Source: an uncultured Hormoscilla sp.
Lineage (GTDB): Bacteria; Cyanobacteriota; Cyanobacteriia; Cyanobacteriales; Desertifilaceae
DNA length: 64,000 nt
NCBI GenBank assembly: GCA_963921275.4
Contig: OZ001293.3
Span: 2,528,001-2,592,000 of the forward strand
Direction of reading: 5' to 3'
A program made the position numbers and the translations under genes. This document shows, piece by piece, positions 1 to 64,000 of this stretch. Every line of letters begins with the position of its first letter. Positions within the stretch are counted from its first letter, which is position 1. The notes beneath the pieces are model-generated. The model was given only the letters and a program-made list of their open reading frames with translations. It searched no databases and was not told the origin of the DNA.

Positions 1-647
1 TTTCGCTCTAAATACCTGATCGCTGCCAGTGGCATCATCGATCATCTCCCCCAGCTACCAAATATGCAGAATGTCTATGACTATGCTGGATACAATCTGC
101 ATGTCTGCATGATCTGTGATGGTTACGAGATGTCTGATAAGAATTGCGGGTTGTTCGTTGGTTCCGAAAGCGCGATAAATACAGCTTTTGTCTTGAATTG
201 GTTTAGCCCCTACATCACCGTGTTTACTCAGGAGCTGTTTGCAGTCGGTATGGAAATAAACTGGCAGAACATGGCTATCCCCTAGTTGAGCAGCCCATCA
301 AACGCTTTTTGGGGCATAATCATGAAATGACCGGGGTAGAACTGGCCGATGGCTCGACAGTTGAACTGGAAACGGGACTGGTGGCGATGGGTTCTCACTA
401 CCACAATGAATATCTCCAGGGTTTGGATCTAGAGTGGCAGGGCCATAACTTGGTTACCTATGATATGTGTCGTACTTCCCATCCTCGCTTATTTGCCTTG
501 GGATACTTAAAAGTAGGTCTCAATCAGGTGTCAATTGCTGTAGCAGATGGTACATTAGCAGCAACGGCAATTTGGCGAGATATCCGTCGTGCATCACAGG
601 CACGTCGCTGGGAAGAGAAGATCGAAGACTATGGGGCAGTAAGTTAA
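1..647 (+). pseudogene. NAD(P)/FAD-dependent oxidoreductase (thioredoxin-reductase-like), 5' partial, frameshifted
   Basis: CMICDG (CxxCDG) motif in the first frame; C-terminal TSHPRLFALG...QVSIAVADG in a second frame; frameshift near 255-290. Confidence 0.75.
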
Positions 648-662
648 CGGAGCTATAAAAAA

Positions 663-1217
663 GTGACTACTACTACCGACGATACTACTGTTAATCCCGA
701 ACAGCTACAAGCAGAAATGACTCACTTGCGCGAAGAGTTACAGATGCGCGACCAGCTGGTGCAACAATTGTCTCAAGAGCTTTTCCGATTGGTTAAAGGC
801 AATGCTAGTTTTATGCCTAATCAATTAGAATCTGAAGGTAATATGGCCCAAATTCAGGCTCTGCAAGAGCAGCTACGAGGCTTTTCCGAACAGATAGGAT
901 TTTATCAAGAGCAAATTGCCTCTCGGGATGCGGAAATTTACCAACTGCGGCATACAGTGCAGGAATTGACTGACCGTAGTCGGATGTTGGAAATGGCAGT
1001 ACAGGAATTGCCTCATATATATCGCCAGAAGTTTGCGGAAAGGATAGAACCGGTGAAAGAAAGACTGGATATGCTGCAACGGGAAAACCGTCAACTGCAT
1101 GCAGAATTGCAAAGTGTGAGTTACCGTCTGGCTGTCAAAACCCGCAGCGCGATCGATTTGCCTTCTTTCCCTCCGTTAGATTCTGACGATGCGGGTGGCC
1201 AGACTGGTAAAGCATGA
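663..1217 (+). CDS. conserved cyanobacterial coiled-coil protein (Npun_F5560-like)
   Basis: 184-aa ORF with RDQLVQQLSQELFRLVKGN and LQRENRQLHAELQSVSYRLA. Confidence 0.7.
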   Translation: MTTTTDDTTVNPEQLQAEMTHLREELQMRDQLVQQLSQELFRLVKGNASFMPNQLESEGNMAQIQALQEQLRGFSEQIGFYQEQIASRDAEIYQLRHTVQELTDRSRMLEMAVQELPHIYRQKFAERIEPVKERLDMLQRENRQLHAELQSVSYRLAVKTRSAIDLPSFPPLDSDDAGGQTGKA

Positions 1218-1579
1218 GTAAATATTCAGATATTAGCAATCGGCATATAGCAGTAAGCTGATCGTATCAGGCTGAATGCTTACTGGACGCGATCGGTCCA
1301 ATCGATCGGAAGTCAAATGTAGCTAATAATAGGATATGATGGTCTTAGAGGATGTTTGGAAACACGTAGAGGTAAGAAATGTTTCAGGCTAGTCTGCGTA
1401 GCATGAGTCGAATCATAGCTATGTAGATAAAGGATTCTGGTGACGCCGGTAAGCGCTCATAATCCATGTTGAGACGACGGCACCAATGCAACCATCCGTA
1501 GGTGCGCTCAACTGGACACCACCGAGGCAGCAGGGTAAATCCTTTGACTCCCACCGGTCGTTGGACCACTTCCAGATAA

Positions 1580-1677
1580 GGAACAAGGATTAAACAAGAT
1601 GCTCATCCGAGAAGCCATAAAGTATTGTCAGCGCGGGCGTTTCAGACGAGTTTGACACGTTATTAAATCCTCATTCC
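1580..1677. mobile_element. 98-bp MITE inside the IS5 transposase
   Basis: imperfect TIRs GGAACAAGGATT/AATCCTCATTCC; TAA duplicated on both sides; removing it restores the frame DTFSPYLEVV. Confidence 0.75.
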
Positions 1678-1864
1678 TAAGGGCTGAAGGTATCCATGAC
1701 CCAGCGAAGAAAATCCGCCCCCGAAAAACCTTGATCGACCCAGATGCGAACCAGTCTCCGGAAACGTTGACCCTCCTCTTGTAGACAATTGAGGACAACT
1801 TGTCGCTCCCTCACCCATGGCTGCGCCACGCTGCGCGCTCGGGTACACTAGCGGCAACGACCTT

Positions 1865-2345
1865 CCCGCTGCTGAGACTTGCGTTGCTCGTCCACAAAAC
1901 TGCGGTTTCGACCTATCCGCAGACTCAGACAGCGTTTTTATTCGTTCCGAGCCCAAGATTGATTGGCAGTTTAGGGCGGTTCAATTTACCCGATCGCAAC
2001 TCGGAGAAAACGGCTATCACACGTAAAAATGCCATGAGTCTTGCGCGATCGAGGTTGGCATGTTTGATTCAGATTGCCACCTATGGATAGGACACTTTTC
2101 TAGAACCTGTTTGCCCATACTGCCTCCCCATTACCGCCAGTGTGCCTATCTGCTTTGGCTCTGATTGCGGCCTGTTACCAGCTTCACTCTTTGGAGTTCC
2201 GAGTCCAATCGGTGTGGTCAGGTCGGGAGTCACTGTGTCTCCTACAGGACGGGACTTGCACCCGCATCCAAGGGTCAGTTAGGAAGTTTCTCGGGTGTTC
2301 CCGGACGTTTTCCTCCCAGGCTATGGATTTGGGAACGAATCGCAC
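1865..2345 (-). mobile_element. group II intron 5' fragment (domain I to about II/III) inserted in the IS5 terminal repeat
   Basis: starts GTGCGATTCGTTC at 2345; domain I closing GGAACGAA near 1945; EBS1/EBS2 complementary to the flanking TIR; no domain V seen; inner end approximate. Confidence 0.75.
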
Positions 2346-2626
2346 TCGTGTTTCCAAACATCCTCTTAGGCTCAAAGGGCTATATCTCTTACTGGGTGAG
2401 GGTTTCAGGCGATCCTTTTATATAGACGCTTCGTATGTGCCGCCCTACTAGTTCCTAAGGTAAAGAAGCATTTGTGAACGGCGGGCGGCTATCCTCCCCG
2501 AGAATGGAGAGCTTACCCACCGCATGAGGCTGTAAATTGGGGCTAGTTTTTGTCAAAATTATCAATAATCATCAATAATCATCAATAGAGAGAGTACTAG
2601 AAATCTAGATAGAGAGGATTGGCACT

Positions 2627-3823
2627 ATGCGGTGGAAAAAGGATTCCCGCGCCTTGCGCCTTCTGGGTACCCATGTTTTGGCCTTCGCTCTAGGAGCATT
2701 GCTCGCCCTGAGTGCGGTTTTACCTTCCCAAGCAGATCCCTTACCTGATCGGGCTAAAGTAAAAATACCCCCATCTGCGGTAGAACTGCAAATCCCTCAA
2801 GCTGGCACAAACTTTGTGACAGCAGCGGTGCAGCAGGTAGGGCCTGCGGTGGTCAGAATTGACACGGAGCGCATTGTCACCCGTAACTTCGATCCGTTTT
2901 TTGACGACCCCTTCTTCAATCGCTTTTTTGGTGACAGGTTCCGGCAGCAATTGCCACGGGAAGAACGTCAGCGGGGACAGGGTTCGGGTTTCATTGTTGA
3001 ACGCAAGGGGGTCATTTTGACCAATGCCCATGTAGTGAGTGGAGCCGATCAAGTGACGGTGACGCTCAAGGATGGACGCGAGTTTGAAGGAACGGTGCTA
3101 GGTAAAGATAAGGTGACAGACCTGGCAGTTGTCAAGATTAATGGTGATAATTTGCCTGTGGCTAAGTTGGGAGACTCTGCTGGCGTGCAGGTGGGAGACT
3201 GGGCGATCGCGGTTGGCAACCCCTTAGGATTGGACAATACTGTTACTTTGGGCATTGTCAGTACCCTCAACCGTTCTTCTTCAGAGGTTGGCATTCCTGA
3301 CAAGCGCGTGGACTTCATTCAAACTGATGCGGCGATCAATCCTGGTAATTCCGGCGGTCCGCTGTTGAACTCACGGGGTGAAGTGATTGGCATTAACACG
3401 GCTATTCGTGCTAACGCGAATGGTATTGGCTTTGCTATCCCAATCGATAAAGCTAAAGCGATTAAAGACAAGTTGGCCCGTGGAGAAGAGATTCCTCACC
3501 CCTATATTGGAGTGCGCATTGCCAACCTGACACCGGAACTGGCAAGGGAAAACAATAGCGACCCCAATTCATCGATAGTACTGCCAGAAACTACTGGCGT
3601 ATTGGTGGTGGAAGTGATGCGTGATACGCCTGCAGCTAGGGCTGGTTTGCGTCGGGGAGATGTGATTGTCGAAATTGATGGGAAACCTGTTACTACCGCC
3701 GAGCAGTTGCAGAAGATGGTCGATCGCAGTGGTGTTGGGAAGGTACTGCAAGTTAAGCTAATACGCAACAACCAAGCCCAGCAACTTTCGATCGAGACAG
3801 TTCAACTGCGAGATATTCTGTGA
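2627..3823 (+). CDS. HhoA/HtrA-family serine protease with PDZ domain
   Basis: LTNAHVV, DLAVVKI, IQTDAAINPGNSGGPL; C-terminal PDZ; signal-like N-terminus. Confidence 0.93.
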   Translation: MRWKKDSRALRLLGTHVLAFALGALLALSAVLPSQADPLPDRAKVKIPPSAVELQIPQAGTNFVTAAVQQVGPAVVRIDTERIVTRNFDPFFDDPFFNRFFGDRFRQQLPREERQRGQGSGFIVERKGVILTNAHVVSGADQVTVTLKDGREFEGTVLGKDKVTDLAVVKINGDNLPVAKLGDSAGVQVGDWAIAVGNPLGLDNTVTLGIVSTLNRSSSEVGIPDKRVDFIQTDAAINPGNSGGPLLNSRGEVIGINTAIRANANGIGFAIPIDKAKAIKDKLARGEEIPHPYIGVRIANLTPELARENNSDPNSSIVLPETTGVLVVEVMRDTPAARAGLRRGDVIVEIDGKPVTTAEQLQKMVDRSGVGKVLQVKLIRNNQAQQLSIETVQLRDIL

Positions 3824-3825
3824 AG

Positions 3826-3858
3826 ATTGCGAATCGCGAATTGCGAATTGCGAATTGC
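3826..3858 (+). repeat. heptamer tandem repeat (ATTGCGA)n
   Basis: direct reading; STRR-like. Confidence 0.7.
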
Positions 3859-3959
3859 AATGGGTAGTGGTCAAGATGTAGTGATTTGGGTGTTGCACAA
3901 GGACGGGATGATAAGTAATTGCCGATTATAATAATCGGCAATTACTTATCATAAGTTTA

Positions 3960-5119
3960 TGTTGCACATTTTTGGGATGATACTAGCCAAACGTCAGTTT
4001 GGGATAAGGAGGAAAGGGAGAACTCTGGTAAGCTGAAGATTGTAAAACCTCGTTCAGCCAAGTTCTCCCATGTCTAGTTTAGAAGAACTTTTCTGCCACA
4101 TAGATGACTTCTGCCAAGAATTTGAACCCCAATGGCAAAAACAGATGCTCAGCCACGGCTTAAAAACCCGAAAACGAGCCATCCGACTGCGCCTGAGCGA
4201 AATCATGACGATTCTGGTCGCCTTCCATCAGCATCACTACCGCACTTTCAAACACTTCTACCTCGAACAGGTCTGTCGGTACTGGCATCGTGCCTTTCCG
4301 GGATTGGTCAGCTACACGCGCTTTATTGAATGGATACCTTCTGCATTGATTCCTCTGAGCGTTTATCTCAAACACTGTTTTGGTCAATGCACGAGCATCA
4401 GTTTTATGGATTCGACAAAGCTATAAGTCTGCCATAATCGCCGAATCAAGCAACATCAAGTAAAGACCTTGCCCCTCGAGGAAAAACCTCAGTGGATTGG
4501 TTTTTTGGCTTTAAGTTACATTTAGTTGTCAATGAGTTTGGGGAATTAGTGAATATACAAATCACCCCCGACAATAGGGATGACCGAAAACCAGTTCCTG
4601 ATTTGTTGAAAGACTTATTTGGCAAAGTTTTTGCGGATCGAGGCTAGGTTTCTCAGGCTTGAGCACAAGAACTCTTTGAGACTTATGGCATCGAGTTTTT
4701 CGTCAAACCTCGTCGCAATATGAAGAACAAATTAATGCGGCTTACCGACAAGTTACTGGCCCGTAAACGAGCCATCATCGAGACGATTATCGACCAACTT
4801 AAAAATATTTCTCAGATTGAACACTCTCGTCATCGTAGCCCCGTGAATTTCTGCATCAAAGTTCTGTGCGGCTTAATTTCTTACTGCCACCAGCCGCAGA
4901 AGCCTTCGCTTCAGTTAGACTGGGTTTTACCTGCTTCGGCTTAACCCGAACTGACGTTAGCCAATGGTTGAAAATTAGCGCAGCGTGTTCCCAGGCGGGA
5001 GCCTCTTAACGAGGAAAATTGAAAATTGTTCGTTCAGACATCGAGCTATGACTACTTCTGACTATTTGAATTCACTGCCAACAATTAGCAACCCCTATCA
5101 TCCCGTAGTTGTGCAACGC
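3960..5119. mobile_element. IS1-derived MITE interrupted by IS982
   Basis: ends GTTGCACATTTTTGGGATGATA and CATCCCGTAGTTGTGCAACGC match the IS1 at 44548 and the MITE at 34076. Confidence 0.65.
3991..4957 (+). mobile_element. IS982-family element with transposase pseudogene (4070-4944)
   Basis: TIRs ACGTCAGTT(T/C)GG; 7-bp duplication TAGCCAA; LEELFCHIDDF...[21 protein letters not shown] with internal stops. Confidence 0.9.
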
Positions 5120-5213
5120 TAATTTATAATTAGTAGAAGCTGATTTTACCCAGAAGTATCAATTAGTAGTATAATGGATATTAAGGCTAATATATAATTT
5201 CAAGGAGTTGAAC

Positions 5214-5345
5214 ATGAAATGTTTACAATGTGATTCTGAACTTATCAATAAAAATGGCCATCGGCTTGGTAAGCAAAATTTTATTTTTAAAAATTGTGGC
5301 CGCCAGCTTATTGAAGATTATTCTCCACGAGGGGATCTGAAAGAA
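5214..5345 (+). pseudogene. IS1 insA N-terminal fragment
   Basis: MKCLQCDSELINKNGHRLGKQNF, homologous to the IS1 start near 44706. Confidence 0.6.
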
Positions 5346-5720
5346 GTGAAATGCTGGTAATGATTTCAATTTTTGGAGAGGTCTAATTGTCAACAAGCCT
5401 CTTGGCCCTAGTCTATTAATCAAACTTGATAAATTCATCTTTGTTGTCTATCGACTGAAAATTTATAGATTCTCGTCTCCCCCTGGGGAGATATACCCCC
5501 GAGCACTTTACGAAAAATTACCGATTACTAAAGTGACTCTATAATGGTGTTGCTCCGCTGGGTAAATGCTGCTAAGCAAGGCGCGGAGTTAGATTAATTA
5601 CTAGGGAGCCCGAGCGCGAATAACATTCCGAATGGCTTGACAACCAGGATATATTGGTGTGAGAGAAAAAAGTAAAAGTTACAGCATGAAAAGTTGAATA
5701 AATGCGTCGCTATTCCTTAA

Positions 5721-6378
5721 CGGGACTTAAACAAAAACTTCCCATTAAAGCGACTGAATTGCATGTATAATAGGGATTATACGTCAACGAGCACAGTCTC
5801 ATGATAGTATGGTGATGTACGGAGTTTGCCGAATCTAGTAATTATCAGTAATCTTATTTATAATTTATAGATTTGGGCTACGTATCTGCACTGATTTAAG
5901 GCAAAAATGAAATGAAAGAAATAACTATTCAGGCCATGCCACCTTGTTTCGATAGATGGTGCCGTCGTTTTGACGATCTATTTACTCGCCAAGCCCAAGG
6001 AAGAGAGTTCCGTAATTATTTAAGTGGGTTATTAGGAGAAAGTGAGCGAAAAAATATCGCCCAAATGTCAAAAAATACTGTGGGTGTTTCTTATCATAAA
6101 ATGCATCACTTTATAACCGAATCTCCTTGGGATGCTGATTGTGTGAATGAAAGGCGATTAGAGATAATGACGCTCTGCCGTCAAACAAAACCTAGGCAAA
6201 ATTTTAGCTTAATAGTGGACGATACAGGTCATCGCAAAAGCGGAACAATAACTGAAGAGGTAGGCGGTGTCACTTGACAGGCATGAGAATATAGTATCTC
6301 ATGCCTGTCAAGTGACACCGGGAAGACAATATATTGGGGAAGTTGGCAAAACTGATAATGGTCTTGTAATGGTAACAA
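5721..6378 (+). mobile_element. IS701-family element, 5' fragment
   Basis: left end CGGGACTTA; MPPCFDRWCRRFDDLF...LIVDDTGHRKSG...RQYIGEVGKTDNG; truncated by IS1634. Confidence 0.8.
6265..6320. repeat. 56-bp perfect hairpin insert in the IS701 transposase
   Basis: 24-bp arms CGGTGTCACTTGACAGGCATGAGA, 8-nt loop; GG on both sides; splits EVG|RQY. Confidence 0.8.
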
Positions 6379-8882
6379 CCTACATTCCGCACGACAAATG
6401 TATTACATATTTAACATTGGGGACTATCAACTCTTCTCTTGGATTAAAAATAGAGACAAATATGACTCCTGATTCCCTTATTTAACCTAAAAATTTCTAC
6501 TTACCTTCAACGAGTAACCTACTTGATAGAACGGTACTAAAATTTACTTAAAATTGCTCATCATCAAGTTACTCAGAGGTGCATTTCCCCCAAGCAATAC
6601 TTTGAAGTAACGTTTTTTTTAACAAGATTTAAATTAGTAAATAGTACCGCGCTCCATGCTGGAGGAAAGAATTTCAAAAAGTGTAAACGCTCCTCATTAA
6701 TATTTGAAATCTGTTTAATGCCGTGTTCGATATAGATATGTATTGACTGAAAACATTGAAATATCCAACGCAAAGTTGGTCTATCAGTCAAACGACCTAA
6801 CTGATTTTTTACTCCTGAACCTGTCCGTTTAAGCGTCTTCCTTATCTGGGCCACCTTATACACTAACAAAGATAACGCCATAATTAAATGCTTCTATCCG
6901 CTTTGGGGATTTGAGAAATACACTATCTGCAAAAAACATCGGGTCTTTCAGAAAAGCAAAACATCTTTCTACTGACTGTTGTTTATTTTTGTATGTAGAC
7001 AGCATTTTTTCCGAAGTTAACGCATCAACATCGAGCACGTTCGTTGCTAAAATAAACCTACCGGCCTGTTTTTTTAACTGTTCTACTTTTTCTGAACAAA
7101 TACTAACAGTTGCTTGAATTTGATAGTGGCAGTCTGAGGAACCCTTCTCATCTTTTATTAAAATCGGCTGGGTCTTCCGTCAATTGATGAAATCTTGACT
7201 TCTTTAATAGCTTATTAGCTGCTTTAATAGCATCCGGTTTGCAAGCAAATTGTTGCTTTCTTAACTCTTTTAATTTCTTTGACGCAACTTTTGACTCTTT
7301 TTTTATTTTTTCCTCTAACCTCTTAAGGTCTGCTTCTCTACGTTTTTGACTTTCAACAACTAGCCACCAATGTTGCAACTTAAAATAACGCTCCACGCTG
7401 CTCGTTTTTATATGTGGAGAGCATTTTTTCTGAATTTAGCGCCAATTGATCGAGTTGATTAATTGCTAAAATAAAGCCTCGGTTTTTTTGATGTTGCATT
7501 TGCTCGATACATTCACTAATAGTTGCCTTGATAGTGGCAAGAAGAAGAACCTGTGAAAATGGATTGAGTTTTTATTTCGGTTAGTTCACGATGATTTTTT
7601 TAATAGCTTCTTTGCAGCTATTATAGCATCCGGGTCACAAGGAAATTCCCGAGAACTTAATTCTTTTAATTTCTTTTGGGCAACAGGTAAATATTTGTCG
7701 ATTTTATCCTCTAATTTTGTCTGATTCCCGACGACTTTCAATCAACTAGTCATCTTTGCTCTATATCTCCATAGTTTTGCTTTACTTCTAGGTAACGATA
7801 TCCCACCTGCTCGTAAGAGATAAAATTCTCTGTATCCGCCTCCGTGACTAACTTATTGGCTGCTTTAATAGTAAGTATAACTCGCGATAACCACTTGACA
7901 TCACCTAAGATTTGCAAATTTTCTTGCGTATATAATGCTGCATCAGCTACCATTAATCCTGAAAATTAAAAGGTTTTTTTGAACTCTGTTATTGCTGAAT
8001 TTCTTTTTGGTCTGATGCATTTCCATCTCCCATCTTCATCCATAAGGGAATAGCTCCATCTCCTGAACAAATCAACTGCATTGTATATTGTTTTAAGTTT
8101 GGTCTCTGGGGGAGCATCTCAGATTTGTGAATCAACAAGCAATAAGATTATTTTAGATTTGAGATTCCCGATTTGAGATCGTCACGATCTCAGAATTTAT
8201 AGATTGAGAAAACTAGCTCTGTGCGGGACTTTCAGGTTTACCAAATGCAAGCCAGCAATTAGCGAGAATTATTGCCAAAGCGCAAAAGTGAGATGCACCC
8301 GGTCTCTGGTCTCTATCCATGTGTTATTTTTATCGGTCTAGGTGAGACAACTTTCACCTCTACTTCTGATGTTTTGTATTCTCCATGAACATGAAATGAA
8401 CTTAAATCGTGCTGTTTCCCTTTTGATTTGAGATTTTTTTAATACCTCTAACACCACTAAATATTTCTCCAATCAAGATCGCAGATATTCCGGTTTGACT
8501 CCAACTCCAATTAAGTGTTAAGCATGCTTTTCCCTCAAAAAATCTGGTAAACAGGTATAAGGGTGCTGACACTAATCCTAAAGCATTTATTATCATTGCT
8601 TTAACAACTTGACCAGAGCTGATTTTCTCTAATGAGTGTTTTTCCAATCGCCGGTTAATTATCGATTCTATTCCTATTTCATCGATGATTCCGGCCACTA
8701 ATCCCAGATGCTCTAGATTGGCAATTTCCATCTGCAAGTATCTGAACTTCTTTCACGTTCCCTTGTAACTCAATTTTGGGATTTTGGGGCAAATTTTTTC
8801 CTATCCTGAGTATTTATACTCAATTAAGTACTACATTTGTCGCACAGACATGGTATATTACAATTTGTCGTGCGGAATATGG
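6379..8882 (-). mobile_element. IS1634-family element with fragmented transposase
   Basis: TIRs CC(T/A)(A/T)(C/A)-TTCCGCACGACAAA at both ends; NLEHLGLVAGIIDEIGI, VADAALY, VERCFAFLKDP, QLGRLTDRPTLRWIFQCF. Confidence 0.85.
8110..8300. mobile_element. 191-bp MITE
   Basis: TIRs GGG(A/T)GCATCTCA; 9-bp duplication GGTCTCTGG at 8101-8109 and 8301-8309. Confidence 0.85.
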
Positions 8883-9250
8883 GTTACGGTTGAGAGCACC
8901 TCAATACGAATGATGCTCATCGAACAATCGGCGGATTGCCGAAAGTGATACCCATGCCAGCAACGTGCTTCTACTGTCTCGCCTTCATCGGTAGTCCACT
9001 GTTGTCGCTCATCGGCAACTGGCCAGGTGGATGGATCGCAAGAGCAAGAACTTGTGGCCATGTTTTCGCGAGGGACGACCTTTGCCACTGTAGGAGGGTG
9101 GCTCTCCATAGACACAGCGTAAGGAGCGCAATAGTGCCAATAGCGATACAGGAGAGTCTGCCAGACCCTTAACTAGCGTAGCATTGCCATATTCCGCATC
9201 AAACAACACTCTTCTCTTGCTTGGCATCTAACAGGGGGATGAGGGTTATG

Positions 9251-11670
9251 GTGCGATTCGTTTAGAGTAAAATGACTTGACACGTGTCAAAAAAGGGGAC
9301 CGCTAGCAGGGTTTCAATAGCCCTGACAACTTACAGATGATGGTGGTGAAAGCCCACCCCTCCAGGTGCTCTCGTGACAGCATCCTCCCGACGGTAGCGA
9401 TGGCATCAATCCGTAAAGCGGGAAGGAAAGGCGCTCTAACTGGTAGCCTAAACCGGTCATCGTCGAGCAAGTAGTCATGATGAGCGCAAGCAAAGGTTCA
9501 TAAGTGTCGTCAACATCAACCAGTGTAATAAGGCTGAGACACTGGCCCAAAAGGGAAAGGATAATGGTCATTAGCGGTTGTAATCCGACTAATAAGCACT
9601 GACAACAAACCCGGCATATAGAATCCATCTAAAACTACGATTAATCATCTGTAGGAACGAAGTAACCCAGCTAGGCACTCTCCATCACCGGTCGATAGAT
9701 GGAGTAGTCACCAAAGACGCAACATCTGCTCTCATTTGGCAGGTCATAGCTGGGAAAGATTGAGTGGAGAAGCAAACGCCTATCTGTAATGGATGGGATA
9801 AGCTGACGCCCTCACGGTTTTGTCAATTGTGAAGTTGTGAGTAGTAGTTAATATGTCACGGAACTTAGCCGAAAAGCAAGAGTATGAATGGAAGGAGGTG
9901 CCCTGGCAGGAGCTGGAGCGCCGATCGCGCTAGCGTGGCGCCAGCCATGTCTTCAAGCTACAAAAGCGAATTTACAGAGCGGCACAGGAAGGCAACAAGC
10001 GGAAAGTTCGCAAGCTCCAAGGGTTACTAAATAGGTCATGGTCCACGAAGATGATAGCGGTGAGACAGGTAACACAACAAAACCAAGGAAAGAATGCGGC
10101 TGGTGTGGATGGTGTGAAAGCACTGACTATGGAGCAGCGACTGGAACTGGTAAGTCAGCTCAGAGTATCCAGGAAGGCAAAGGCGAAACCTACACTGCGT
10201 GTATGGATACCTAAGCCAGGAAGGGACGAAAAGCGGCCACTAGGAAGACCGACGATGCACGACCGCGCACTTCAGGGATTGGTCAAACAGTCGCTTGAGC
10301 CCGAATGGGAAGCGTACATGGAAGCCAATTCCTACGGATTCAGACCAGGAAGGGGATGCCACGATGCGATCGAAACGATATTCACCAGCACCAACAAGAA
10401 ACCAAAATGGGTGTTAGATGCGGATATTGCGAAATGTTTCGACAAAATTGACCACTCAGCGCTCCTAGAGAAATTGAATACAACATCACCAATCCGTAGA
10501 CAGATACGGGCATGGCTAAAAGCCGGGGTGATGGACCAGGGAATATGGCAGGACACAGAAGCCGGAACTCCTCAAGGCGGAGTAATATCACCATTGCTAG
10601 CCAATATAGCCCTACATGGGTTGGAAAAGGTAGTGATGAGTCTTGCCCGCACAAAGAGAGAGGAAAAGAAACTAACGATAGTCAGGTACGCCGATGATTT
10701 TGTGGTAATGCACGATGACCGGTCAATGATTGAGCGAGCACAAGGAGTGATTGAGGAGTGGTTGAAGGGAATAGGACTAGAGCTAAAAGCCGAGAAAACC
10801 AGGATATCCCACACACTGGAAGGAGAAAACCCCGGATTTGACTTCCTAGGGTTCAATATCCGACAATACAAAGTAGGGAAACACAGAAGCGGCAAACTCA
10901 GCAACGGAACCCCCCTAGGATTCAAGACCCTAATCAAGCCTAGCGATAAATCCATTAGGAATCATAAAGAGCAACTATCACAGATAGTTCGCCGCCATAA
11001 ATCGGCACCACAGACAGCCTTGATAGTCAAACTAAACCCAATGATAAGGGGATGGAGCAACTACTTCAAGACGGTGGTAAGTAAGGAAACTTACAGCGAC
11101 ATGGATAGCTACCTATGGGAGCTGCTGTGGCAATGGGCAAAGAGAAGGCATCCCAATAAATCGGGCGAATGGATTGCCAAAAATTATTGGGCCATGACCG
11201 GTAAGGACCGGTGGAGGTTCATCGGTAAATCCAAGAAAGGAGAAATAAAGCTAATCCGGCACTCTGAAACTGAAATAATCAGACACACAAAGGTAAAGGA
11301 AACAGCTAGCCCGCTTGACGGTAACCTAGTCTACTGGAGCCAGAGATTACGAAAGAGCCCGGACGTAAGCATGAGAGTGATTAACCTGCTCAAGAGGCAG
11401 GATGGCAAGTGCCAGCATTGCGGACTAACGTTTAAGGACGGCGACAAATGGGAAGTGGACCACATCCTGCCAACCTCACTGGGAGGTAAGGACTGGTACT
11501 CCAACCTACAGTTGCTGCACGACTACTGCCATGATTATAAATCTGCCAGGGATGGCAGCAAAGGCCGTATCCATGACAAGGATGACGAAACTGAGGAGCC
11601 GGATGAGGTGAAAGTCTCACGTCCGGTTTTGAAGACGAGTCGGTACGGTGACGTACTGGCTTAGTTTAAT
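9251..11670 (+). mobile_element. group II intron (IIB, chloroplast-like class), full length, antisense within a transposase
   Basis: 5' GTGCGATTCGTTT; domain V GAGCCGGATGAGGTGAAAGTCTCACGTCCGGTT; domain VI ending AAT; RT ORF in domain IV. Confidence 0.93.
9853..11664 (+). pseudogene. ltrA: group II intron RT/maturase/HNH protein; in-frame TAG at 9931 from a small insert, downstream ORF 10051-11664 open
   Basis: SYGFRPGR, DADIAKCFD, GTPQGGVISPLLANI, YADD, HNH CQHC..EVDH..H..CH; N-terminal W..VPW..LER|VFKLQKRIY in the same frame. Confidence 0.9.
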
Positions 11671-12132
11671 AGCAATCGCCTGAGTGGTCGGCGTTTCAAA
11701 CGAACCTTAGCGTTCATACAGCAGCGGTAACGCCCAACTGTCTCCCCCAGGCGGTATCCAGCTAATGGTGCTGTAGTCGTAGCCAATGGTGATCGGCGTA
11801 TGAATCGCAATTACTTCCGCTTGATGCACTATCATCCGGTCTTTCAGGGTCTTCGCCTCCGGACGGGGATAATCGGTATGATCCACGGCGAACACACTCA
11901 TATGAGCAGAGGGTACTTGAGAAGCCAATTGCTCGATGATCTCGCCACGTTGGGAACGACTATCTTCAAGAGCTTCGTAGACACTGGGCCATTGGCGGCG
12001 AAACAGTGGCGATAGGCTCAGGTGGACAAACGAACTGATGCATACGGTCGTGAGCACCGCATCCATCAGGTCAAAGATCGCCGAAACGCCCATTGCCCAA
12101 CAGATTATACACCGCTTGACGAAATTGACTAA

Positions 12133-12316
12133 CGGGACTTTGAGATTTTCTCAGGCAAAAAACGGCTTCTTAGCTTACGGGGTGTGGGTTTTACGTCGAA
12201 GGGGATTCATAGGCAGCAAACCCGCTCGCCTGAGTCGAGGGAAACCAGGAAGACCCCACTGTGGCTCTGTGAAAGGGTTTGATGCCATTTTACGCCTATT
12301 TTTTCTCAAAGTCCCG
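12133..12316. mobile_element. 184-bp MITE (IS701-like ends)
   Basis: TIRs CGGGACTTTGAGA; 4-bp duplication CTAA. Confidence 0.8.
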
Positions 12317-12561
12317 CTAAGATTCTCGAAAATCATCATTAGGTAGACGTGATTTTTGTTACGTATTATTATCTACCATGGGCAGCGGAGTCTTGTACTC
12401 GATACTGCCTTTTCTTAAAAATTTAGTCTAAACTCCAGTCACATAGGCTGGGGCCAGATTCACCAGTACTCCGGCTGCGCCCGACCCAGAAACCCGGTTT
12501 TTTAGAAAAATCGGGTTTCTTAATTCAAGCAGATCAAGCCTCCCATACCAGTCTAGCTAGA

Positions 12562-12987
12562 TTAAGCGGTGGCGCGAGATAGCTGTGAAGCTTGGATGCA
12601 ACCGCCCAACCACCTTTCCTCTCCAGCGGGTGCATAACTTGCCCAAACCTCTCCGTTCTCCTTGGCCTGATAAAAGCTAGTGATTCTCGCTTTGGTCGCA
12701 AACCCCATCACTTCAACCTGCACCAGATCTCCAGGACGGAATTGTTTTCCCTCGGAATTAGTCGCCGAGAAAACAATTTTCAGTTCAAATTTCTTTTTTT
12801 CCGATTTTAGCTGCGGTCGCGGCTTCGGTCTGGTAGGTTTCTGTGTCAGAGAAGTTGGTCTCGCTGGTGGCGCGGTAAGCTTCTTCTCTCGTTCAGGCTG
12901 ATTTGCTGCGGTCGGTTTCTGCGCCACTTCAGCGTCAGCATCCGATTGGGGCGGTCTTTTGGGCTTTCTTAAACCAACTATTTCCAT
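12562..12987 (-). CDS. hypothetical protein (basic N-terminus, small C-terminal domain)
   Basis: 141-aa ATG-started ORF. Confidence 0.55.
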   Translation of the reverse strand: MEIVGLRKPKRPPQSDADAEVAQKPTAANQPEREKKLTAPPARPTSLTQKPTRPKPRPQLKSEKKKFELKIVFSATNSEGKQFRPGDLVQVEVMGFATKARITSFYQAKENGEVWASYAPAGEERWLGGCIQASQLSRATA

Positions 12988-13103
12988 GATTGTGCGATCC
13001 TAAATCCTGACTGGGAAAAGCTGGAGACCAATTCATCCTGACCTTGGATATCTCCAGCCTCCTTTATGTTAACAGGCTCGCGATTGGCGGATCAACATGA
13101 AAT

Positions 13104-13190
13104 GTGGTCAGTGGTCAGTGGTCAGTGGTCAGTTGACAGTGGTCAGTTGATAGTGGTCAGTTGTCAATTTTTAATTTTTAATTTTTAATT
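13104..13190 (+). repeat. heptamer tandem repeats (GTGGTCA)n and (TTTTAAT)n
   Basis: direct reading downstream of mnmA. Confidence 0.75.
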
Positions 13191-13191
13191 G

Positions 13192-14244
13192 TCAGTTGCG
13201 ATCGATAATTCCTCCACCCAACACCAGGTCTCCATCGTACCAAACAGCCCCTTGACCCGGAGTAATGCTGAACTGGGGTTCGTCAAACTCTAACCTGACT
13301 CTACTCTTTGCTAAAGGAATTACTGTCACTGGTGCTGCTGGGGAACGATAGCGGATCCGGACTTGGGCCCCAATGGGTCCATCTGGTGCGGATATGGACA
13401 CCCAGTTGACCCTACTTACTGTACAGTGAGAATTTACCGCTTGCTCCCGAGTCCCGACTATCACTCGATTCATGACTGGGTCCAGTCCCGTTACGTACAA
13501 GGGTTCACAGTAGGCTATCCCCAGTCCCTTCCGCTGACCGATCGTATAATGATGAATGCCATTGTGTTGACCCAGTACCTTTCCGGACTGGTCAACGATA
13601 TCCCCTGTCTTCTGATTAATGTATTTGTCTAGGAACGCCTGCATGGAACCATTGGCTTCCACTAGACATAAATCCTGACTTTCTGGCTTATCAGCAGTTA
13701 ACAGTCCCAACTCTGCGGCGATGCGCCTGGTTTTGGTCTTGGGGACTGACCCCAGGGGAAATACTGCCGCTGCCAGCAACTCCTGGGGTAGGTCATACAA
13801 AAAGTAGGACTGGTCTTTGGTCAGGTCCACCGCCCGTTTTAGCTGATAACGTCCATTATCCCGATTATAGCTCACTCGCGCATAATGCCCAGTCGCGATC
13901 GCCTCTATTGACAAATGCGATCTGGCATATGCGAGTATGGGGCCAAACTTGACTGCCTTGTTGCATTGAGAGCAAGGCAGGGGCGTGATGCCGTTGCTAT
14001 AGCCCGATACCAGATAATCTACTATATTAGCCTGGAAGTCTTCCCGGCTATCGACAATATGATGAGGAACACCCAGCTGGGAGCAAATGCGGGCCGCATC
14101 AAGCATTCCCTCAGAGCAACATTGTCCCTTGCCCTTCATCAGCCAGAGGGTGAGACCGACAACTTCGTATCCTTGATGATGTAGGATGGCGGCGGCGGTC
14201 GAACTATCCACCCCACCCGAGAGCCCTACTACTACTTTTTTCAT
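13192..14244 (-). CDS. mnmA: tRNA 2-thiouridine(34) synthase
   Basis: [43 protein letters not shown]. Confidence 0.97.
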
Positions 14245-14296
14245 GGACCTGCTATACTTTCAAAGGGATCGACTTGAGCTTAAGGTCGAAGAATCT

Positions 14297-14515
14297 GTCA
14301 TTGCGAGGGGGGGATCCCAAAACCGCAACTGTGGTCAGCACCACAGGGAGACTCCCCCCTCGGAACGCGCAGCAGCTCCATCGTGGGTAAGCAGGAGCGC
14401 TCTTCATCTCCTGCTCAGCGTGCGGAGATTGCTTCGCTAGCGCTCGCAACGCTGCGCGTTCCGGGGGGTGTTACTCCTAAAGAACTTGGATATCGTTATT
14501 TAGCTCCCCCCTCGC
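14297..14515. repeat. nested palindromic repeat cluster (GTCATTGCGAG/GAGATTGCTTCG type)
   Basis: shares GTCATTGCGAG and GAGATTGCTTCG..CTCGCAA with 46106-46228; internal IR GGAACGCGCAGC/GCTGCGCGTTCC. Confidence 0.6.
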
Positions 14516-14719
14516 TCCGGAGATATTGGCTGCATTCGCTCAGCGCAGTTCCTGACCCTTCGTAGTATATCTGCTGTAGACTGCTTGCCAGTCGCTGTGT
14601 CTCCCGGTGCTGAGTCTCCTGGTGCTGCATCTCCTGGTCGCTCGATGTTCCCCGGGAGCGCTAACCGCACAAAAGGAGGGACATCGTAGTCGCACTACCC
14701 GAGAGACACAGCAGCGTAA

Positions 14720-15722
14720 GTCGGGGTCGAGCCTATTGTCGCCTCCCGACCCTCCCTTTCGGAACCGTGCATGCGACTGGAGCCGCACACGGCTACTGGG
14801 TAGATAGCCCTTGTCATGGGTAGAATTACTCAGGATTACTCCCTTTGTTCCTTTCCTCATGCAATGGAACCCCTTATGGTTAGTCTCAGACTAGATAAAT
14901 GCCTAACTCCGGAAGGTTCGCGGGGGATAACAGTACCAACCCATATAAACCGCTCTTTACTAACATTTACCTAATTTACTAGGTTCTCCAAGTTTTACCC
15001 GGTTAGGTCTTTAGTCCAAAATTAACTACCTAGGATTTCTCCTGGTCTAGAACATTTAAGGCTACTTTCACCCAAAGATTCTATCTATCACCGACCCACG
15101 TCAGCATATCCATAGGAATTACCCGGCGTCTTCCGCATGCTCTTGTCCTGAAGGACACGGCTGGCGCCGCGCTGCCGCGAACGGCTGGCGCTCCCGCAAG
15201 GGATACGGCATGCTCCAGACACCGCCCAGGCATTAGCTTCTTGGGCCATCTCTCCCCTCGTGGCTTGCGCTTTACATCTAACTTGTCCATATGAGGACAG
15301 CTCACGAGAGGTTACTTCGTTCCCTGATATCATTTCACGATACCTTTAGGCCCCTACTTTCCTCCGGTAGTTATCCGAGTACGATGTTAGCCAAAGTACA
15401 AAACTAACACTAACTACATTGACTTTTGTCTCCGGCGCATAAAGCCTTATTTCGCCGGTTCCCATTTACGAAGTTTACATAGGTTCGCTTATTCTAACCT
15501 TGGGCATCTAACAAGCGCGGAGTCACCGGTTTAGGCTACCAGCTATCCTACATTTGAGTCCTCGCTTAGCACCACGGCGATGTGGCTCCGCAGCACCTCC
15601 GACCGGTGTCACCCCCGTACTTGAAGGGAGGGAATTTAACAATAATGATAATCAGAGTTATCTGGCTAATGGAACCAGACCCGACTTTCACCATTACTGG
15701 CTTATGTCAGAACGAATCGCAC
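14720..15722 (-). mobile_element. ORF-less group II intron (IIB), 1003 nt
   Basis: 5' GTGCGATTCGTTCTG; domain V AGCCGTGTGCGGCTCCAGTCGCATGCACGGTT; domain VI ending CCCCGAC; no RT ORF; collinear with 17867-18733. Confidence 0.88.
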
Positions 15723-15773
15723 GTACTCTTATAGGCTAGCATTTCTGCTGCCGAGAAGATCGGGTGAGGAATA

Positions 15774-15995
15774 ATGAGACCACCAGAAGACGAGAATTTT
15801 TCCCGTTCAGTGCATGGCTGTTTCGGACTGCTAGCCCAATACCTGGTTATTGCTGCGGTGCTTTTTTTTGCCGTGCTGTTTGGAGTGCCCTATTTTTTCC
15901 GGACAACATTTAGTACCCTATTATTCATCTGGATCTTGCTGATGTTCTTTGTCTCCCTGCTATTTTTGCTGAGACTGACTGAAGAGCGGGATTAA
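15774..15995 (+). CDS. small two-TM membrane protein
   Basis: RBS GAGG, 73 aa, two hydrophobic segments. Confidence 0.6.
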   Translation: MRPPEDENFSRSVHGCFGLLAQYLVIAAVLFFAVLFGVPYFFRTTFSTLLFIWILLMFFVSLLFLLRLTEERD

Positions 15996-16588
15996 AAAGC
16001 TGCTAAAATAAATCTGTAGTGCTAGCTTAGAGAACTCCATAAAAAAGATGATCCAATGGTCAAGTTGGTTTACCCGTGATTTCCACAAACCACAAGGCGC
16101 AAATTCGGAAGTCTATAATACTGTTTTTCCAACTCTGCCATTGCCTGCTTTGTCAGTTTCACTCCGGTCTGGTAAACTTTGTCAATCAGCAGGACGACTG
16201 GTTGTTTCCCTTTGAAAGTCAGGGTAGAAGCCAAGTTTAGCACTGTTTCTACACAGGAAAGTCAACTCCCATTCCAGTGCTGTTCTAACCAACCAAAGGT
16301 ACGCTCTACTGGATTGTACTTGCTGTGATACGGGGGATAGTAGGCTAACTGGAGGTTTAGTTGAGACTGATGGGCAAAAGCTGGTAAGGAGAGAATTTAG
16401 AAACCAGGTAACTTCGGCGAAACCTGGTTTATGGGCATATTTTAGTTCACAGGGCACCTCTAAAAATACAGGTATTATTGAGAATACCAACGAAATTAGG
16501 TGGTTTCAAGCTTTGAATATTCGCAATAAGGCAATTAATCGAGGTGCCCCACAATTAAAATAGGATTGCTATAGCTTATGTCATAACT

Positions 16589-16858
16589 TTACCTGTTGAT
16601 ATCGTTGAGTCTTTGCGTTACCAATCTAAGAATATCCACGATCTCCCCTTGGCGGCGATCGAGATTCTCTAATACCCGATAAATGCGAGACTGGTTTTGA
16701 GTGGAATCTGCCATTAAGCTATAGAGTTGGGCCCGATCGCGCTGGTACTCCTGGTGGGATGCTGCTACCCCTGCTCGCAACTCTTGAACTGACTTTGTCA
16801 GCGCTTGGATGGCCTGAAGGTTCGATGAGGCGATCGCTTTTAGCTCTTCGTCTGTCAC
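16589..16858 (-). CDS. small coiled-coil hypothetical protein
   Basis: GAGG upstream of GTG; MTDEELKAIASSNLQAIQAL start typical of a cyanobacterial paralog family. Confidence 0.65.
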   Translation of the reverse strand: MTDEELKAIASSNLQAIQALTKSVQELRAGVAASHQEYQRDRAQLYSLMADSTQNQSRIYRVLENLDRRQGEIVDILRLVTQRLNDINR

Positions 16859-17103
16859 ACCTCTTGTTAGTGCTACTATCGAGCCTGGTAACTATATTAT
16901 ACACCCGGTTTCTGATATCCCTGACCAATGTCCGCTCTTGCGATCGCCGGTGGCCCCTCCAGAGCGTGGCCATAAACCGGGTTGAAGTAGGGGTTGGTGG
17001 GCGGGGTGCCCACTAAACAGAACCTCCTATTCACCGGTGGCGATGCCCGTAGCTTGACCGATGTCCGAGAGGCGATCGCCACCAGTATTATGCTCTAATT
17101 TTG

Positions 17104-17814
17104 TCAGAATCCATCGTAAGCATAAGCCGTCTTAGTCGTAGCATTAAAATTTATCCATCCCACCTGCTTTTGTAAAGCTTGAAACAAATTATTTGCCCCC
17201 GCTACCACAGGAACCGGAAACTGTTCTAATTTATCCTTTTCATTAATACCATTTTTTAAGATATCATAATCAAAGGAAAACTCCCCAACCAAGGGAATTT
17301 CATGGGATTCACCCAATAAATACCAAAAACTTAAACCCGCTTTGACTATTGGTTCTTCCTCAAACTTCAACTTAGCAACTTTGCGGAATATTTCGCGAGA
17401 TTTAAATCCATTAACTATTTCAACTTCCATCCCCTCGTCAAATGGCATCTTCTTTAAACCTGGAAACAGATTTGCTACTTTTTTCAAATCGCTGAGATCG
17501 GGAAGTTTATCTTCATAAACAGATGTTGAATGAGAAAATTTACTGGTGAACTGCGGGATTATATCTTCTTCAAATTTAGTTTTCGTTTTCCCTTCTGCTG
17601 ATGTAGACGCATTTGTATCGAGATACCAAGTCTTACTAGTTTCCTCATGCTTCTGTTTGTTCTGTTTGTCGTCAACCTCACCGCCTTGCTTTTTTACTAA
17701 AAACTCGACTAGATTCCAAAACGCCTTCGATCCTTCTTCTCGATCTTGAAAGCGATCGACTTGGAGCATTAATTTGTATTCTCGCGACGTAATCGGTTGG
17801 TTCGATTGATTCAC
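17104..17814 (-). CDS. hypothetical protein (possibly CYTH-like; may have an internal deletion)
   Basis: GTG after AAGGA; SREYKLML..WYLDT..KFEEDI..EFSFDY. Confidence 0.55.
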   Translation of the reverse strand: MNQSNQPITSREYKLMLQVDRFQDREEGSKAFWNLVEFLVKKQGGEVDDKQNKQKHEETSKTWYLDTNASTSAEGKTKTKFEEDIIPQFTSKFSHSTSVYEDKLPDLSDLKKVANLFPGLKKMPFDEGMEVEIVNGFKSREIFRKVAKLKFEEEPIVKAGLSFWYLLGESHEIPLVGEFSFDYDILKNGINEKDKLEQFPVPVVAGANNLFQALQKQVGWINFNATTKTAYAYDGF

Positions 17815-17866
17815 TGTTTTTTCCTTATTTAATCTGTTATGGTCGGATAATGTGGTGCAGCTCCAA

Positions 17867-18733
<867 letters not shown>

Positions 18734-19383
18734 GGCTAGAAGCATAACCCAAGTCTCTGTTATAGCAACGCGGAGCGTCCTTGTGGAATACGGGTTTGCT
18801 AAAATTATTGCTCAGCCAAGGTTTCAGCGCCGATACCCCAGAATGTTTACACCTAATATAACGTTTCTCAGATAGATGCGCTCGGATCTATGATTGATTA
18901 AGTACGGTAAATTGCGGGTCTCCTTGGGTTTTGGTGATAAGTTAAACTTATATGTACGCAAAATCAAGGCTTTTAGCTTTTTTTATCATTCTAAATTGTA
19001 TCCTGCGATACTATTTACACTATAAACCCAGGAGAGCCAAATTGCAGACCGGATTTTGGTTTCAGCGATTCTACCATAGATCGCAAGGGCAAAGAGATCT
19101 GCTAGATCGGGGATCGCTATAGCAGATCGTGAATCTGTCCCCGATGGTGGGTTTGGTCATTTGGACTGACGATCTAGTCCATGAGACGATCGCCGGTGGC
19201 CCCTCCAGAGCGTGGCCAGAAACCGGTTGAAATAGCGAGTGGTGGGCGGGGCCAGACAGAACAACCGGCAATCATTACACTGACAACCGGATGTAACAGC
19301 AGGCGCAGTCTCGGGAAATCCTACCCCGAAAGTCGCACCACCAGGGGATTTCAGAAAAAGTTGAAAAAAAATTGCCAAAACCC

Positions 19384-19412
19384 TTGACAACGGCAAAAAA
19401 AATATATACGAT
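19384..19412 (+). promoter_or_regulatory. sigma70-type promoter of the rplC operon
   Basis: TTGACA-17 nt-TACGAT, about 320 nt upstream of rplC. Confidence 0.65.
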
Positions 19413-19735
19413 GCTATATTGTCGCCAATAAACGGGAGACAGGACTCTACAGTCCTACCGGTACCCGACGCACAGCAAGGATACTGATCATTGAGAACGA
19501 TGCTTAAGTCCCGGCGCACCAAGCCACAAGCCTATAAGAGGTTGAGGCAGCGAATGTTTGGAGACGCTACCCCATAATTGGAATCGACTTGCAAGCTTGC
19601 CCTGGGGGTAAGCAGCAATAGCAGCCCTAGTGATTGCGAGATATCTTAAATTCACCACCAAGGAAGCCATAGGTAATCCCTAGGTGCTGGTCTTGGTGGA
19701 TTGAACTGTGTAAAAAAAAGGAGACTAAGGTAGTT

Positions 19736-20383
19736 GTGTCAGTAGGAATTCTGGGCACGAAACTTGGCATGACCCAATTGTTTGACATGGAAGAAGGGAT
19801 AGCTATCCCAGTAACCGTGATCCAAGCAGGGCCATGCAAAGTGACGCAAATCAAAACTAAAGAAACTGATGGCTACGTGGCGGTGCAACTCGGCTACAAA
19901 GAAGTGCTGGAGAAGCGGAGCAATAAGCCAGAGATAGGACACGTGAAAAAGGCAGGAGTTGATACGCCGCTGCGTCACCTGCGGGAGTACCGCACGGAGG
20001 GAGTCGATGGCTACGAACTAGGTCAGGAAATTAAAGTGGATATATTTGAGGCCGGTCAAGAGGTAGATGTGATCGGCACGAGTATAGGTAGGGGCTTTGC
20101 TGGCTATCAAAAACGCCATAACTTCCGGCGCGGTCCCATGTCCCACGGTTCCAAAAATCACCGTCTGCCAGGATCGACCGGTGCGGGAACGACTCCAGGT
20201 CGGATATATCCGGGTAAGAGGATGGCAGGACGCAAAGGGGGCGATCGCATCACGATCAAGAAGTTGAAGGTAGTGCGAGCGGATGCAGAACGGGGGTTAC
20301 TGGTGGTCTCGGGGTCAGTGCCCGGTAAACCAGGAACATTGCTGAATATTGTCCCAGCGAAGCTAGTAGGCAAGAAAAAGTAG
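19736..20383 (+). CDS. rplC: 50S ribosomal protein L3
   Basis: [23 protein letters not shown]. Confidence 0.98.
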
Positions 20384-20392
20384 AGGCAGAAA

Positions 20393-21025
20393 ATGGTTAG
20401 TTGTGTAGTCCGAAACTGGGAAGGACAAGAAGTAGGGCAGGAAAATCTAGAATTACGGGTTGCGAAAGAAGAAAATGCAGCTCACATAGTCCACCGGGCC
20501 TTGGTAAGGCAAGTGAATAATGGCCGCCAGGGGACCGCGAGCACGAAAACTCGCGCGGAAGTCAGAGGTGGCGGACGCAAACCTTGGCGTCAAAAGGGCA
20601 CGGGCAGAGCGCGGGCCGGTTCGATCCGATCGCCCCTATGGCGGGGAGGCGGGGTAATATTTGGACCCAAACCCAGAAGCTATGAAACGAAGATGAACCG
20701 CAAAGAGCGGCGTCTGGCCCTGCGGACGGCATATATGAGCCGAGTCGAAGACTTAATTGTAGTAGAAGAGTTCGCCGATCAATTTCCTCAACCAAAGACC
20801 AAAGAATTGGTAGGGGCGATCGCCCGTTGGGGAGTAGAACCAGGAGCGAAAGTGCTATTGATATTGCCAGAGAAATCAGAAATGGTATATCTGTCGGCCA
20901 GGAATATAGCTTGGGTGCGGCTGATCGAGGCAAATCAATTGAATGTCTATGACGTGCTGAATGCCGATAAAATTGTAGTGACCAAAGCAGCCTTGGCAAA
21001 AATTCAGGAGTTGTACGGTGAGTAG
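20393..21025 (+). CDS. rplD: 50S ribosomal protein L4
   Basis: [20 protein letters not shown]. Confidence 0.98.
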
Positions 21026-21320
21026 AAGAGACCCAAACGCCCTACCAGATTTAATCAGACGTCCGATCGTCACGGAAAAAGCAACGCGGCTGTTAGAAGA
21101 GAATAAATACACTTTTGAGGTGGACAAGCGGGCCACCAAGCCGGAGATCAAAGCGGCGATCGAAGATTTGTTCGAGGTAAAAGTGGTCAAGGTAAATACC
21201 TTAATCAAACCCCGGAGAAAAAAGAGAGTCGGGAAATTCGTGGGATCTAAAGCCCAATACAAACGGGCAATTGTTACCCTGGCAGAAGAAAATGAAATAG
21301 TCCTGTTCCCAGAAGTATAG
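21018..21320 (+). CDS. rplW: 50S ribosomal protein L23
   Basis: PIVTEKA..YTFEV..ATKPEIK. Confidence 0.97.
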
Positions 21321-21373
21321 TTAGCGAGGGAGACAGGGGAGATGCCCGGACAGAGCAACTGAGGAGAAAAAAA

Positions 21374-22237
21374 ATGCCAGTTATAAATTATAAACCCTAT
21401 ACTCCTAGTACCCGCGAACACAGCGTATCGGATTTTGCGGAGATTACCCGCAGCGAGCCGGAAAAATCATTGACGCGATCGAAGCATCGTGCGAAAGGAA
21501 GGAATAATCGCGGGGTAATAACCTGTAGACATCGAGGGGGCGGTCACAAGCGACTGTACCGGGAAATAGATTTTAAGCGCAAGAAGCACAACATTCCGGC
21601 AAAAGTAGCAGCAATTGAATACGATCCCAACCGGAATGCCCGGATAGCCCTGCTATATTATGAGGATGGGGAAAAGCGGTATATACTGCACCCCAAAGGA
21701 TTAGAAGTGGGGACGAAGATCGTCTCGGGACCGGAGTCCCCGATCGAAGTAGGGAATGCCTTGCCCCTGGGTAACATGCCCTTGGGAACCAACGTGCATA
21801 ACGTGGAACTGAAACCCGGGCGGGGAGGGCAGATGGTGAGAGCTGCCGGTGCCACAGCCCAGGTAGTGGCAAAAGAAGGAGACTATGTGAGCGTCCGCAT
21901 GCCCTCCGGAGAAGTGCGGATGATCCGACGGGAATGCTACGCCACCATCGGACAAGTGGGTAATGTGGAAGCGAGAAATATTAGCCTGGGGAAAGCAGGT
22001 CGCACGCGCTGGAAAGGACGCCGTCCAGAAGTCAGAGGCAGCGTCATGAACCCGGTGGACCACCCCCATGGTGGTGGAGAAGGTCGGGCCCCGATCGGGA
22101 GAAGCGGTCCCATGACGCCCTGGGGGAAACCAGCTTTGGGTTACAAAACCCGCAAGAAAAAGAAACAAAGTGATGCTTTGATTGTACGCCGTCGCCGGAA
22201 ATCTTCCAAACGCGGTAGAGGTGGTCGGCAAAGTTAA
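21374..22237 (+). CDS. rplB: 50S ribosomal protein L2
   Basis: [25 protein letters not shown]. Confidence 0.98.
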
Positions 22238-22336
22238 GGGTTAATAACAGAAACCCCCGGACGGGCGTCTGGCCCGTCCGACGAATCTCCGGACAGGCGA
22301 TCGGCCGGTCCGACGTAACTAACAAAGAAAAGAAAA

Positions 22337-22615
22337 ATGTCTCGTTCATTAAAGAAAGGACCGTTCGTAGCAGATCATCTGCTGAGTAAAATAGAAAAGC
22401 TGAACGAAAAAGGCCAAAAGCAAGTGATCAAGACTTGGTCTCGGGCATCGACAATTGTGCCCCAGATGATCGGCCATACGATCGCAGTCCACAATGGCAA
22501 GCAGCACGTGCCAGTGTTTATCAGCGAGCAGATGGTAGGACATAAATTGGGAGAATTTGCCCCAACTCGCACCTTTCGCGGTCATACTAAGGGAGATAAA
22601 AAATCTCGGAGATAG
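22337..22615 (+). CDS. rpsS: 30S ribosomal protein S19
   Basis: [19 protein letters not shown]. Confidence 0.98.
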
Positions 22616-22723
22616 CAGATAAGGTAGCAAGAAACAGGGTTGATTGTGGTAAAATGTCCAGCAGGAGTTGCTCAAATAAGAGAAACCAGGTTGATATTAG
22701 ACTAGCAAGAAGGAAAAGGGAAA

Positions 22724-23083
22724 ATGGCAATAGAGATGGAATCGGAAACAAAGGCGATCTCGAAATACATCCGCATGTCTCCCCATAAAGTGCGTCGGGT
22801 ACTAGACCAGATTAGAGGACGCTCGTACCAAGATGCGCTAATAATACTGGAGTTTATGCCCTACCGAGCCTGCGAACCGGTGCGAAAAGTAGTGATGTCG
22901 GCAGTAGCAAATGCCGAACATAATCAGGGACTAGACCGGAGGAACTTAGTGATAAGTAAAGCCTATGCAGACGGGGGACCAGCATTGAAACGCTATAGAC
23001 CCCGTGCTCAAGGAAGAGCCTACCAGATTCGCAAGCCAACCTGTCATATTACGGTAGCAGTAGCCCCGCAATTAGAAGACTAG
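22724..23083 (+). CDS. rplV: 50S ribosomal protein L22
   Basis: [17 protein letters not shown]. Confidence 0.98.
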
Positions 23084-23110
23084 AGATAAGCAAGAGTAAG
23101 AGGTTTCATA

Positions 23111-23848
23111 GTGGGACAGAAAATACATCCAATAGGGTTTCGTCTGGGGGTGACCAAAGAACACCGATCGCGGTGGTATGCTGATGCCAAGCATTATCCA
23201 GACATATTGCAAGAGGACTATAAAATTCGTCAGTACGTAGAAAAAAATCTGAGCAATGCGGGGATCTCGGAAGTACGGATAGAACGGAAAGCAGACCAAA
23301 TAGAATTGGAAGTGCGCACGGCCAGACCAGGTGTAGTGGTAGGTCGGGGAGGAGCCGGTATTGAATCCTTGCGCACGGGATTGCAGGCAGAATTGGGAAG
23401 CAGCGATCGGCAAATCCGGATTAACGTAGTAGAAGTGGCCAGAGTGGATGCCGATGCAGCACTGCTAGCAGAATATATTGCTCAACAACTAGAAAGACGG
23501 GTATCATTTCGCCGGGTAGTCCGTCAAGCTATTCAAAGGGCTCAGCGGGCTAACGTTCAGGGCATTAAAGTTCAAGTCAGTGGGAGATTAAACGGAGCAG
23601 AAATTGCACGGACGGAATGGACACGGGAAGGGAGAGTACCCCTGCATACCTTAAGAGCAGACATTGACTACGCTTACCGCCCAGCCCAGACAATCTATGG
23701 CATCCTGGGAGTGAAAATTTGGGTCTTCAAAGGGGAAATAATTCCCGGACAAGAAGAACTGCAAGCTGCGGCAACACCGCCCCCAGGTGGTCGGAGGCGA
23801 CAACCACGACGCCGTCAGCAATTTGAAGACCGTTCTAATGATGGTTAG
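23111..23848 (+). CDS. rpsC: 30S ribosomal protein S3
   Basis: [22 protein letters not shown]. Confidence 0.98.
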
Positions 23849-24250
23849 TAAGCAATTCAAAATTCAAAATTCATGCAGGGGGAAAGACATTGAGAACAAG
23901 GAACGAGGGCCAACCGTAGCAATTTAAATGCGCGACAGCTTAGTAGGACTTGTATCGCCTGTCAGTGGTGAAAAGAGTTGATAACTGACAAATCGGTCAG
24001 GGAGAGGGAAAAGGAGAGCACCCAGATGTAGATAGGAGTTTATCTTTTATCTATAATGAGCGCGATAGCTCTGATTATAAGACCGTTATAATGATGGTTA
24101 GTAGCCCTGCAGACAGGGGGATAGCCTGTCAGTGGAGAGAAGAGTTGACAATAGATAAGTAGGTGAGGGATTGGTGAGAGGGAAAAGGAGAGCACTCAGA
24201 TGTAGAGTAGAGTTTATCCCCCATCTATAATGAGCGCGAGCGCTCTCATT
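23827..24250 (+). repeat. diverged direct duplication including the rpsC 3' end
   Basis: AGACCGTT(C/A)TAATGATGGTTAGTA at 23827 and 24080; shared ~120-nt block at about 23957-24076 and 24124-24250. Confidence 0.75.
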
Positions 24251-24338
24251 GGAAGCTGAAAACGGGCAGGCGAGACGCCCTACGGAAACCGGGGCAGGCG
24301 AGACGCCCACCCTACGCAAAAGAAAACGGACAAAGGTT

Positions 24339-24755
24339 ATGTTAAGTCCCAGAAGAACAAAATTCCGCAAGCAACATCGAGGTCGGATGAAGGGAATGGC
24401 CTCAAGTGGGAACAAGATTAACTTCGGCGAGTATGCTTTACAAGCACTCGAACCTCACTGGATTACATCCCGCCAAATTGAGGCAGGTCGCCGTGCTATG
24501 ACCCGTTATATCCGCCGGGGTGGGAAAATCTGGATTAGAATCTTTCCCGATAAACCAGTAACTATGCGCCCCGCAGAAACCCGGATGGGTTCTGGTAAAG
24601 GGAACCCAGAATTTTGGGTAGCAGTAGTGAAGCCCGGACGCATACTCTATGAAATCGCTGGCGTACCAGAAGCAACGGCGAGAGAGGCGATGCGCCTTGC
24701 TTCTCACAAATTGCCGATTAAAACAAAGTTCGTAGTCCGCGAAACGGAGCATTAG
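24339..24755 (+). CDS. rplP: 50S ribosomal protein L16
   Basis: [23 protein letters not shown]. Confidence 0.98.
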
Positions 24756-24759
24756 TACA

Positions 24760-25065
24760 ATGGCTTTACCGAAGATTGAAGAGGCCAGAAAGCTGAGTGA
24801 TGAAGAACTGAGCGAACAGATTAAAGCCGTCAAGAAGGAACTATTTGACTTAAGGTTCAAGAAAAGTACTAATCAGTCAGAGGAAAAAACCCACCTGGTT
24901 AAACATACTAGACACTGGCAGGCTCAGCTGATGACAGTACAACGGGAAAGGGAACTGGCAGCAGCCAGGACAAAGACGCCAGAACCAGATCCCGCAGCAG
25001 CAACAGAGGTAGCAGAGGCAGAGGTAGCAAAGGCAGAGGTAGCAGAGGCAGAGGAGGCAACGTAA
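24760..25065 (+). CDS. rpmC: 50S ribosomal protein L29 with Ala/Glu-rich tail
   Basis: LSDEEL..KKELFDLRF; operon position. Confidence 0.93.
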   Translation: MALPKIEEARKLSDEELSEQIKAVKKELFDLRFKKSTNQSEEKTHLVKHTRHWQAQLMTVQRERELAAARTKTPEPDPAAATEVAEAEVAKAEVAEAEEAT

Positions 25066-25071
25066 AGTAAT

Positions 25072-25467
25072 ATGCCGATTAAAGAGAGAGTGGGTGTAGT
25101 CGTCAGCGACAAGATGCAGAAAACAGTGGTGGTGGCAGTAGAAAACCGCAGCTCCCACCAGAAGTACGGCAAAATTGTCGTGCGTACTAAGCGCTATAAA
25201 GCTCATGACGAAGAGAATCAGTGCAAAGAGGGCGATCGGGTGCGGATTAGAGAAACGCGACCCCTCAGCCGCACCAAACGCTGGATGGTGAGTGAGATTC
25301 TCACCAAAGAAGCCAAGGTCAAAGATAAGAGTGCATCTGCGAGTCCAGAAGCACCTGGGAGTCCAGAAGCATCTAGTCCAGAAGCACCTAAGAGTCCAGA
25401 AGCATCTAGTCCAGAAGCACCTAAGAGTCCAGAAGCATCTAGTCCAGAAGAAGAAGCTAATAGCTAA
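25072..25467 (+). CDS. rpsQ: 30S ribosomal protein S17 with SPEA-repeat tail
   Basis: [22 protein letters not shown]. Confidence 0.96.
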
Positions 25468-25483
25468 TTAAAAGGACAAAACC

Positions 25484-25849
25484 GTGATTCAACAAGAGTC
25501 TTACCTGAATGTAGCTGATAACAGCGGGGCACGGAAAATAATGTGCATTCGTGTCCTAGGAGGAAACCGACGCTATGCTAGCGTCGGAGATGTAATTATC
25601 TGCGTTGTCAAAGACGCCAGCCCGAATATGGCGATCAAAAAGTCAGATATAGTTAGAGCTGTGATCGTCCGTACCCGTAAGGGACTGCGTCGGGAGAGCG
25701 GTATGAGTATTCGCTTTGACGACAACGCTGCTGTGATTGTCAACCAAGACAGTAATCCCAGGGGAACCCGGGTGTTTGGGCCAGTAGCCCGAGAACTACG
25801 GGATAAGAACTATACCAAGATAGTTTCGTTAGCGCCGGAGGTGTTGTGA
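25484..25849 (+). CDS. rplN: 50S ribosomal protein L14
   Basis: [21 protein letters not shown]. Confidence 0.98.
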
Positions 25850-26217
25850 TGGCCAACAAGAAGGATGCGAAAAGCGCCAACAATCGTCCCGTGCGATACA
25901 AGATGCATGTCAAGAAAGGTGACAAAGTGCAGGTAATTGCTGGCAAAGACAAAGGCAAAGTGGGAGAGGTGCTCAGAACCTTGCCAAAAGAGAGCAAGGT
26001 AGTAGTCAAGGATGTGAACAAAAAAACGAAGCATGTCAAACCGAGGCAAGAAGGGGAATCAGGTCAAATAACGATATTTGAAGGACCGATTCATAGCTCG
26101 AATGTCATGCTTTATTCAGAAAAAGAAAAGGTAGCGTCGCGGGTAGGCTACACTACCAATGAGGATGGCAAGAAGGTGAGAATACTCAAAAAGACGGGAG
26201 AAATAATTGATGATTAG
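25849..26217 (+). CDS. rplX: 50S ribosomal protein L24
   Basis: [23 protein letters not shown]. Confidence 0.97.
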
Positions 26218-26276
26218 TCACCTGTGTCCCCCCAGTGTGGGTAGCGGGGGTACAGAGAAGTTGCAAGGGGGGGTAA

Positions 26277-26822
26277 ATGGTAGAACAACTAAAAAACCGA
26301 TACAATGAGAAGATTGTGCCCGCGCTGATGGAGAAGTTTAATTACAGCAATATCCATCAAGTGCCGAAGGTGGCAAAGGTGACCGTGAACAGAGGGTTAG
26401 GGGAGGCGTCATCAAATGCCTTAGCATTAGAAGCTTCTGTCAAGGAAATAGCCGCAATCACGGGTCAAAAGCCAGTAGTGACAAGGGCAAAAAAGGCGAT
26501 CGCGGGCTTCAAAATCCGCCAAAGAATGCCCGTAGGGGTGATGGTAACATTGCGACGAGAGCGGATGTATGCCTTTCTAGATCGGTTAATCAACCTAGCA
26601 CTGCCCAGGATCAGAGACTTTCGAGGGGTCAGTCCCAAAATCTTTGACGGACGGGGCAACTACACTCTGGGATTGAAAGAGCAGCTAATATTTCCAGAAG
26701 TAGACTACGACAGCATCGATCAAATTCGGGGCATGGACATTTCCATCATCACCACAGCAAACACCGACGAAGAGGGACGCGCCTTGCTGCGAGAAATGGG
26801 CATGCCCTTCCGGGATAAGTGA
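26277..26822 (+). CDS. rplE: 50S ribosomal protein L5
   Basis: [22 protein letters not shown]. Confidence 0.98.
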
Positions 26823-26844
26823 GGCATTAAGAGGCAGAGGAAAA

Positions 26845-27246
26845 ATGGCGGTAAACGATACGATTGCAGATATGCTAACGCGCATTAGAAATGCTTCTCT
26901 AGCACGACATAAAACAACAAAAGTGCCAGCCACCAAAATGACGCGCAGCATTGCTAGGGTATTAAGAGAGGAAGGATTCATTGGTGAAGTTGAAGAAACG
27001 GGAGCAGGAGTTAAGCGGGATTTGGTGATAGAATTAAAATATAAGGGCAAGAACCGGACCCCAATTATCACAAAATTGAAACGGGTAAGCAGACCGGGAT
27101 TGCGGGTATACAAAAATCGCAAAGAATTGCCTCGGGTGCTGGGCGGGATTGGGATTGCGATTATATCCACATCCAGTGGGATCATGACTGACCGCGAAGC
27201 CAGACGCCAAGGAATAGGAGGCGAAGTGCTTTGCTATGTCTGGTAA
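26845..27246 (+). CDS. rpsH: 30S ribosomal protein S8
   Basis: [21 protein letters not shown]. Confidence 0.98.
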
Positions 27247-27263
27247 GTTAGCAGAGGTTAATT

Positions 27264-27827
27264 ATGTCGAGAATAGGTAAGCGTCCCATTAGTATTCCCA
27301 AGAAAGTAAGCGTCACCATAGATGGTCAAGCGGTGGCGGTGAAGGGACCTAAAGGCGAACTATCCCGTGTCCTGCCATCGGAAGTGACGGTGGAACAGTC
27401 GGATGGTACGATCGTGGTTAAGCGGAATTCGGAGTCCCGAAAAGCCCGATCACGTCACGGACTGAGTCGCACCCTGGTAGCCAACATGATAGAAGGGGTT
27501 GACCAAGGATTTAAGCGGCGTCTGGAAATTCAGGGTGTGGGTTATCGGGCCCAACTGAACGGCAAAAACCTGACCTTAAACGTGGGTTACAGCAATCCTG
27601 TGGAAATTGAACCCCCCCCCAAGATTGAATTTTCAGTGGAAGACAACGTCGGGAAGGCAGTTAAAACAGGGACATTAGTAGTAGTCAGTGGCATTGACAA
27701 GGAAGTGGTGGGCAACATGGCAGCCAAGATCCGTGCCGTCCGCCCGCCAGAAGTTTACAAAGGCAAAGGCATTCGCTATGTCGGAGAATTCGTCAGACGT
27801 AAGGCTGGTAAGGCAGGGAAGAAATAA
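27264..27827 (+). CDS. rplF: 50S ribosomal protein L6
   Basis: [21 protein letters not shown]. Confidence 0.98.
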
Positions 27828-27829
27828 AG

Positions 27830-28195
27830 ATGAAGCTGACAAAAAGAGAATCAAAGCAGCGCAGACATGGTAGAATTCGTCGCCAAGTAGAGGGAACAAC
27901 AGAACGTCCTCGCCTAGCAGTGTTTCGTTCTCATCAACACATTTATGCACAGGTGATAGACGATAGCCAGCAACATACCCTGGCCGCAGCCTCAACCCTA
28001 GAACCGCAAATGAAAACCCAACTGAACTCGAACGGCAAAAGTTGTGCCGCAGCGACAGAAGTAGGCAAGTTGCTTGCCGAACGAGCAAAGGCAAAAGGAG
28101 TGGAAAAGGTGGTATTCGATCGAGGTGGAAACCTATATCACGGTCGGGTGCAAGCCCTAGCAGAAGCAGCTCGCGGGGCCGGGTTGGATTTTTAG
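27830..28195 (+). CDS. rplR: 50S ribosomal protein L18
   Basis: [22 protein letters not shown]. Confidence 0.98.
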
Positions 28196-28259
28196 GAAAA
28201 TGTCATGGGCAACAGAATAGAGAACTTCAAAGCTGGTAAGCTAGACTGGGGACAAGTAT

Positions 28260-28811
28260 ATGGAAAGAAACACCGAAAAAGAAAAGGGCGCTGGCGGTCG
28301 GAAGAAAGGTAACCGCACTCGGGAAAAAGAATCAGAATGGCAAGAACGGGTGGTGCATATCCGCCGAGTAACGAAAGTGGTGAAAGGGGGTAAAAAGCTC
28401 AGCTTCCGGGCGCTCGTGGTTGTGGGCAATGAACGCGGTCAAGTGGGAGTGGGAGTTGGCAAGGCCAGTGATGTGATCGGTGCCGTGAAAAAAGGAGTCG
28501 CCGACGCTAAAAAGCACGTGATTGAGGTGCCCCTGAGCAAGTCCTACTCCATTCCCCATCCCACCAGTGGCCTTGCCACTGGTGCTAAGGTGATGATGCG
28601 ACCAGCAGCACCGGGGACTGGTGTAATTGCTGGTGGCGCTGTGCGCACGGTGTTAGAATTAGCTGGTGTCCGCAATGTGTTAGCAAAGCAACTGGGTTCA
28701 AATAATCCTCTGAACAACGCTAGAGCATCGGTGGAGGCCCTGGCAAGTCTGCGCACTTTTGCTCAAGTTGCCCAAGAACGGGGGATTCCCATTGAAAACC
28801 TCTATGCTTAG
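28260..28811 (+). CDS. rpsE: 30S ribosomal protein S5
   Basis: [17 protein letters not shown]. Confidence 0.97.
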
Positions 28812-28874
28812 CGACGACCTCGGGACAGGCGTGACAAGTCCTACGCAAATAACAATTAACAACTGACAAATGAC

Positions 28875-29330
28875 ATGAGACTACAAGATGCAGTGCCGAA
28901 AAAAGGCTCTCGCAAACGCCGTCGGCGGATCGGGAGGGGGATTGCTGCCGGTCAAGGAGCAAGCGGCGGATTTGGCATGCGGGGACAAAAATCCCGATCG
29001 GGTCGCGGCACGAGACCGGGTTTTGAGGGGGGACAACTGCCCCTGTATCGTCGCATCCCCAAGTTAAAGCACTTTACGGTAATAAATCGGCAGCAATATA
29101 CTACGATCAATGTAAGCAAACTGGCATCACTACCGGCAAATACGGAAGTGACCCTGGCTTCGTTGATGGAGGCAGGCATTGTCACAGCCGATCGAGGACC
29201 GCTGAAAATCTTGGGAGACGGAGAGTTGCACGTGCCGCTGCAAGTAAAAGCAGCTGGGTTTACAGCTTCGGCTCGCCAAAAAATAGAGTCAGCCGGTGGT
29301 AGTTGCGTCGTCCTAGATTCATCAAATTAA
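28875..29330 (+). CDS. rplO: 50S ribosomal protein L15
   Basis: [21 protein letters not shown]. Confidence 0.98.
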
Positions 29331-29403
29331 ACAGCACAGATCGGGTGTTCTCATCATCAGGGAGAGGATCGCGTCAGTGCAAAGTATGACGAACGAGGTA
29401 ATT

Positions 29404-30708
29404 ATGGCGGTTAGTCGAGACAAGACCCCAAGCGCTCAGGAAACATTCATGCAGATGGCGCAAGCAGCAGGTCTCAGAGGGAGGGTGCTGCTCACCATTG
29501 GTATGCTGATTCTGGCAAGACTGGGGATATATATACCAGTACCGGGCATCGACCGGGCGAGATTCGCGGCAAATATCGAAGGAAGCCCGATCGTCGGATT
29601 TTTGGATCTGTTCAGTGGGGGTGGCCTTTCCCAGTTAGGGATATTTGCTCTGGGAATTTTGCCCTTCATTAATGCTTCCATAATTATGCAGCTGTTGACA
29701 GCAGCTATCCCATCCTTGGAGGATTTGCAGAAAAATGAAGGGGAAGCCGGTCGGCGTAAGATTTCTCAGATAACTCGTTACGTAGCTCTGGGATGGGCAG
29801 TGATTCAAAGCGTGGGTATAGCCCTGTGGATAAGTTCCCAACAGGTAGCGTTAGAACCGGGGCCATTGTTTGTGGCCAAAACAGTGCTGGCTCTTACTGC
29901 TGGTTCCCTGTTCGTGATGTGGTTGGGTGAGCTGATCACGGAACAGGGCATAGGGAATGGAGCATCCCTGCTGATTTTTCTGAATATAGTTTCCACCCTG
30001 CCCAGATCCATCGGACAAACGATCGAACTCGCATCTTCAGGCGATCGGAATCTAGTGGGTGGCGTAGTCATCCTGGTCCTAGTATTCCTAGTAATGATTG
30101 TCGGGATTGTGTTCGTGCAAGAGGGAACTCGTCGAATACCGATAATTTCGGCCCGTCGCCAGGTGGGACGCAAGCTTTATCTAGAAAAAAGCAACTACCT
30201 GCCACTGCGACTCAACCAAGGCGGAGTAATGCCGATCATCTTTGCCTCGGCGGTGCTGATTCTGCCAGTAAGTTTGGCGAATTTCACCAGAAGCGAAAGT
30301 TTAGCGCGTGCTGTCCAGTATCTGAGTCCAGGGGGAACGCTGTACGTGCCCTTTTATCTGGCGATGATTGTTTTCTTCAGCTATTTCTATGCTTCCTTGA
30401 TTATCAATCCCGTAGATATGTCTCAGAATTTGAAGAAAATGGGGTCTAGCATCCCCGGAATTCGTCCTGGTCGGGCCACCAGCGAGTACATAGAACGGGT
30501 ATTGAACCGATTGACATTCTTGGGAGCAATCTTTCTCGGTCTAGTGGCGATCGTGCCCACAGCGGTAGAATCAGCCACGCGAGTGCGAACATTTCAGGGC
30601 TTGGGAGCCACCTCCCTGTTGATTCTGGTGGGCGTGGCCATTGATACAGCCAAACAGATTCAAACTTATGTGATATCTCAGCGATATGAAGGAATGGTGA
30701 AGCAGTAG
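29404..30708 (+). CDS. secY: preprotein translocase subunit SecY
   Basis: FALGILPFINASII, GIGNGASL, GVMPIIFA, IPGIRPG. Confidence 0.98.
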   Translation: MAVSRDKTPSAQETFMQMAQAAGLRGRVLLTIGMLILARLGIYIPVPGIDRARFAANIEGSPIVGFLDLFSGGGLSQLGIFALGILPFINASIIMQLLTAAIPSLEDLQKNEGEAGRRKISQITRYVALGWAVIQSVGIALWISSQQVALEPGPLFVAKTVLALTAGSLFVMWLGELITEQGIGNGASLLIFLNIVSTLPRSIGQTIELASSGDRNLVGGVVILVLVFLVMIVGIVFVQEGTRRIPIISARRQVGRKLYLEKSNYLPLRLNQGGVMPIIFASAVLILPVSLANFTRSESLARAVQYLSPGGTLYVPFYLAMIVFFSYFYASLIINPVDMSQNLKKMGSSIPGIRPGRATSEYIERVLNRLTFLGAIFLGLVAIVPTAVESATRVRTFQGLGATSLLILVGVAIDTAKQIQTYVISQRYEGMVKQ

Positions 30709-31262
30709 TGACACGATTAATATTTTTAGGGCCTCCGGGTTCGGGGAAGGGAACCCAGGCAGCTCAACTGGCGAATAATGAGCAAATTCCCCATATTTCC
30801 ACGGGAGAACTGTTACGCAAGGCAGTAGCGGACAAGACTCCTCTGGGGCTTAAGGTCCAGTCCTACATGGATCGAGGGGAGTTGGTGCCAGATAGGGTGG
30901 TGCTGGATTTGATGCGGGAACGCTTGAGTAAACATGATGCGCGATCGGGGTGGATTCTCGATGGCTTTCCCCGTAATGTGGCTCAGGCTGAGTTTTTGGA
31001 TAAGCTGCTGAGGGAAGTAGGCCAATGGACTGATTGGGCGATCGCCATGGAAGTGCCAGATGACGTCATCATTGACAGGCTGTGGGAGCGGGGGCGCAAG
31101 GATGATAGCGAAGAAACAATTGGTCATCGCTTAGAGGTTTATCGAGAAAAGACAGCGCCCTTGATTGACTTCTACCGCGCTCGGGGGCAGTTAAAGTCGG
31201 TCAATGGCAATCAATCAATAACGGATGTGGCGGCTGCTCTCAAACAGGCGATCTGCTCTTAG
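30708..31262 (+). CDS. adk: adenylate kinase
   Basis: GPPGSGKGTQA, LDGFPR. Confidence 0.97.
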   Translation: MTRLIFLGPPGSGKGTQAAQLANNEQIPHISTGELLRKAVADKTPLGLKVQSYMDRGELVPDRVVLDLMRERLSKHDARSGWILDGFPRNVAQAEFLDKLLREVGQWTDWAIAMEVPDDVIIDRLWERGRKDDSEETIGHRLEVYREKTAPLIDFYRARGQLKSVNGNQSITDVAAALKQAICS

Positions 31263-31419
31263 CTGAAGGGGACCAGTGCCGTCAAACCCCAAGCACAACG
31301 GACCAACAGGCCATCGTTGGTCTATTTTATATTGTTATATTTGATAAGATATGTAAAAGGTTGAGTCAGCAATATAGGGTGTGGTCTGGTGGCAAGAGCA
31401 GAGTTGAGGAAAAGCAAAA

Positions 31420-31644
31420 TTGGCTAAACAAGATTTAATAGAAATGGAAGGCACGGTAACAGAATCTTTGCCGAATGCCATGTTCCGGGTAGACCTGGAT
31501 AATGGGTTTAACGTGCTAGCCCATATATCCGGCAAAATCCGCCGCAATTATATCAAGATTCTCCCGGGCGATCGGGTCAAAGTGGAACTAACACCCTATG
31601 ACCTGACCAAAGGCAGAATTACCTACCGTCTGCGAAAGAAGTAA
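31420..31644 (+). CDS. infA: translation initiation factor IF-1
   Basis: [18 protein letters not shown] start. Confidence 0.97.
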
Positions 31645-31711
31645 GCCGGTAGTGGAGGGAAAGAAGAAGAGAGTGACGAGAGGGCACCGTAATGTCCTTT
31701 GGGAAAAAGAT

Positions 31712-31741
31712 TTGACAAGTACTGTAAAAACCTGATACCAT
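31712..31741 (+). promoter_or_regulatory. internal promoter before rpmJ
   Basis: TTGACA-18 nt-TACCAT with TG extension. Confidence 0.5.
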
Positions 31742-31769
31742 GTTATATTTGTAGAGTTCAAGAGCAGGC

Positions 31770-31883
31770 ATGAAAGTAAGATCGTCGGTAAAAAAAATAT
31801 GTGAGAAATGTCGCATTATCCGTCGTCACGGTCGGGTAATGGTGATCTGTTCTAATCCCAAGCACAAGCAGCGCCAAGGTTAG
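31770..31883 (+). CDS. rpmJ: 50S ribosomal protein L36 (below the ORF-track cutoff)
   Basis: [37 protein letters not shown]. Confidence 0.97.
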
Positions 31884-31969
31884 CAATGCGTATCGCAGAG
31901 GTCGTCAGAGTCAGACAGGCGATAGAAACAGGGAAAGTAGTAGAAAAACAACAGTAGGGAGAAAAAGAA

Positions 31970-32353
31970 GTGGCACGGATAGCAGGTGTAGACCTACCCC
32001 AGGACAAGCGGGTGGAAATAGGTCTGACATACATCTATGGAATAGGGCTGACGCGGTCTCAAGAAATTCTGGCAACAACGGGGGTCAATCCTGATACTCG
32101 GGTCAAGGAGTTAAGTGACGCAGATGTAGCCGCACTGCGACAAGCGGTGGAAAGCAACTATCAGGTAGAAGGAGACCTGCGCCGTTGGGAAGCGATGAAC
32201 ATCAAGCGGCTGATGGACATAGGCACATACCGTGGCAGGCGTCATCGGATGGGATTGCCAGTAAGAGGTCAGCGAACCAGAACTAACGCTCGCACAAGGC
32301 GTGGATCTCGTCGCACGGTAGCAGGAAAGAAAAAGGCCAGCTCGAAGAAGTAA
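31970..32353 (+). CDS. rpsM: 30S ribosomal protein S13
   Basis: [22 protein letters not shown]. Confidence 0.98.
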
Positions 32354-32539
32354 AGCAGGTCCAAGGGTAGGACGGGCGGGACAGTCAGATCCAAGCGCAG
32401 GAATATCCTCGATAGCAGGTGATTCGGTCTGAGAAGAAAAATACTTATTTACAACTATAGACAGACTGCCAATAAAACCACCTAGGGTGAGCGTCGGGGA
32501 AAACAAAAATCAATCATTGAGGCAAAAAAGCAGAAGATT

Positions 32540-32932
32540 ATGGCGCGACAAACAAAGAAAACAGGAGCGAAAAAGCAGAAAAAGAATATCCCCAATGGGG
32601 TAGGGCACATCCAGTCTACATTTAACAACACGATCATATCGATAACGGCTCCCAATGGAGAAGTGGTTTCCTGGGCATCAGCAGGGTCGAGTGGGTTTAA
32701 GGGAGCCAAGAAAGGAACTCCGTTTGCAGCCCAAACAGCGGCGGAAAATGCGGCCCGCAGAGCAATGGACCAGGGAATGCGGCAGATAGAAGTGATGGTA
32801 TCAGGACCAGGATCGGGTAGAGAAACAGCAATTAGAGCCTTACAAGGGGCGGGACTGGAAATAACGCTGATTCGGGATGTAACGCCAATCCCCCACAATG
32901 GCTGTCGTCCGCCAAAGCGGCGTCGAGTCTAG
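32540..32932 (+). CDS. rpsK: 30S ribosomal protein S11
   Basis: [20 protein letters not shown]. Confidence 0.98.
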
Positions 32933-33129
32933 AAAAAAATGCTCAGAGGCAGGCGATGGGTTGTTGTTGGTGTGGGGAAAGTTAATCGGAAAATCGAGCC
33001 AGGGGGAGGGGAAAGAACAGTAGCAGCGATCGATAAACTAAATGGCAGGCGGGGACGCCGACCCTACGAGAGTTAGAACTGGCAAAGTAATGCTGACTTC
33101 AGAGAATTCAGGCGAAGGGAGGACGAGGG

Positions 33130-34074
33130 ATGACACAATTTCAGATAGAGTGTGTACAGTCGTATAGAGAAAAAGATCAAAGTCAGTACAGCAGATTTGT
33201 ATTAGAACCCCTAGAAAGAGGTCAAGGAACGACAGTTGGGAATGCTCTGAGACGAGTGTTGCTGTCAAATTTGTCAGGAGCAGCAGTGACAGCAGTCAGA
33301 ATCGCAGGGGTAAACCACGAGTTTGCGACAATTCCAGGTGTCCGAGAGGATGTGCTGGATATATTGCTAAATATGAAGGAAATATGGCTTTTCAGCCATT
33401 CAAGTCAGCCTCAGATTGGTCGTTTGCTGGCCACTGGGCCAGCAACGGTGAGGGCGGATAAGTTTGATATTCCGGCAGATGTGGAACTGGTTAACCCCAG
33501 TCAATACATTGCTAGTCTATCGCCAGGCTCGACTCTGGAAATGGAGTTTCGCATCGAAACAGGGAAGGGATATAGAACAGTAGAACGGGGTCGTGACGAA
33601 ACGACGGCTTTAGACTTCCTCCAGATTGATGCGATTTTTATGCCCGTGCGGAAGGTAAACTACATGGTGGAAAGCGCTAGAGTAGGGGGAAACCTGGAGA
33701 AAGACAGGTTAATAATGGAAATCACGACCAATGGGAGCATAAACCCGCAAGAGGCATTGTCTCAAGCGGCTAGTATCCTAGTGGAACTGTTCAATCCGCT
33801 CAAAGGTATCACATTTGAGCCTGTCAAAGATGAAGTATCAGATACGGGAGATCCAACTAGCAAGATGCCCATAGAAGAATTGCATCTGTCAGTGCGGGCA
33901 TATAATTGTCTGAAACGAGCACAGATTAACTCAGTATCAGACTTGCTGGACTATACTCAAGAGGATCTGCTGGAAATCAAAAACTTTGGTCAGAAATCAG
34001 CGGAAGAGGTGATAGAAGCTTTGCAGGTCCGATTGGGGATTACCCTGCCCCACGAAAAACAAACAAAAACATAG
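33130..34074 (+). CDS. rpoA: RNA polymerase alpha subunit
   Basis: EPLERGQGTTVGNALRRVLLS, LSVRAYNCLK. Confidence 0.98.
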   Translation: MTQFQIECVQSYREKDQSQYSRFVLEPLERGQGTTVGNALRRVLLSNLSGAAVTAVRIAGVNHEFATIPGVREDVLDILLNMKEIWLFSHSSQPQIGRLLATGPATVRADKFDIPADVELVNPSQYIASLSPGSTLEMEFRIETGKGYRTVERGRDETTALDFLQIDAIFMPVRKVNYMVESARVGGNLEKDRLIMEITTNGSINPQEALSQAASILVELFNPLKGITFEPVKDEVSDTGDPTSKMPIEELHLSVRAYNCLKRAQINSVSDLLDYTQEDLLEIKNFGQKSAEEVIEALQVRLGITLPHEKQTKT

Positions 34075-34075
34075 C

Positions 34076-34229
34076 GGCATTGCACATTTTGGGGATGATA
34101 GCAGCCAATTGTTAAAAATTGCTAATAGAAAAGAGTAAATACATCTATTGATGAAAAAAATGACTACCGAGATTAACAATTGAAAATTAGCAATTAGCAA
34201 CCCTTATAATCCCGTCGTTGTGCAACGCA
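34076..34229. mobile_element. 154-bp IS1-derived MITE just after the rpoA stop
   Basis: ends GGCATTGCACA/TGTGCAACGC; 8-bp duplication AACATAGC containing the TAG. Confidence 0.85.
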
Positions 34230-34337
34230 AACATAGCAAAAAAGGGGGTTAGCGGTTAGTAATGTGTTGAGAAATGACAACTGACAATTGACAACTGACA
34301 ATTGACAAGCAAGAATTAGCAAGTAAGGTAAGAGATC

Positions 34338-34727
34338 ATGCGTCACCGTCTTCGTGTTCCTAAACTAGGAAAGCCAGCAGATCAGCGAAAAGCGCTGCTG
34401 CGATCGCTGACAACAGAACTGATTCGTAATGGTCGGATTACAACAACGAAAGCTCGTGCCAAGGCGGTGCGATCGGCAGCCGAAAAAATGATCGCCTTGG
34501 CAAAGGATGGCTCTTTAGCAGCTCGTAGGCAAGCATTGGGCTATATTTACCTGACGGGAAGTCAGGATAAAAATGAGCATATGCGGCAAAAGAAACAACT
34601 GGTTCATTCTCTGTTCGATCAGGCCCAAGCAAGATATGGCGATCGCCAAGGTGGATACACCCGCATTTTGCCAACGGTGCGGCGTCGGGGCGATAATGCA
34701 GAAATGGCGATTATCGAGCTAGTTTGA
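34338..34727 (+). CDS. rplQ: 50S ribosomal protein L17 with internal insertion
   Basis: [28 protein letters not shown]. Confidence 0.97.
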
Positions 34728-34763
34728 AGCAATTGCCGGGTAGTTAATTGTCAAGTCCGCAAT

Positions 34764-35636
34764 ATGGACAACGGACAAAAGACGACAGACAGACAGCGAG
34801 TTGCCCTGGTCATCCAATACCTGGGCACTCATTTTCATGGCTGGCAGCGGCAGGGTCGTGGCGAACGGACAGTGCAGTCGGAAATAGAAACAGCCATCGA
34901 GACAATTCTGAAGCGACGAGTACCAGTAATAGCTTCAGGTAGAACTGATGCGGGAGTTCACGCTGCTGGGCAAGTAGCACATTTTGAAGCTACGGGGAAG
35001 ATACCAGCCAGTCGGTGGGCGACGGTGCTGAATTCGCGGCTGCCGAAAGATATTTTGATTCTGACTTCAGTAGCAGTACCGGAAAATTGGCACGCTCGCT
35101 TTTCAGCTAGCTTGCGCCGCTATCGCTATACTATTTATACAGACCCTCAACCAAACTTGTTTGTCCGCTCCTTGGCGTGGCATTATTATTATCAGCCTCT
35201 GGATGCATCATTAATTCAGGATGCCCTGAGTCCATTGATAGGTAAGCATCACCTAGCTGCCTTTCGCAGAGCGGGCTCGCAACGCAAACATTCCTGGGTA
35301 GAAGTCCAAGCGGCTTCCTGCGGACGGTCCGGACCCTTCATTTATATAGAAGTGCAAGCTAACGGGTTCCTATATGGTATGATGCGGTTGCTGGTGGGGT
35401 TACTGGTCTCGGTCGGGGACAAAGGGCGATCGCTTGAGGAGTTCGCGCACATCTGGAAAGCAGAACGCCGAGATTTAGTCAAGTACGCCGCCCCACCTCA
35501 GGGTCTATGCCTGCTGCGGGTAGGCTACCCAGACTCCCCCTTTCGGTCAGAAGTGTGGAATAATAGCCAACCAAAGTTTGTTATATCTCCAGATTATCTT
35601 ACTTTTAACAAAGAACAACTAACAACTGACAACTAA
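34764..35636 (+). CDS. truA: tRNA pseudouridine(38-40) synthase
   Basis: SGRTDAGVHAAGQVAHF, HARFSA, GFLYGMMR. Confidence 0.97.
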   Translation: MDNGQKTTDRQRVALVIQYLGTHFHGWQRQGRGERTVQSEIETAIETILKRRVPVIASGRTDAGVHAAGQVAHFEATGKIPASRWATVLNSRLPKDILILTSVAVPENWHARFSASLRRYRYTIYTDPQPNLFVRSLAWHYYYQPLDASLIQDALSPLIGKHHLAAFRRAGSQRKHSWVEVQAASCGRSGPFIYIEVQANGFLYGMMRLLVGLLVSVGDKGRSLEEFAHIWKAERRDLVKYAAPPQGLCLLRVGYPDSPFRSEVWNNSQPKFVISPDYLTFNKEQLTTDN

Positions 35637-35645
35637 CAACTGACA

Positions 35646-36101
35646 ATGAACAAAACTTATCTTCCAGCCCAAGACTCTCTAGAGCGTAACTGGTATGTTG
35701 TTGATGCTGCTGGTGAACGGTTAGGTCGCCTTGCCAGTGAAATTGCTAGAGTGCTGCGGGGCAAAAATAAACCGACTTTCACTCCTCACATGGATGTAGG
35801 CGACTTTGTGATCGTGGTGAACGCTGAAAAAGTGGAAGTTACTGGCAAAAAACGCAGCCAAAAACTATATAGACGCCATTCGTGCCGTCCAGGGGGCATG
35901 AAAACGGAAACCTTTGCGAAACTGCAATCAAGAATACCAGAAAGAATTGTCGAGCAGGCTGTGCGGGGGATGTTGCCGAAAAATTCCCTCGGGCGCAAAC
36001 TATTCACTAAGCTGAAAGTTTACAGCGGACCGGACCATCCCCATCAAGCTCAAAAACCCCAGGTACTAGAAATTACCACAATTCCAGGAGAACAGAAATA
36101 A
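35646..36101 (+). CDS. rplM: 50S ribosomal protein L13
   Basis: WYVVDA..LGRLA, RGMLPKN. Confidence 0.98.
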
Positions 36102-36517
36102 TGCAAGCAACAGAAAAAGAACAGGGTCGCGCCATGTATTGCGGCACAGGCCGCCGCAAGTCATCAGTGGCCAGAGTGCGTCTGGTGCCCGGCAGCGGTC
36201 AACTGACTATTAATGGCAAACCGGGAGACGAGTACCTCCAGTTTAATGCTAGCTACCTGGGAACGACAAAAGCTCCCTTAGAAACCCTAGGCTTAGAAAA
36301 TGAGTATGATATAATCGTTAAGGTCGTAGGCGGTGGCTTGACCGGACAGTCTGACTCGATTCGCCTAGGAATAGCTAGAACCCTCTGCGATCTGGATCCA
36401 GAGAACCGCAAACCTTTGAAAATTGAAGGCTACTTAACCCGCGACCCCCGTGCTAAAGAGCGCAAAAAGTACGGTTTGCGTAAAGCCCGGAAAGCCCCTC
36501 AATACTCCAAGCGCTGA
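36101..36517 (+). CDS. rpsI: 30S ribosomal protein S9
   Basis: [31 protein letters not shown]. Confidence 0.98.
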
Positions 36518-36631
36518 GGAAACTGGTATCAGACTACTCTTAAGAGTGCTGTGAGTTGGGAAGAGGTTGGCTCTTGCAGATACCAATCATTCCCAGGCAG
36601 ATTACAGCAAAAGCGGCAATAAATATATATA

Positions 36632-36784
36632 ACTCAAGTTGCTACCTATAAAAAATTCTACCTCTCAAACAGCCATTTTTGGTAAATATATCCGCAAAAA
36701 TGCCATTTGGGGGTAAATTATAAGGCGATTTTCGCCGATTTTGGCTAATTTTGGTGTTAAGTTTCTATAGGTAGCAACTTAGGT
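36632..36784. mobile_element. ~153-bp IS982-derived MITE
   Basis: TIRs ACTCAAGTTGCTACCTATA / TATAGGTAGCAACTTAGGT; TATATA flanks; same end type as 40722-40738. Confidence 0.75.
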
Positions 36785-36863
36785 TATATAGCAATAAAAG
36801 ATATAATACACGAAACGATCGAATAAAGTTAAAATAGACTAAGCAAGTGAAAAGGAGAAAATA

Positions 36864-37112
36864 ATGTCAAAAAAAGACATTCATCCCCAGTGGTATCCAG
36901 AAGCGAAGGTTTATTGCAACGGGGAATATGTAATGACTGTGGGTTCGACTAAACCAGAACTGCATGTGGATGTATGGTCAGGCAATCATCCATTTTACAC
37001 GGGCACCCAGAAGATAATTGACACGGAAGGACGAGTTGAGCGCTTCCTACGGAAATATGGCATGATGTCACAAGGGGAGACGACAGCAGCAGCCTCAAAG
37101 GATAAGAAGTAG
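36864..37112 (+). CDS. rpmE: 50S ribosomal protein L31
   Basis: DIHPQWY, HPFYTG..GRVERF. Confidence 0.97.
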   Translation: MSKKDIHPQWYPEAKVYCNGEYVMTVGSTKPELHVDVWSGNHPFYTGTQKIIDTEGRVERFLRKYGMMSQGETTAAASKDKK

Positions 37113-37232
37113 CGGCGATCGCACACCAGAAGGTTGTCAGTGGCCCGGGAGGGCGGAAAAAATCGGAAAACTGACCGCCGGTACCAAGGCATAAAATCGC
37201 ACATTGCTACAAGAGGGATTGAGGACAGTCCA

Positions 37233-38330
37233 ATGACTGAAACTTATCTGCTGTCAAAGCTAAAATCGGTTGAAGAAACTTTTAATGAATTGACGAAACG
37301 TCTGGCAGACCCGGATATCGCCACAGATCCAACAGAGGTGCAGCGGGTGGCAAAAGCCCGATCGTCCCTAGAGGAGGTGGTGAATACTTTCGATCTGTGG
37401 AAAGGGACAACTACAGAGTTGGAGGGAGCCAAAGAGGTACTCAAAGAAGCTAACGGCGACTCGGAAATGGAGTCAATGGCAGATGGAGAGGTGAAAGAAC
37501 TGGAAACAAAGCTCTCAGACCTGGAGCATCGCTTGAAGATTTTGCTCTTACCCCAGGATCCTCTAGATAAGAAAAACATCATGCTGGAAATTAGAGCAGG
37601 TACGGGCGGTGATGAAGCTAGTATCTGGGCAGGAGATTTGGTGCGGATGTACTCCCGCTATGCGGAAAGCCAAAAGTGGCAAGTGCAGCTATTGAGCGAG
37701 TCGCCAGCAGAAATGGGGGGCTTTAAGGAGGCAATTCTAGAAATCCAAGGCGATCGGGTATACAGTAAACTGAAGTTTGAAGCAGGAGTCCACCGAGTTC
37801 AGCGAGTGCCAGTGACGGAAGCGGGGGGAAGGGTTCACACTTCCACGGCAACGGTAGCGGTGATGCCAGAGGTGGATGATGTAGAAGTCGAAATTGACCA
37901 GAAGGATTTGGAAATATCGACAGCTCGCTCCGGTGGCGCAGGGGGACAAAATGTCAATAAGGTGGAAACGGCAGTTGACCTGTTTCATAAACCGACGGGG
38001 ATCCGGATTTTTTGTACAGAAGAACGCTCGCAGCTGCAAAACCGGGAGCGGGCTATGCAAATATTGCGGGCAAAGCTCTATGATATGAAGCTGCGAGAAC
38101 AGCAGGAAGCGGTTACGGATATGCGGCGATCGCAAGTAGGAACTGGTGCAAGATCGGAAAAAATCCGCACCTACAACTACAAAGATAACCGAGTGACGGA
38201 CCATCGCCTTTCTCAGAATTTCGTGCTCGCGCCGATGCTAGAAGGAAACCTGGAAAGCACAATTCAAGCATGCATTGCCCAAGATCAGCAGGAACGGCTA
38301 GTAGAACTGGCAACTCAAGGCTCTCCTTAG
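37233..38330 (+). CDS. prfA: peptide chain release factor 1
   Basis: PVT motif, GGQ motif, IRTYNY. Confidence 0.97.
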
Positions 38331-38641
38331 AGACAAAGAGGGTAGTGGTTTGGCAAAATACCAAGAGAGGGGAATCGGACTGCCTGCCTTGATCGCTGGC
38401 AATTCCCCAGTCAGATCGCCCAGATGTCGGCCAGGTCACAAGCTTACCAGCAGGCGTGGGAGACCTGGGCAGGGAAAAATTTTATGGTGTTGCACTTCGG
38501 ACGGGATGATAGACATAGTTGCAAGAGTTTAAAACCTAGACTACAAGCGACTTTCAGTAGCGTAGCCTGTGTAAAAAGAGTATCATCCCCAAAATGTGCA
38601 ACGCCAAATTTATATAGTTCCTCAGCGAATGGTGCCCCGTT

Positions 38642-39496
38642 ATGCCACAACCTAACCCACAATCGATCGCGCAGCTCCTGAACCAGTCCCTGGAACCCCT
38701 AGGCATTACTGCGAAAGCGGTGATTAAGCAAGATTGCTTACACATATTGCTGGAGTCAGATGAGGTCCCAGAGAAACAAGAGCTCGTGGGATTAGTCTCG
38801 GAAGAAATTTTCAGCCAGTCCATTGAAGGCATTCCCAAAATGTTGGTTTATGGACGGAGGGAGGGAATTAAGCAACCAGACTGGAGTGAGGAAGTAGACC
38901 TGTTAGCTGCTCCGCCTCCTGATGAGGAGGAATTTCCTGAGGAAGAGGAAAAAGAAGATGATGAAGGACCGTTGGATGATTATGATGAACCAACGGACAT
39001 GGAAGAGGAGTTGAGCGAAGATGACTCCCCAGGAGAAGAGTCCAAACCCAAGAGTGTCGACAAAATCAAAAAACTGCTTCCCATTGCTGCTATCATATTG
39101 GTGGTGTCGCTGCTGGGATCTGGGGTGTGGTGGTTCTTGAATCGAAATCTGGCACCGCAACAACCCCAGGTAAAGGAACCGGCACCTAAGCCATCGACAG
39201 TACCGGCGCAGCAGCTTCCTCAACCAGCAAATCAGACTTCCCCAGGGACTGGGGGGGTGGATCCGGCTCAAGGCTGGAGGTTGGCAATTAATAAAGCTAC
39301 TTCAGCAGCAGAGTTAACCCAAACGGCTCAAACAAAGGCTGATTGGGAAACGGTTGCTAGTCAGTGGACTGAGGCGATCAAACTGCTGAAAATTGTCCCG
39401 TCGGACCATCCAGAATATAACAGAGCGCAACAAAAAATAGTGGAGTATCAGAGAAATCTGGAATACGCTCAAAGGGTAGCTAATTCTCGCCCATAA
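38642..39496 (+). CDS. single-TM hypothetical protein with acidic linker
   Basis: 284 aa; TM segment IAAIILVVSLLGSGVWWF; cyanobacterial-type C-terminal helical domain. Confidence 0.75.
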   Translation: MPQPNPQSIAQLLNQSLEPLGITAKAVIKQDCLHILLESDEVPEKQELVGLVSEEIFSQSIEGIPKMLVYGRREGIKQPDWSEEVDLLAAPPPDEEEFPEEEEKEDDEGPLDDYDEPTDMEEELSEDDSPGEESKPKSVDKIKKLLPIAAIILVVSLLGSGVWWFLNRNLAPQQPQVKEPAPKPSTVPAQQLPQPANQTSPGTGGVDPAQGWRLAINKATSAAELTQTAQTKADWETVASQWTEAIKLLKIVPSDHPEYNRAQQKIVEYQRNLEYAQRVANSRP

Positions 39497-39665
39497 GTAT
39501 AAGTATATAGTTTCTCGGCAGGAAATTGTCAAGGGAAAACATCTGATCGCCCGTGGAGTCCCGATAGCCAACTGGGAGGCTGTGGGCTGATTTTATGATT
39601 TTTTAAGGCCATACTCTGATGCCCAGTCTAGAATGGAGATGCATCGGAGTTAGGCTGGAGCAAAT

Positions 39666-40724
39666 ATGATGGAAACTATTATCGGGACGGCTTTAGTTCT
39701 ATTCATCTGTCTGGGAGTTTCGGGGCTGAAAATAGATCGGGAATATCAGCGGGGGGTGATTTTTCGCCTCGGGAGGATGAAAAGTGTCAGGGGTCCGGGG
39801 ATGTATTGGATTATTCCCGTGCTCGACCAAAAAAAAAAAGTGGATATTCGCACCAAAACTGTAGATATCCAGCCACAAGAAACGATTACTGCTGATAGCG
39901 TTACGATCAAGGTAAATGCTGTCCTATACTATCGCTTAATTGACCCGGACAAAGCCATCAATAAGGTAGAAAACTACGAGAGGGCCGTATATCAAACGGC
40001 CCTGACTACTTTACGCAACGTGGTTGGTCAAAATATCCTGGATGACGTGCTGCAAAACCGCGATAAAATTAACAATACAATCCAAGAAATTGTCGATGAA
40101 GTTACGGGACCTTGGGGGGTGGTGATCGAACGGGTGGAAATGAAAGATGTGGAAATTCCTCCCAGTATGCAACGGGCGATGGCCAAAGAAGCGGAAGCGG
40201 TCCGGGAAAAACGCGCTCGCTTGATTAAAGCAGCAGCGGAACAGGAAGCTTCGATTAAATTAGCTGAAGCTTCTCAGAAGATTGTAGAAAACCCAGCGGC
40301 ATTAGAACTGCGACGCTTGCAAATGCTGACGGAAATTGGGGCGGAAAATAATACTACTACGGTGCTGATGATGCCTTCGGATTTTCTCATGATGGCAAAA
40401 AACTTATCAGATGCTGCGCAAGCACCGGATAAGTCACAAACTCAACCAGCAGAAAAGCAAGAAACGGTGATTTCAGAAACGGGATCCCCCCGATCGCTGC
40501 AAGAGTCGTCAAGTATAATGTTAAAACCTTTGCGAAAAAAGAACTCAAAAAGAAAAGAATCTTCTTGTTTTGAATATATACAAAAAGTAACAATAAAACA
40601 AGTTGAAACCTGTTTTAGTCGAATCACCAATTTGTTTCCCAAGTCAATTCATGCTGTTACATCTAAGGGATTAGAGTTGAAAATAATTCTCTTTATCATA
40701 GCTTTTTGTATCCAATTTTTATAG
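39666..40724 (+). CDS. SPFH/slipin (stomatin-like) protein with an IS982-derived C-terminus
   Basis: YQRGVIFRLGR, RAMAKEAEA; last ~65 aa transposase-like (PKSIHAVT..GLELK). Confidence 0.85.
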   Translation: MMETIIGTALVLFICLGVSGLKIDREYQRGVIFRLGRMKSVRGPGMYWIIPVLDQKKKVDIRTKTVDIQPQETITADSVTIKVNAVLYYRLIDPDKAINKVENYERAVYQTALTTLRNVVGQNILDDVLQNRDKINNTIQEIVDEVTGPWGVVIERVEMKDVEIPPSMQRAMAKEAEAVREKRARLIKAAAEQEASIKLAEASQKIVENPAALELRRLQMLTEIGAENNTTTVLMMPSDFLMMAKNLSDAAQAPDKSQTQPAEKQETVISETGSPRSLQESSSIMLKPLRKKNSKRKESSCFEYIQKVTIKQVETCFSRITNLFPKSIHAVTSKGLELKIILFIIAFCIQFL

Positions 40725-40738
40725 GTCGCAACTTGAGT
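40510..40738 (+). mobile_element. IS982-family 3' remnant
   Basis: VETCFSRI..FPKSIHAVT; right end TAGGTCGCAACTTGAGT; left boundary approximate. Confidence 0.65.
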
Positions 40739-40849
40739 TAGAAAAATATGAAGATAAACACTATCCAATGGGCAACTCTAGCCCACTCTCAATGCTTCTC
40801 CATCTTCTGGAAGCTAGGGGTTTGGCAGGTGTTAATTGATGTTTTAGGT

Positions 40850-40966
40850 GATCAGTCCGTGACTGAAGAAATTATTAACGGCAAAACGGAAATTAGTAAA
40901 TAGAACGCTCATGCTTTAGGGAAATTTTTCCATGTGGAGCCAGACTTTTTTCTGCCAACTCCATAA
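40850..40966 (+). pseudogene. HigA-like HTH antitoxin C-terminal fragment
   Basis: EIINGKTEISK*..ALG.FFHVEPDFF. Confidence 0.45.
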
Positions 40967-41200
40967 ATAGGTGGCTCCCCCTGGGGTAGGCACTTGCGCA
41001 CTGGTGACCTACGATATGATGGAATGCGCGATCGCAGGGACAGGTAGAAATTTACTGTTGTCCAATTCTGCGGAATTGTCGTTGATGTGTTACCGGGTTT
41101 GCGGTTGAATTTACGTCGGATATGGGGATTTGCCCTATAAATATACCGAAAGTAGATTGCGTTTTTGAGGGCGAACAGACTACATTTGAGGATAATCGTT

Positions 41201-41575
41201 ATGGCGACTGAAACCTGGATAGTTTACAAAACGGAGAGTATGAGCGCGAGCGGGTGGTCAGAGCGCATGTTGATGCCCGAGGAAAGTCTGACTAACATTC
41301 TAGAAGAAAACTGGAGTTCTGAGCAAACGCTGACCATTCCTCAATCGGGCGATCGCACCCGCGCTTACAAATATTCTGACATGGACGAGAACATTACCCA
41401 TGCTAGAGAAGGAGATTGGGTGGTCACGAGAGTCGAAAGATTCGCTAGCTTTGACACGGACAATTGCATCGTGGTATGTTATTGTAAGTATGACCTGATC
41501 GAGCCTGAATGGAGAGAAGTTCGTCGCGGTCCTAGTGTCAATGAATTATTGCAGAGGTCGCCAATTGCTTTTTGA
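41201..41575 (+). CDS. hypothetical protein
   Basis: GAGG RBS, 124 aa. Confidence 0.6.
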   Translation: MATETWIVYKTESMSASGWSERMLMPEESLTNILEENWSSEQTLTIPQSGDRTRAYKYSDMDENITHAREGDWVVTRVERFASFDTDNCIVVCYCKYDLIEPEWREVRRGPSVNELLQRSPIAF

Positions 41576-41645
41576 CGGCAAAAAATATATCTCCTCCATC
41601 CGATAGGACCGATCGCATTTGTATATGATGCGATCGGTCCGCAAT

Positions 41646-42119
41646 TTACTCCAGTGCCGTAGTTAGAGCGTATTGGTAAAGTCGCAGACTGATGCGCATT
41701 CCCCGTACAATCAACTCATCAAGTATATCTTTGACATTAGGAATTAATCCTTGCTGTTTTGCCAGTAGCAGCGTTCCCACCATACCGATGACAGATAAGT
41801 TTCTCAATTTCGCCACCCGCCGTCCTGCACGTTCATCCATTAACAGATGATCTGCCCCTAACTCTTCAGCTAAGATAATCGCTCTTACTTCACCCAAGTC
41901 AAGACCTGTATCAGCTTGGAGCTGATTTATTTTTTCCTCATCACTGACAGAGTATACAGAAATCCAGGTTGCCGATCTAACTGCTGTAGCTGCCGTATTC
42001 CTCTTGTTAACTCATCATATACTTCTTGGGGAATAATGACCGATCCAAATACATCCCCTAACAAATTCATCTGTCCAACTTTTGCCAGTTCGCTCAGTCG
42101 TATTAGAAACAACAATCAC
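41646..42119 (-). pseudogene. DUF3368-like PIN-domain protein, frameshifted
   Basis: MIVVSNT..IIPQEVYDEL..LDLGEVRAI..LLMDERAGR..GTLLLAKQQGLI. Confidence 0.75.
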
Positions 42120-42350
42120 TGCTTGTCTTGCTCCAGCTTGCGAGCAGCAAGGGCCACCTCTGCCTGGAATTCTTCCAATGTCATGCTATCATCAAAGGGT
42201 GAAATGTCATACTTGCTCATTAAGTCCAACACCTGTAAGCGGGAAATCGAGAGCAATCTTGCTGCTCGTCCGCTACTGATATCCCCTTGTTCTAACAGCG
42301 ACATAATTAAGGCTTCTTTGGCTTTGCGATATGCCTCTAACCGATGCGCT
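42116..42350 (-). pseudogene. UPF0175-like antitoxin, 5' end disrupted
   Basis: LLEQGDISSGRAARLLSISRLQVLDLM; overlaps the PIN gene start. Confidence 0.65.
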
Positions 42351-42439
42351 TCTAGTATGCCTGTCACGGGAATGAGCTCATTCAACTTGCATCGGTGATT
42401 CTTTCCTTTCCATAGTTTTCGGTCTCCTCTCTGATATGG

Positions 42440-43010
42440 TAGCTCATATCCTTTCGGGTAGGGGCTCAGGGTCGCGCCTATCGATCGCATTTGGATATGA
42501 TGCCGTGCCGTGCCCGCCCCGGATGGACTTTTTTGATATGATGCCAAAGATCGATCGTCCCTTCCCCCGACAGGATATTCCCTCACCCATGGCATCAGGG
42601 CACCGGTCATAGAAGGAGGCGATCGCCCTTCGGTAGGGGCACTGTGTAAGCACATGGTCGCCCCTGTCGGTAAGATCGAAAGGCGATCGCATGGCATTAC
42701 GCGATCGGGAACGGGGCGCAAGCAAGGATAATGTAGGAGCAGGGCATCCATAACATTTGGATATGAAGCGAAATATTTATCATGTGGTCCCTGAGCGCAG
42801 TCGAAGGGCCGTGCCCGCCCCGAATGGACTTTTTTGAATCCAACTTTCCAATGCCCGATCGTCCGCACCCACCCTTGCGCCCGGCCCCACCAGTAAACTG
42901 GGGGATGAACGGACGCTCTCCAAACCCATCCGGGCAGTTCGACTGCGCTCACCGCAAGCCGAGGGCAATAAGATATCTTGGCGGCAGAAGTGCATAAATC
43001 CCTTTGGCAA
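42440..43010. repeat. cluster of REP-like palindromes
   Basis: GCCGTGCCCGCCCC twice; CCCTGAGCGCAGTCGAAGGG with inverted TTCGACTGCGCTCA. Confidence 0.5.
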
Positions 43011-43612
43011 GCTCGAATACATGGTAACAGCGAATTCCCCCAAACTACGGTACTCAGATATGGACAAACAACGCTTTGATGCCTATTACAATCTAATTGA
43101 CGCCCTGCTCGAATGCCCAGAGGGGCAGGAAAACGAGATATTGCAAGCACGCCCAGACTTAGTGGATCGGGAGTTGGTGCAGGTGATGGAGCAGGTAGCG
43201 GCACCCATGCCTGCCCGGAGGAGGGAGATGGCAATGCTCGTTGGTTGCGGAGATTGGCCGCACGCCTAGCAGTGGAGACTTCCTCGGCGTCAGCTACCTG
43301 GGAAGACTATTGGAATTTCTTGATAGAGGTGTTGGAGGTGGTTGCAGAAAACGATGCGCCAGAAGCGGTGTATCCCCTGCTGAAACAAAACCTGGACAAA
43401 CTGGATACTAACTTGTGGCGGGTATTGCAAGACTTCGGAGAATGGCTGCAACAGAGGGAACCGGAAAGAGCACGAAGCATAGCAGCTGATATTGGTAATT
43501 TCAGTATCCAGATGTGGGAGTTTCCCCTGGGCGATCAGGCGATAAATCTAGAGATTGCCATAGCTGGTTATGAAATTTGCCTGACTGTTTTTCCTCCAGA
43601 AGAATTTCCCCA

Positions 43613-44143
43613 AGAATGGGCAACGACTCAGAATAATCTGGGGAATGCTTACAGTGACCGGATAGCAGGAGAGCGCAGCGAGAATCTAGAAAGGGCGATC
43701 GCCTGTTACCATGATGCCCTGAAAGTCTACACCCCCACAGCCTTTCCCGTCGATTGGGCAACGACTCAGAATAATCTGGGGAATGCTTACAGTGACCGGA
43801 TAGCAGGAGAGCGCAGCGAGAATATAGAAAGGGCGATCGCCTGTTACCATGGTGCCCTGAAAGTCTACACCCCCACAGCCTTTCCCGTCGATTGGGCTAT
43901 GACTCAGAATAATCTGGGTACTGCTTACAAAGACCGGATAGCAGGAGAGCGCTCCGAGAATATAGAAAGGGCGATCGCCTGTTACCATGATGCCCTGAAA
44001 GTCTACACCCCCACAGCCTTTCCCGTCGATTGGGCTATGACTCAGAATAATCTGGGTACTGCTTACAAAGACCGGATAGCAGGAGAGCGCTCCGAGAATA
44101 TAGAAAGGGCGATCGCCTGTTACCATGATGCCCTGAAAGTCTA
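43613..44143 (+). repeat. 120-bp tandem repeats (about 4.4 copies) encoding 40-aa TPRs
   Basis: near-identical units. Confidence 0.9.
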
Positions 44144-44547
44144 CACTGCAACAACTATTTCGCTAGAATGCTTCCAAACTGGACGCAACTTAGGCAACAC
44201 AGCTTTTACAGCGGGGTTGTGGGAAACAGCGATCGAAGGATACGCCCTTGCCATCGAAGCCGTAGAAAAGAGTCGTGCTTGGGCGACCACAGAAGAACGC
44301 CGCCAGGAAATCTTAGAACAATCGATCGGGGTTTTCGAAAACATGGTACAGTCCTGCGTCAATACCGGGCAGCTTGACAAAGCCTTAGAATATGTCGAAC
44401 GTTCCTGTTCCAAACGCCTCGCCGACCTCATCGCCCACAACGACCTGTATGCTAAAGGAGAGATTCCCCCAGAAATCCAGCAGATTATCGGCAAGATTAA
44501 CCACCTGCAACAACAAATAGACGGAATGCGGTCTGAGGAAACTCCTC

Positions 44548-45409
44548 GGCGTTGCACATTTTCGGGATGATGGGTTAATGCAGATTATGATAATCTGCAA
44601 TTTTACAGGAAGAATTTATGATTGATATGATTAATTTTTTCTCAGTAGTCATAATTAGTGTTATCATGGAGCGTAAGGGTAACTAATTAGCTAAAGGAGT
44701 TGAACATGAAATGTCCCCGATGTGGTTCTGAAAAAATCAATAAAAATGGTCACCGACGCAGCAAACATAATTTAATTTGTAAGGCTTGTCGCCGTCAGTT
44801 TCTCGAACATTATTATCCGCGCCGTTCCATAGGAAGATGTCAAGAAAAATTGTTTAAAGATGTACGTTAATGGCAAGGGATTTCGAGGTATTGAAAGGAG
44901 CGTCAACCATAATACTCAAATTAATTGGGTAAAACAAGCAGCTAAAGAATTACCGTCAATCCCTGAAAACTACGAGATTCCGGAGGTTGTAGAGATTGAC
45001 GAGTTGCATACTTATGTAAATGAAAAAAAGAATAAAAGTGGCTATGGACAGTCGTAAATCATTTTAAGCCAGGGATTATAACATGGGTATTAGGTGATCG
45101 AGAGCGCCGAAACTTTTAAGCCGGGATATTATAAAATGTTGACAATGCTTTTTCTACGTTACTGATGGATGGCCTGTCTATCAAATGTTTATTGAAGATC
45201 TTGACCATATAGTCAGCAAAACCTACATGACCCGTGTTGAAGGTGAAAATTGTCGATTAAGACATTATCTAGCTCGATTAAAAAGAAAAACATTATGTTA
45301 CTCAAAGTCCGAAGAAATGTTAAGGCTTTCAATTAAGTTATTATTGCACTATCTACGTTATAATTCTGTACCTGTTTCTAGTTAAATCATCCCGTAATTG
45401 TGCAACGCC
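44548..45409 (+). mobile_element. IS1-family element with degenerate insAB
   Basis: TIRs GGCGTTGCACA; 8-bp duplication AACTCCTC; EIDELHTYV, TRVEGENCRLRHYLARL. Confidence 0.92.
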
Positions 45410-46105
45410 AACTCCTCAAAGGGACAAAGAACTCGTAGGAACTAGCAAGCTAAGGTGCGACAAGGCAGCTTTAACAGCCCTCAATGAAGAGATTGCCGCC
45501 TTAGAAGCCGAGAAACTGCAACAGCGGCAAAAACTCTACAAACTCGACCCCGCCATAGCAGGACTTCACCTCAACTTTACCCAACTGCAAAAACTCATCG
45601 ACCAACCTACCACTGCCATTCTCAGTTTCTACACGACAGACGACCACACCCACATCTTCATCCTGCGCCAAAACCAGATTACCCTCCACACCTGCCCCGG
45701 ACAAAGACTAGAGACATTGCAAATCTGGATCGGCAAGAACTGGTTGCGATCCTATATAAACATCAGTAGAGCTGCAATATTCGCAGCCGCTAAGATTCTG
45801 CGATGCCGACTCCAAGCGGTTAATTCCGTGAATATAGCAGATGACCCAGTAGTCGTAAAACTCAATGATGGTTCCGAACAGTTCATTGCCAAGCCCGAGT
45901 TTGAGGAAATGCGCAAACAAGAAAAAGCCAGACTGCACGCCATATGGATGAAAAAGATGCACCCCATTCTCAGGAAACTTGCCCAGCGCTTGCGCCTCAA
46001 CGACTTAATCGCCCAGCACCTATAAGGAATCAGCGAACTCATCCTCATTCCTCACCTGTTACTGCACCAGATTCCCCTCGCCGCCTTACCCCTCGGCAAA
46101 TCCAT

Positions 46106-46228
46106 GTCATTGCGAGCGGAAGGCACTGGAGCGAAGCAATCCCCTGGTGATGTGGGTGAGATTGCTTCGGGGGGCGCATCAAGTTGCCAAACTTCAGACA
46201 GATCTAAACACGCCCCCCTCGCAATGAC
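46106..46228. repeat. palindromic element read in frame within the CHAT gene
   Basis: GTCATTGCGAG..GAAGCAATC..GAGATTGCTTC..CTCGCAATGAC. Confidence 0.75.
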
Positions 46229-46313
46229 AGACAATCGAGTTCAATACCTCGGCGATAAATTCCTTATCCGCACCCTTGCCAGTTGCCAAATCCTCGACTT
46301 TTGCCACCAAACC

Positions 46314-47123
46314 CCAGCTCTTGATGGTAACCTGACAATGGGCACCGTAGAAGATACTAAAGACAACCTCCCCTTCAGCAACTGGGAAGCGCAAACCGTA
46401 GCGGAACAGTACAACATCCCAGACAGGCTGCGACTCAAAAAGGAAAAAGCCAAGGTCAGCGAATACCAGAAGCTATTGCAGCAGGTTAACAGTCTCCTAT
46501 CTACCCACTACGCCCAATCTCGCCTCGATAATCCCCTGGAATCAGCGAAAGATGCGCTACGCGCTTCTTTCGCAGCCCGTCGTTCCTGTCAACTGGCGGT
46601 ATAAGTGGTTATGGCTTTATGGTGCAAGTCCATCCCCAGTCTGGGGAAACATATTGGTGGATCCTCCCTTATGTGCGGATTGACTTGTTTAATAGAGTCC
46701 TGGCCGACTTCGCTCAACCCAGCTCTTGATGGTAACCTGACAATGGGCATTGTAGAAGATACCAAGGACAACCTCCTTTTCAGCAACTGGGAAGCGCAAA
46801 CCGTAGCGGAACTGTACAACATCCCAGACAGGCTGCGACTCAAAAAGGAAATAGCCAAGGTCAGCGAATATCAGAAGCTTTTGCAGCAGGTTAACAGTCT
46901 CCTATCTACCCACCACGCCCAATCTCGCCTCGATAATCCCCTGGAATCAGCGAAAGGTGCGCGTAGCGCTTCTTTCGCAGCCCGTCGTTCCTGTCAACTG
47001 GCGGTATAAGTGGTTATGGCTTTATGGTGCAAGTCCATCCCCAGTCTGGAGAAACATTTTGGTGGATCCTCCCTTATGTGCGGATTGACTTGTTTAATAG
47101 AGTCCTGGCCGACTTCGCTCAAC
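46314..47123 (+). repeat. 405-bp tandem duplication spanning the CHAT/IS630 junction
   Basis: constant offset of 405 between copies; few substitutions. Confidence 0.9.
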
Positions 47124-47355
47124 CTAAAGGTATTGGCAAACAAAAACGGGTAATTCTGGTATGGGATCAGGCTGGATGGCATACTAGCTCTCAAGTAGAA
47201 ATCCCAGAGGGCATGCACATCATGTTCGTGCTCTCTCACTGTCGGGAAATGCAGCCAGCCGAACGCTTATGGCTCCTGACTAATGAAGTGATCGCCAATC
47301 GGTGTTTTGAAACACTAGGACAATTGGAGGAGTTGTTATTTCAGCGTTGCCATTC
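46975..47355 (+). pseudogene. IS630-family transposase 3' fragment
   Basis: HPQSGETFWWILP..VWDQAGWH..QPAERLW. Confidence 0.85.
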
Positions 47356-47532
47356 TCTTCTACTCTCTACTCCCTACTCCCTAACCGAGAAGTATTGGGG
47401 GCAGGGCATCAGTTAATTTATTCTTTTACCTGATGGTTGACTGAGGCTGTGCCCCTACCGGTACCCGATGGTTGACAAATGCTGTGCTCCCAAGGTGAAG
47501 GCCGCACGCTGTAGACCTTAATTCTGAGAGAA

Positions 47533-47742
47533 TTAATTTTTTTCTGTTTCGTCAATTATCCGCTTGAACAATTCAAGTTGTTGTTGTTCTTCTTCTCTAG
47601 TCTGGGGCGGATGGAACCATATGGCTTCTGAGTCAGGAGTACGACGACTATAGAGAATTCGCAAAGGTTCAACCTCCTCCCGATGCGCAAGTGCATAGGC
47701 GATCAGTTCTTTATTCGTCATTACTTCAAAATTATGTTGCAT
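47533..47742 (-). CDS. DUF6887-like small protein
   Basis: NFEVMTNKELIAYALAHRE. Confidence 0.65.
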   Translation of the reverse strand: MQHNFEVMTNKELIAYALAHREEVEPLRILYSRRTPDSEAIWFHPPQTREEEQQQLELFKRIIDETEKN

Positions 47743-47884
47743 TTAAAAACCTCCACAGTCCGTTAGGTGGTACGATGATTTGCAAGTCTTCCTCTGCTAA
47801 AATGAAGACAATTCCCGTTTGATCGTCAAAACGGAATAGCTGGATGTCCCGGTAACAATTGGACAACATCTGACAGACTCGCAT
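47732..47884 (-). CDS. DUF6888-like small protein (start uncertain)
   Basis: CQMLSNCYRDIQLFRFD..VFILAEEDLQIIVPPNGLWRF; overlaps partner gene. Confidence 0.55.
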   Translation of the reverse strand: MRVCQMLSNCYRDIQLFRFDDQTGIVFILAEEDLQIIVPPNGLWRFLNAT

Positions 47885-48232
47885 ACATGCTATGGCTTGT
47901 TCTGCTGTTGGGTAAGTGGTCGGATCTCCTTAATTATGACACAGATACTATAATACTATCGCTATTCGAGCATTGCAGGCATAGTTTTTAGGAACGAGGG
48001 AAAAAATATTACTTCGAGATTTATCACCAATACATTGCCTGATCGTTTGTCTGATATCATGTCCATGATCCTTGGCATTCTCACATAGCTCCAGCAACGG
48101 GCGATCGCGTGCCGGTGCATTCCGGGGTAGGGCATGAAAAGTAGGGAGTGGGGAGTTCCGAGTGGGGAGTGAAAAACCCCAACGCCATTCTCCTCTACTC
48201 TCTACTCCCCACTCCCTAACCGAGAAGTATTG

Positions 48233-48822
48233 GGGTTTCTTTGACTATCTCGGTGGAGATGCGAAAATCACCTCCCAGAAACCCGGTTTCTGGTCTGCTC
48301 GCGATCGGGGAGCGTTCCGATGGGAGCTGAGAAACCGGGTTTCTTTGACTATCTCAGTGGGAATGCGAAAATCATCGTAGAAACCCGGTTTTTGGCCCGC
48401 TCGCGTCCGCGCTGCGTGCGCGCAGCGCATTCGTGTTCTGATGGGAGCTGAGAAACCGGGTTTCTTTGACCATCTTGGTGGGGATACGAAAATCATCGCA
48501 GAAACCGGGTTTCTGGTCTTGCCGCGATCGTGTTCCGGTGCCAGTTGAGAAACCGGGTTTCTTTGACTATCTCGGTAGGGATGCAAAAATCACCTCCCAG
48601 AAACCCGGTTTCTGGTCTGCTCGCGATCGGGGGGCGTTCCGGTGGGACTTGAGAAACCGGGTTTCTTTGAATATCTCGGTGGGAATGCGAAAATCACCTC
48701 CCAGAAACCGGGTTTCTGGTCTGACCGCGATCGGGGGGCGATCCGATGCCAGCTGAGAAACCGGGTTTCTTTGAATATCTCGGTGGGGATACGAAAATCA
48801 CCTCCCAGAAACCCGGTTTCTG
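48233..48822. repeat. tandem array of ~100-bp units built on AGAAACC(C/G)GGTTTCT palindromes
   Basis: about 6 units with alternating homologous spacers; solo pair at 12485-12520. Confidence 0.85.
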
Positions 48823-49050
48823 ACCTGCTCGCGATCGCCCATCGCATGGGACTATCCAAAGGCGCAGTTCCTGACGGTTCGGAGTATACCTGACATGTCA
48901 AGGAGCTAGGGGGTTGACAATCAAAAATCAATCAGCTACTCTAAATAGAGTGCGATCGCGATCGTCGTCAGCATATCCACCAGATCGAATTTAGACTCTA
49001 TGAGTATCAATGTAGCGGGTGCATCTGGTGAGAAGCAAAAATATTAATGT

Positions 49051-49153
49051 CGTAGGTTGGGTCTCCGCACGAAACCCAACCCGCGAGATGTTGTTAGCGT
49101 AGCGAAGCGTGTGTCGCGCTTGTTGGGTTTCAAGAGCGTCAACCCAACCTACG
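49051..49153. repeat. GTAG-type REP doublet
   Basis: CGTAGGTTGGG..AACCCAAC..GTTGGGTT..CCCAACCTACG; related hairpin at 58561-58596. Confidence 0.7.
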
Positions 49154-49543
49154 AATGAACAACGCTTTCTTTAGAAGATGAAGAAAAAGCTCAGGAATTT
49201 TTGAGAGGCATTATTCAACTTATTGAATTCTCCGAACCTTACGATCGCGCAGCGTGCGCGCAGCGCATTCTTGATTAGTGCTGCATGTTACAAGTGAAAT
49301 TTCACCTCTTTCACCTATTCCGGGTTCTGCGCTTCCAGCTAGCTTCGCCAAGAGACCGGTTATCAGGGGCGATCGCCCGGCGAAAAAACACTTGACAAGT
49401 ATGAGATATTTGTGCTATAGAGTATGGGAGGAGATGATGGCGCGGGTTGGATTGAAATAAATGTATTATATTTGTGGTATGATTGCCCCAAAGCAAGTAA
49501 AATAGACTCAATTGCAAGACCAGGTAACTGGGGAGGTACGCCT

Positions 49544-51268
49544 ATCGAAACTATCTACGGAAATCTTCAGGGTCTCAAACCAAGTCAACTGAAGCAGTTA
49601 CAACGACTTTATCATCAGCGCCTTCCGGGCGATCGCCTGACAACGGCAGAATTTGCCCAGCGACTGGCGGCGATCGGCACGGAAATCAACCAACCCCTCT
49701 GTAGCTACATTAATCGCCGGGGACAGGTAATTCGTGTCGGGGTGGGGACTCCCCGCCAAACCCAAATACCGCCTTTGGAGTTACCTCGCTACGGTGCGGA
49801 ACGACTCTGCGGTATTCGCTGCATTGCTACCCAGTTGAAGTCTCACCCTCCGAGTGAAGATACTTTGACAGCAATGGCCATCCAGCGTTTAGATGCATTG
49901 GTCGTTCTCACTCTCACGGGGGGTGGGTTTACTCGCCGAGGTGGTGGGGCGACGGGTTACGTAAAAGAAGCATATTTAGCCCATCTCGTCCCCTATCCCG
50001 TCCGCGTAGCGTGCGCGCAGCGCATAGCAACCTGGACTCTTTCCCCTGTCCTGAGTCTGGACGAACTGGGCGATCGGGATTTTCTGGACTTAGTGTCCGG
50101 ACTGGAAGAGGAGTTCCGCCGGGAATATGTGGCCCAAAAGGGGCGACTCGTGGACCGCGATCGGGTGCTGCTAGTGGGTCTGAGGACGGATGATATCGGG
50201 TCCAGTCGGTTTGAAAATGGTTTAGCAGAATTGACGCGGTTGGTGGAAACTGCTGGTGGCGATGTGTTGGAGGTGATGCGCCAAAGGCGATCGCGCCCCC
50301 ATCCCCAAACCGTAGTCGGTGCAGGGAAGGTGCAAGAAATAGCCTTAACAGTGCAAACAATAGGGGCGAATTTAGTGGCCTTTGACCGAGACCTCTCCCC
50401 GGCCCAAGTCCGGAACCTGGAAGTGCAGACAGGGGTGCGAGTGGTAGACCGAACAGAGGTAATTTTGGATATTTTTGCCCAACGGGCTCAATCTCGGGCT
50501 GGTAAATTACAGGTGGAACTTGCCCAACTGGAGTATACCCTACCCCGTTTGACAGGACGCGGTCAAGCTATGTCCCGACTGGGGGGCGGTATCGGGACTA
50601 GGGGTCCGGGAGAAACTAAGTTGGAAACGGAACGCCGCGCGATCGGGCGGCGCATTTCCCGACTGCAACAGGAAGTTAATCAACTGCAAGCACATCGATC
50701 GCGACTGCGGAGTCAGCGACAGCATCGGGAAGTTCCCAGTATAGCAGTGGTGGGCTATACAAATGCGGGCAAGTCTACCCTGCTGAATACATTAACTAAT
50801 GCGGAAGTTTACACCGCAGACCAGCTATTTGCGACCCTGGACCCCACTACCCGACGGTTGGTAGTGAACGATGGGGAAACGGGGGAGGCGCGGACAATTT
50901 TGCTGACAGATACGGTAGGGTTTATTCACGAACTGCCACCACCATTGATCGATGCTTTTCGTGCCACCTTGGAGGAAGTAACGGAAGCTGACGCCTTGCT
51001 GCATCTGGTGGATCTCTCCCATCCCGCTTGGCAGAGTCACATCCGATCGGTGATGAGTCTGCTATCGGAAATGCCAGTCACTCCCGGACCAGCATTGGTA
51101 GTATTTAATAAGATTGACGAGGTAGATGGAGATACGCTGGCATTGGCCCAAGAGGAGTTTCCCCAAGCGCTATTTATTTCCGCTAGTCAGCGCTTGGGAC
51201 TGAAAACCCTCCGTCAGAAACTCGCCCAGCTAGTTCAATATGCTGTTGCTTCTATACCCCCACCCTAA
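49544..51268 (+). CDS. hflX: GTPase HflX (long cyanobacterial form); probable ATC start
   Basis: ILDIFAQRA, GPGETKLE, GYTNAGKS, DTVGF, NKID; GGAGG before ATC-GAA-ACT. Confidence 0.95.
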   Translation: METIYGNLQGLKPSQLKQLQRLYHQRLPGDRLTTAEFAQRLAAIGTEINQPLCSYINRRGQVIRVGVGTPRQTQIPPLELPRYGAERLCGIRCIATQLKSHPPSEDTLTAMAIQRLDALVVLTLTGGGFTRRGGGATGYVKEAYLAHLVPYPVRVACAQRIATWTLSPVLSLDELGDRDFLDLVSGLEEEFRREYVAQKGRLVDRDRVLLVGLRTDDIGSSRFENGLAELTRLVETAGGDVLEVMRQRRSRPHPQTVVGAGKVQEIALTVQTIGANLVAFDRDLSPAQVRNLEVQTGVRVVDRTEVILDIFAQRAQSRAGKLQVELAQLEYTLPRLTGRGQAMSRLGGGIGTRGPGETKLETERRAIGRRISRLQQEVNQLQAHRSRLRSQRQHREVPSIAVVGYTNAGKSTLLNTLTNAEVYTADQLFATLDPTTRRLVVNDGETGEARTILLTDTVGFIHELPPPLIDAFRATLEEVTEADALLHLVDLSHPAWQSHIRSVMSLLSEMPVTPGPALVVFNKIDEVDGDTLALAQEEFPQALFISASQRLGLKTLRQKLAQLVQYAVASIPPP

Positions 51269-51345
51269 AGGGTGGAGCTACAGGAACAAAGTCCGCCAGC
51301 GCGGGCTTCAGAATATTGGTATAATATCGGAGAGATGCAAAAAAT

Positions 51346-51634
51346 ATGACCAGTATCACTATCAGTAACGTTGATGACAACCTCTTATCCCGCTTACAAA
51401 AGCGAGCAGAAGATCGCGGACTTTCCCTGGAAGAAGAGGTCAAAGAAATACTCCGGGCCGCCGTATTAACAGAAAACAACTCTAAACCATTAAATCTTGC
51501 CGTTCGCGCAGCGTGGCGCAGCCATAGCCATTGAGCGACGTTTTGCCCATTTTGGGGATTTTGAAATACCCACGATCGTCAGAGAACTCATGCGCGAACA
51601 TCCTAATTTTGAGGATTTACATGATTATACTTGA
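51346..51634 (+). pseudogene. FitA-like ribbon-helix-helix antitoxin, frameshifted by a 22-nt insert
   Basis: ITISNVDD..LQKRA..SLEEEVKEIL; continues AIERRFA..REHPNF in a shifted frame. Confidence 0.8.
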
Positions 51635-52033
51635 CACAAATGTATTATCAGAACTGATGAATTTAACAGGATCTAAAGTTGTTCGTCAATGGGTGGCAGC
51701 ACAAGCAATAATGAATCTTTTTACAACCACCATAACTCAAGTTGAAATTCTCTATGGCATTGCTTTATTACCCTCTGAAAAACGTAAAAATGAACTCAGC
51801 AAAACGGCGGAACGGATGTTTTATCAAGATTTGGCAGGGCGGATTTTATCCTTTGATGAAAAAGCGGTGATCGCTTTTGCTATGATAGCTAGTAAAAGAA
51901 GACGAACAGGTTCCCCTATCTCCCCAGATGATGCTCAAATAGCAAGTATTTGTTATACCCATCAAGCAACGATCGCCACTGGCAATGTTTCTGATGCGGT
52001 ATTTTAATCATTAATCCTTGGGAACCTGACTAA
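51621..52033 (+). pseudogene. VapC/FitB PIN toxin, C-terminal frameshift
   Basis: MIILDTNVLSELM, DAQIASI, ATGNVSD; terminal IINPWE out of frame. Confidence 0.75.
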
Positions 52034-52125
52034 CAAGCTTTGTTAACTATTTTATGCTGTGAGGGGCAATTAACCGGATTTGTTATAATAGTATAGAGGC
52101 GATCGCCAGGAGAAAGTAAAAAGCC

Positions 52126-52749
52126 ATGACTCAAGCAATAGCAAAATCTGAACTAATGACCCTAGAGGAATTTCTGGAATGGGTTCCCGATGACGGTCAG
52201 CGCCGTTACGAACTACATAAAGGAGATATTATAGAAATGCAACCCACAGGCCCCCACGAACAAGTAATTGGTTGGTTAGTCGTTAAATTGGGAGTACAAA
52301 TAGAAAGTCGAGAACTTCCCTACTTGCTTGCTACTAGATGCATCATCAAGTCAATTAATTCAGATTATTCGGGATTTAATCCAGATCTGACAATTATCGA
52401 TATAAAAGCTTTAGAAAACGAGCCCCTGTGGAAAAAGCGATCGACCATTACCAAGAGAGAAACTGTCAAGTTAGCCATAGAAGTAGTCAGCACAAATTGG
52501 CAAGATGATTATTTAATGAAGGTTTTTGAATATGAAACAATGGGAATAGGAAAATATTGGATAATTGATTATTTAGGTTTAGGTGGCAAACGATTTATCG
52601 GCAACCCCAAACAGCCTACTTTTTTTGTTTATCAAATGGTAGAGGGTGAATATGAGGTAAAAATGTTTAGAGAGAACGATCGCATTGAATCGACAATATT
52701 TCCAGATTTAAATTTAACTGCCGATCTGGTGTTTGAGGCTGGCCGATAA
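52126..52749 (+). CDS. Uma2-family endonuclease
   Basis: PD..IEVVSTNWQDDY..GIGKYWIIDY. Confidence 0.9.
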   Translation: MTQAIAKSELMTLEEFLEWVPDDGQRRYELHKGDIIEMQPTGPHEQVIGWLVVKLGVQIESRELPYLLATRCIIKSINSDYSGFNPDLTIIDIKALENEPLWKKRSTITKRETVKLAIEVVSTNWQDDYLMKVFEYETMGIGKYWIIDYLGLGGKRFIGNPKQPTFFVYQMVEGEYEVKMFRENDRIESTIFPDLNLTADLVFEAGR

Positions 52750-52941
52750 AACCGTGGTAGAGGGAGAGAGGGGTGCGGTCGAATCTATGATTTGCAGTCG
52801 ATACACCGAGAAGTAAATTTGTCAAGTGCGATCGCCAGACCGATGTCATGGGTAAAACACCGCCAAAAAAGCTGTAATTGAGGGACTAATAGATATAGAA
52901 TAGAAAGGAAAGCTATGGCTGTGTCCGAGGAGAGTAGTAGA

Positions 52942-53196
52942 ATGTCGAAGATCGAAATATACACGTGGAGCACTTGTCCCTTTTGCATTCGTGCCAAAGG
53001 TTTGCTCAATAAGAAAGGGGTCGAGTACACGGAATACTGCATTGATGGCGATCGGGAGGCCAGGAAGAAAATGGCCGATCGTGCCAATGGACGCACCTCT
53101 TTGCCTCAGATTTTTATCAATGACCAGCATATCGGCGGTTGCGACGATATCTACGAGTTAGAGTTTCAGGGTGAACTCGACCCCCTGCTAAAATAA
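52942..53196 (+). CDS. grxC: glutaredoxin 3
   Basis: CPFC, LPQIFI, GGCDD. Confidence 0.95.
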   Translation: MSKIEIYTWSTCPFCIRAKGLLNKKGVEYTEYCIDGDREARKKMADRANGRTSLPQIFINDQHIGGCDDIYELEFQGELDPLLK

Positions 53197-53446
53197 TCAT
53201 TGGTCAGCTCAATGGTATAGACGCCCCCACTCTCAAGGATGGGGCCTTATGTTCAAAGCCCGCCTGGGGGGGCTAATACCATCTTTTAAAAGATATGATA
53301 GACTGACTTGATTAGGCACTCCTGACAAGGAGGCGGGAGCCTCAGAGGACCGTTACCAGGTTCTACCTGGTAACGAGAGAGTCGCCGTTTTTCTCTATCA
53401 TAACTTTAGCAAATTGGTATAAGATAAAGAGAAGCGTAAGAAAATT

Positions 53447-54415
53447 ATGAAATTTGCCTTTATTATTGACCCTATCTCGCATCTGGATCCAACTCACGAC
53501 ACGAGTGTGGCGATGATGGAAGCTGCACAAATTCTAGGTCATCAGGTCTGGATTACTGAGGCGAATCAACTGCATGTTATTGATGGTAAGGCGTGGGCGC
53601 TTTTGCAGTCGGTGCAGCTAACACCTGTGCAGTTGGCAGAGGGACGCTGGGTGGCCCAGTCCCCTTGGTTTCAGGTGGGCGATCGCACATTACAATGCCT
53701 TGAGGAGATGGACGCGGTGTTCGTGCGCACTGACCCACCTGTGACCATTGCTTATCTCTATGCTACCTATATTCTAGATTACATTGACCCTGCCAAAACC
53801 TTAGTACTTAATTCACCCAAGGGGTTGCGGAATGCTAATGAGAAAATGTATGCTCTCCAGTTTACAGAGGCAATTCCCGAAACGATCGTCAGTGCGGATA
53901 AGCAGGTAATCCGAGATTTTATGGAGCAGAAAGGCCAGGTCGTGCTCAAACCTCTGGGAGGGAAAGCGGGTGAGGGTATTTTATTGCTAGAAGAGGGCGA
54001 TCGCAATTTCAATTCTCTGGTCGAAATCAGCACTCAGCAAGGCATAAATCCGGTAATGGTGCAGACTTTCTTGCCTGCTGCCAAAGATGGAGATAAGCGA
54101 ATTATTCTCCTGAATGGCGAACCTATAGGGGCAGTAAATCGCATTCCGACTGAGGCAGAATTTCGGGGGAATATGGCAGTTGGGGGCCGGGTTGCTAAGG
54201 TAGAAATTACGGAACGAGAGCGAGAAATTTGCGCTCAGTTGGCACCTGTGCTGCAACGGGATGGTTTATATTTTGTTGGCATTGACGTAATTGGTGGCTA
54301 TCTGACAGAGGTGAATGTTACCAGTCCCACGGGCGTGCGGGAAGTTGACCGCTTGGATGGCGTGCAGTTGGGACAAAAGGTGATTGCATGGGCAGTTGAG
54401 AAACAAGGGGGATGA
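53447..54415 (+). CDS. gshB: glutathione synthetase
   Basis: RTDPP, NANEK, KPLGGKAG, EVNVTSPTG. Confidence 0.96.
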   Translation: MKFAFIIDPISHLDPTHDTSVAMMEAAQILGHQVWITEANQLHVIDGKAWALLQSVQLTPVQLAEGRWVAQSPWFQVGDRTLQCLEEMDAVFVRTDPPVTIAYLYATYILDYIDPAKTLVLNSPKGLRNANEKMYALQFTEAIPETIVSADKQVIRDFMEQKGQVVLKPLGGKAGEGILLLEEGDRNFNSLVEISTQQGINPVMVQTFLPAAKDGDKRIILLNGEPIGAVNRIPTEAEFRGNMAVGGRVAKVEITEREREICAQLAPVLQRDGLYFVGIDVIGGYLTEVNVTSPTGVREVDRLDGVQLGQKVIAWAVEKQGG

Positions 54416-55162
54416 GGGGCAGGGAAAACCCACGCTTCGCTAAATTTTATTTACAAAAACGATAAATTATGATCCGTACCAATAGATCATAAAATTTGAC
54501 AAAAAATTTGCCCTATGGTAGAAGACTTCAAAGTGGCCTAAAAATTTGGTATACTTTGTGTGATGCAATATATAGCTCCCCAGCCATCAAAAGTGGAGAC
54601 ATCCTGGGGAAAAAATCGCCCAAACCATTGCCGGGTAATGATTTGGGGGTGTGGTCAATATGTAGCGATTTGACTACGGTCCTGTGTCCCCCCTTTTGTG
54701 CTCCTAGTGCTCCGGAGGGACAGAGCCCGCCCTGGATTTCAGGCGCTAAAATTACTACTCGTGACCCACTACCCATCGCTCCCTTTCTGCATTACTTGAG
54801 TTTGTGGACTTTATGAGCTTCCACTATACTTCTTTAACCAAGCGACGATGCGGGTGGCAACCGTAGTATCATCAGGCTGGTAAATATTTTTCGCCACAGT
54901 TGCTACTTGATAGAGTACTTAGAACAGACAGTAATATTGGAAATGTTGAGCTTTTCCGGTACTAAATCGATGCTCCATATATCTACCTTAGCAAGTCCCC
55001 CAGCCAAGTTGCAGCTCCTGTTAATAATTCTTTACATGGCGTTGCACAATGACGGGATGATGGTAATAGTAGAGGCAGAGTCGAGGCGTAAATCCTTCCC
55101 AGGCTGAGCTTGGGAACGAGGGTAAGCTAGAAACAAGGGTAGAGGAATCATTAATCAGAAAT

Positions 55163-56530
55163 ATGGCTAATGCTCATGTGATCGGACTGGGAAAATCGGG
55201 AATAGCAGCAGCAAGACTGCTAAAACGGGAAGGGTGGCGGGTGACGGTGAGCGATCGGGCCACGTCAGACAGCCTGCGCCAACAGCAGCAGCAACTCCAG
55301 AGTGAAGGAATAGCAGTACAACTGAATTATGCCTTCGATCTGGCAGTCCTGGAAAAACCTCAGCTAATTGTTGTCAGTCCCGGCGTCCCTTGGGATGCGC
55401 CTGTATTAGTCGCAGCTAGAGATCGAGGAATTGAGACAATAGGAGAAATGGAACTGGCGTGGCGACATCTGAAATCTTGCCCCTGGGTTGCCATCACTGG
55501 CACGAACGGCAAAACTACTACGACATTTTTAATTGCTGCCATCTTTCAAGCAGCAGGTTTGCAGGCACCCGCCTGTGGTAATATCGGTTATGCTGCCTGT
55601 GAGTTGGCCTTAAGACCGGGTAAATCTCCAGATTGGATAATTGCCGAACTCAGCAGCTATCAAATCGAATCATCCCCAGGAGTTACACCTATAATTGGCG
55701 TCTGGACGACCTTTACTCCCGACCATCTCAGTCGCCATAAAACCCTGGAAAATTACTACGATATTAAGGCAAGTCTGCTACGGAGATCGCAGCTACAAGT
55801 TATAAATGGGGACGATGGCTATTTGCGCCAGATGGGTTTGACTCAATGGCGTTCTGCTTGCTGGACGACGGTGAAAGGTAAAGGACAGTTGTTGGGCGAT
55901 CGCGCCCAAGGGGTCTATATTCAGGATAGATGGGTGATAGCCCAGGGCGAACCCATTGTCCCCGCTGCGGCGCTACGGATGCCAGGTATGCACAATCAGC
56001 AAAATATGTTGATGGCGATCGCGGCGGCAAGATTTGCGGGAATAGAGAAAGAGGCGATCGCCCGGGCCATTAGGGAATTTCCAGGAGTACCTTATCGGTT
56101 AGAACTAATTAGAACCTACCAGAAGATTGACTTGATTAACGATAGCAAAGCGACTAATTACGACGCGGCCCAAGTAGGATTATCCTCTGTAAATAGTCCG
56201 GCAATTTTGATTGCTGGGGGCCAAGCAAAGGAGGGAGACGATATCCTCTGGATGCAAACCATTAAAGGGAAGGCCGCAGCAGTGTTACTCATTGGCGATG
56301 CTGCGGAACAGTTTGCTAAACGCTTGCAACAGATTGGTTACGAATCTTATGTAATTGTCGAAACTCTGGATAAAGCGGTACTCAAAGCAGTAGAATTAGC
56401 GCAACAATATCGGGCCAAAGTAGTCCTGCTTTCTCCCGCTTGCGCTAGTTTTGACCAGTATCGCAACTTTGAAGAACGGGGGGAACATTTCCGTCAGCTT
56501 TGTCAGCAACTAGAGAGTTTATGCATTTAA
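55163..56530 (+). CDS. murD: UDP-MurNAc-L-Ala:D-Glu ligase
   Basis: [41 protein letters not shown]. Confidence 0.96.
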
Positions 56531-56815
56531 TTGATTACATTATTGTCGGGTTCTACCTGTTGGAGATCGTCCTGTTTGGCATTTTAATCCAGCGAAAATT
56601 TTCCGCTGGAAGAGAATCTTACTTCCTGGACGATCGCAAAATACCTTGGTGGATATTGGGGGCTTCCGAGATGGCTTCCAATACCGACATTGCGGGGACA
56701 ATGTTGATAACATCCTTAATCTACGCCTTGGGAACGAAGGGATTTTTTATCGAGATCCGGGGTGGCATTGTCTTAATTATGGCAATGTTCATGATTTTTT
56801 TTATGGGCAAGTGGG
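56521..56815 (+). pseudogene. sodium:solute symporter N-terminal fragment
   Basis: [24 protein letters not shown]; similarity ends after about 95 aa. Confidence 0.7.
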
Positions 56816-57082
56816 GGTGCGATTCGTTGGCTCGAAACTTCGCCGGGCAACCGGTGATAGGGGATGAGCCACACAGGTCTTCTTTCCTAGAGACCGTGAT
56901 AACTCATAGATGATGGCGGTGACGCCTGCCGAGCCAACTGGCGAAGACAGCAATTGGTCCTTAAAGAAGCCCGAGAAACTGTCAAGTAGATTGCCATTAA
57001 TCACGGAGCGCAGCCAGGAAAAAGTGGGGCTTAAAAAGCACGATAAACAGTGAAATCACATTACCACTGCTCTACAATATAC

Positions 57083-58207
57083 TCAATCGGTAACTCGCCA
57101 AATTTTCACGCTTTTCTTGTGAACACTGGCCAAAAATCGACCATCAGGACTAAAGGCGATTCTTTTGGGTTCATCGATTAGGGGGAAAACTAAAGTACGA
57201 ATGACTCGTTGCGTCTCCACATCCCAAACCACGATCGTCTCGTTGTAAACAACCGCCAATTCCCATCCGGGCTGAATAGGTTTGCAGAGCGAAAACCCGA
57301 AAAAGTGCAAGCCTTACTCAAGGTTGCGATTTCGAGACCTGTTTTTGTACTCCAAAGCTGCACTCCACTCATCCCATGGCCGCAATCATTTGTCACCAGT
57401 CGTTCTTGCTCCAGAGAGAAGGCCGTCGCGGGTTTTTCCCGTTCGCAGTGACTGGAACTACAACTGGAAAAAGGAATCAGCTCGATCGCAAACCGTTTCG
57501 AGAGTTGTCCTGTAGTCAGATTCCATTTTTCCAGTGACAGGGAATTTTCATGGCGGGTATGCTGTAAGTTAGTCGTCAAGAGCAAGAATTGGTTATCGGG
57601 GCTAAAGGCGATCGCGTCTACCCATTTTAAATCCTGCAAGTGCAACACCCGTTCCCCTGTAGTCATCCTCCAAACAGCAACTTCTTTCTCTTTAACTAAA
57701 GTCAATAATTTATTGTCCCCACTGAACGCGATCGTTTCCCAATCTTTACCTACCTTCAACCAACCTTGACTATTTTCCCAGTCTGTATTTAATTTTCTCG
57801 TCTCCCAAATATAGCCACAACCCACTAATATCTTACCATCAGGACTAAATTGAAGGGGACATGAATAGGAGAATTTTTGAAATTTTATTTCCTGCCGTAT
57901 CTCCCGACTTTTAACATCCCAAAGTACAACTTTAGGATCTTTTATTCCGGAAGAATAAGAATCTTTCCATCCGGCGATCGCCAAAGTATTCTTCTCCCAT
58001 GCTAATCGACGGGGGAGAAGGCAAATTTGCGAGTTTAATCTCCGACACCAGAAACCGCCTCGAAATTAATACCAAAGAATTTGCATACCCAATGAAGCTG
58101 AAAAAAACAGCAAAAATACCAATGATAGGCATTACTGGAGCTAAAGGTATTATAAATCGATAGTGTGGGATTTGAGAGATTTCTTTGAATCTCGCAAAAA
58201 CCCACAT
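57083..58207 (-). pseudogene. WD40-repeat protein, frameshifted
   Basis: FSPDG..W repeats spread over three overlapping frames. Confidence 0.7.
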
Positions 58208-58750
58208 TAAAATTTAATTTTTCGCTCTAAGTTAAGTGGATCAAAATGTCTTTTAAATGGCAAGAGAATAATCTAAATCACTGACCAAATGCAAGCAGAT
58301 AATAAAAACATGCCCGAACAATTTGTCCCCCTTGAATCGCCCTCCAGCAACGCTTTAGTGGTCTCATCACTTCCTCTCTGTATTGCTACAACACCCTAAT
58401 GCTAGCACAAAAGGGCTATTACCGCAACCTCTCCCACGCTGTTCTAGATGCTCTAGGGCTTCATCTACTGCGTTCTTTAGCTTTACTTTCCCTCTTACTT
58501 TACCCATAATTTCACCTTCACATTAATATTATCATAATCTTAATCGGCGATTCTGGTACTTGGTAGGTTGGGTAAAGCATAGTTACCCAACCTACCAAGC
58601 TAGCTGTAACCGTAATTGTAGGGTAATTTAACGCCCGATAGGTCAATAATAGCCCAATGAATGGATGGAGTATAGCGGTCTATATCTAAACGAAATATCC
58701 AGTTATTCTCGACAGTTTCTCCATTTTATGGCAGGTATTGGTAGTGGCTG

Positions 58751-59182
58751 CTAACATAAAATCATCTTAGAGGTAGGGTCGTTCATCCACGATCGCACCT
58801 CTTGGGTAGCAGCAGGGGCAATTTTAGCATCGTAGGGTAAATCCGCCTTTGAGTCATGCATCCAGTCACGAATTAGATCGCTAGCATTACTGTTATCTGG
58901 AACGTCAGGCAAATCAAATGCCTCCGGATCTGCGAGGATAGTTCCCACAGGAGAATCATAGTTTCTGCCATCTTCCAGAAAGCTTTGTATCCCCCGCTTC
59001 AGGGCCTCAAGAAAACTCATCTTGCCGCCGAGGGCCGTCTGCGCTTCAAGAGCAGTTGGGTCGGCCTCAACTACCAATTGGGGTACGCCGAAAGCAGCTT
59101 TGATATCTGATATTGTTTCCATTGCTTGTCCGATCTGTGGTATTCTATAATCAAACTCCTTCATCGGCGCCATTTCCGTCAT
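58751..59182 (-). CDS. hypothetical protein or fragment
   Basis: 143-aa ORF directly after a GAGATGCACCC element end. Confidence 0.4.
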   Translation of the reverse strand: MTEMAPMKEFDYRIPQIGQAMETISDIKAAFGVPQLVVEADPTALEAQTALGGKMSFLEALKRGIQSFLEDGRNYDSPVGTILADPEAFDLPDVPDNSNASDLIRDWMHDSKADLPYDAKIAPAATQEVRSWMNDPTSKMILC

Positions 59183-59219
59183 CTTTGCCTGCCAAAAATG
59201 AGATGCACCCTGCCTTGTT

Positions 59220-60800
59220 TTAATTAAGTTGTACGACCGGTTGATCTTCTAACAAAGTTTGATGGGTCAGCAAGTCCTCTACTGTCATCCGCAGGAAACG
59301 CCGATCGTCCACCCGAAACAGCACTTTGACCCGATCGCTGCCGGGATGTCCTGGTGGCCTCAACTGGGCGATCGTCCGGGCCCCATCCCGATCGTTCAAG
59401 GGTTGCACGTTCTGCTCGTCGCTAGCGAGAATGCGGGTAATCAGGCGATCGCCATCAAAATAGACCTCAGTGCCGCCGGTTTGGGCCCCCAATTCTCCGA
59501 GAATCAATTCAATTTGGGGCTGATTTTCCACCGAAGCACCCAGAGTTAATTCTACAGCTTCGATCATGGGATAGGGCTGTCCCTCTTTCACGATCGGATG
59601 CCAACTGTGGCGTTTATTGCGCCGGCTCCAGTAGCGAATGCCGTAACTGTGATAGAGAAAATCCTTCAGTTCGATGCCTTGCACTAATTGTAATGCCCCT
59701 TGGGCGATCGCTTCAAAAGGTTTTTCGCATCGGACTTTATCTCTGTCAAAATACTGCTGTATCCAACTTTGGACTGCGGGAATTTGCACCGTCCCCCCCA
59801 CCAGCAACACCCCATCGATATCCGCCACCTCCAACCCTTGTCGCCTTGCTTGCTGCAAGACCCGATTCATGGCCTCATCCAGTTGCTCAAAAAACTGGTG
59901 CCGTGCTAGAATCTCATGGAAGCGACTGCGGTTGAGTGCCAACTCATAACTTTCCATATGTTCGGCATCAAAGTAAACCTCACTGGCCTCCGAAGTCAGA
60001 GACAACTGAATCTTCAACTTTTCTGCCAAGCGAGTAGTCAAAGGCGATTTCACCAAACCCCGAGTTTCAGCAAAATAATCCACCAACCAATTATCGATAT
60101 CAGAACCGCCCAAATTTTGTCCCGCCTTTGCTAACACCCGGGCCGTTTTCAGTTTTTGTCCCGACCTTTCCGCGAAGGACTTCTCGCCCCACTTGAGAAT
60201 AAACCCCAAGGGATTTTTCTCCAGACTGCCATCCAACCGCACCAGGGACAAGTCCAGGGTGCCGCCGCCGAAATCAACCACTAGCAAAATTTCCTGGTTT
60301 GCCATCCCGTAACCCAAAGCAGCAGCAGTAGGTTCGTCCAACATCCGCACCCGTTCGACGGATAACCCTTGACAAACCTTGCCCAACCAATGGCGGTAAG
60401 CTTCAAAACTATCCACGGGCACCGTTAACACCAGTTCATCTTCCGTGCTGAGTTGCTGTAGGATCTGGGAGAGGAACCACTCTCCCACTTGCTCGAAGCT
60501 GAGGGTGACCCCATCGAGTTCTGGCATAAATCCCTGGATATGGGCACCTATGCCCCGCTTGAAGTTGCGGAAAAATCGGGCATCCGAACTGATGTCTAAA
60601 CCCTTGTCCCGTACTTGCTGCCCCACCAATACTTTACCCTGGGAGGCATCTTCGATGTAGACTAAACTGGGAATCAGCGGCGGATTTTGCCCCTGCATCA
60701 GGGAAAATCTCGGTAATTTCAGGGTTTCCGGCTGTAGGGTGACCGGGTTCCAGCGGGTAATTACCGTGTTACTCGTACCAAAATCAATCGCGATCGCCAT
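59220..60800 (-). CDS. Hsp70-family protein
   Basis: AIDFGTSNT, EPTAAAL, VDFGGGTLD, LVGG. Confidence 0.92.
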   Translation of the reverse strand: MAIAIDFGTSNTVITRWNPVTLQPETLKLPRFSLMQGQNPPLIPSLVYIEDASQGKVLVGQQVRDKGLDISSDARFFRNFKRGIGAHIQGFMPELDGVTLSFEQVGEWFLSQILQQLSTEDELVLTVPVDSFEAYRHWLGKVCQGLSVERVRMLDEPTAAALGYGMANQEILLVVDFGGGTLDLSLVRLDGSLEKNPLGFILKWGEKSFAERSGQKLKTARVLAKAGQNLGGSDIDNWLVDYFAETRGLVKSPLTTRLAEKLKIQLSLTSEASEVYFDAEHMESYELALNRSRFHEILARHQFFEQLDEAMNRVLQQARRQGLEVADIDGVLLVGGTVQIPAVQSWIQQYFDRDKVRCEKPFEAIAQGALQLVQGIELKDFLYHSYGIRYWSRRNKRHSWHPIVKEGQPYPMIEAVELTLGASVENQPQIELILGELGAQTGGTEVYFDGDRLITRILASDEQNVQPLNDRDGARTIAQLRPPGHPGSDRVKVLFRVDDRRFLRMTVEDLLTHQTLLEDQPVVQLN

Positions 60801-60841
60801 GCCATGTTTCCGATAAGCAGCTACCGGACAATATCTTAGCA

Positions 60842-60897
60842 GTTTGTAGTAAGCACTTTAGTGCTTCCCGTTTGTAGTAAGCACTTTAGTGCTTCCC
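60842..60897. repeat. 28-bp tandem duplicated hairpin
   Basis: GTTTGTAGTAAGCACTTTAGTGCTTCCC twice. Confidence 0.8.
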
Positions 60898-61107
60898 AGG
60901 CGCGAAAGCGCCTAGATGACAGATGCTGTTTGTACAGATAATGGATTAATGGATTATAATGATGAGCGATCAGGCATTACCACCGACGTTTCGCCGGGGC
61001 ACTGCCGATCGAATAGAAGCTGTCCAGAAAATCTTTGACCAAAACCTACCTACAGGTTAAAGTCTTTCTATCCACTTTTGAGGAGATACTCAAACTATAG
61101 TCGCACC

Positions 61108-61581
61108 ATGCTAAAGCAAATCGTTAGTTCGATCAAAACCTACTTCCCGGCGTCCGAAGTCCACGCCCACTGCGATGGCCCCTGTGGTGTCTACGACCCA
61201 AGTTCCGCTCGCATTGCAGTTGAGGCCGTGGTATCCATGACCAAAAAGATCGTCGAACTGCAACCTCCAGCTGGCAACGATCCACAGGCAACAGTAACCT
61301 ACAACAACACCCTGTCCCGCTACATCCAGATTAAGGAAGAGCAGGCACAAATTGCCAAAGAGGAGTTGCTGATTCTGTGGACAGACTATTTCAAACCGCC
61401 CCATTTAGAGGCGTATCCCGACCTGCATGATACCTTCTGGAAAGCGGCAAAACTCTGCTCTGCTTGCAAAGTGGAAGTAAGCCAGCAACATGCTGATGAA
61501 CTGATGGCAGCCATTGAGAAGATCCACAAGATCTTCTGGGCAACGAAGAATCGCGACATTACCTGGTACAAAGCAAGTTGA
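61108..61581 (+). CDS. sodN: nickel superoxide dismutase
   Basis: Ni-hook HCDGPCGVYDP after a propeptide. Confidence 0.96.
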   Translation: MLKQIVSSIKTYFPASEVHAHCDGPCGVYDPSSARIAVEAVVSMTKKIVELQPPAGNDPQATVTYNNTLSRYIQIKEEQAQIAKEELLILWTDYFKPPHLEAYPDLHDTFWKAAKLCSACKVEVSQQHADELMAAIEKIHKIFWATKNRDITWYKAS

Positions 61582-61602
61582 ACCCCAGATAGTCAACCCT
61601 TA

Positions 61603-61941
61603 GTGGATAGCGGCATTGGCGAATTATTGCTGTGGTTGCTGCGTCAGCGTCGCAGATTTCGGGTCACTGGCCTCTCAATGCTGCCACTTTTGCTTCCAGG
61701 TGATGAAGTGCTGGTCAACCCTCGGGCCTATCGTCGCAGATTGCCCCGGCCCGGAGAGATTGTGGTCGCTTGCCACCCCGCCCGGCCTGCCTTGCGTTTG
61801 ATTAAGCGAGTGGCCGCCGTGTCGGGCGATCGATACTGCCACCTGATGGGAGATAATCCTGCCCAGAGTACGGATAGTCGAGCGTTTGGTGCTGTATCCA
61901 TCGATAATATACTGGGTCGGGTGACCAGTGTTTTTAAGTAG
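61603..61941 (+). CDS. sodX: Ni-SOD maturation protease
   Basis: VTGLSMLPLL, IKRV, GDN..STDSR; adjacent to sodN. Confidence 0.92.
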   Translation: MDSGIGELLLWLLRQRRRFRVTGLSMLPLLLPGDEVLVNPRAYRRRLPRPGEIVVACHPARPALRLIKRVAAVSGDRYCHLMGDNPAQSTDSRAFGAVSIDNILGRVTSVFK

Positions 61942-61956
61942 CTGAGTAGCGATTGC

Positions 61957-62095
61957 CTCGTGACCAGGGTCTCCCTGGTCACGCTTCTTTGAGGCAGAGC
62001 CTCCTGTCCTGCACTGCTCACTCACATGAGTCAAAGGCAGCTCACTTGAGGCTCTGCCTCAGACGGCTCGTTCCCAGGGAGACCCTGGGAACGAG
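61957..62095. repeat. CTCGTTCCCAGG-type palindromic repeat
   Basis: GAGGCAGAGCCTC/GAGGCTCTGCCTC; relatives near 4987, 53330 and 55072. Confidence 0.65.
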
Positions 62096-62169
62096 GGAAC
62101 TGATGGGGAACAAGGGAACTGATGAATGAAATGCTATAGTATTGATTAAAGTGCCGATGCCAAAAGAAG

Positions 62170-63501
62170 ATGATGAACCAAGAAACCTCGGACAACAGTC
62201 AGTCAAAAGAACCCACGCAAGGCATCACGAAAATTTCAGTACGGGGTTATAAATCTATCTACGAAGAATGTAGCATTGAAGTGCGTCCTCTGACAATTCT
62301 TGCTGGTGCCAACAGTTCCGGCAAGTCTAGTATGATGCAACCCTTACTGCTGCTCAAGCAAACCCTGGAAGCACCTTATGACCCCGGACCGCTCAAGATT
62401 GACGGTCCTAATGTTCGCTTTACTTCTTTTCGGCAATTATTTTCTCATATTGACGAAAAGAAATCGAGCGATATCTGGTCGATCGGGATAGAAATAAATG
62501 GAGATTGGGGATTAACAAATATATTCAAATTGCATCCAGAACGAGGGATAGACATTTTGGAAATGTTGCTTAATGAAAAAGAAGAAAAATGGCGTTTTGC
62601 CTATGAATTAAGTTCAAAAGAAATGCTGGATTTAATTCCTAAAGGACTGCGTCAAATGTTTTCTGATGCTCTATTAAAAATTTTTCGCAACCGTTGCTTC
62701 CTAAATCTTGATATCCTAAACAAATACTCTCACCAAACAAAGATAAAAATAAATAGGGGATCGATTGATATAATAGAGCGTTATATTCGTACTTCAATTC
62801 ACGTACCTGGATGGCGAGGAAATCCAGCGCCTACCTATAAGACTACAGCCATTGGCAGCAACTTCCTCGGTCATTTTCAAGATTACGTCGCCAGTGTAGT
62901 CAAGCACTGGCAAGAAACTAAAGACAAGCGCCTGGATGAATTAGAGAAAGCGCTGGAAACTCTTGGTCTAACTTGGAAAGTCGATGCCAAAAAGATTGAC
63001 GATACCCAGGTGGAACTGCGAGTAGGTCGTTTACCTCGCAGCGGTCAGACAACAGATACGATCAATATTGCTGATGTAGGTTTTGGAGTCTCCCAAGTTT
63101 TACCCGTACTTGTTGCCCTGATATTAGCAGAACCCGAACAATTAGTTTATCTAGAACAGCCAGAACTTCACCTCCATCCCCGCGCTCAAGCAGGTTTGGC
63201 ACAGATATTAGCTGATGCTGCCGATCGCGGCGTGGTTGTCATTGCGGAAACTCACAGCGAATTGCTACTATTGGCCGTTCAATCCCTAGTTGCTGAAGGT
63301 AAACTATCCCCAGACAAGGTAAAGCTTCATTGGTTTACTAGGCGAGAAGATGGCGTTACAGAAGTTAGCAGTGCCGATCTAGATGAAGCGGGAGCTTTTG
63401 GAGATTGGCCGGAAGACTTTGATGATGTATCCTTGAAATTAGAAAACCGCTATTTGAATGCTGCTGAATCTCGTCTGTGGGAGCGATCGCATGGCAGCTA
63501 A
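62170..63501 (+). CDS. ABC/AAA_21-type ATPase with DUF3696-like C-terminus
   Basis: GANSSGKS, VGFGVSQ, YLEQPELHLHP, ETHS, C-terminal DWPEDF. Confidence 0.85.
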   Translation: MMNQETSDNSQSKEPTQGITKISVRGYKSIYEECSIEVRPLTILAGANSSGKSSMMQPLLLLKQTLEAPYDPGPLKIDGPNVRFTSFRQLFSHIDEKKSSDIWSIGIEINGDWGLTNIFKLHPERGIDILEMLLNEKEEKWRFAYELSSKEMLDLIPKGLRQMFSDALLKIFRNRCFLNLDILNKYSHQTKIKINRGSIDIIERYIRTSIHVPGWRGNPAPTYKTTAIGSNFLGHFQDYVASVVKHWQETKDKRLDELEKALETLGLTWKVDAKKIDDTQVELRVGRLPRSGQTTDTINIADVGFGVSQVLPVLVALILAEPEQLVYLEQPELHLHPRAQAGLAQILADAADRGVVVIAETHSELLLLAVQSLVAEGKLSPDKVKLHWFTRREDGVTEVSSADLDEAGAFGDWPEDFDDVSLKLENRYLNAAESRLWERSHGS

Positions 63502-64000
63502 GGTTTCTAAATTACGAGTAATCGATACTTCCGTAGTGGGTGCTGCGGGCGGACCAGATGCAACCTATCCCACATCGGTGCATTGCCGAGATTTTCTCCA
63601 AGCGGTCTTGGATATCTGCCACCGAGTTGTTATCACCCCGGATATCCGCGAGGAATGGAATAGGCATTCTTCAACGTTTGCGAGAAAATGGCGCAAGACA
63701 ATGGTAGCAAAGAAGAAGCTAGTATACCGCGCTGATATCTCAGCAGATGAGGAGTTATGCCAGAAAATCTCTGGGGCGATCGCTAGCGACACAGATCTTG
63801 AGGCCATGCTGAAAGATTTCCGGTTAATTGAAGCCGCGATCGTCACGGACAACACAGTGATTTCTCTCGATGATAAAGTAAGGATTATATTTGATAAAGC
63901 AGCCAAACGGGTGGGCGAACTGCGAAATGTGGTATGGGTAAACCCAGATGACACAGAAGCTAAACCCATTGGGTGGCTGGAAAATGGTGCTCAACCGGAA
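63491..64000 (+). CDS. PIN-like domain protein, 3' partial (missing from the ORF track)
   Basis: open from ATG 63491 to the window edge: VIDTSV..IREEW..KDFRLIEAA..VISLDD. Confidence 0.65.
   Translation, partial: MAAKVSKLRVIDTSVVGAAGGPDATYPTSVHCRDFLQAVLDICHRVVITPDIREEWNRHSSTFARKWRKTMVAKKKLVYRADISADEELCQKISGAIASDTDLEAMLKDFRLIEAAIVTDNTVISLDDKVRIIFDKAAKRVGELRNVVWVNPDDTEAKPIGWLENGAQPE

Follow-up and report, generated by a model that had tools for sequence, protein, structure and literature searches.

The sequence between TTA 1345-1347 and TTA 2366-2368 of the window (the whole stretch of DNA analysed, 64,000 nt, from Hormoscilla sp.) is very probably what decay has left of two nested mobile elements, a group II intron inside an insertion sequence (IS) of the IS5 family. 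The anatomy of the locus, the pairing between intron and IS end, the truncation of both elements and the ancestry shared with a second Hormoscilla locus are documented below; the order of events is our reconstruction. Nothing in the element as it now stands can splice, move or transpose on its own.

An IS5-family element with two intact ends

The 19-mer GAGGATGTTTGGAAACACG has two exact matches in the window, at 1348-1366 (plus strand) and 2347-2365 (minus strand), whereas shuffled sequence is expected to give 0.03 matches even when up to three mismatches are allowed. TTA lies outside each match, at 1345-1347 and 2366-2368, and we read these as the left and right copies of a 3-bp target duplication. 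The match at 1348-1366 is IRR, the IS end on the C-terminal side of the transposase. Its exact inverted partner is IRL, the end on the N-terminal side, which together with one further A (2346-2365, minus strand) forms the 5' exon of the intron. Related ISs on cyanobacterial plasmids are ~913 bp long, encode a 263-aa transposase and have 17-bp terminal inverted repeats (TIRs), with ends reading GAGGATGTTTGAAAAGT and with TAA/TTA flanks. Their left and right ends agree at 17/17 positions in one copy (L003) and at 16/17 in another (L012). Because the two ends match in these relatives, the 19/19 pair in the window is best seen as the two natural ends of one IS.

What remains of the transposase gene lies on the minus strand. 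Residues ~201-263 and the stop codon occupy 1384-1575; within this segment, 1575-1387 matches Pfam DDE_Tnp_1_2 (PF13586, E=2.5e-8) and is 65% identical by tblastn to a transposase of Nostoc flagelliforme that PGAP names IS5 family transposase. Residues ~146-195 (KVVAASVPER...VLNCLQEEGQRFRRLVRIWVDQGFSGADFLRWVMD) occupy 1692-1864. Of these, residues 161-195 were placed by tblastn at 1796-1692, in a frame that differs from that of the 1575-1387 segment, and residues ~146-154 (KVVAASVPE) begin at 1864, as read by eye against a reference transposase. The tblastn alignment breaks off at 1692 and picks up again at 1575. The gap, 1576-1691, goes with a change of frame and represents an insert of some 100 nt (~116 nt in place of five residues of the reference), and a search of the window for a second copy of it found none. 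The remnant also contains a short dispersed repeat at 1809-1837, of which 21 nt (1817-1837) occur again, exactly, at 51505-51525. Judged by eye, excision of 1804-1835 would restore the transposase reading frame.

The IS5-family features seen at this locus are a DDE transposase, present as a remnant only, TIRs and a short target duplication. A complete (autonomous) transposase gene is absent: residues 1-~145 are missing, and the remainder is broken by the frame change, the ~100-nt insert and the short repeat. A protein search returned 210 transposase homologues, mostly of 263 aa, several of them named IS5 family transposase. The best match in the protein database, at 83% identity, was among the 263-aa IS5 family transposases, and no close intact relative was found there. 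Many of the 210 are on contigs of ~0.9-1 kb, and the IS family is abundant in cyanobacteria. Within the 64-kb window, no other copy of the IS or of an IS end was found.

A truncated group II intron beside the right repeat

On the minus strand, the sequence across the junction is ...GAGGATGTTTGGAAACACGA/GTGCGATTCGTT..., and 2345 is the first base of the intron. A single A stands between the right repeat and the intron start, GTGCG (2345-2341). A preliminary description of this DNA had the intron adjoining an IS5 TIR; this proved correct, with the start one base past the repeat. GTGCG conforms to the GUGYG 5' boundary and aligns with the GTGCG of eight relatives.

From this start the intron fragment extends over 481 nt (1865-2345, minus strand) and comprises domain I and probably domains II-III. 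Over ~480 nt it shows 70-80% DNA identity to sequences on Anabaena and Nostoc plasmids, two of which belong to complete group II introns that have an RT ORF and match domain V in Rfam. Homology of domain I to complete introns, together with pairing of EBS1 to the 5' exon (see below), identifies the fragment as group II. A search with the Rfam D1-D4 models (E<=10, 1200-2600) returned only RF02003, over 30 nt at 11.9 bits and E=8.8, which is not significant. This match is too weak to use, so the identification was based on homology to the plasmid introns instead. The predicted fold of the fragment is modestly better than that of shuffled sequences (z = -2.2).

The fragment ends at nt 481. The catalytic domains V and VI are absent from it, and the window copy has no reverse transcriptase/maturase. 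The domain V model (RF00029) found no match at 1200-2600 of the window or in L005, the second Hormoscilla locus; it did match other introns in the window and the two complete plasmid relatives. At 1865/1864, the window jumps from intron nt 481 straight to transposase residue ~146, and the intervening sequence, from intron nt 482 to transposase codon ~145, has been lost. The deletion of the 3' part of the intron and of the 5' part of the transposase, already noticed in the preliminary description, can thus be refined to a single breakpoint. We considered and rejected the 21-nt repeat as the sequence at the intron/IS junction, since alignment with L005 places the junction at 1865/1864, and the repeat lies 27 nt further on, within the transposase remnant. 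The fragment is a non-working 5' remnant of a group II intron. A second copy of the intron, or of its 5' end, was not found within the 64-kb window. The best IEP match in the protein database was 65% identical, and no intact close IEP relative was found there.

Pairing between the intron and the IS end

EBS1 (ACGUGU, intron nt 322-327; 2019-2024, minus strand) lies in a terminal loop of the predicted fold, and its register was confirmed in relatives. For this we aligned domain I from ten plasmid relatives, the window and L005, and counted Watson-Crick or G.U pairs; L001, with a degraded 5' end, and L019, in which homology is lost after ~nt 250, were left out of the EBS1 count. In seven of the eight usable relatives, the EBS1 columns pair 6/6 with the last six bases of that intron's own exon. 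The eighth, L014, shows 6/6 pairing one base off, as judged by eye. As a control, we scored 72 mismatched intron/exon combinations, none of which reached 6/6 and six of which reached 5/6. Own-exon pairing in the relatives and its absence at 6/6 in the control make the EBS1 assignment sound.

In both the window and L005, EBS1 (ACGTGT, 2024-2019) pairs 5/6 with the occupied exon, ACACGA, the exception being an A.A clash at -1. With ACACGT at 1362-1367, in the opposite and empty end, it pairs 6/6, as the preliminary description had stated. The candidate EBS2 (UCAAACAU, intron nt 279-286; 2060-2067, minus strand) falls 43 nt upstream of EBS1, in a hairpin loop predicted to be 14 nt long. Read as DNA (TCAAACAT, 2067-2060), it pairs 8/8 with ATGTTTGG of the TIR, at -16 to -9, through seven Watson-Crick pairs and one G.U pair, which bears out the 8-nt pairing proposed earlier. 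The aligned loop of the relatives showed no consistent complementarity at the EBS2 position. With IRL as 5' exon, IBS2 falls at -16 to -9 and IBS1 at -6 to -1, for a total of 13/14 pairs (8/8 + 5/6) at the occupied end. The partner end reaches 14/14 (8/8 + 6/6): there, IRR and the T at 1367 make up a perfect IBS2-AA-IBS1 site, which is unoccupied.

We compared these scores with those of 20,000 random 22-mers from the window. The EBS2 score was reached by 0.41% and an IBS1 score of >=5/6 by 2.8%; both together were reached by 0.015% (3/20,000). Pairing so far beyond chance indicates that the insertion was RNA-guided and no accident of rearrangement, and it supports reverse splicing, guided by the TIR sequence through EBS1 and EBS2, as the probable mode of insertion. 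Because the partner end matches at 14/14 positions, we infer that the IS terminus is likely at or near the cognate site of the intron, at about an even chance or better.

The same insertion in a second Hormoscilla genome

For comparison, we scanned 185,579 representative genomes for the 19-mer GAGGATGTTTGGAAACACG. Five records matched, where by our own arithmetic ~4 are expected by chance. Only one of the five is cyanobacterial, namely L005, a contig of 4.9 kb from the MAG of a Hormoscilla sp. The other four (L004, L006-L008) are from non-cyanobacterial phyla and were rejected as chance matches; within 3.5 kb of them we found no convincing inverted partner, and the best candidate, 3.1 kb away in L004, has five mismatches. 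Another scan of the representative genomes, with two intron motifs fixed on EBS1, gave no matches, although it was strict enough to miss L005, which has AATAGC where GATAGC was required. Between them, the two scans produced a single further TIR/intron junction, that of L005, and no independent occupied end.

Window 1-1435, which spans the two upstream genes and the left flank of the IS, has a counterpart in L005 at 97% identity. Its junction is identical to that of the window (TAA/GAGGATGTTTGGAAACACGA/GTGCG), and the two introns share ~98% identity up to window 1865 (nt 481), where the sequences diverge. The L005 intron is ~570 nt longer and runs on through the remaining 5' part of the ribozyme into the RT ORF, which yields a 149-aa N-terminal piece of the IEP (61% identity to the Anabaena sp. 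90 IEP) ending ...GFRPGRSTHD. At this point a second, related IS5-family left end, GAGGCTGTTTTAACAGTG (L005 2455-2472, minus strand), interrupts the intron ORF at a TCA within its RT motif. After ...STHD the sequence runs TCA/GAGGCTGTTTTAACAGTG...GAGTAAAAAAGCTC...ATG, and from its first base it aligns with the left ends and 5' UTRs of the related plasmid ISs. We also considered this sequence as the 3' end of the intron followed by the 3' exon, and rejected that assignment because of its alignment as a second IS left end. L005 is thus nested once more, the intron next to the first IS end being itself host to a second IS. This second IS, whose left end is unoccupied, is the source of the transposase N-terminus found in L005. 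It follows that the original 3' exon of the intron is in neither genome, and that the placement of the intron between nt 20 and 21 of a single IS depends on the argument from TIR pairing.

On the other side of the intron-bearing end, the last 74 nt of L005 (3519-3592) are a 92% match to window 5716-5789. L005 is without window 2369-5716, a 3.35-kb segment that includes an HtrA-like protease ORF (2627-3823), and its junction falls exactly at the IS end and TTA 5717-5719, which is uninterrupted in the window. Deletion of adjacent DNA mediated by the IS end, IS-IS recombination and misassembly of the MAG are possible causes of this loss. Synteny on both sides indicates that L005 and the window carry the same ancestral insertion and not a second event; on the simplest reading, one insertion of IS plus intron would lie behind both. 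Since L005 keeps more, both elements must have been more complete in the ancestor, with different parts lost along the two lineages.

A proposed history and its alternatives

In the history that we propose, an IS5-family insertion sequence with 19-bp ends (GAGGATGTTTGGAAACACG) would have landed at a TTA site. A cyanobacterial group II intron, of a kind whose relatives encode RT-maturase-HNH proteins, would then have reverse-spliced between nt 20 and 21 of the IS, just inside the end upstream of the transposase gene and on the strand of that gene. Base pairing would have picked the site, EBS2 with IS nt 5-12 and EBS1 with nt 15-20 (5/6). A later deletion of roughly 2-3 kb would have fused intron nt 481 to transposase codon ~146, and the short repeat and the ~100-nt insert would have broken the rest of the transposase afterwards. 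Several observations count against the nested relic: the A.A mismatch at -1, when seven of eight relatives pair 6/6 in the same register; an EBS2 uncorroborated by those relatives; the Rfam D1-D4 score (E=8.8); the fold (z of -2.2); and the second IS as owner of the transposase N-terminus in L005, which leaves neither genome with the 3' exon.

How the intron came to this end can be read in other ways. The preliminary description had the intron targeting a multicopy IS end. The part of that claim which stands is guided insertion at the TIR by EBS1 and EBS2; the part not supported is habitual homing into a multicopy IS or MITE end, as the window holds no second copy of IS or intron and L005 is the same insertion. 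The IS terminus may nevertheless be a regular homing site, with many IS or MITE copies occupied and the intron transposing as cargo of the IS, a reading that we consider unlikely. The 13/14 pairs at the occupied end and 14/14 at its partner amount to complementarity of retrohoming grade, and the abundance of the IS family in cyanobacteria (210 related transposases) also speaks for this reading. Moreover, the outer edge of the intron-bearing end in L005 is joined to TTA 5717-5719, which is 3.35 kb off in the window. This join fits transposase action on the end after the intron had arrived, or a second intron-bearing copy. Yet only a single insertion event is documented, the window and L005 being one locus; the 64 kb contain no other IS or intron copy; the exact TIR is found in one cyanobacterial record only among the 185,579 representative genomes; and the perfectly matching end of the very same element is empty. 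In addition, an intact close relative of the IEP was not found in the protein database.

A one-off ectopic retrotransposition, with the true homing site elsewhere and the IS end merely similar enough, seems to us improbable. Cognate sites of this intron lineage do not usually show a mismatch at -1, and relatives of the intron are at unrelated sites; the one in L002, for instance, lies downstream of a dnaB-like fragment. By our own arithmetic, a frequency of 0.015% among 22-mers also translates into hundreds to thousands of sites per multi-megabase genome. Against this stands the partner TIR, whose 14/14 match with correct spacing is very unlikely to arise in an unrelated sequence and has no easy explanation unless the intron's cognate target is the IS end itself. 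Finally, juxtaposition of an IS end, or a deletion, beside the intron 5' end through rearrangement, with no reverse splicing, was already disfavoured and is very improbable: the locus is indeed heavily rearranged (deletions, the second IS in L005, short repeats), but the boundary is exactly at GTGCG, the 20 nt next to it are complementary to EBS1 and EBS2 alike (p about 1.5e-4) and the junction is conserved in L005.

Other mobile elements in the window

Short repeats of 21-27 nt, ending ...GCGCCAGCCAT or ...GCGCAGCCAT, are scattered through mobile elements of the window and L005. In the window they are at 1809-1837 (minus strand), 9925-9948 (plus), 15157-15208 (minus; two in tandem) and 51505-51525 (plus), and in L005 at about 3030-3078 and 3329-3354. 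Three units are inserted in the L005 intron and are absent from the window copy. The repeats are reminiscent of the very small mobile ones reportedly present in Nostoc.

Besides the 481-nt fragment, the window contains at least two more group II introns. One looks full (9252-11670, plus strand), with an RT-maturase-HNH ORF at 10051-11664 and domain V at 11594-11670; the short repeat at 9925-9948 forms an in-frame stop in the N-terminus of its IEP. A second domain V is at 17867-17944 (minus strand), and a sub-threshold match to domain V at 14720-14797 (minus strand). Beyond the first 12 nt, these other introns have no 5' region in common with the fragment. At 4070-4944 (plus strand), a string of short ORFs looks by eye like another broken transposase.

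Comparison with known systems and significance

Other introns are known in IS ends. The closest DNA relatives of the intron studied here are introns on Anabaena sp. 90 pANA02 and on Nostoc sp. UHCC 0302 plasmids (L001 and L002), with 70-78% identity over domain I. They share its EBS1 register; unlike the window intron, they have domain V and RT ORFs. Their EBS1 sequences differ from that of the window, and their flanks are not IS ends. Our literature search found no paper on group II introns in Hormoscilla.

The natural target of RmInt1 of Sinorhizobium meliloti is described as lying inside the multicopy ISRm2011-2, in the sense orientation relative to the transposase (PMC4238363; PMC1802570), and its presence in the transposase gene has been argued to limit the spread of that IS (PMC4238363). 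As portrayed in those accounts, RmInt1 resembles the case presented here in being a bacterial group II intron in an IS, in the transposase sense orientation. The two differ in that RmInt1 interrupts the coding region of the transposase in an IS630-family element, whereas the window intron is 20 nt inside an IS5-family terminus, upstream of the gene. Furthermore, the RmInt1 IEP is described as having no endonuclease domain, whereas the IEPs of the window intron's relatives carry HNH; and for RmInt1 many occupied copies and experimental homing are reported, whereas one dead copy is known here.

In Thermosynechococcus elongatus, three introns are reported at a conserved site in ISEL1, of the IS200 family, and the ORF of TeI4g is interrupted by an IS (TeI4g::ISEL2f); insertion into other mobile elements is listed there as a mechanism of intron proliferation (PMC2882425). 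By that description, the F4 introns in ISEL1 are paralleled by the intron in an IS end of the window and L005, and TeI4g::ISEL2f by the IS end inside the IEP ORF of L005. The host differs, ISEL1 belonging to the IS200 family with three occupied copies and the present host to the IS5 family, with a single ancestral event. Introns that home into ISs are therefore a known kind, of which the window holds a dead example, with its site just inside an IS5-family TIR.

As such, the locus is a tidy instance of nested mobile-element decay in a filamentous cyanobacterium, with an intron in an IS, an IS in the intron and short repeats in both, and comparison of two related genomes reconstructs part of its history. 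The finding would gain in importance if many occupied ends turned up in complete genomes. The preliminary description had also suggested that the intact TIR could carry the intron along; what stands of this is that the terminal 19-20 bp are intact. If the target lies within the TIR but spares the outermost bases, which the transposase needs, the intron could multiply on the IS without destroying it, and in this detail a TIR-internal target would differ from that of RmInt1, which interrupts the transposase gene. It is conceivable, if doubtful, that the intron lineage is specialised on the TIR of this IS5-family element and has spread both by retrohoming and by transposition of the IS. Were that so, each IS or MITE copy would present two landing sites of opposite orientation, just inside the ends to which the transposase binds. 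With its outer 19-20 bp surviving, an occupied IS could be mobilised in trans, and the intron-bearing end at TTA in L005 would be a trace of the route by IS transposition.

Follow-up and report, generated by a model that had tools for sequence, protein, structure and literature searches.

Seven short inserts in a Hormoscilla genome as probable copies of a very small SDR-type mobile DNA element

Introduction

Seven short inserts in a 64-kb stretch of a Hormoscilla sp. genome (64,000 nucleotides, referred to here as the window) raise the question of what such units are and how they came to stand where they do. An earlier note on this DNA had described them as double mini-hairpins at unrelated sites, and suggested a recently active, structure-defined mobile element inserting after CG. 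All seven copies are found at the places and on the strands that it gave, and a mismatch-tolerant census of the 64-kb window found no copy beyond these seven (Table 1). Our analysis suggests that the inserts are probably copies of one family of non-autonomous mobile DNA elements, very small and of the SDR type.

Table 1. The seven copies and neighboring features, with positions in the window
Feature	Position	Strand	Composition or assignment	Setting
DDE transposase remnant	1387..1602	-	Pfam DDE_Tnp_1_2	adjoins copy 1
Copy 1	1817..1839	-	A-G + 20-nt core (CGC-GCA-GCG / TGGC-GCA-GCCA) + T	decayed region
Copy 2	9924..9948	+	A-T + 22-nt core, both loops 4 nt + T	repeated sequence
Group II intron ORF	10051..11664		RT/maturase/HNH	about 100 nt downstream of copy 2
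Intron domain 5	11594..11670			downstream of copy 2
Copy 3	15157..15181	-	T-T + 22-nt core (CGC-GGCA-GCG / CGGC-GCCA-GCCG) + T	repeated sequence
Repeated stretch	15225..15691		similar to 18207..18677	adjoins copy 3
Intron domain 5	17867..17944			beside 18207..18677
Copy 4	48406..48430	+	T-C + 22-nt core, first loop GCT + T	local repeat
Copy 5	49244..49268	+	A-T + 22-nt core + T	intergenic, 156 nt upstream of hflX ORF
hflX GTPase gene	49424..51268	+	Pfam GTP-bdg_N, GTP-bdg_M, MMR_HSR1	host of copy 6
Copy 6	50001..50025	+	T-C + 22-nt core + T	inside hflX, in frame
FitA-like ribbon-helix-helix antitoxin gene	51325..51634	+	Pfam FitA-like_RHH	split by copy 7
Copy 7	51503..51525	+	T-T + 20-nt core + T; net +22 nt	FitA-like antitoxin gene
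PIN-domain toxin ORF	51531..52007	+	Pfam PIN	downstream of split antitoxin gene

Setting and structure of the unit

The flanks of copy 1 are singleton in the genome, but not all seven sites are unrelated sequence: copy 2 lies in a five-copy sequence, copy 3 in a repeated sequence, and copy 4 in a local repeat. Every one of the 5 members of the copy 2 flank cluster carries the same core, whereas the 24 nt are missing from a homologous sequence of the sister species. The variant at copy 3 occurs 8 times genome-wide with conserved flanks (its own flank cluster has 2 copies); the stretch adjoining it resembles one that itself stands beside an intron domain 5, and copy 3 probably lies within an intron.

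The unit consists of W-Y, the 9-nt module CGCG-N-AGCG, a second hairpin, and a closing W, and is 23-25 nt long. Relative to the boundaries proposed earlier, it gains two bases (x, Y) at its 5' side, and the final T does belong to it; the junction bases ahead of the module are W, then T or C, and the closing base is T or A. The module is the invariant part of the unit. Stem covariation holds for the second stem, which varies freely (22 distinct complementary stems behind one 5' module), but not for the first, whose CGC/GCG is constant. A perfect hairpin of at least 4 bp stands directly 3' of the 5' module in 216/273 matches in the source genome, in 56/62 in the sister species (G002), and in 35/38 across seven other genomes, as opposed to 11/273 and 5/273 in the controls.

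The double mini-hairpin is borne out in part: hairpin 2 covaries, but nearest-neighbor folding energies of the 22-24-mers equal those of shuffles (z +0.10 to -1.32 in 8/9 folds, the exception being the site-4 variant with z -2.54), and one long hairpin is favored at sites 4 and 5, the best fold of the copy 4 variant being a single 8-bp hairpin. Because the energies are no better than those of shuffles, the structural case comes from the covariation of hairpin 2, and the element is structure-defined for that hairpin only. The first hairpin never varies, and may therefore be a sequence signal instead of a hairpin. G-N-A loops occur in both hairpins on the given strand only. The earlier note also held that both loops lengthen together, which did not prove to be a rule, as the commonest variant of the sister species (25 copies on one of its contigs vs. 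2 across the whole source genome) pairs a first loop of 3 nt with a second of 4 nt. In tandem arrays the repeat period is one unit (e.g., 5 x 22 nt), and neighboring copies at most 200 nt apart share the same orientation in 29 cases and are opposed in 3.

Empty sites and the insertion target

By comparing the source genome with one 873-kb contig of the sister species, we mapped 76 copies, which represent 63 distinct contexts. The net difference is exactly core+2 nt, i.e., 22, 23, or 24 nt, in 32 of the 63, which indicates that the junction bases travel with the unit; 29 contexts with other length differences were left out of interpretation, and a single context (1/63) is filled in both species. 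As had been noted, neither a terminal inverted repeat nor a target duplication is visible, and this holds in the comparison of filled with empty sites. Judged from these empty sites, the copies are insertions.

The logo over the 32 clean empty sites reads C-C-G-A|D (C 21, C 24, G 26, A 28), and the base right of the insertion point is never C. The claimed insertion after CG is thus correct in that CG lies within the target, but the full target is longer, and insertion often replaces the base that follows CG, the target A. In 12/32 cases the letter immediately left of the insert is not that of the empty site, compared with 1-4 sites at each of the seven neighboring positions. For the 24-nt class the target is usually CGA|TCG, the center of the HIP1 palindrome, while the 22/23-nt classes do not use HIP1. 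CGATCG occurs 13,721 times in contig C1, and such sites are filled by this element family alone. The right-hand target base preference differs between two size classes, a T directly following the unit in 89/122 copies of the 24-nt class vs. 9/71 of the 22-nt class (Fisher p = 1.5e-16). Likewise, T-C precedes the core in 28/122 vs. 1/71, and the junction bases are inherited by subfamily.

Recent mobility, as the earlier note had proposed, is supported. Genomes of the same genus lack the insert at sites 5, 6, and 7: at copy 5, G004 lacks the 24 nt and has a different base after CG, and at copy 7 the 22 nt are absent in G002 and G004. Contigs of three other sponge-metagenome runs hold empty sites as well, with one of run X23 spanning the copy 5 place without the 24 letters, and those of runs X1 and X2 spanning the copy 7 place without the 22. 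The copy 4 place is empty in one sister genome (GCG|ATCGG) and holds a different variant in another, and in the sister species the family stands at other sites. The polarity of gain vs. loss is drawn from four relatives for hflX, and from a single pairwise comparison for most other sites.

Host genes

Excision of the insert restores the expected protein in hflX and in the FitA-like antitoxin gene. The earlier note's claim of three such genes holds for these two, the third candidate lying at site 1 beside the DDE transposase remnant. Orthologues of hflX were found in 41/41 genomes searched, and the alignment lacks exactly 24 nt in 4/4 same-genus genomes; copy 6 adds 8 residues in frame, read VRVACAQR. 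Copy 7 frameshifts the 3' part of the antitoxin gene, so that the present frame stops at 51534, with the old C-terminal frame still readable at 51494-51634.

Genome-wide, 57/216 copies of the 24-nt class (26%) lie deep inside open frames, compared with 9/128 of the 22-nt class (Fisher p = 4.5e-6) and 2304/5000 random positions. The 24-nt class is tolerated in frame within real genes, and the 22-nt class is largely excluded from genes. Among the 20 longest of the 57 host frames, 17 have Pfam families, including PolA, DnaB, ArgRS, CobN/ChlH, and PurD. Relative to the host gene, the 57 in-gene copies are sense in 22 cases and antisense in 35, and copies are translated in five different reading frames within unrelated proteins.

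Abundance and distribution

The 7.03-Mb source genome, that of a sponge symbiont, contains 363 copies with perfect stems, which fall into 261 distinct flank clusters. Of these clusters, 226 are singletons; 137 copies sit within multi-copy clusters, which shows that hitch-hiking is real. Exact 20-22-nt cores recur 123, 75, 40, 38, 13, 8, and 7 times. The structure-pattern scan suggested by the earlier note gave counts far above chance, with 522 matches to a loose pattern on C1 vs. 107, 111, and 132 in Markov simulations (order 1, 3, and 5; one each), and the reversed-pattern control had 0 matches across the 401 genomes searched. Identical cores are present in Nodularia and Richelia records, which makes the link drawn earlier to the SDRs of Nostoc an apt one. 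Beyond the Nostocales-type family holding these cores, many families of the order have the 5' module in abundance, with 571-1172 occurrences in the four richest genomes. Assemblies of several species contain the element family, as do contigs of separate runs. GC skew is weak in the source genome.

Proposed mechanism and alternative explanations

We propose that the units are copied rather than moved, as a single genome retains up to 123 identical cores. They would enter C-C-G-A|D sites without making a repeat, often replacing the target A, and separate variants would have burst in separate Hormoscilla species. Selection would sort the copies, such that the 24-nt class may survive in frame within genes and the 22/23-nt classes would be mostly confined to non-coding DNA or break genes, while some copies probably hitch-hike on introns and other repeats. 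The restriction of G-N-A loops to the given strand suggests that the active form of the element is that strand, single and folded, and a trans-acting structure-specific enzyme reading the conserved module may insert it. To our knowledge, Y1/HUH-type single-strand endonucleases are the only enzyme class with such habits, and we name this class tentatively, as a possible rather than a probable source of the mobilizing enzyme.

That the units are REP-like or IS200/IS605-derived, with a Y1 (HUH) transposase or RAYT from another place in the genome excising and inserting them in single-stranded form, is rather doubtful. Hairpins without inverted repeats or duplication, placed 3' of a short fixed sequence, would fit this explanation, as would Y1_Tnp matches in 9/9 module-carrying genomes searched with the family. 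The G-N-A-G motif 5' of a variable hairpin recalls the GTAG tag of REPs, and REPs within replication and repair genes are known, both according to passages of PMC3733652; passages of PMC6006769 further describe cyanobacterial Y1 subclasses with no known partner repeat, and the gene at C1:241795 carries the subclass 1.2 signature. However, this gene and a second one are the only two Y1-family genes in the source genome, and both look impaired, the former reading QDH, with Gln replacing the first His of the HUH motif, and the latter being split by a frameshift. Neither has a module copy within 3.5 kb, homologues of C1:241795 are absent among the matches listed for the four genomes richest in the module, and the NCBIfam model REP_Tyr_transpos reaches 18.5 bits, its cut-off being 80. 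In a Nostocales-type genome, module-like motifs lie within 1 kb of 7/20 IS200-type loci, but their positions and orientations vary, so they are not IS ends. Also against it are the absence of inverted doublets among copies that are single or in direct tandem, the intragenic quarter of the 24-nt class, and the overwriting of one target base, which Y1 transposition is not known to cause. No link to Y1/RAYT genes, to IS200 ends, or to phages emerged, and the co-occurrence with RAYT/HUH genes that the earlier note wished to see checked found no support.

Spread through an RNA intermediate, reverse-transcribed into nicked DNA, a route which the abstract of Elhai et al. reportedly put forward for SDRs, seems unlikely. 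Group II introns and their RT genes abound in the genome, one RT ORF lying 100 nt from copy 2, and slipped or untemplated synthesis could account for the variable bases at both junctions; yet these bases are subfamily-inherited and not random, copies occur in both orientations relative to host genes, and the element had no Rfam family match at the gathering threshold. G-N-A triloops are known from stable DNA mini-hairpins, and their presence on one strand would favor DNA over RNA hairpins. Less probable still is a spread with no dedicated enzyme, in which a resident copy reaches a like-flanked site through template switching or short-homology recombination, together with hitch-hiking on larger repeats. 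Donors and targets do share short flank words (left CCG; right TCG or AG), many copies sit in multi-copy flank clusters, and slippage could yield the tandem arrays. Nevertheless, filled and empty sites differ at one position rather than along a variable conversion tract, singleton contexts are numerous, the many CGATCG sites are filled by this family only, and many families of the order conserve the 9-nt module, which suggests that a conserved factor recognizes it. It is extremely improbable that the motif is immobile, whether as an assembly artefact or as a functional signal, such as a regulatory or protein-binding hairpin, that evolved repeatedly where it stands. Strong conservation of the 5' module and the position of some copies near gene ends would fit this explanation, but the empty sites already contradict it, with clean presence or absence of 22, 23, or 24 nt and no stepwise substitutions; the five reading frames used, the single orthologous site common to two species, and the recurrence of the family in separate assemblies and runs also argue against it.

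Comparison with known systems

Returning to mobile elements of the SDR type, the family is most aptly assigned to that class, as a new member, by the SDR descriptions in citing papers rather than by consensus sequences. By the passages of PMC4390886, PMC5861425, and PMC13756078 that cite Elhai et al. (2008, Genome Res 18:1484), and reportedly by that study itself, SDR1-8 of Nostoc punctiforme and relatives, especially SDR4-6, resemble it in size (21-27 nt vs. 23-25 nt), in their cyanobacterial hosts and hundreds of dispersed copies, in a common secondary structure maintained through compensating changes, and in precise insertion in or at HIP1 with nested or adjacent copies. SDRs are described there as confined to Nostocaceae (PMC5861425), whereas Hormoscilla stands outside that family; SDR5 is cited as 21 nt between HIP1 bases 3 and 4, whereas the net gain here is 22-24 nt, the target is C-C-G-A|D, and the 22/23-nt classes do without HIP1.

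REP/REPIN sequences with RAYTs are similarly short, G+C-rich repeats that form hairpins and number in the hundreds (passages of PMC3116915 and PMC3733652), with a conserved short motif adjoining a variable stem and the occasional copy standing in frame within genes for replication and repair (PMC3733652). As described in those passages, REPs are mainly extragenic, often form inverted pairs, and flank a RAYT gene, in contrast to the single or direct-tandem element here, a quarter of whose 24-nt class is intragenic; the single RAYT-like gene in the genome is broken, and no copy lies in its vicinity. IS200/IS605 and their ORF-less derivatives, in the parts of PMC6006769 that describe them, likewise have end hairpins, no inverted terminal repeats, no target duplication, and insertion beside a fixed short word. 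They are roughly ten or more times longer, however, and the element here replaces one target base and has no link to tnpA. Rickettsia palindromic elements, which PMC3733652 mentions, are likewise selfish palindromic DNA persisting in frame within essential protein genes. They are about 100-150 bp long, however, and occur in another phylum, and the present element adds 8 residues only.

If the proposed reading is correct, these inserts would be among the smallest known mobile elements and would belong to a little-studied class, which in this one genome may have entered about 360 places, including essential genes.

Copy Number and Structure of the Element

All seven inserts that the earlier note had claimed for the window were recovered exactly where it had placed them, and a search allowing up to three mismatches found no extra copies in the window. 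The exact cores of these seven copies occur 123, 75, 40, 38, 13, 8, and 7 times in the host genome (7.03 Mb, 47% G+C). On contig C1, which contains the window at positions 2,528,001-2,592,000, a loose structural pattern gave 522 matches vs. 107-132 in Markov simulations (one each of order 1, 3, and 5), so the element does not show the background-level counts that the earlier note had named as contrary evidence. After the family filter there were 363 perfect-stem copies (a total that includes one overlapping double call), every one on C1. Grouped by flanks, these fall into 261 contexts, 226 of them singletons, and most copies thus represent independent events, with 137 of the 363 riding in larger repeats. 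The copies are also clustered, with 64 spacings below 1 kb vs. 18.6 expected. The assembly includes a further contig, C3, of 31,420 nt, with a G+C content of 17.6% compared with 47% for the chromosome, which is probably foreign or organelle-like DNA.

The element consists of two junction bases (W-Y), a 5' module CGCG-N-AGCG (the putative hairpin 1), a variable hairpin 2, and a final W. Copies belong to a 24-nt class (22-nt core, net gain 24 nt), a 22-nt class (20-nt core, net gain 22 nt), or an intermediate 23-nt class; the 22-nt core is made of two copies of the 9-nt module with T-G between them. When the family was defined by G-W-Y-CGCG-N-AGCG alone, a perfectly paired hairpin with 4 bp or more followed directly 3' of the module in 216 of 273 cases in the host genome, 56/62 in the sister species, and 35/38 in seven other genomes, compared with 11/273 for sequence 48 nt downstream and 5/273 for shuffles. 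Hairpin 2 occurs with 22 different complementary stems (15 starting with T), and its covariation is real, whereas hairpin 1 is invariant in sequence and therefore carries no pairing information. The stem covariation described earlier thus holds for hairpin 2 and not for hairpin 1, and it is in hairpin 2 only that the element resembles SDR4-6 (members of the small dispersed repeats, SDRs, of cyanobacteria) in combining a shared structure with compensatory changes. Nearest-neighbor DNA folding predicted two hairpins for most copies and one long hairpin, preferentially, for two window variants; as the energies were like those of shuffles, folding energy was discarded as evidence for structure. 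DNA mini-hairpins with G-N-A triloops are unusually stable.

Coordinates of features in the window and on contig C1
Feature	Sequence	Coordinates	Remarks
hflX	window	49424-51268	contains copy 6
FitA-like antitoxin gene	window	51325-52007, together with the PIN toxin ORF	contains copy 7
Former antitoxin C-terminal frame	window	51494-51634	readable
Local repeat, ~100-190 nt	window	48300-48900	around copy 4; units starting GGTTTCTTTGAC...
Overlapping double call	window	48402	
First group II intron	window	9300-11670	
RT/maturase/HNH ORF of first intron	window	10051-11664	
Domain 5 of first intron	window	11594-11670(+)	
Second group II intron	window	17867-18700	
Domain 5 of second intron	window	17867-17944(-)	
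Tandem array	C1	4,359,431-4,359,539	five 22-nt units, period equal to the unit
Mixed-variant tandem	C1	5761908	
Mixed-variant tandem	C1	4382680	
Element copy (-)	C1	5179850	TTCGCA at the sister-species site
DnaB gene	C1	5754690-5757677	locus L222; LAGLIDADG intein and in-frame element copy
First Y1-family gene	C1	241795-242256	locus L185:1417-1962
Second Y1-family gene	C1	1348421-1349019	

Empty Orthologous Sites

Four same-genus genomes (G001-G004), with a DNA identity of about 90-94% to the window, were compared at its insertion sites. Exactly 24 nt are missing from hflX in all four, site 5 lacks its 24 nt in G004, and 22 nt are absent from site 7 in both G004 and the sister species G002. 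Of the relatives, one has an empty site 4, GCG/ATCGG (here and below, the slash marks the insertion point), and another has a different variant there. Sites 5, 6, and 7 are also spanned, with size-matched gaps, by contigs from three other sponge-metagenome runs, which we did not take as independent because their sources may overlap with the sister genomes; a fourth run, probably the source sample of the window, agrees with the window.

Flank pairs were then mapped in both directions between the host genome and an 873-kb contig of the sister species, and 48 copies from the former and 28 from the latter could be placed in the other species; these represent 63 distinct contexts. Thirty-two of these differ by exactly the core plus 2 nt and one is filled in both species; in 29 the lengths differ by neither core+2 nor 0, and these were excluded from interpretation. 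The sister species holds the element at sites of its own, and its dominant variant has 25 copies on the 873-kb contig vs. 2 in the whole host genome. The element copies are therefore insertions, and the recent activity proposed in the earlier note is borne out by the empty sites in hflX and at sites 5 and 7 and by the 32 clean contexts. Presence and absence at orthologous sites is a feature of SDRs, and the Hormoscilla element shares it. At one further site (C1 position 5179850), contig C3 of the sister species has just TTCGCA between the flanks that surround a full copy in the host, possibly the footprint left by a deletion or else a precursor.

Target and Junctions

In the 32 clean empty sites, the bases before the insertion point are predominantly C (21), C (24), G (26), and A (28), and the base after it is A, T, or G and never C. 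The target is C-C-G-A/D, with the A often overwritten, and not just CG as first suggested. The simplest description, T + core + T after the target A, fits 13 of the 32 sites without a nearby mismatch; the A position is altered in 12, mostly to T, and seven adjacent positions are altered in 1-4 each. Counting one copy per flank cluster, the dinucleotide 5' of the core is A-T in 138, T-T in 63, and T-C in 30 cases. T-C precedes 28/122 cores of the 24-nt class and 1/71 of the 22-nt class, and such class-specific junction bases imply that they are inherited with the element. The unit is best written as W-Y-core-W, with one target base replaced.

The two classes also differ in target. T follows the unit in 89/122 copies of the 24-nt class vs. 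9/71 of the 22-nt class (p = 1.5e-16). The 24-nt class lies mostly at CGA/TCG, the center of the palindrome HIP1, with C, G, or T as the preceding base in 43, 30, and 29 of 122, whereas the 22-nt class prefers A or G on the right-hand side and lies at CCGA/R, not at HIP1. Where A-T stands on both sides, placement of the element is ambiguous and compatible with HIP1 position 3/4. C1 offers 4,754 HIP1 and 13,721 CGATCG sites, so targets are not limiting.

The empty-site comparison agrees with the earlier note in that neither a terminal inverted repeat nor a target duplication was found at element sites. A 2-nt A-T duplication from a staggered cut at CGATCG was considered and rejected, since A-T before and A after the core occur together in just 23/122 of the 24-nt class and non-HIP1 sites lack any duplication. 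Complementary junction bases, as a hairpin-opening footprint, were likewise rejected: AT/A (23), TC/T (28), and TT/T (14; slash here for the core) are not complementary. Tandem arrays, of single or mixed variants, would be expected if the retained left-hand target were hit again, and slippage would give the same.

Host Genes and Selection

We called a copy deep in frame if it lay in a stop-free frame with at least 50 codons on each side, as do 2304 of 5000 random 25-nt windows. This applies to 57/216 copies of the 24-nt class vs. 9/128 of the 22-nt class (Fisher p = 4.5e-6). Of the 20 longest host frames scanned, 17 contain Pfam families, with hosts such as CobN/Mg-chelatase, DnaB (with an intein), DNA polymerase I, arginyl-tRNA synthetase, PurD, TamB, and a GH116 hydrolase. 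Translation of the element uses five frames (e.g., RVACAQR, CAARTLR, ALRARYA), with 22 in-frame copies in sense and 35 in antisense orientation. Copy 7, in the FitA-like antitoxin gene, adds 22 nt and thereby frameshifts the gene, removing its C-terminal part; the PIN toxin ORF 3' of the split antitoxin looks intact, and the pair may be decaying or deregulated. Elements of this kind can disrupt genes, and in essential proteins they introduce loops of eight residues.

Distribution across Cyanobacteria

Among the matches listed in a scan of named records, many were in three Hormoscilla sp. records, and others in Nodularia sp. UHCC 0506, Richelia sinica FACHB-800, and Cylindrospermum sp. NIES-4074. 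Eleven non-cyanobacterial matches that were inspected are single, lie in G+C-rich records, and have no hairpin 2, and are read as chance. Of 401 genomes from across the phylum, 6 contain Hormoscilla cores: there are 290 in the host genome and 13, 9, 8, and 1 in four members of a single other family, and the remaining match is not a genuine copy. The cores are absent from two other-genus genomes of the host's own family.

The 5' module is far more widespread. In 301 genomes of the order, it occurs 39-390 times in the five Hormoscilla genomes, 571-1,172 times in a genus outside the host's family, and some 100-190 times in several further families, compared with 0-16 for reversed controls, low counts being ambiguous because GATCGCG overlaps HIP1. 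The non-HIP1 form CGTTCGCGNAGCG (CGTT...) reaches 518, 131, 98, 94, and 50 copies in five genomes, each from a different family (controls 0-4); the copies inspected all have module and hairpin, with differing stems, and the many CGTT copies counted for other families have T as the junction base.

Comparison with Known Small Repeats

In size and copy number the element resembles SDRs (21-27 nt, high copy), with units of 23-25 nt and gains of 22-24 nt. According to papers citing the original description, SDRs were not found outside Nostocaceae (PMC5861425), and SDR5 is a 21-nt unit of a few heterocystous strains (PMC13756078) that inserts between HIP1 bases 3 and 4 (PMC4390886). The Hormoscilla element does not conform to this HIP1-only, 21-nt pattern, nor to a limit to heterocystous cyanobacteria, as its host is Hormoscilla and its module occurs in five further families. 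REP/REPIN elements are mostly extragenic, commonly form inverted doublets, and flank a RAYT gene; in contrast, 57/216 copies of the Hormoscilla 24-nt class lie deep in frames, neighboring copies are direct in 29 cases vs. inverted in 3, and the 3.5 kb around both Y1-family genes are module-free. G-N-A-G (N = T, C, A, or G) stands two bases 5' of hairpin 2, where it can be compared with the REP tag GTAG, and CGTC, the second tag form, precedes 28/122 cores of the 24-nt class.

The module CGCG-N-AGCG is absent from the accessible text and supplements of PMC3733652, and by title no work on small repeats in Hormoscilla was found. Relative to SDRs as described in citing papers, the features that appear new are the occurrence in Hormoscilla, an explicit rule of insertion in which one base is overwritten, the contrast of size classes under selection, and the 5' module across many families, although some of this may already be contained in Elhai et al. 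(2008).

Possible Routes of Mobilization

Very probably, we are dealing with an SDR-type element, a mini-insertion that is mobile and non-autonomous. Its sharp boundaries, conserved module, and strand-specific G-N-A loops suggest that the most likely route would be through an enzyme that reads structure and works on folded single-stranded DNA. The best known analog, a transposase of the Y1/HUH class, is a possible though doubtful candidate, favored solely by the presence of two Y1-family genes in the host genome. The first is single-copy, with the subclass 1.2 signature Y..NQ..HH, in which Gln replaces the first His of the HUH motif; the accessible part of PMC6006769 gives no known partner repeat for this subclass. 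The second is RAYT-type, with NHYH and YIHYNP motifs, which mark a Y1 subclass restricted to cyanobacteria (PMC6006769), and is split into two frames by a frameshift. No module lies within 3.5 kb of either gene, and locus L185, around the first, is also copy-free. Homologs of the first gene occur in 113/301 genomes of the order and, among the matches listed, are missing from the four genomes richest in the module, which carry many other Y1 genes. The co-occurrence with RAYT or HUH genes considered in the earlier note is thus not seen as linkage. In one Nostocales-type genome, module-like motifs are somewhat enriched at IS200-type loci (7/20 and 1/2), but their positions and orientations vary across the 22 loci, so these motifs are not IS200 ends, and the element's ends do not match those of a resident tnpA-bearing insertion sequence as in IS200/IS605.

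Copying through RNA is an improbable alternative, and spread by short-homology template switching a very unlikely one. It is also conceivable, at long odds, that the module with its variable hairpin 2 marks a class, spread over the order, of the smallest known mobile DNA, which moves with no transposase, the A of CCGA being swapped in a repair-like manner for a folded strand of ~25 nt. In one form, an excised hairpin oligonucleotide would be ligated into a one-nucleotide gap, and donor sites would be restored from sister chromosome copies in polyploid cells. Phage carriage was rejected, as none of 21 pattern matches in viral contigs was a true copy with family flanks and hairpin. Orientation of the element along the chromosome shows no trend, but the GC skew is too weak to mark out replichores. 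The window also contains two group II introns; the first belongs to a sequence family with five copies, in which copy 2 is carried along, and a sister-species homolog is without the insert.

Since the 5' module is common well beyond the SDR-bearing family, the data point to a conserved cyanobacterial factor that would read it. How elements of ~24 nt move has been a question since 2008, and the Hormoscilla data set is unusually clean, with hundreds of identical copies, sister species empty at nearly all of the sites, and size classes that selection treats differently. The insertion rule (target C-C-G-A/D, net gain core+2 nt, a single base overwritten, and junction bases inherited) allows any mechanism to be tested.
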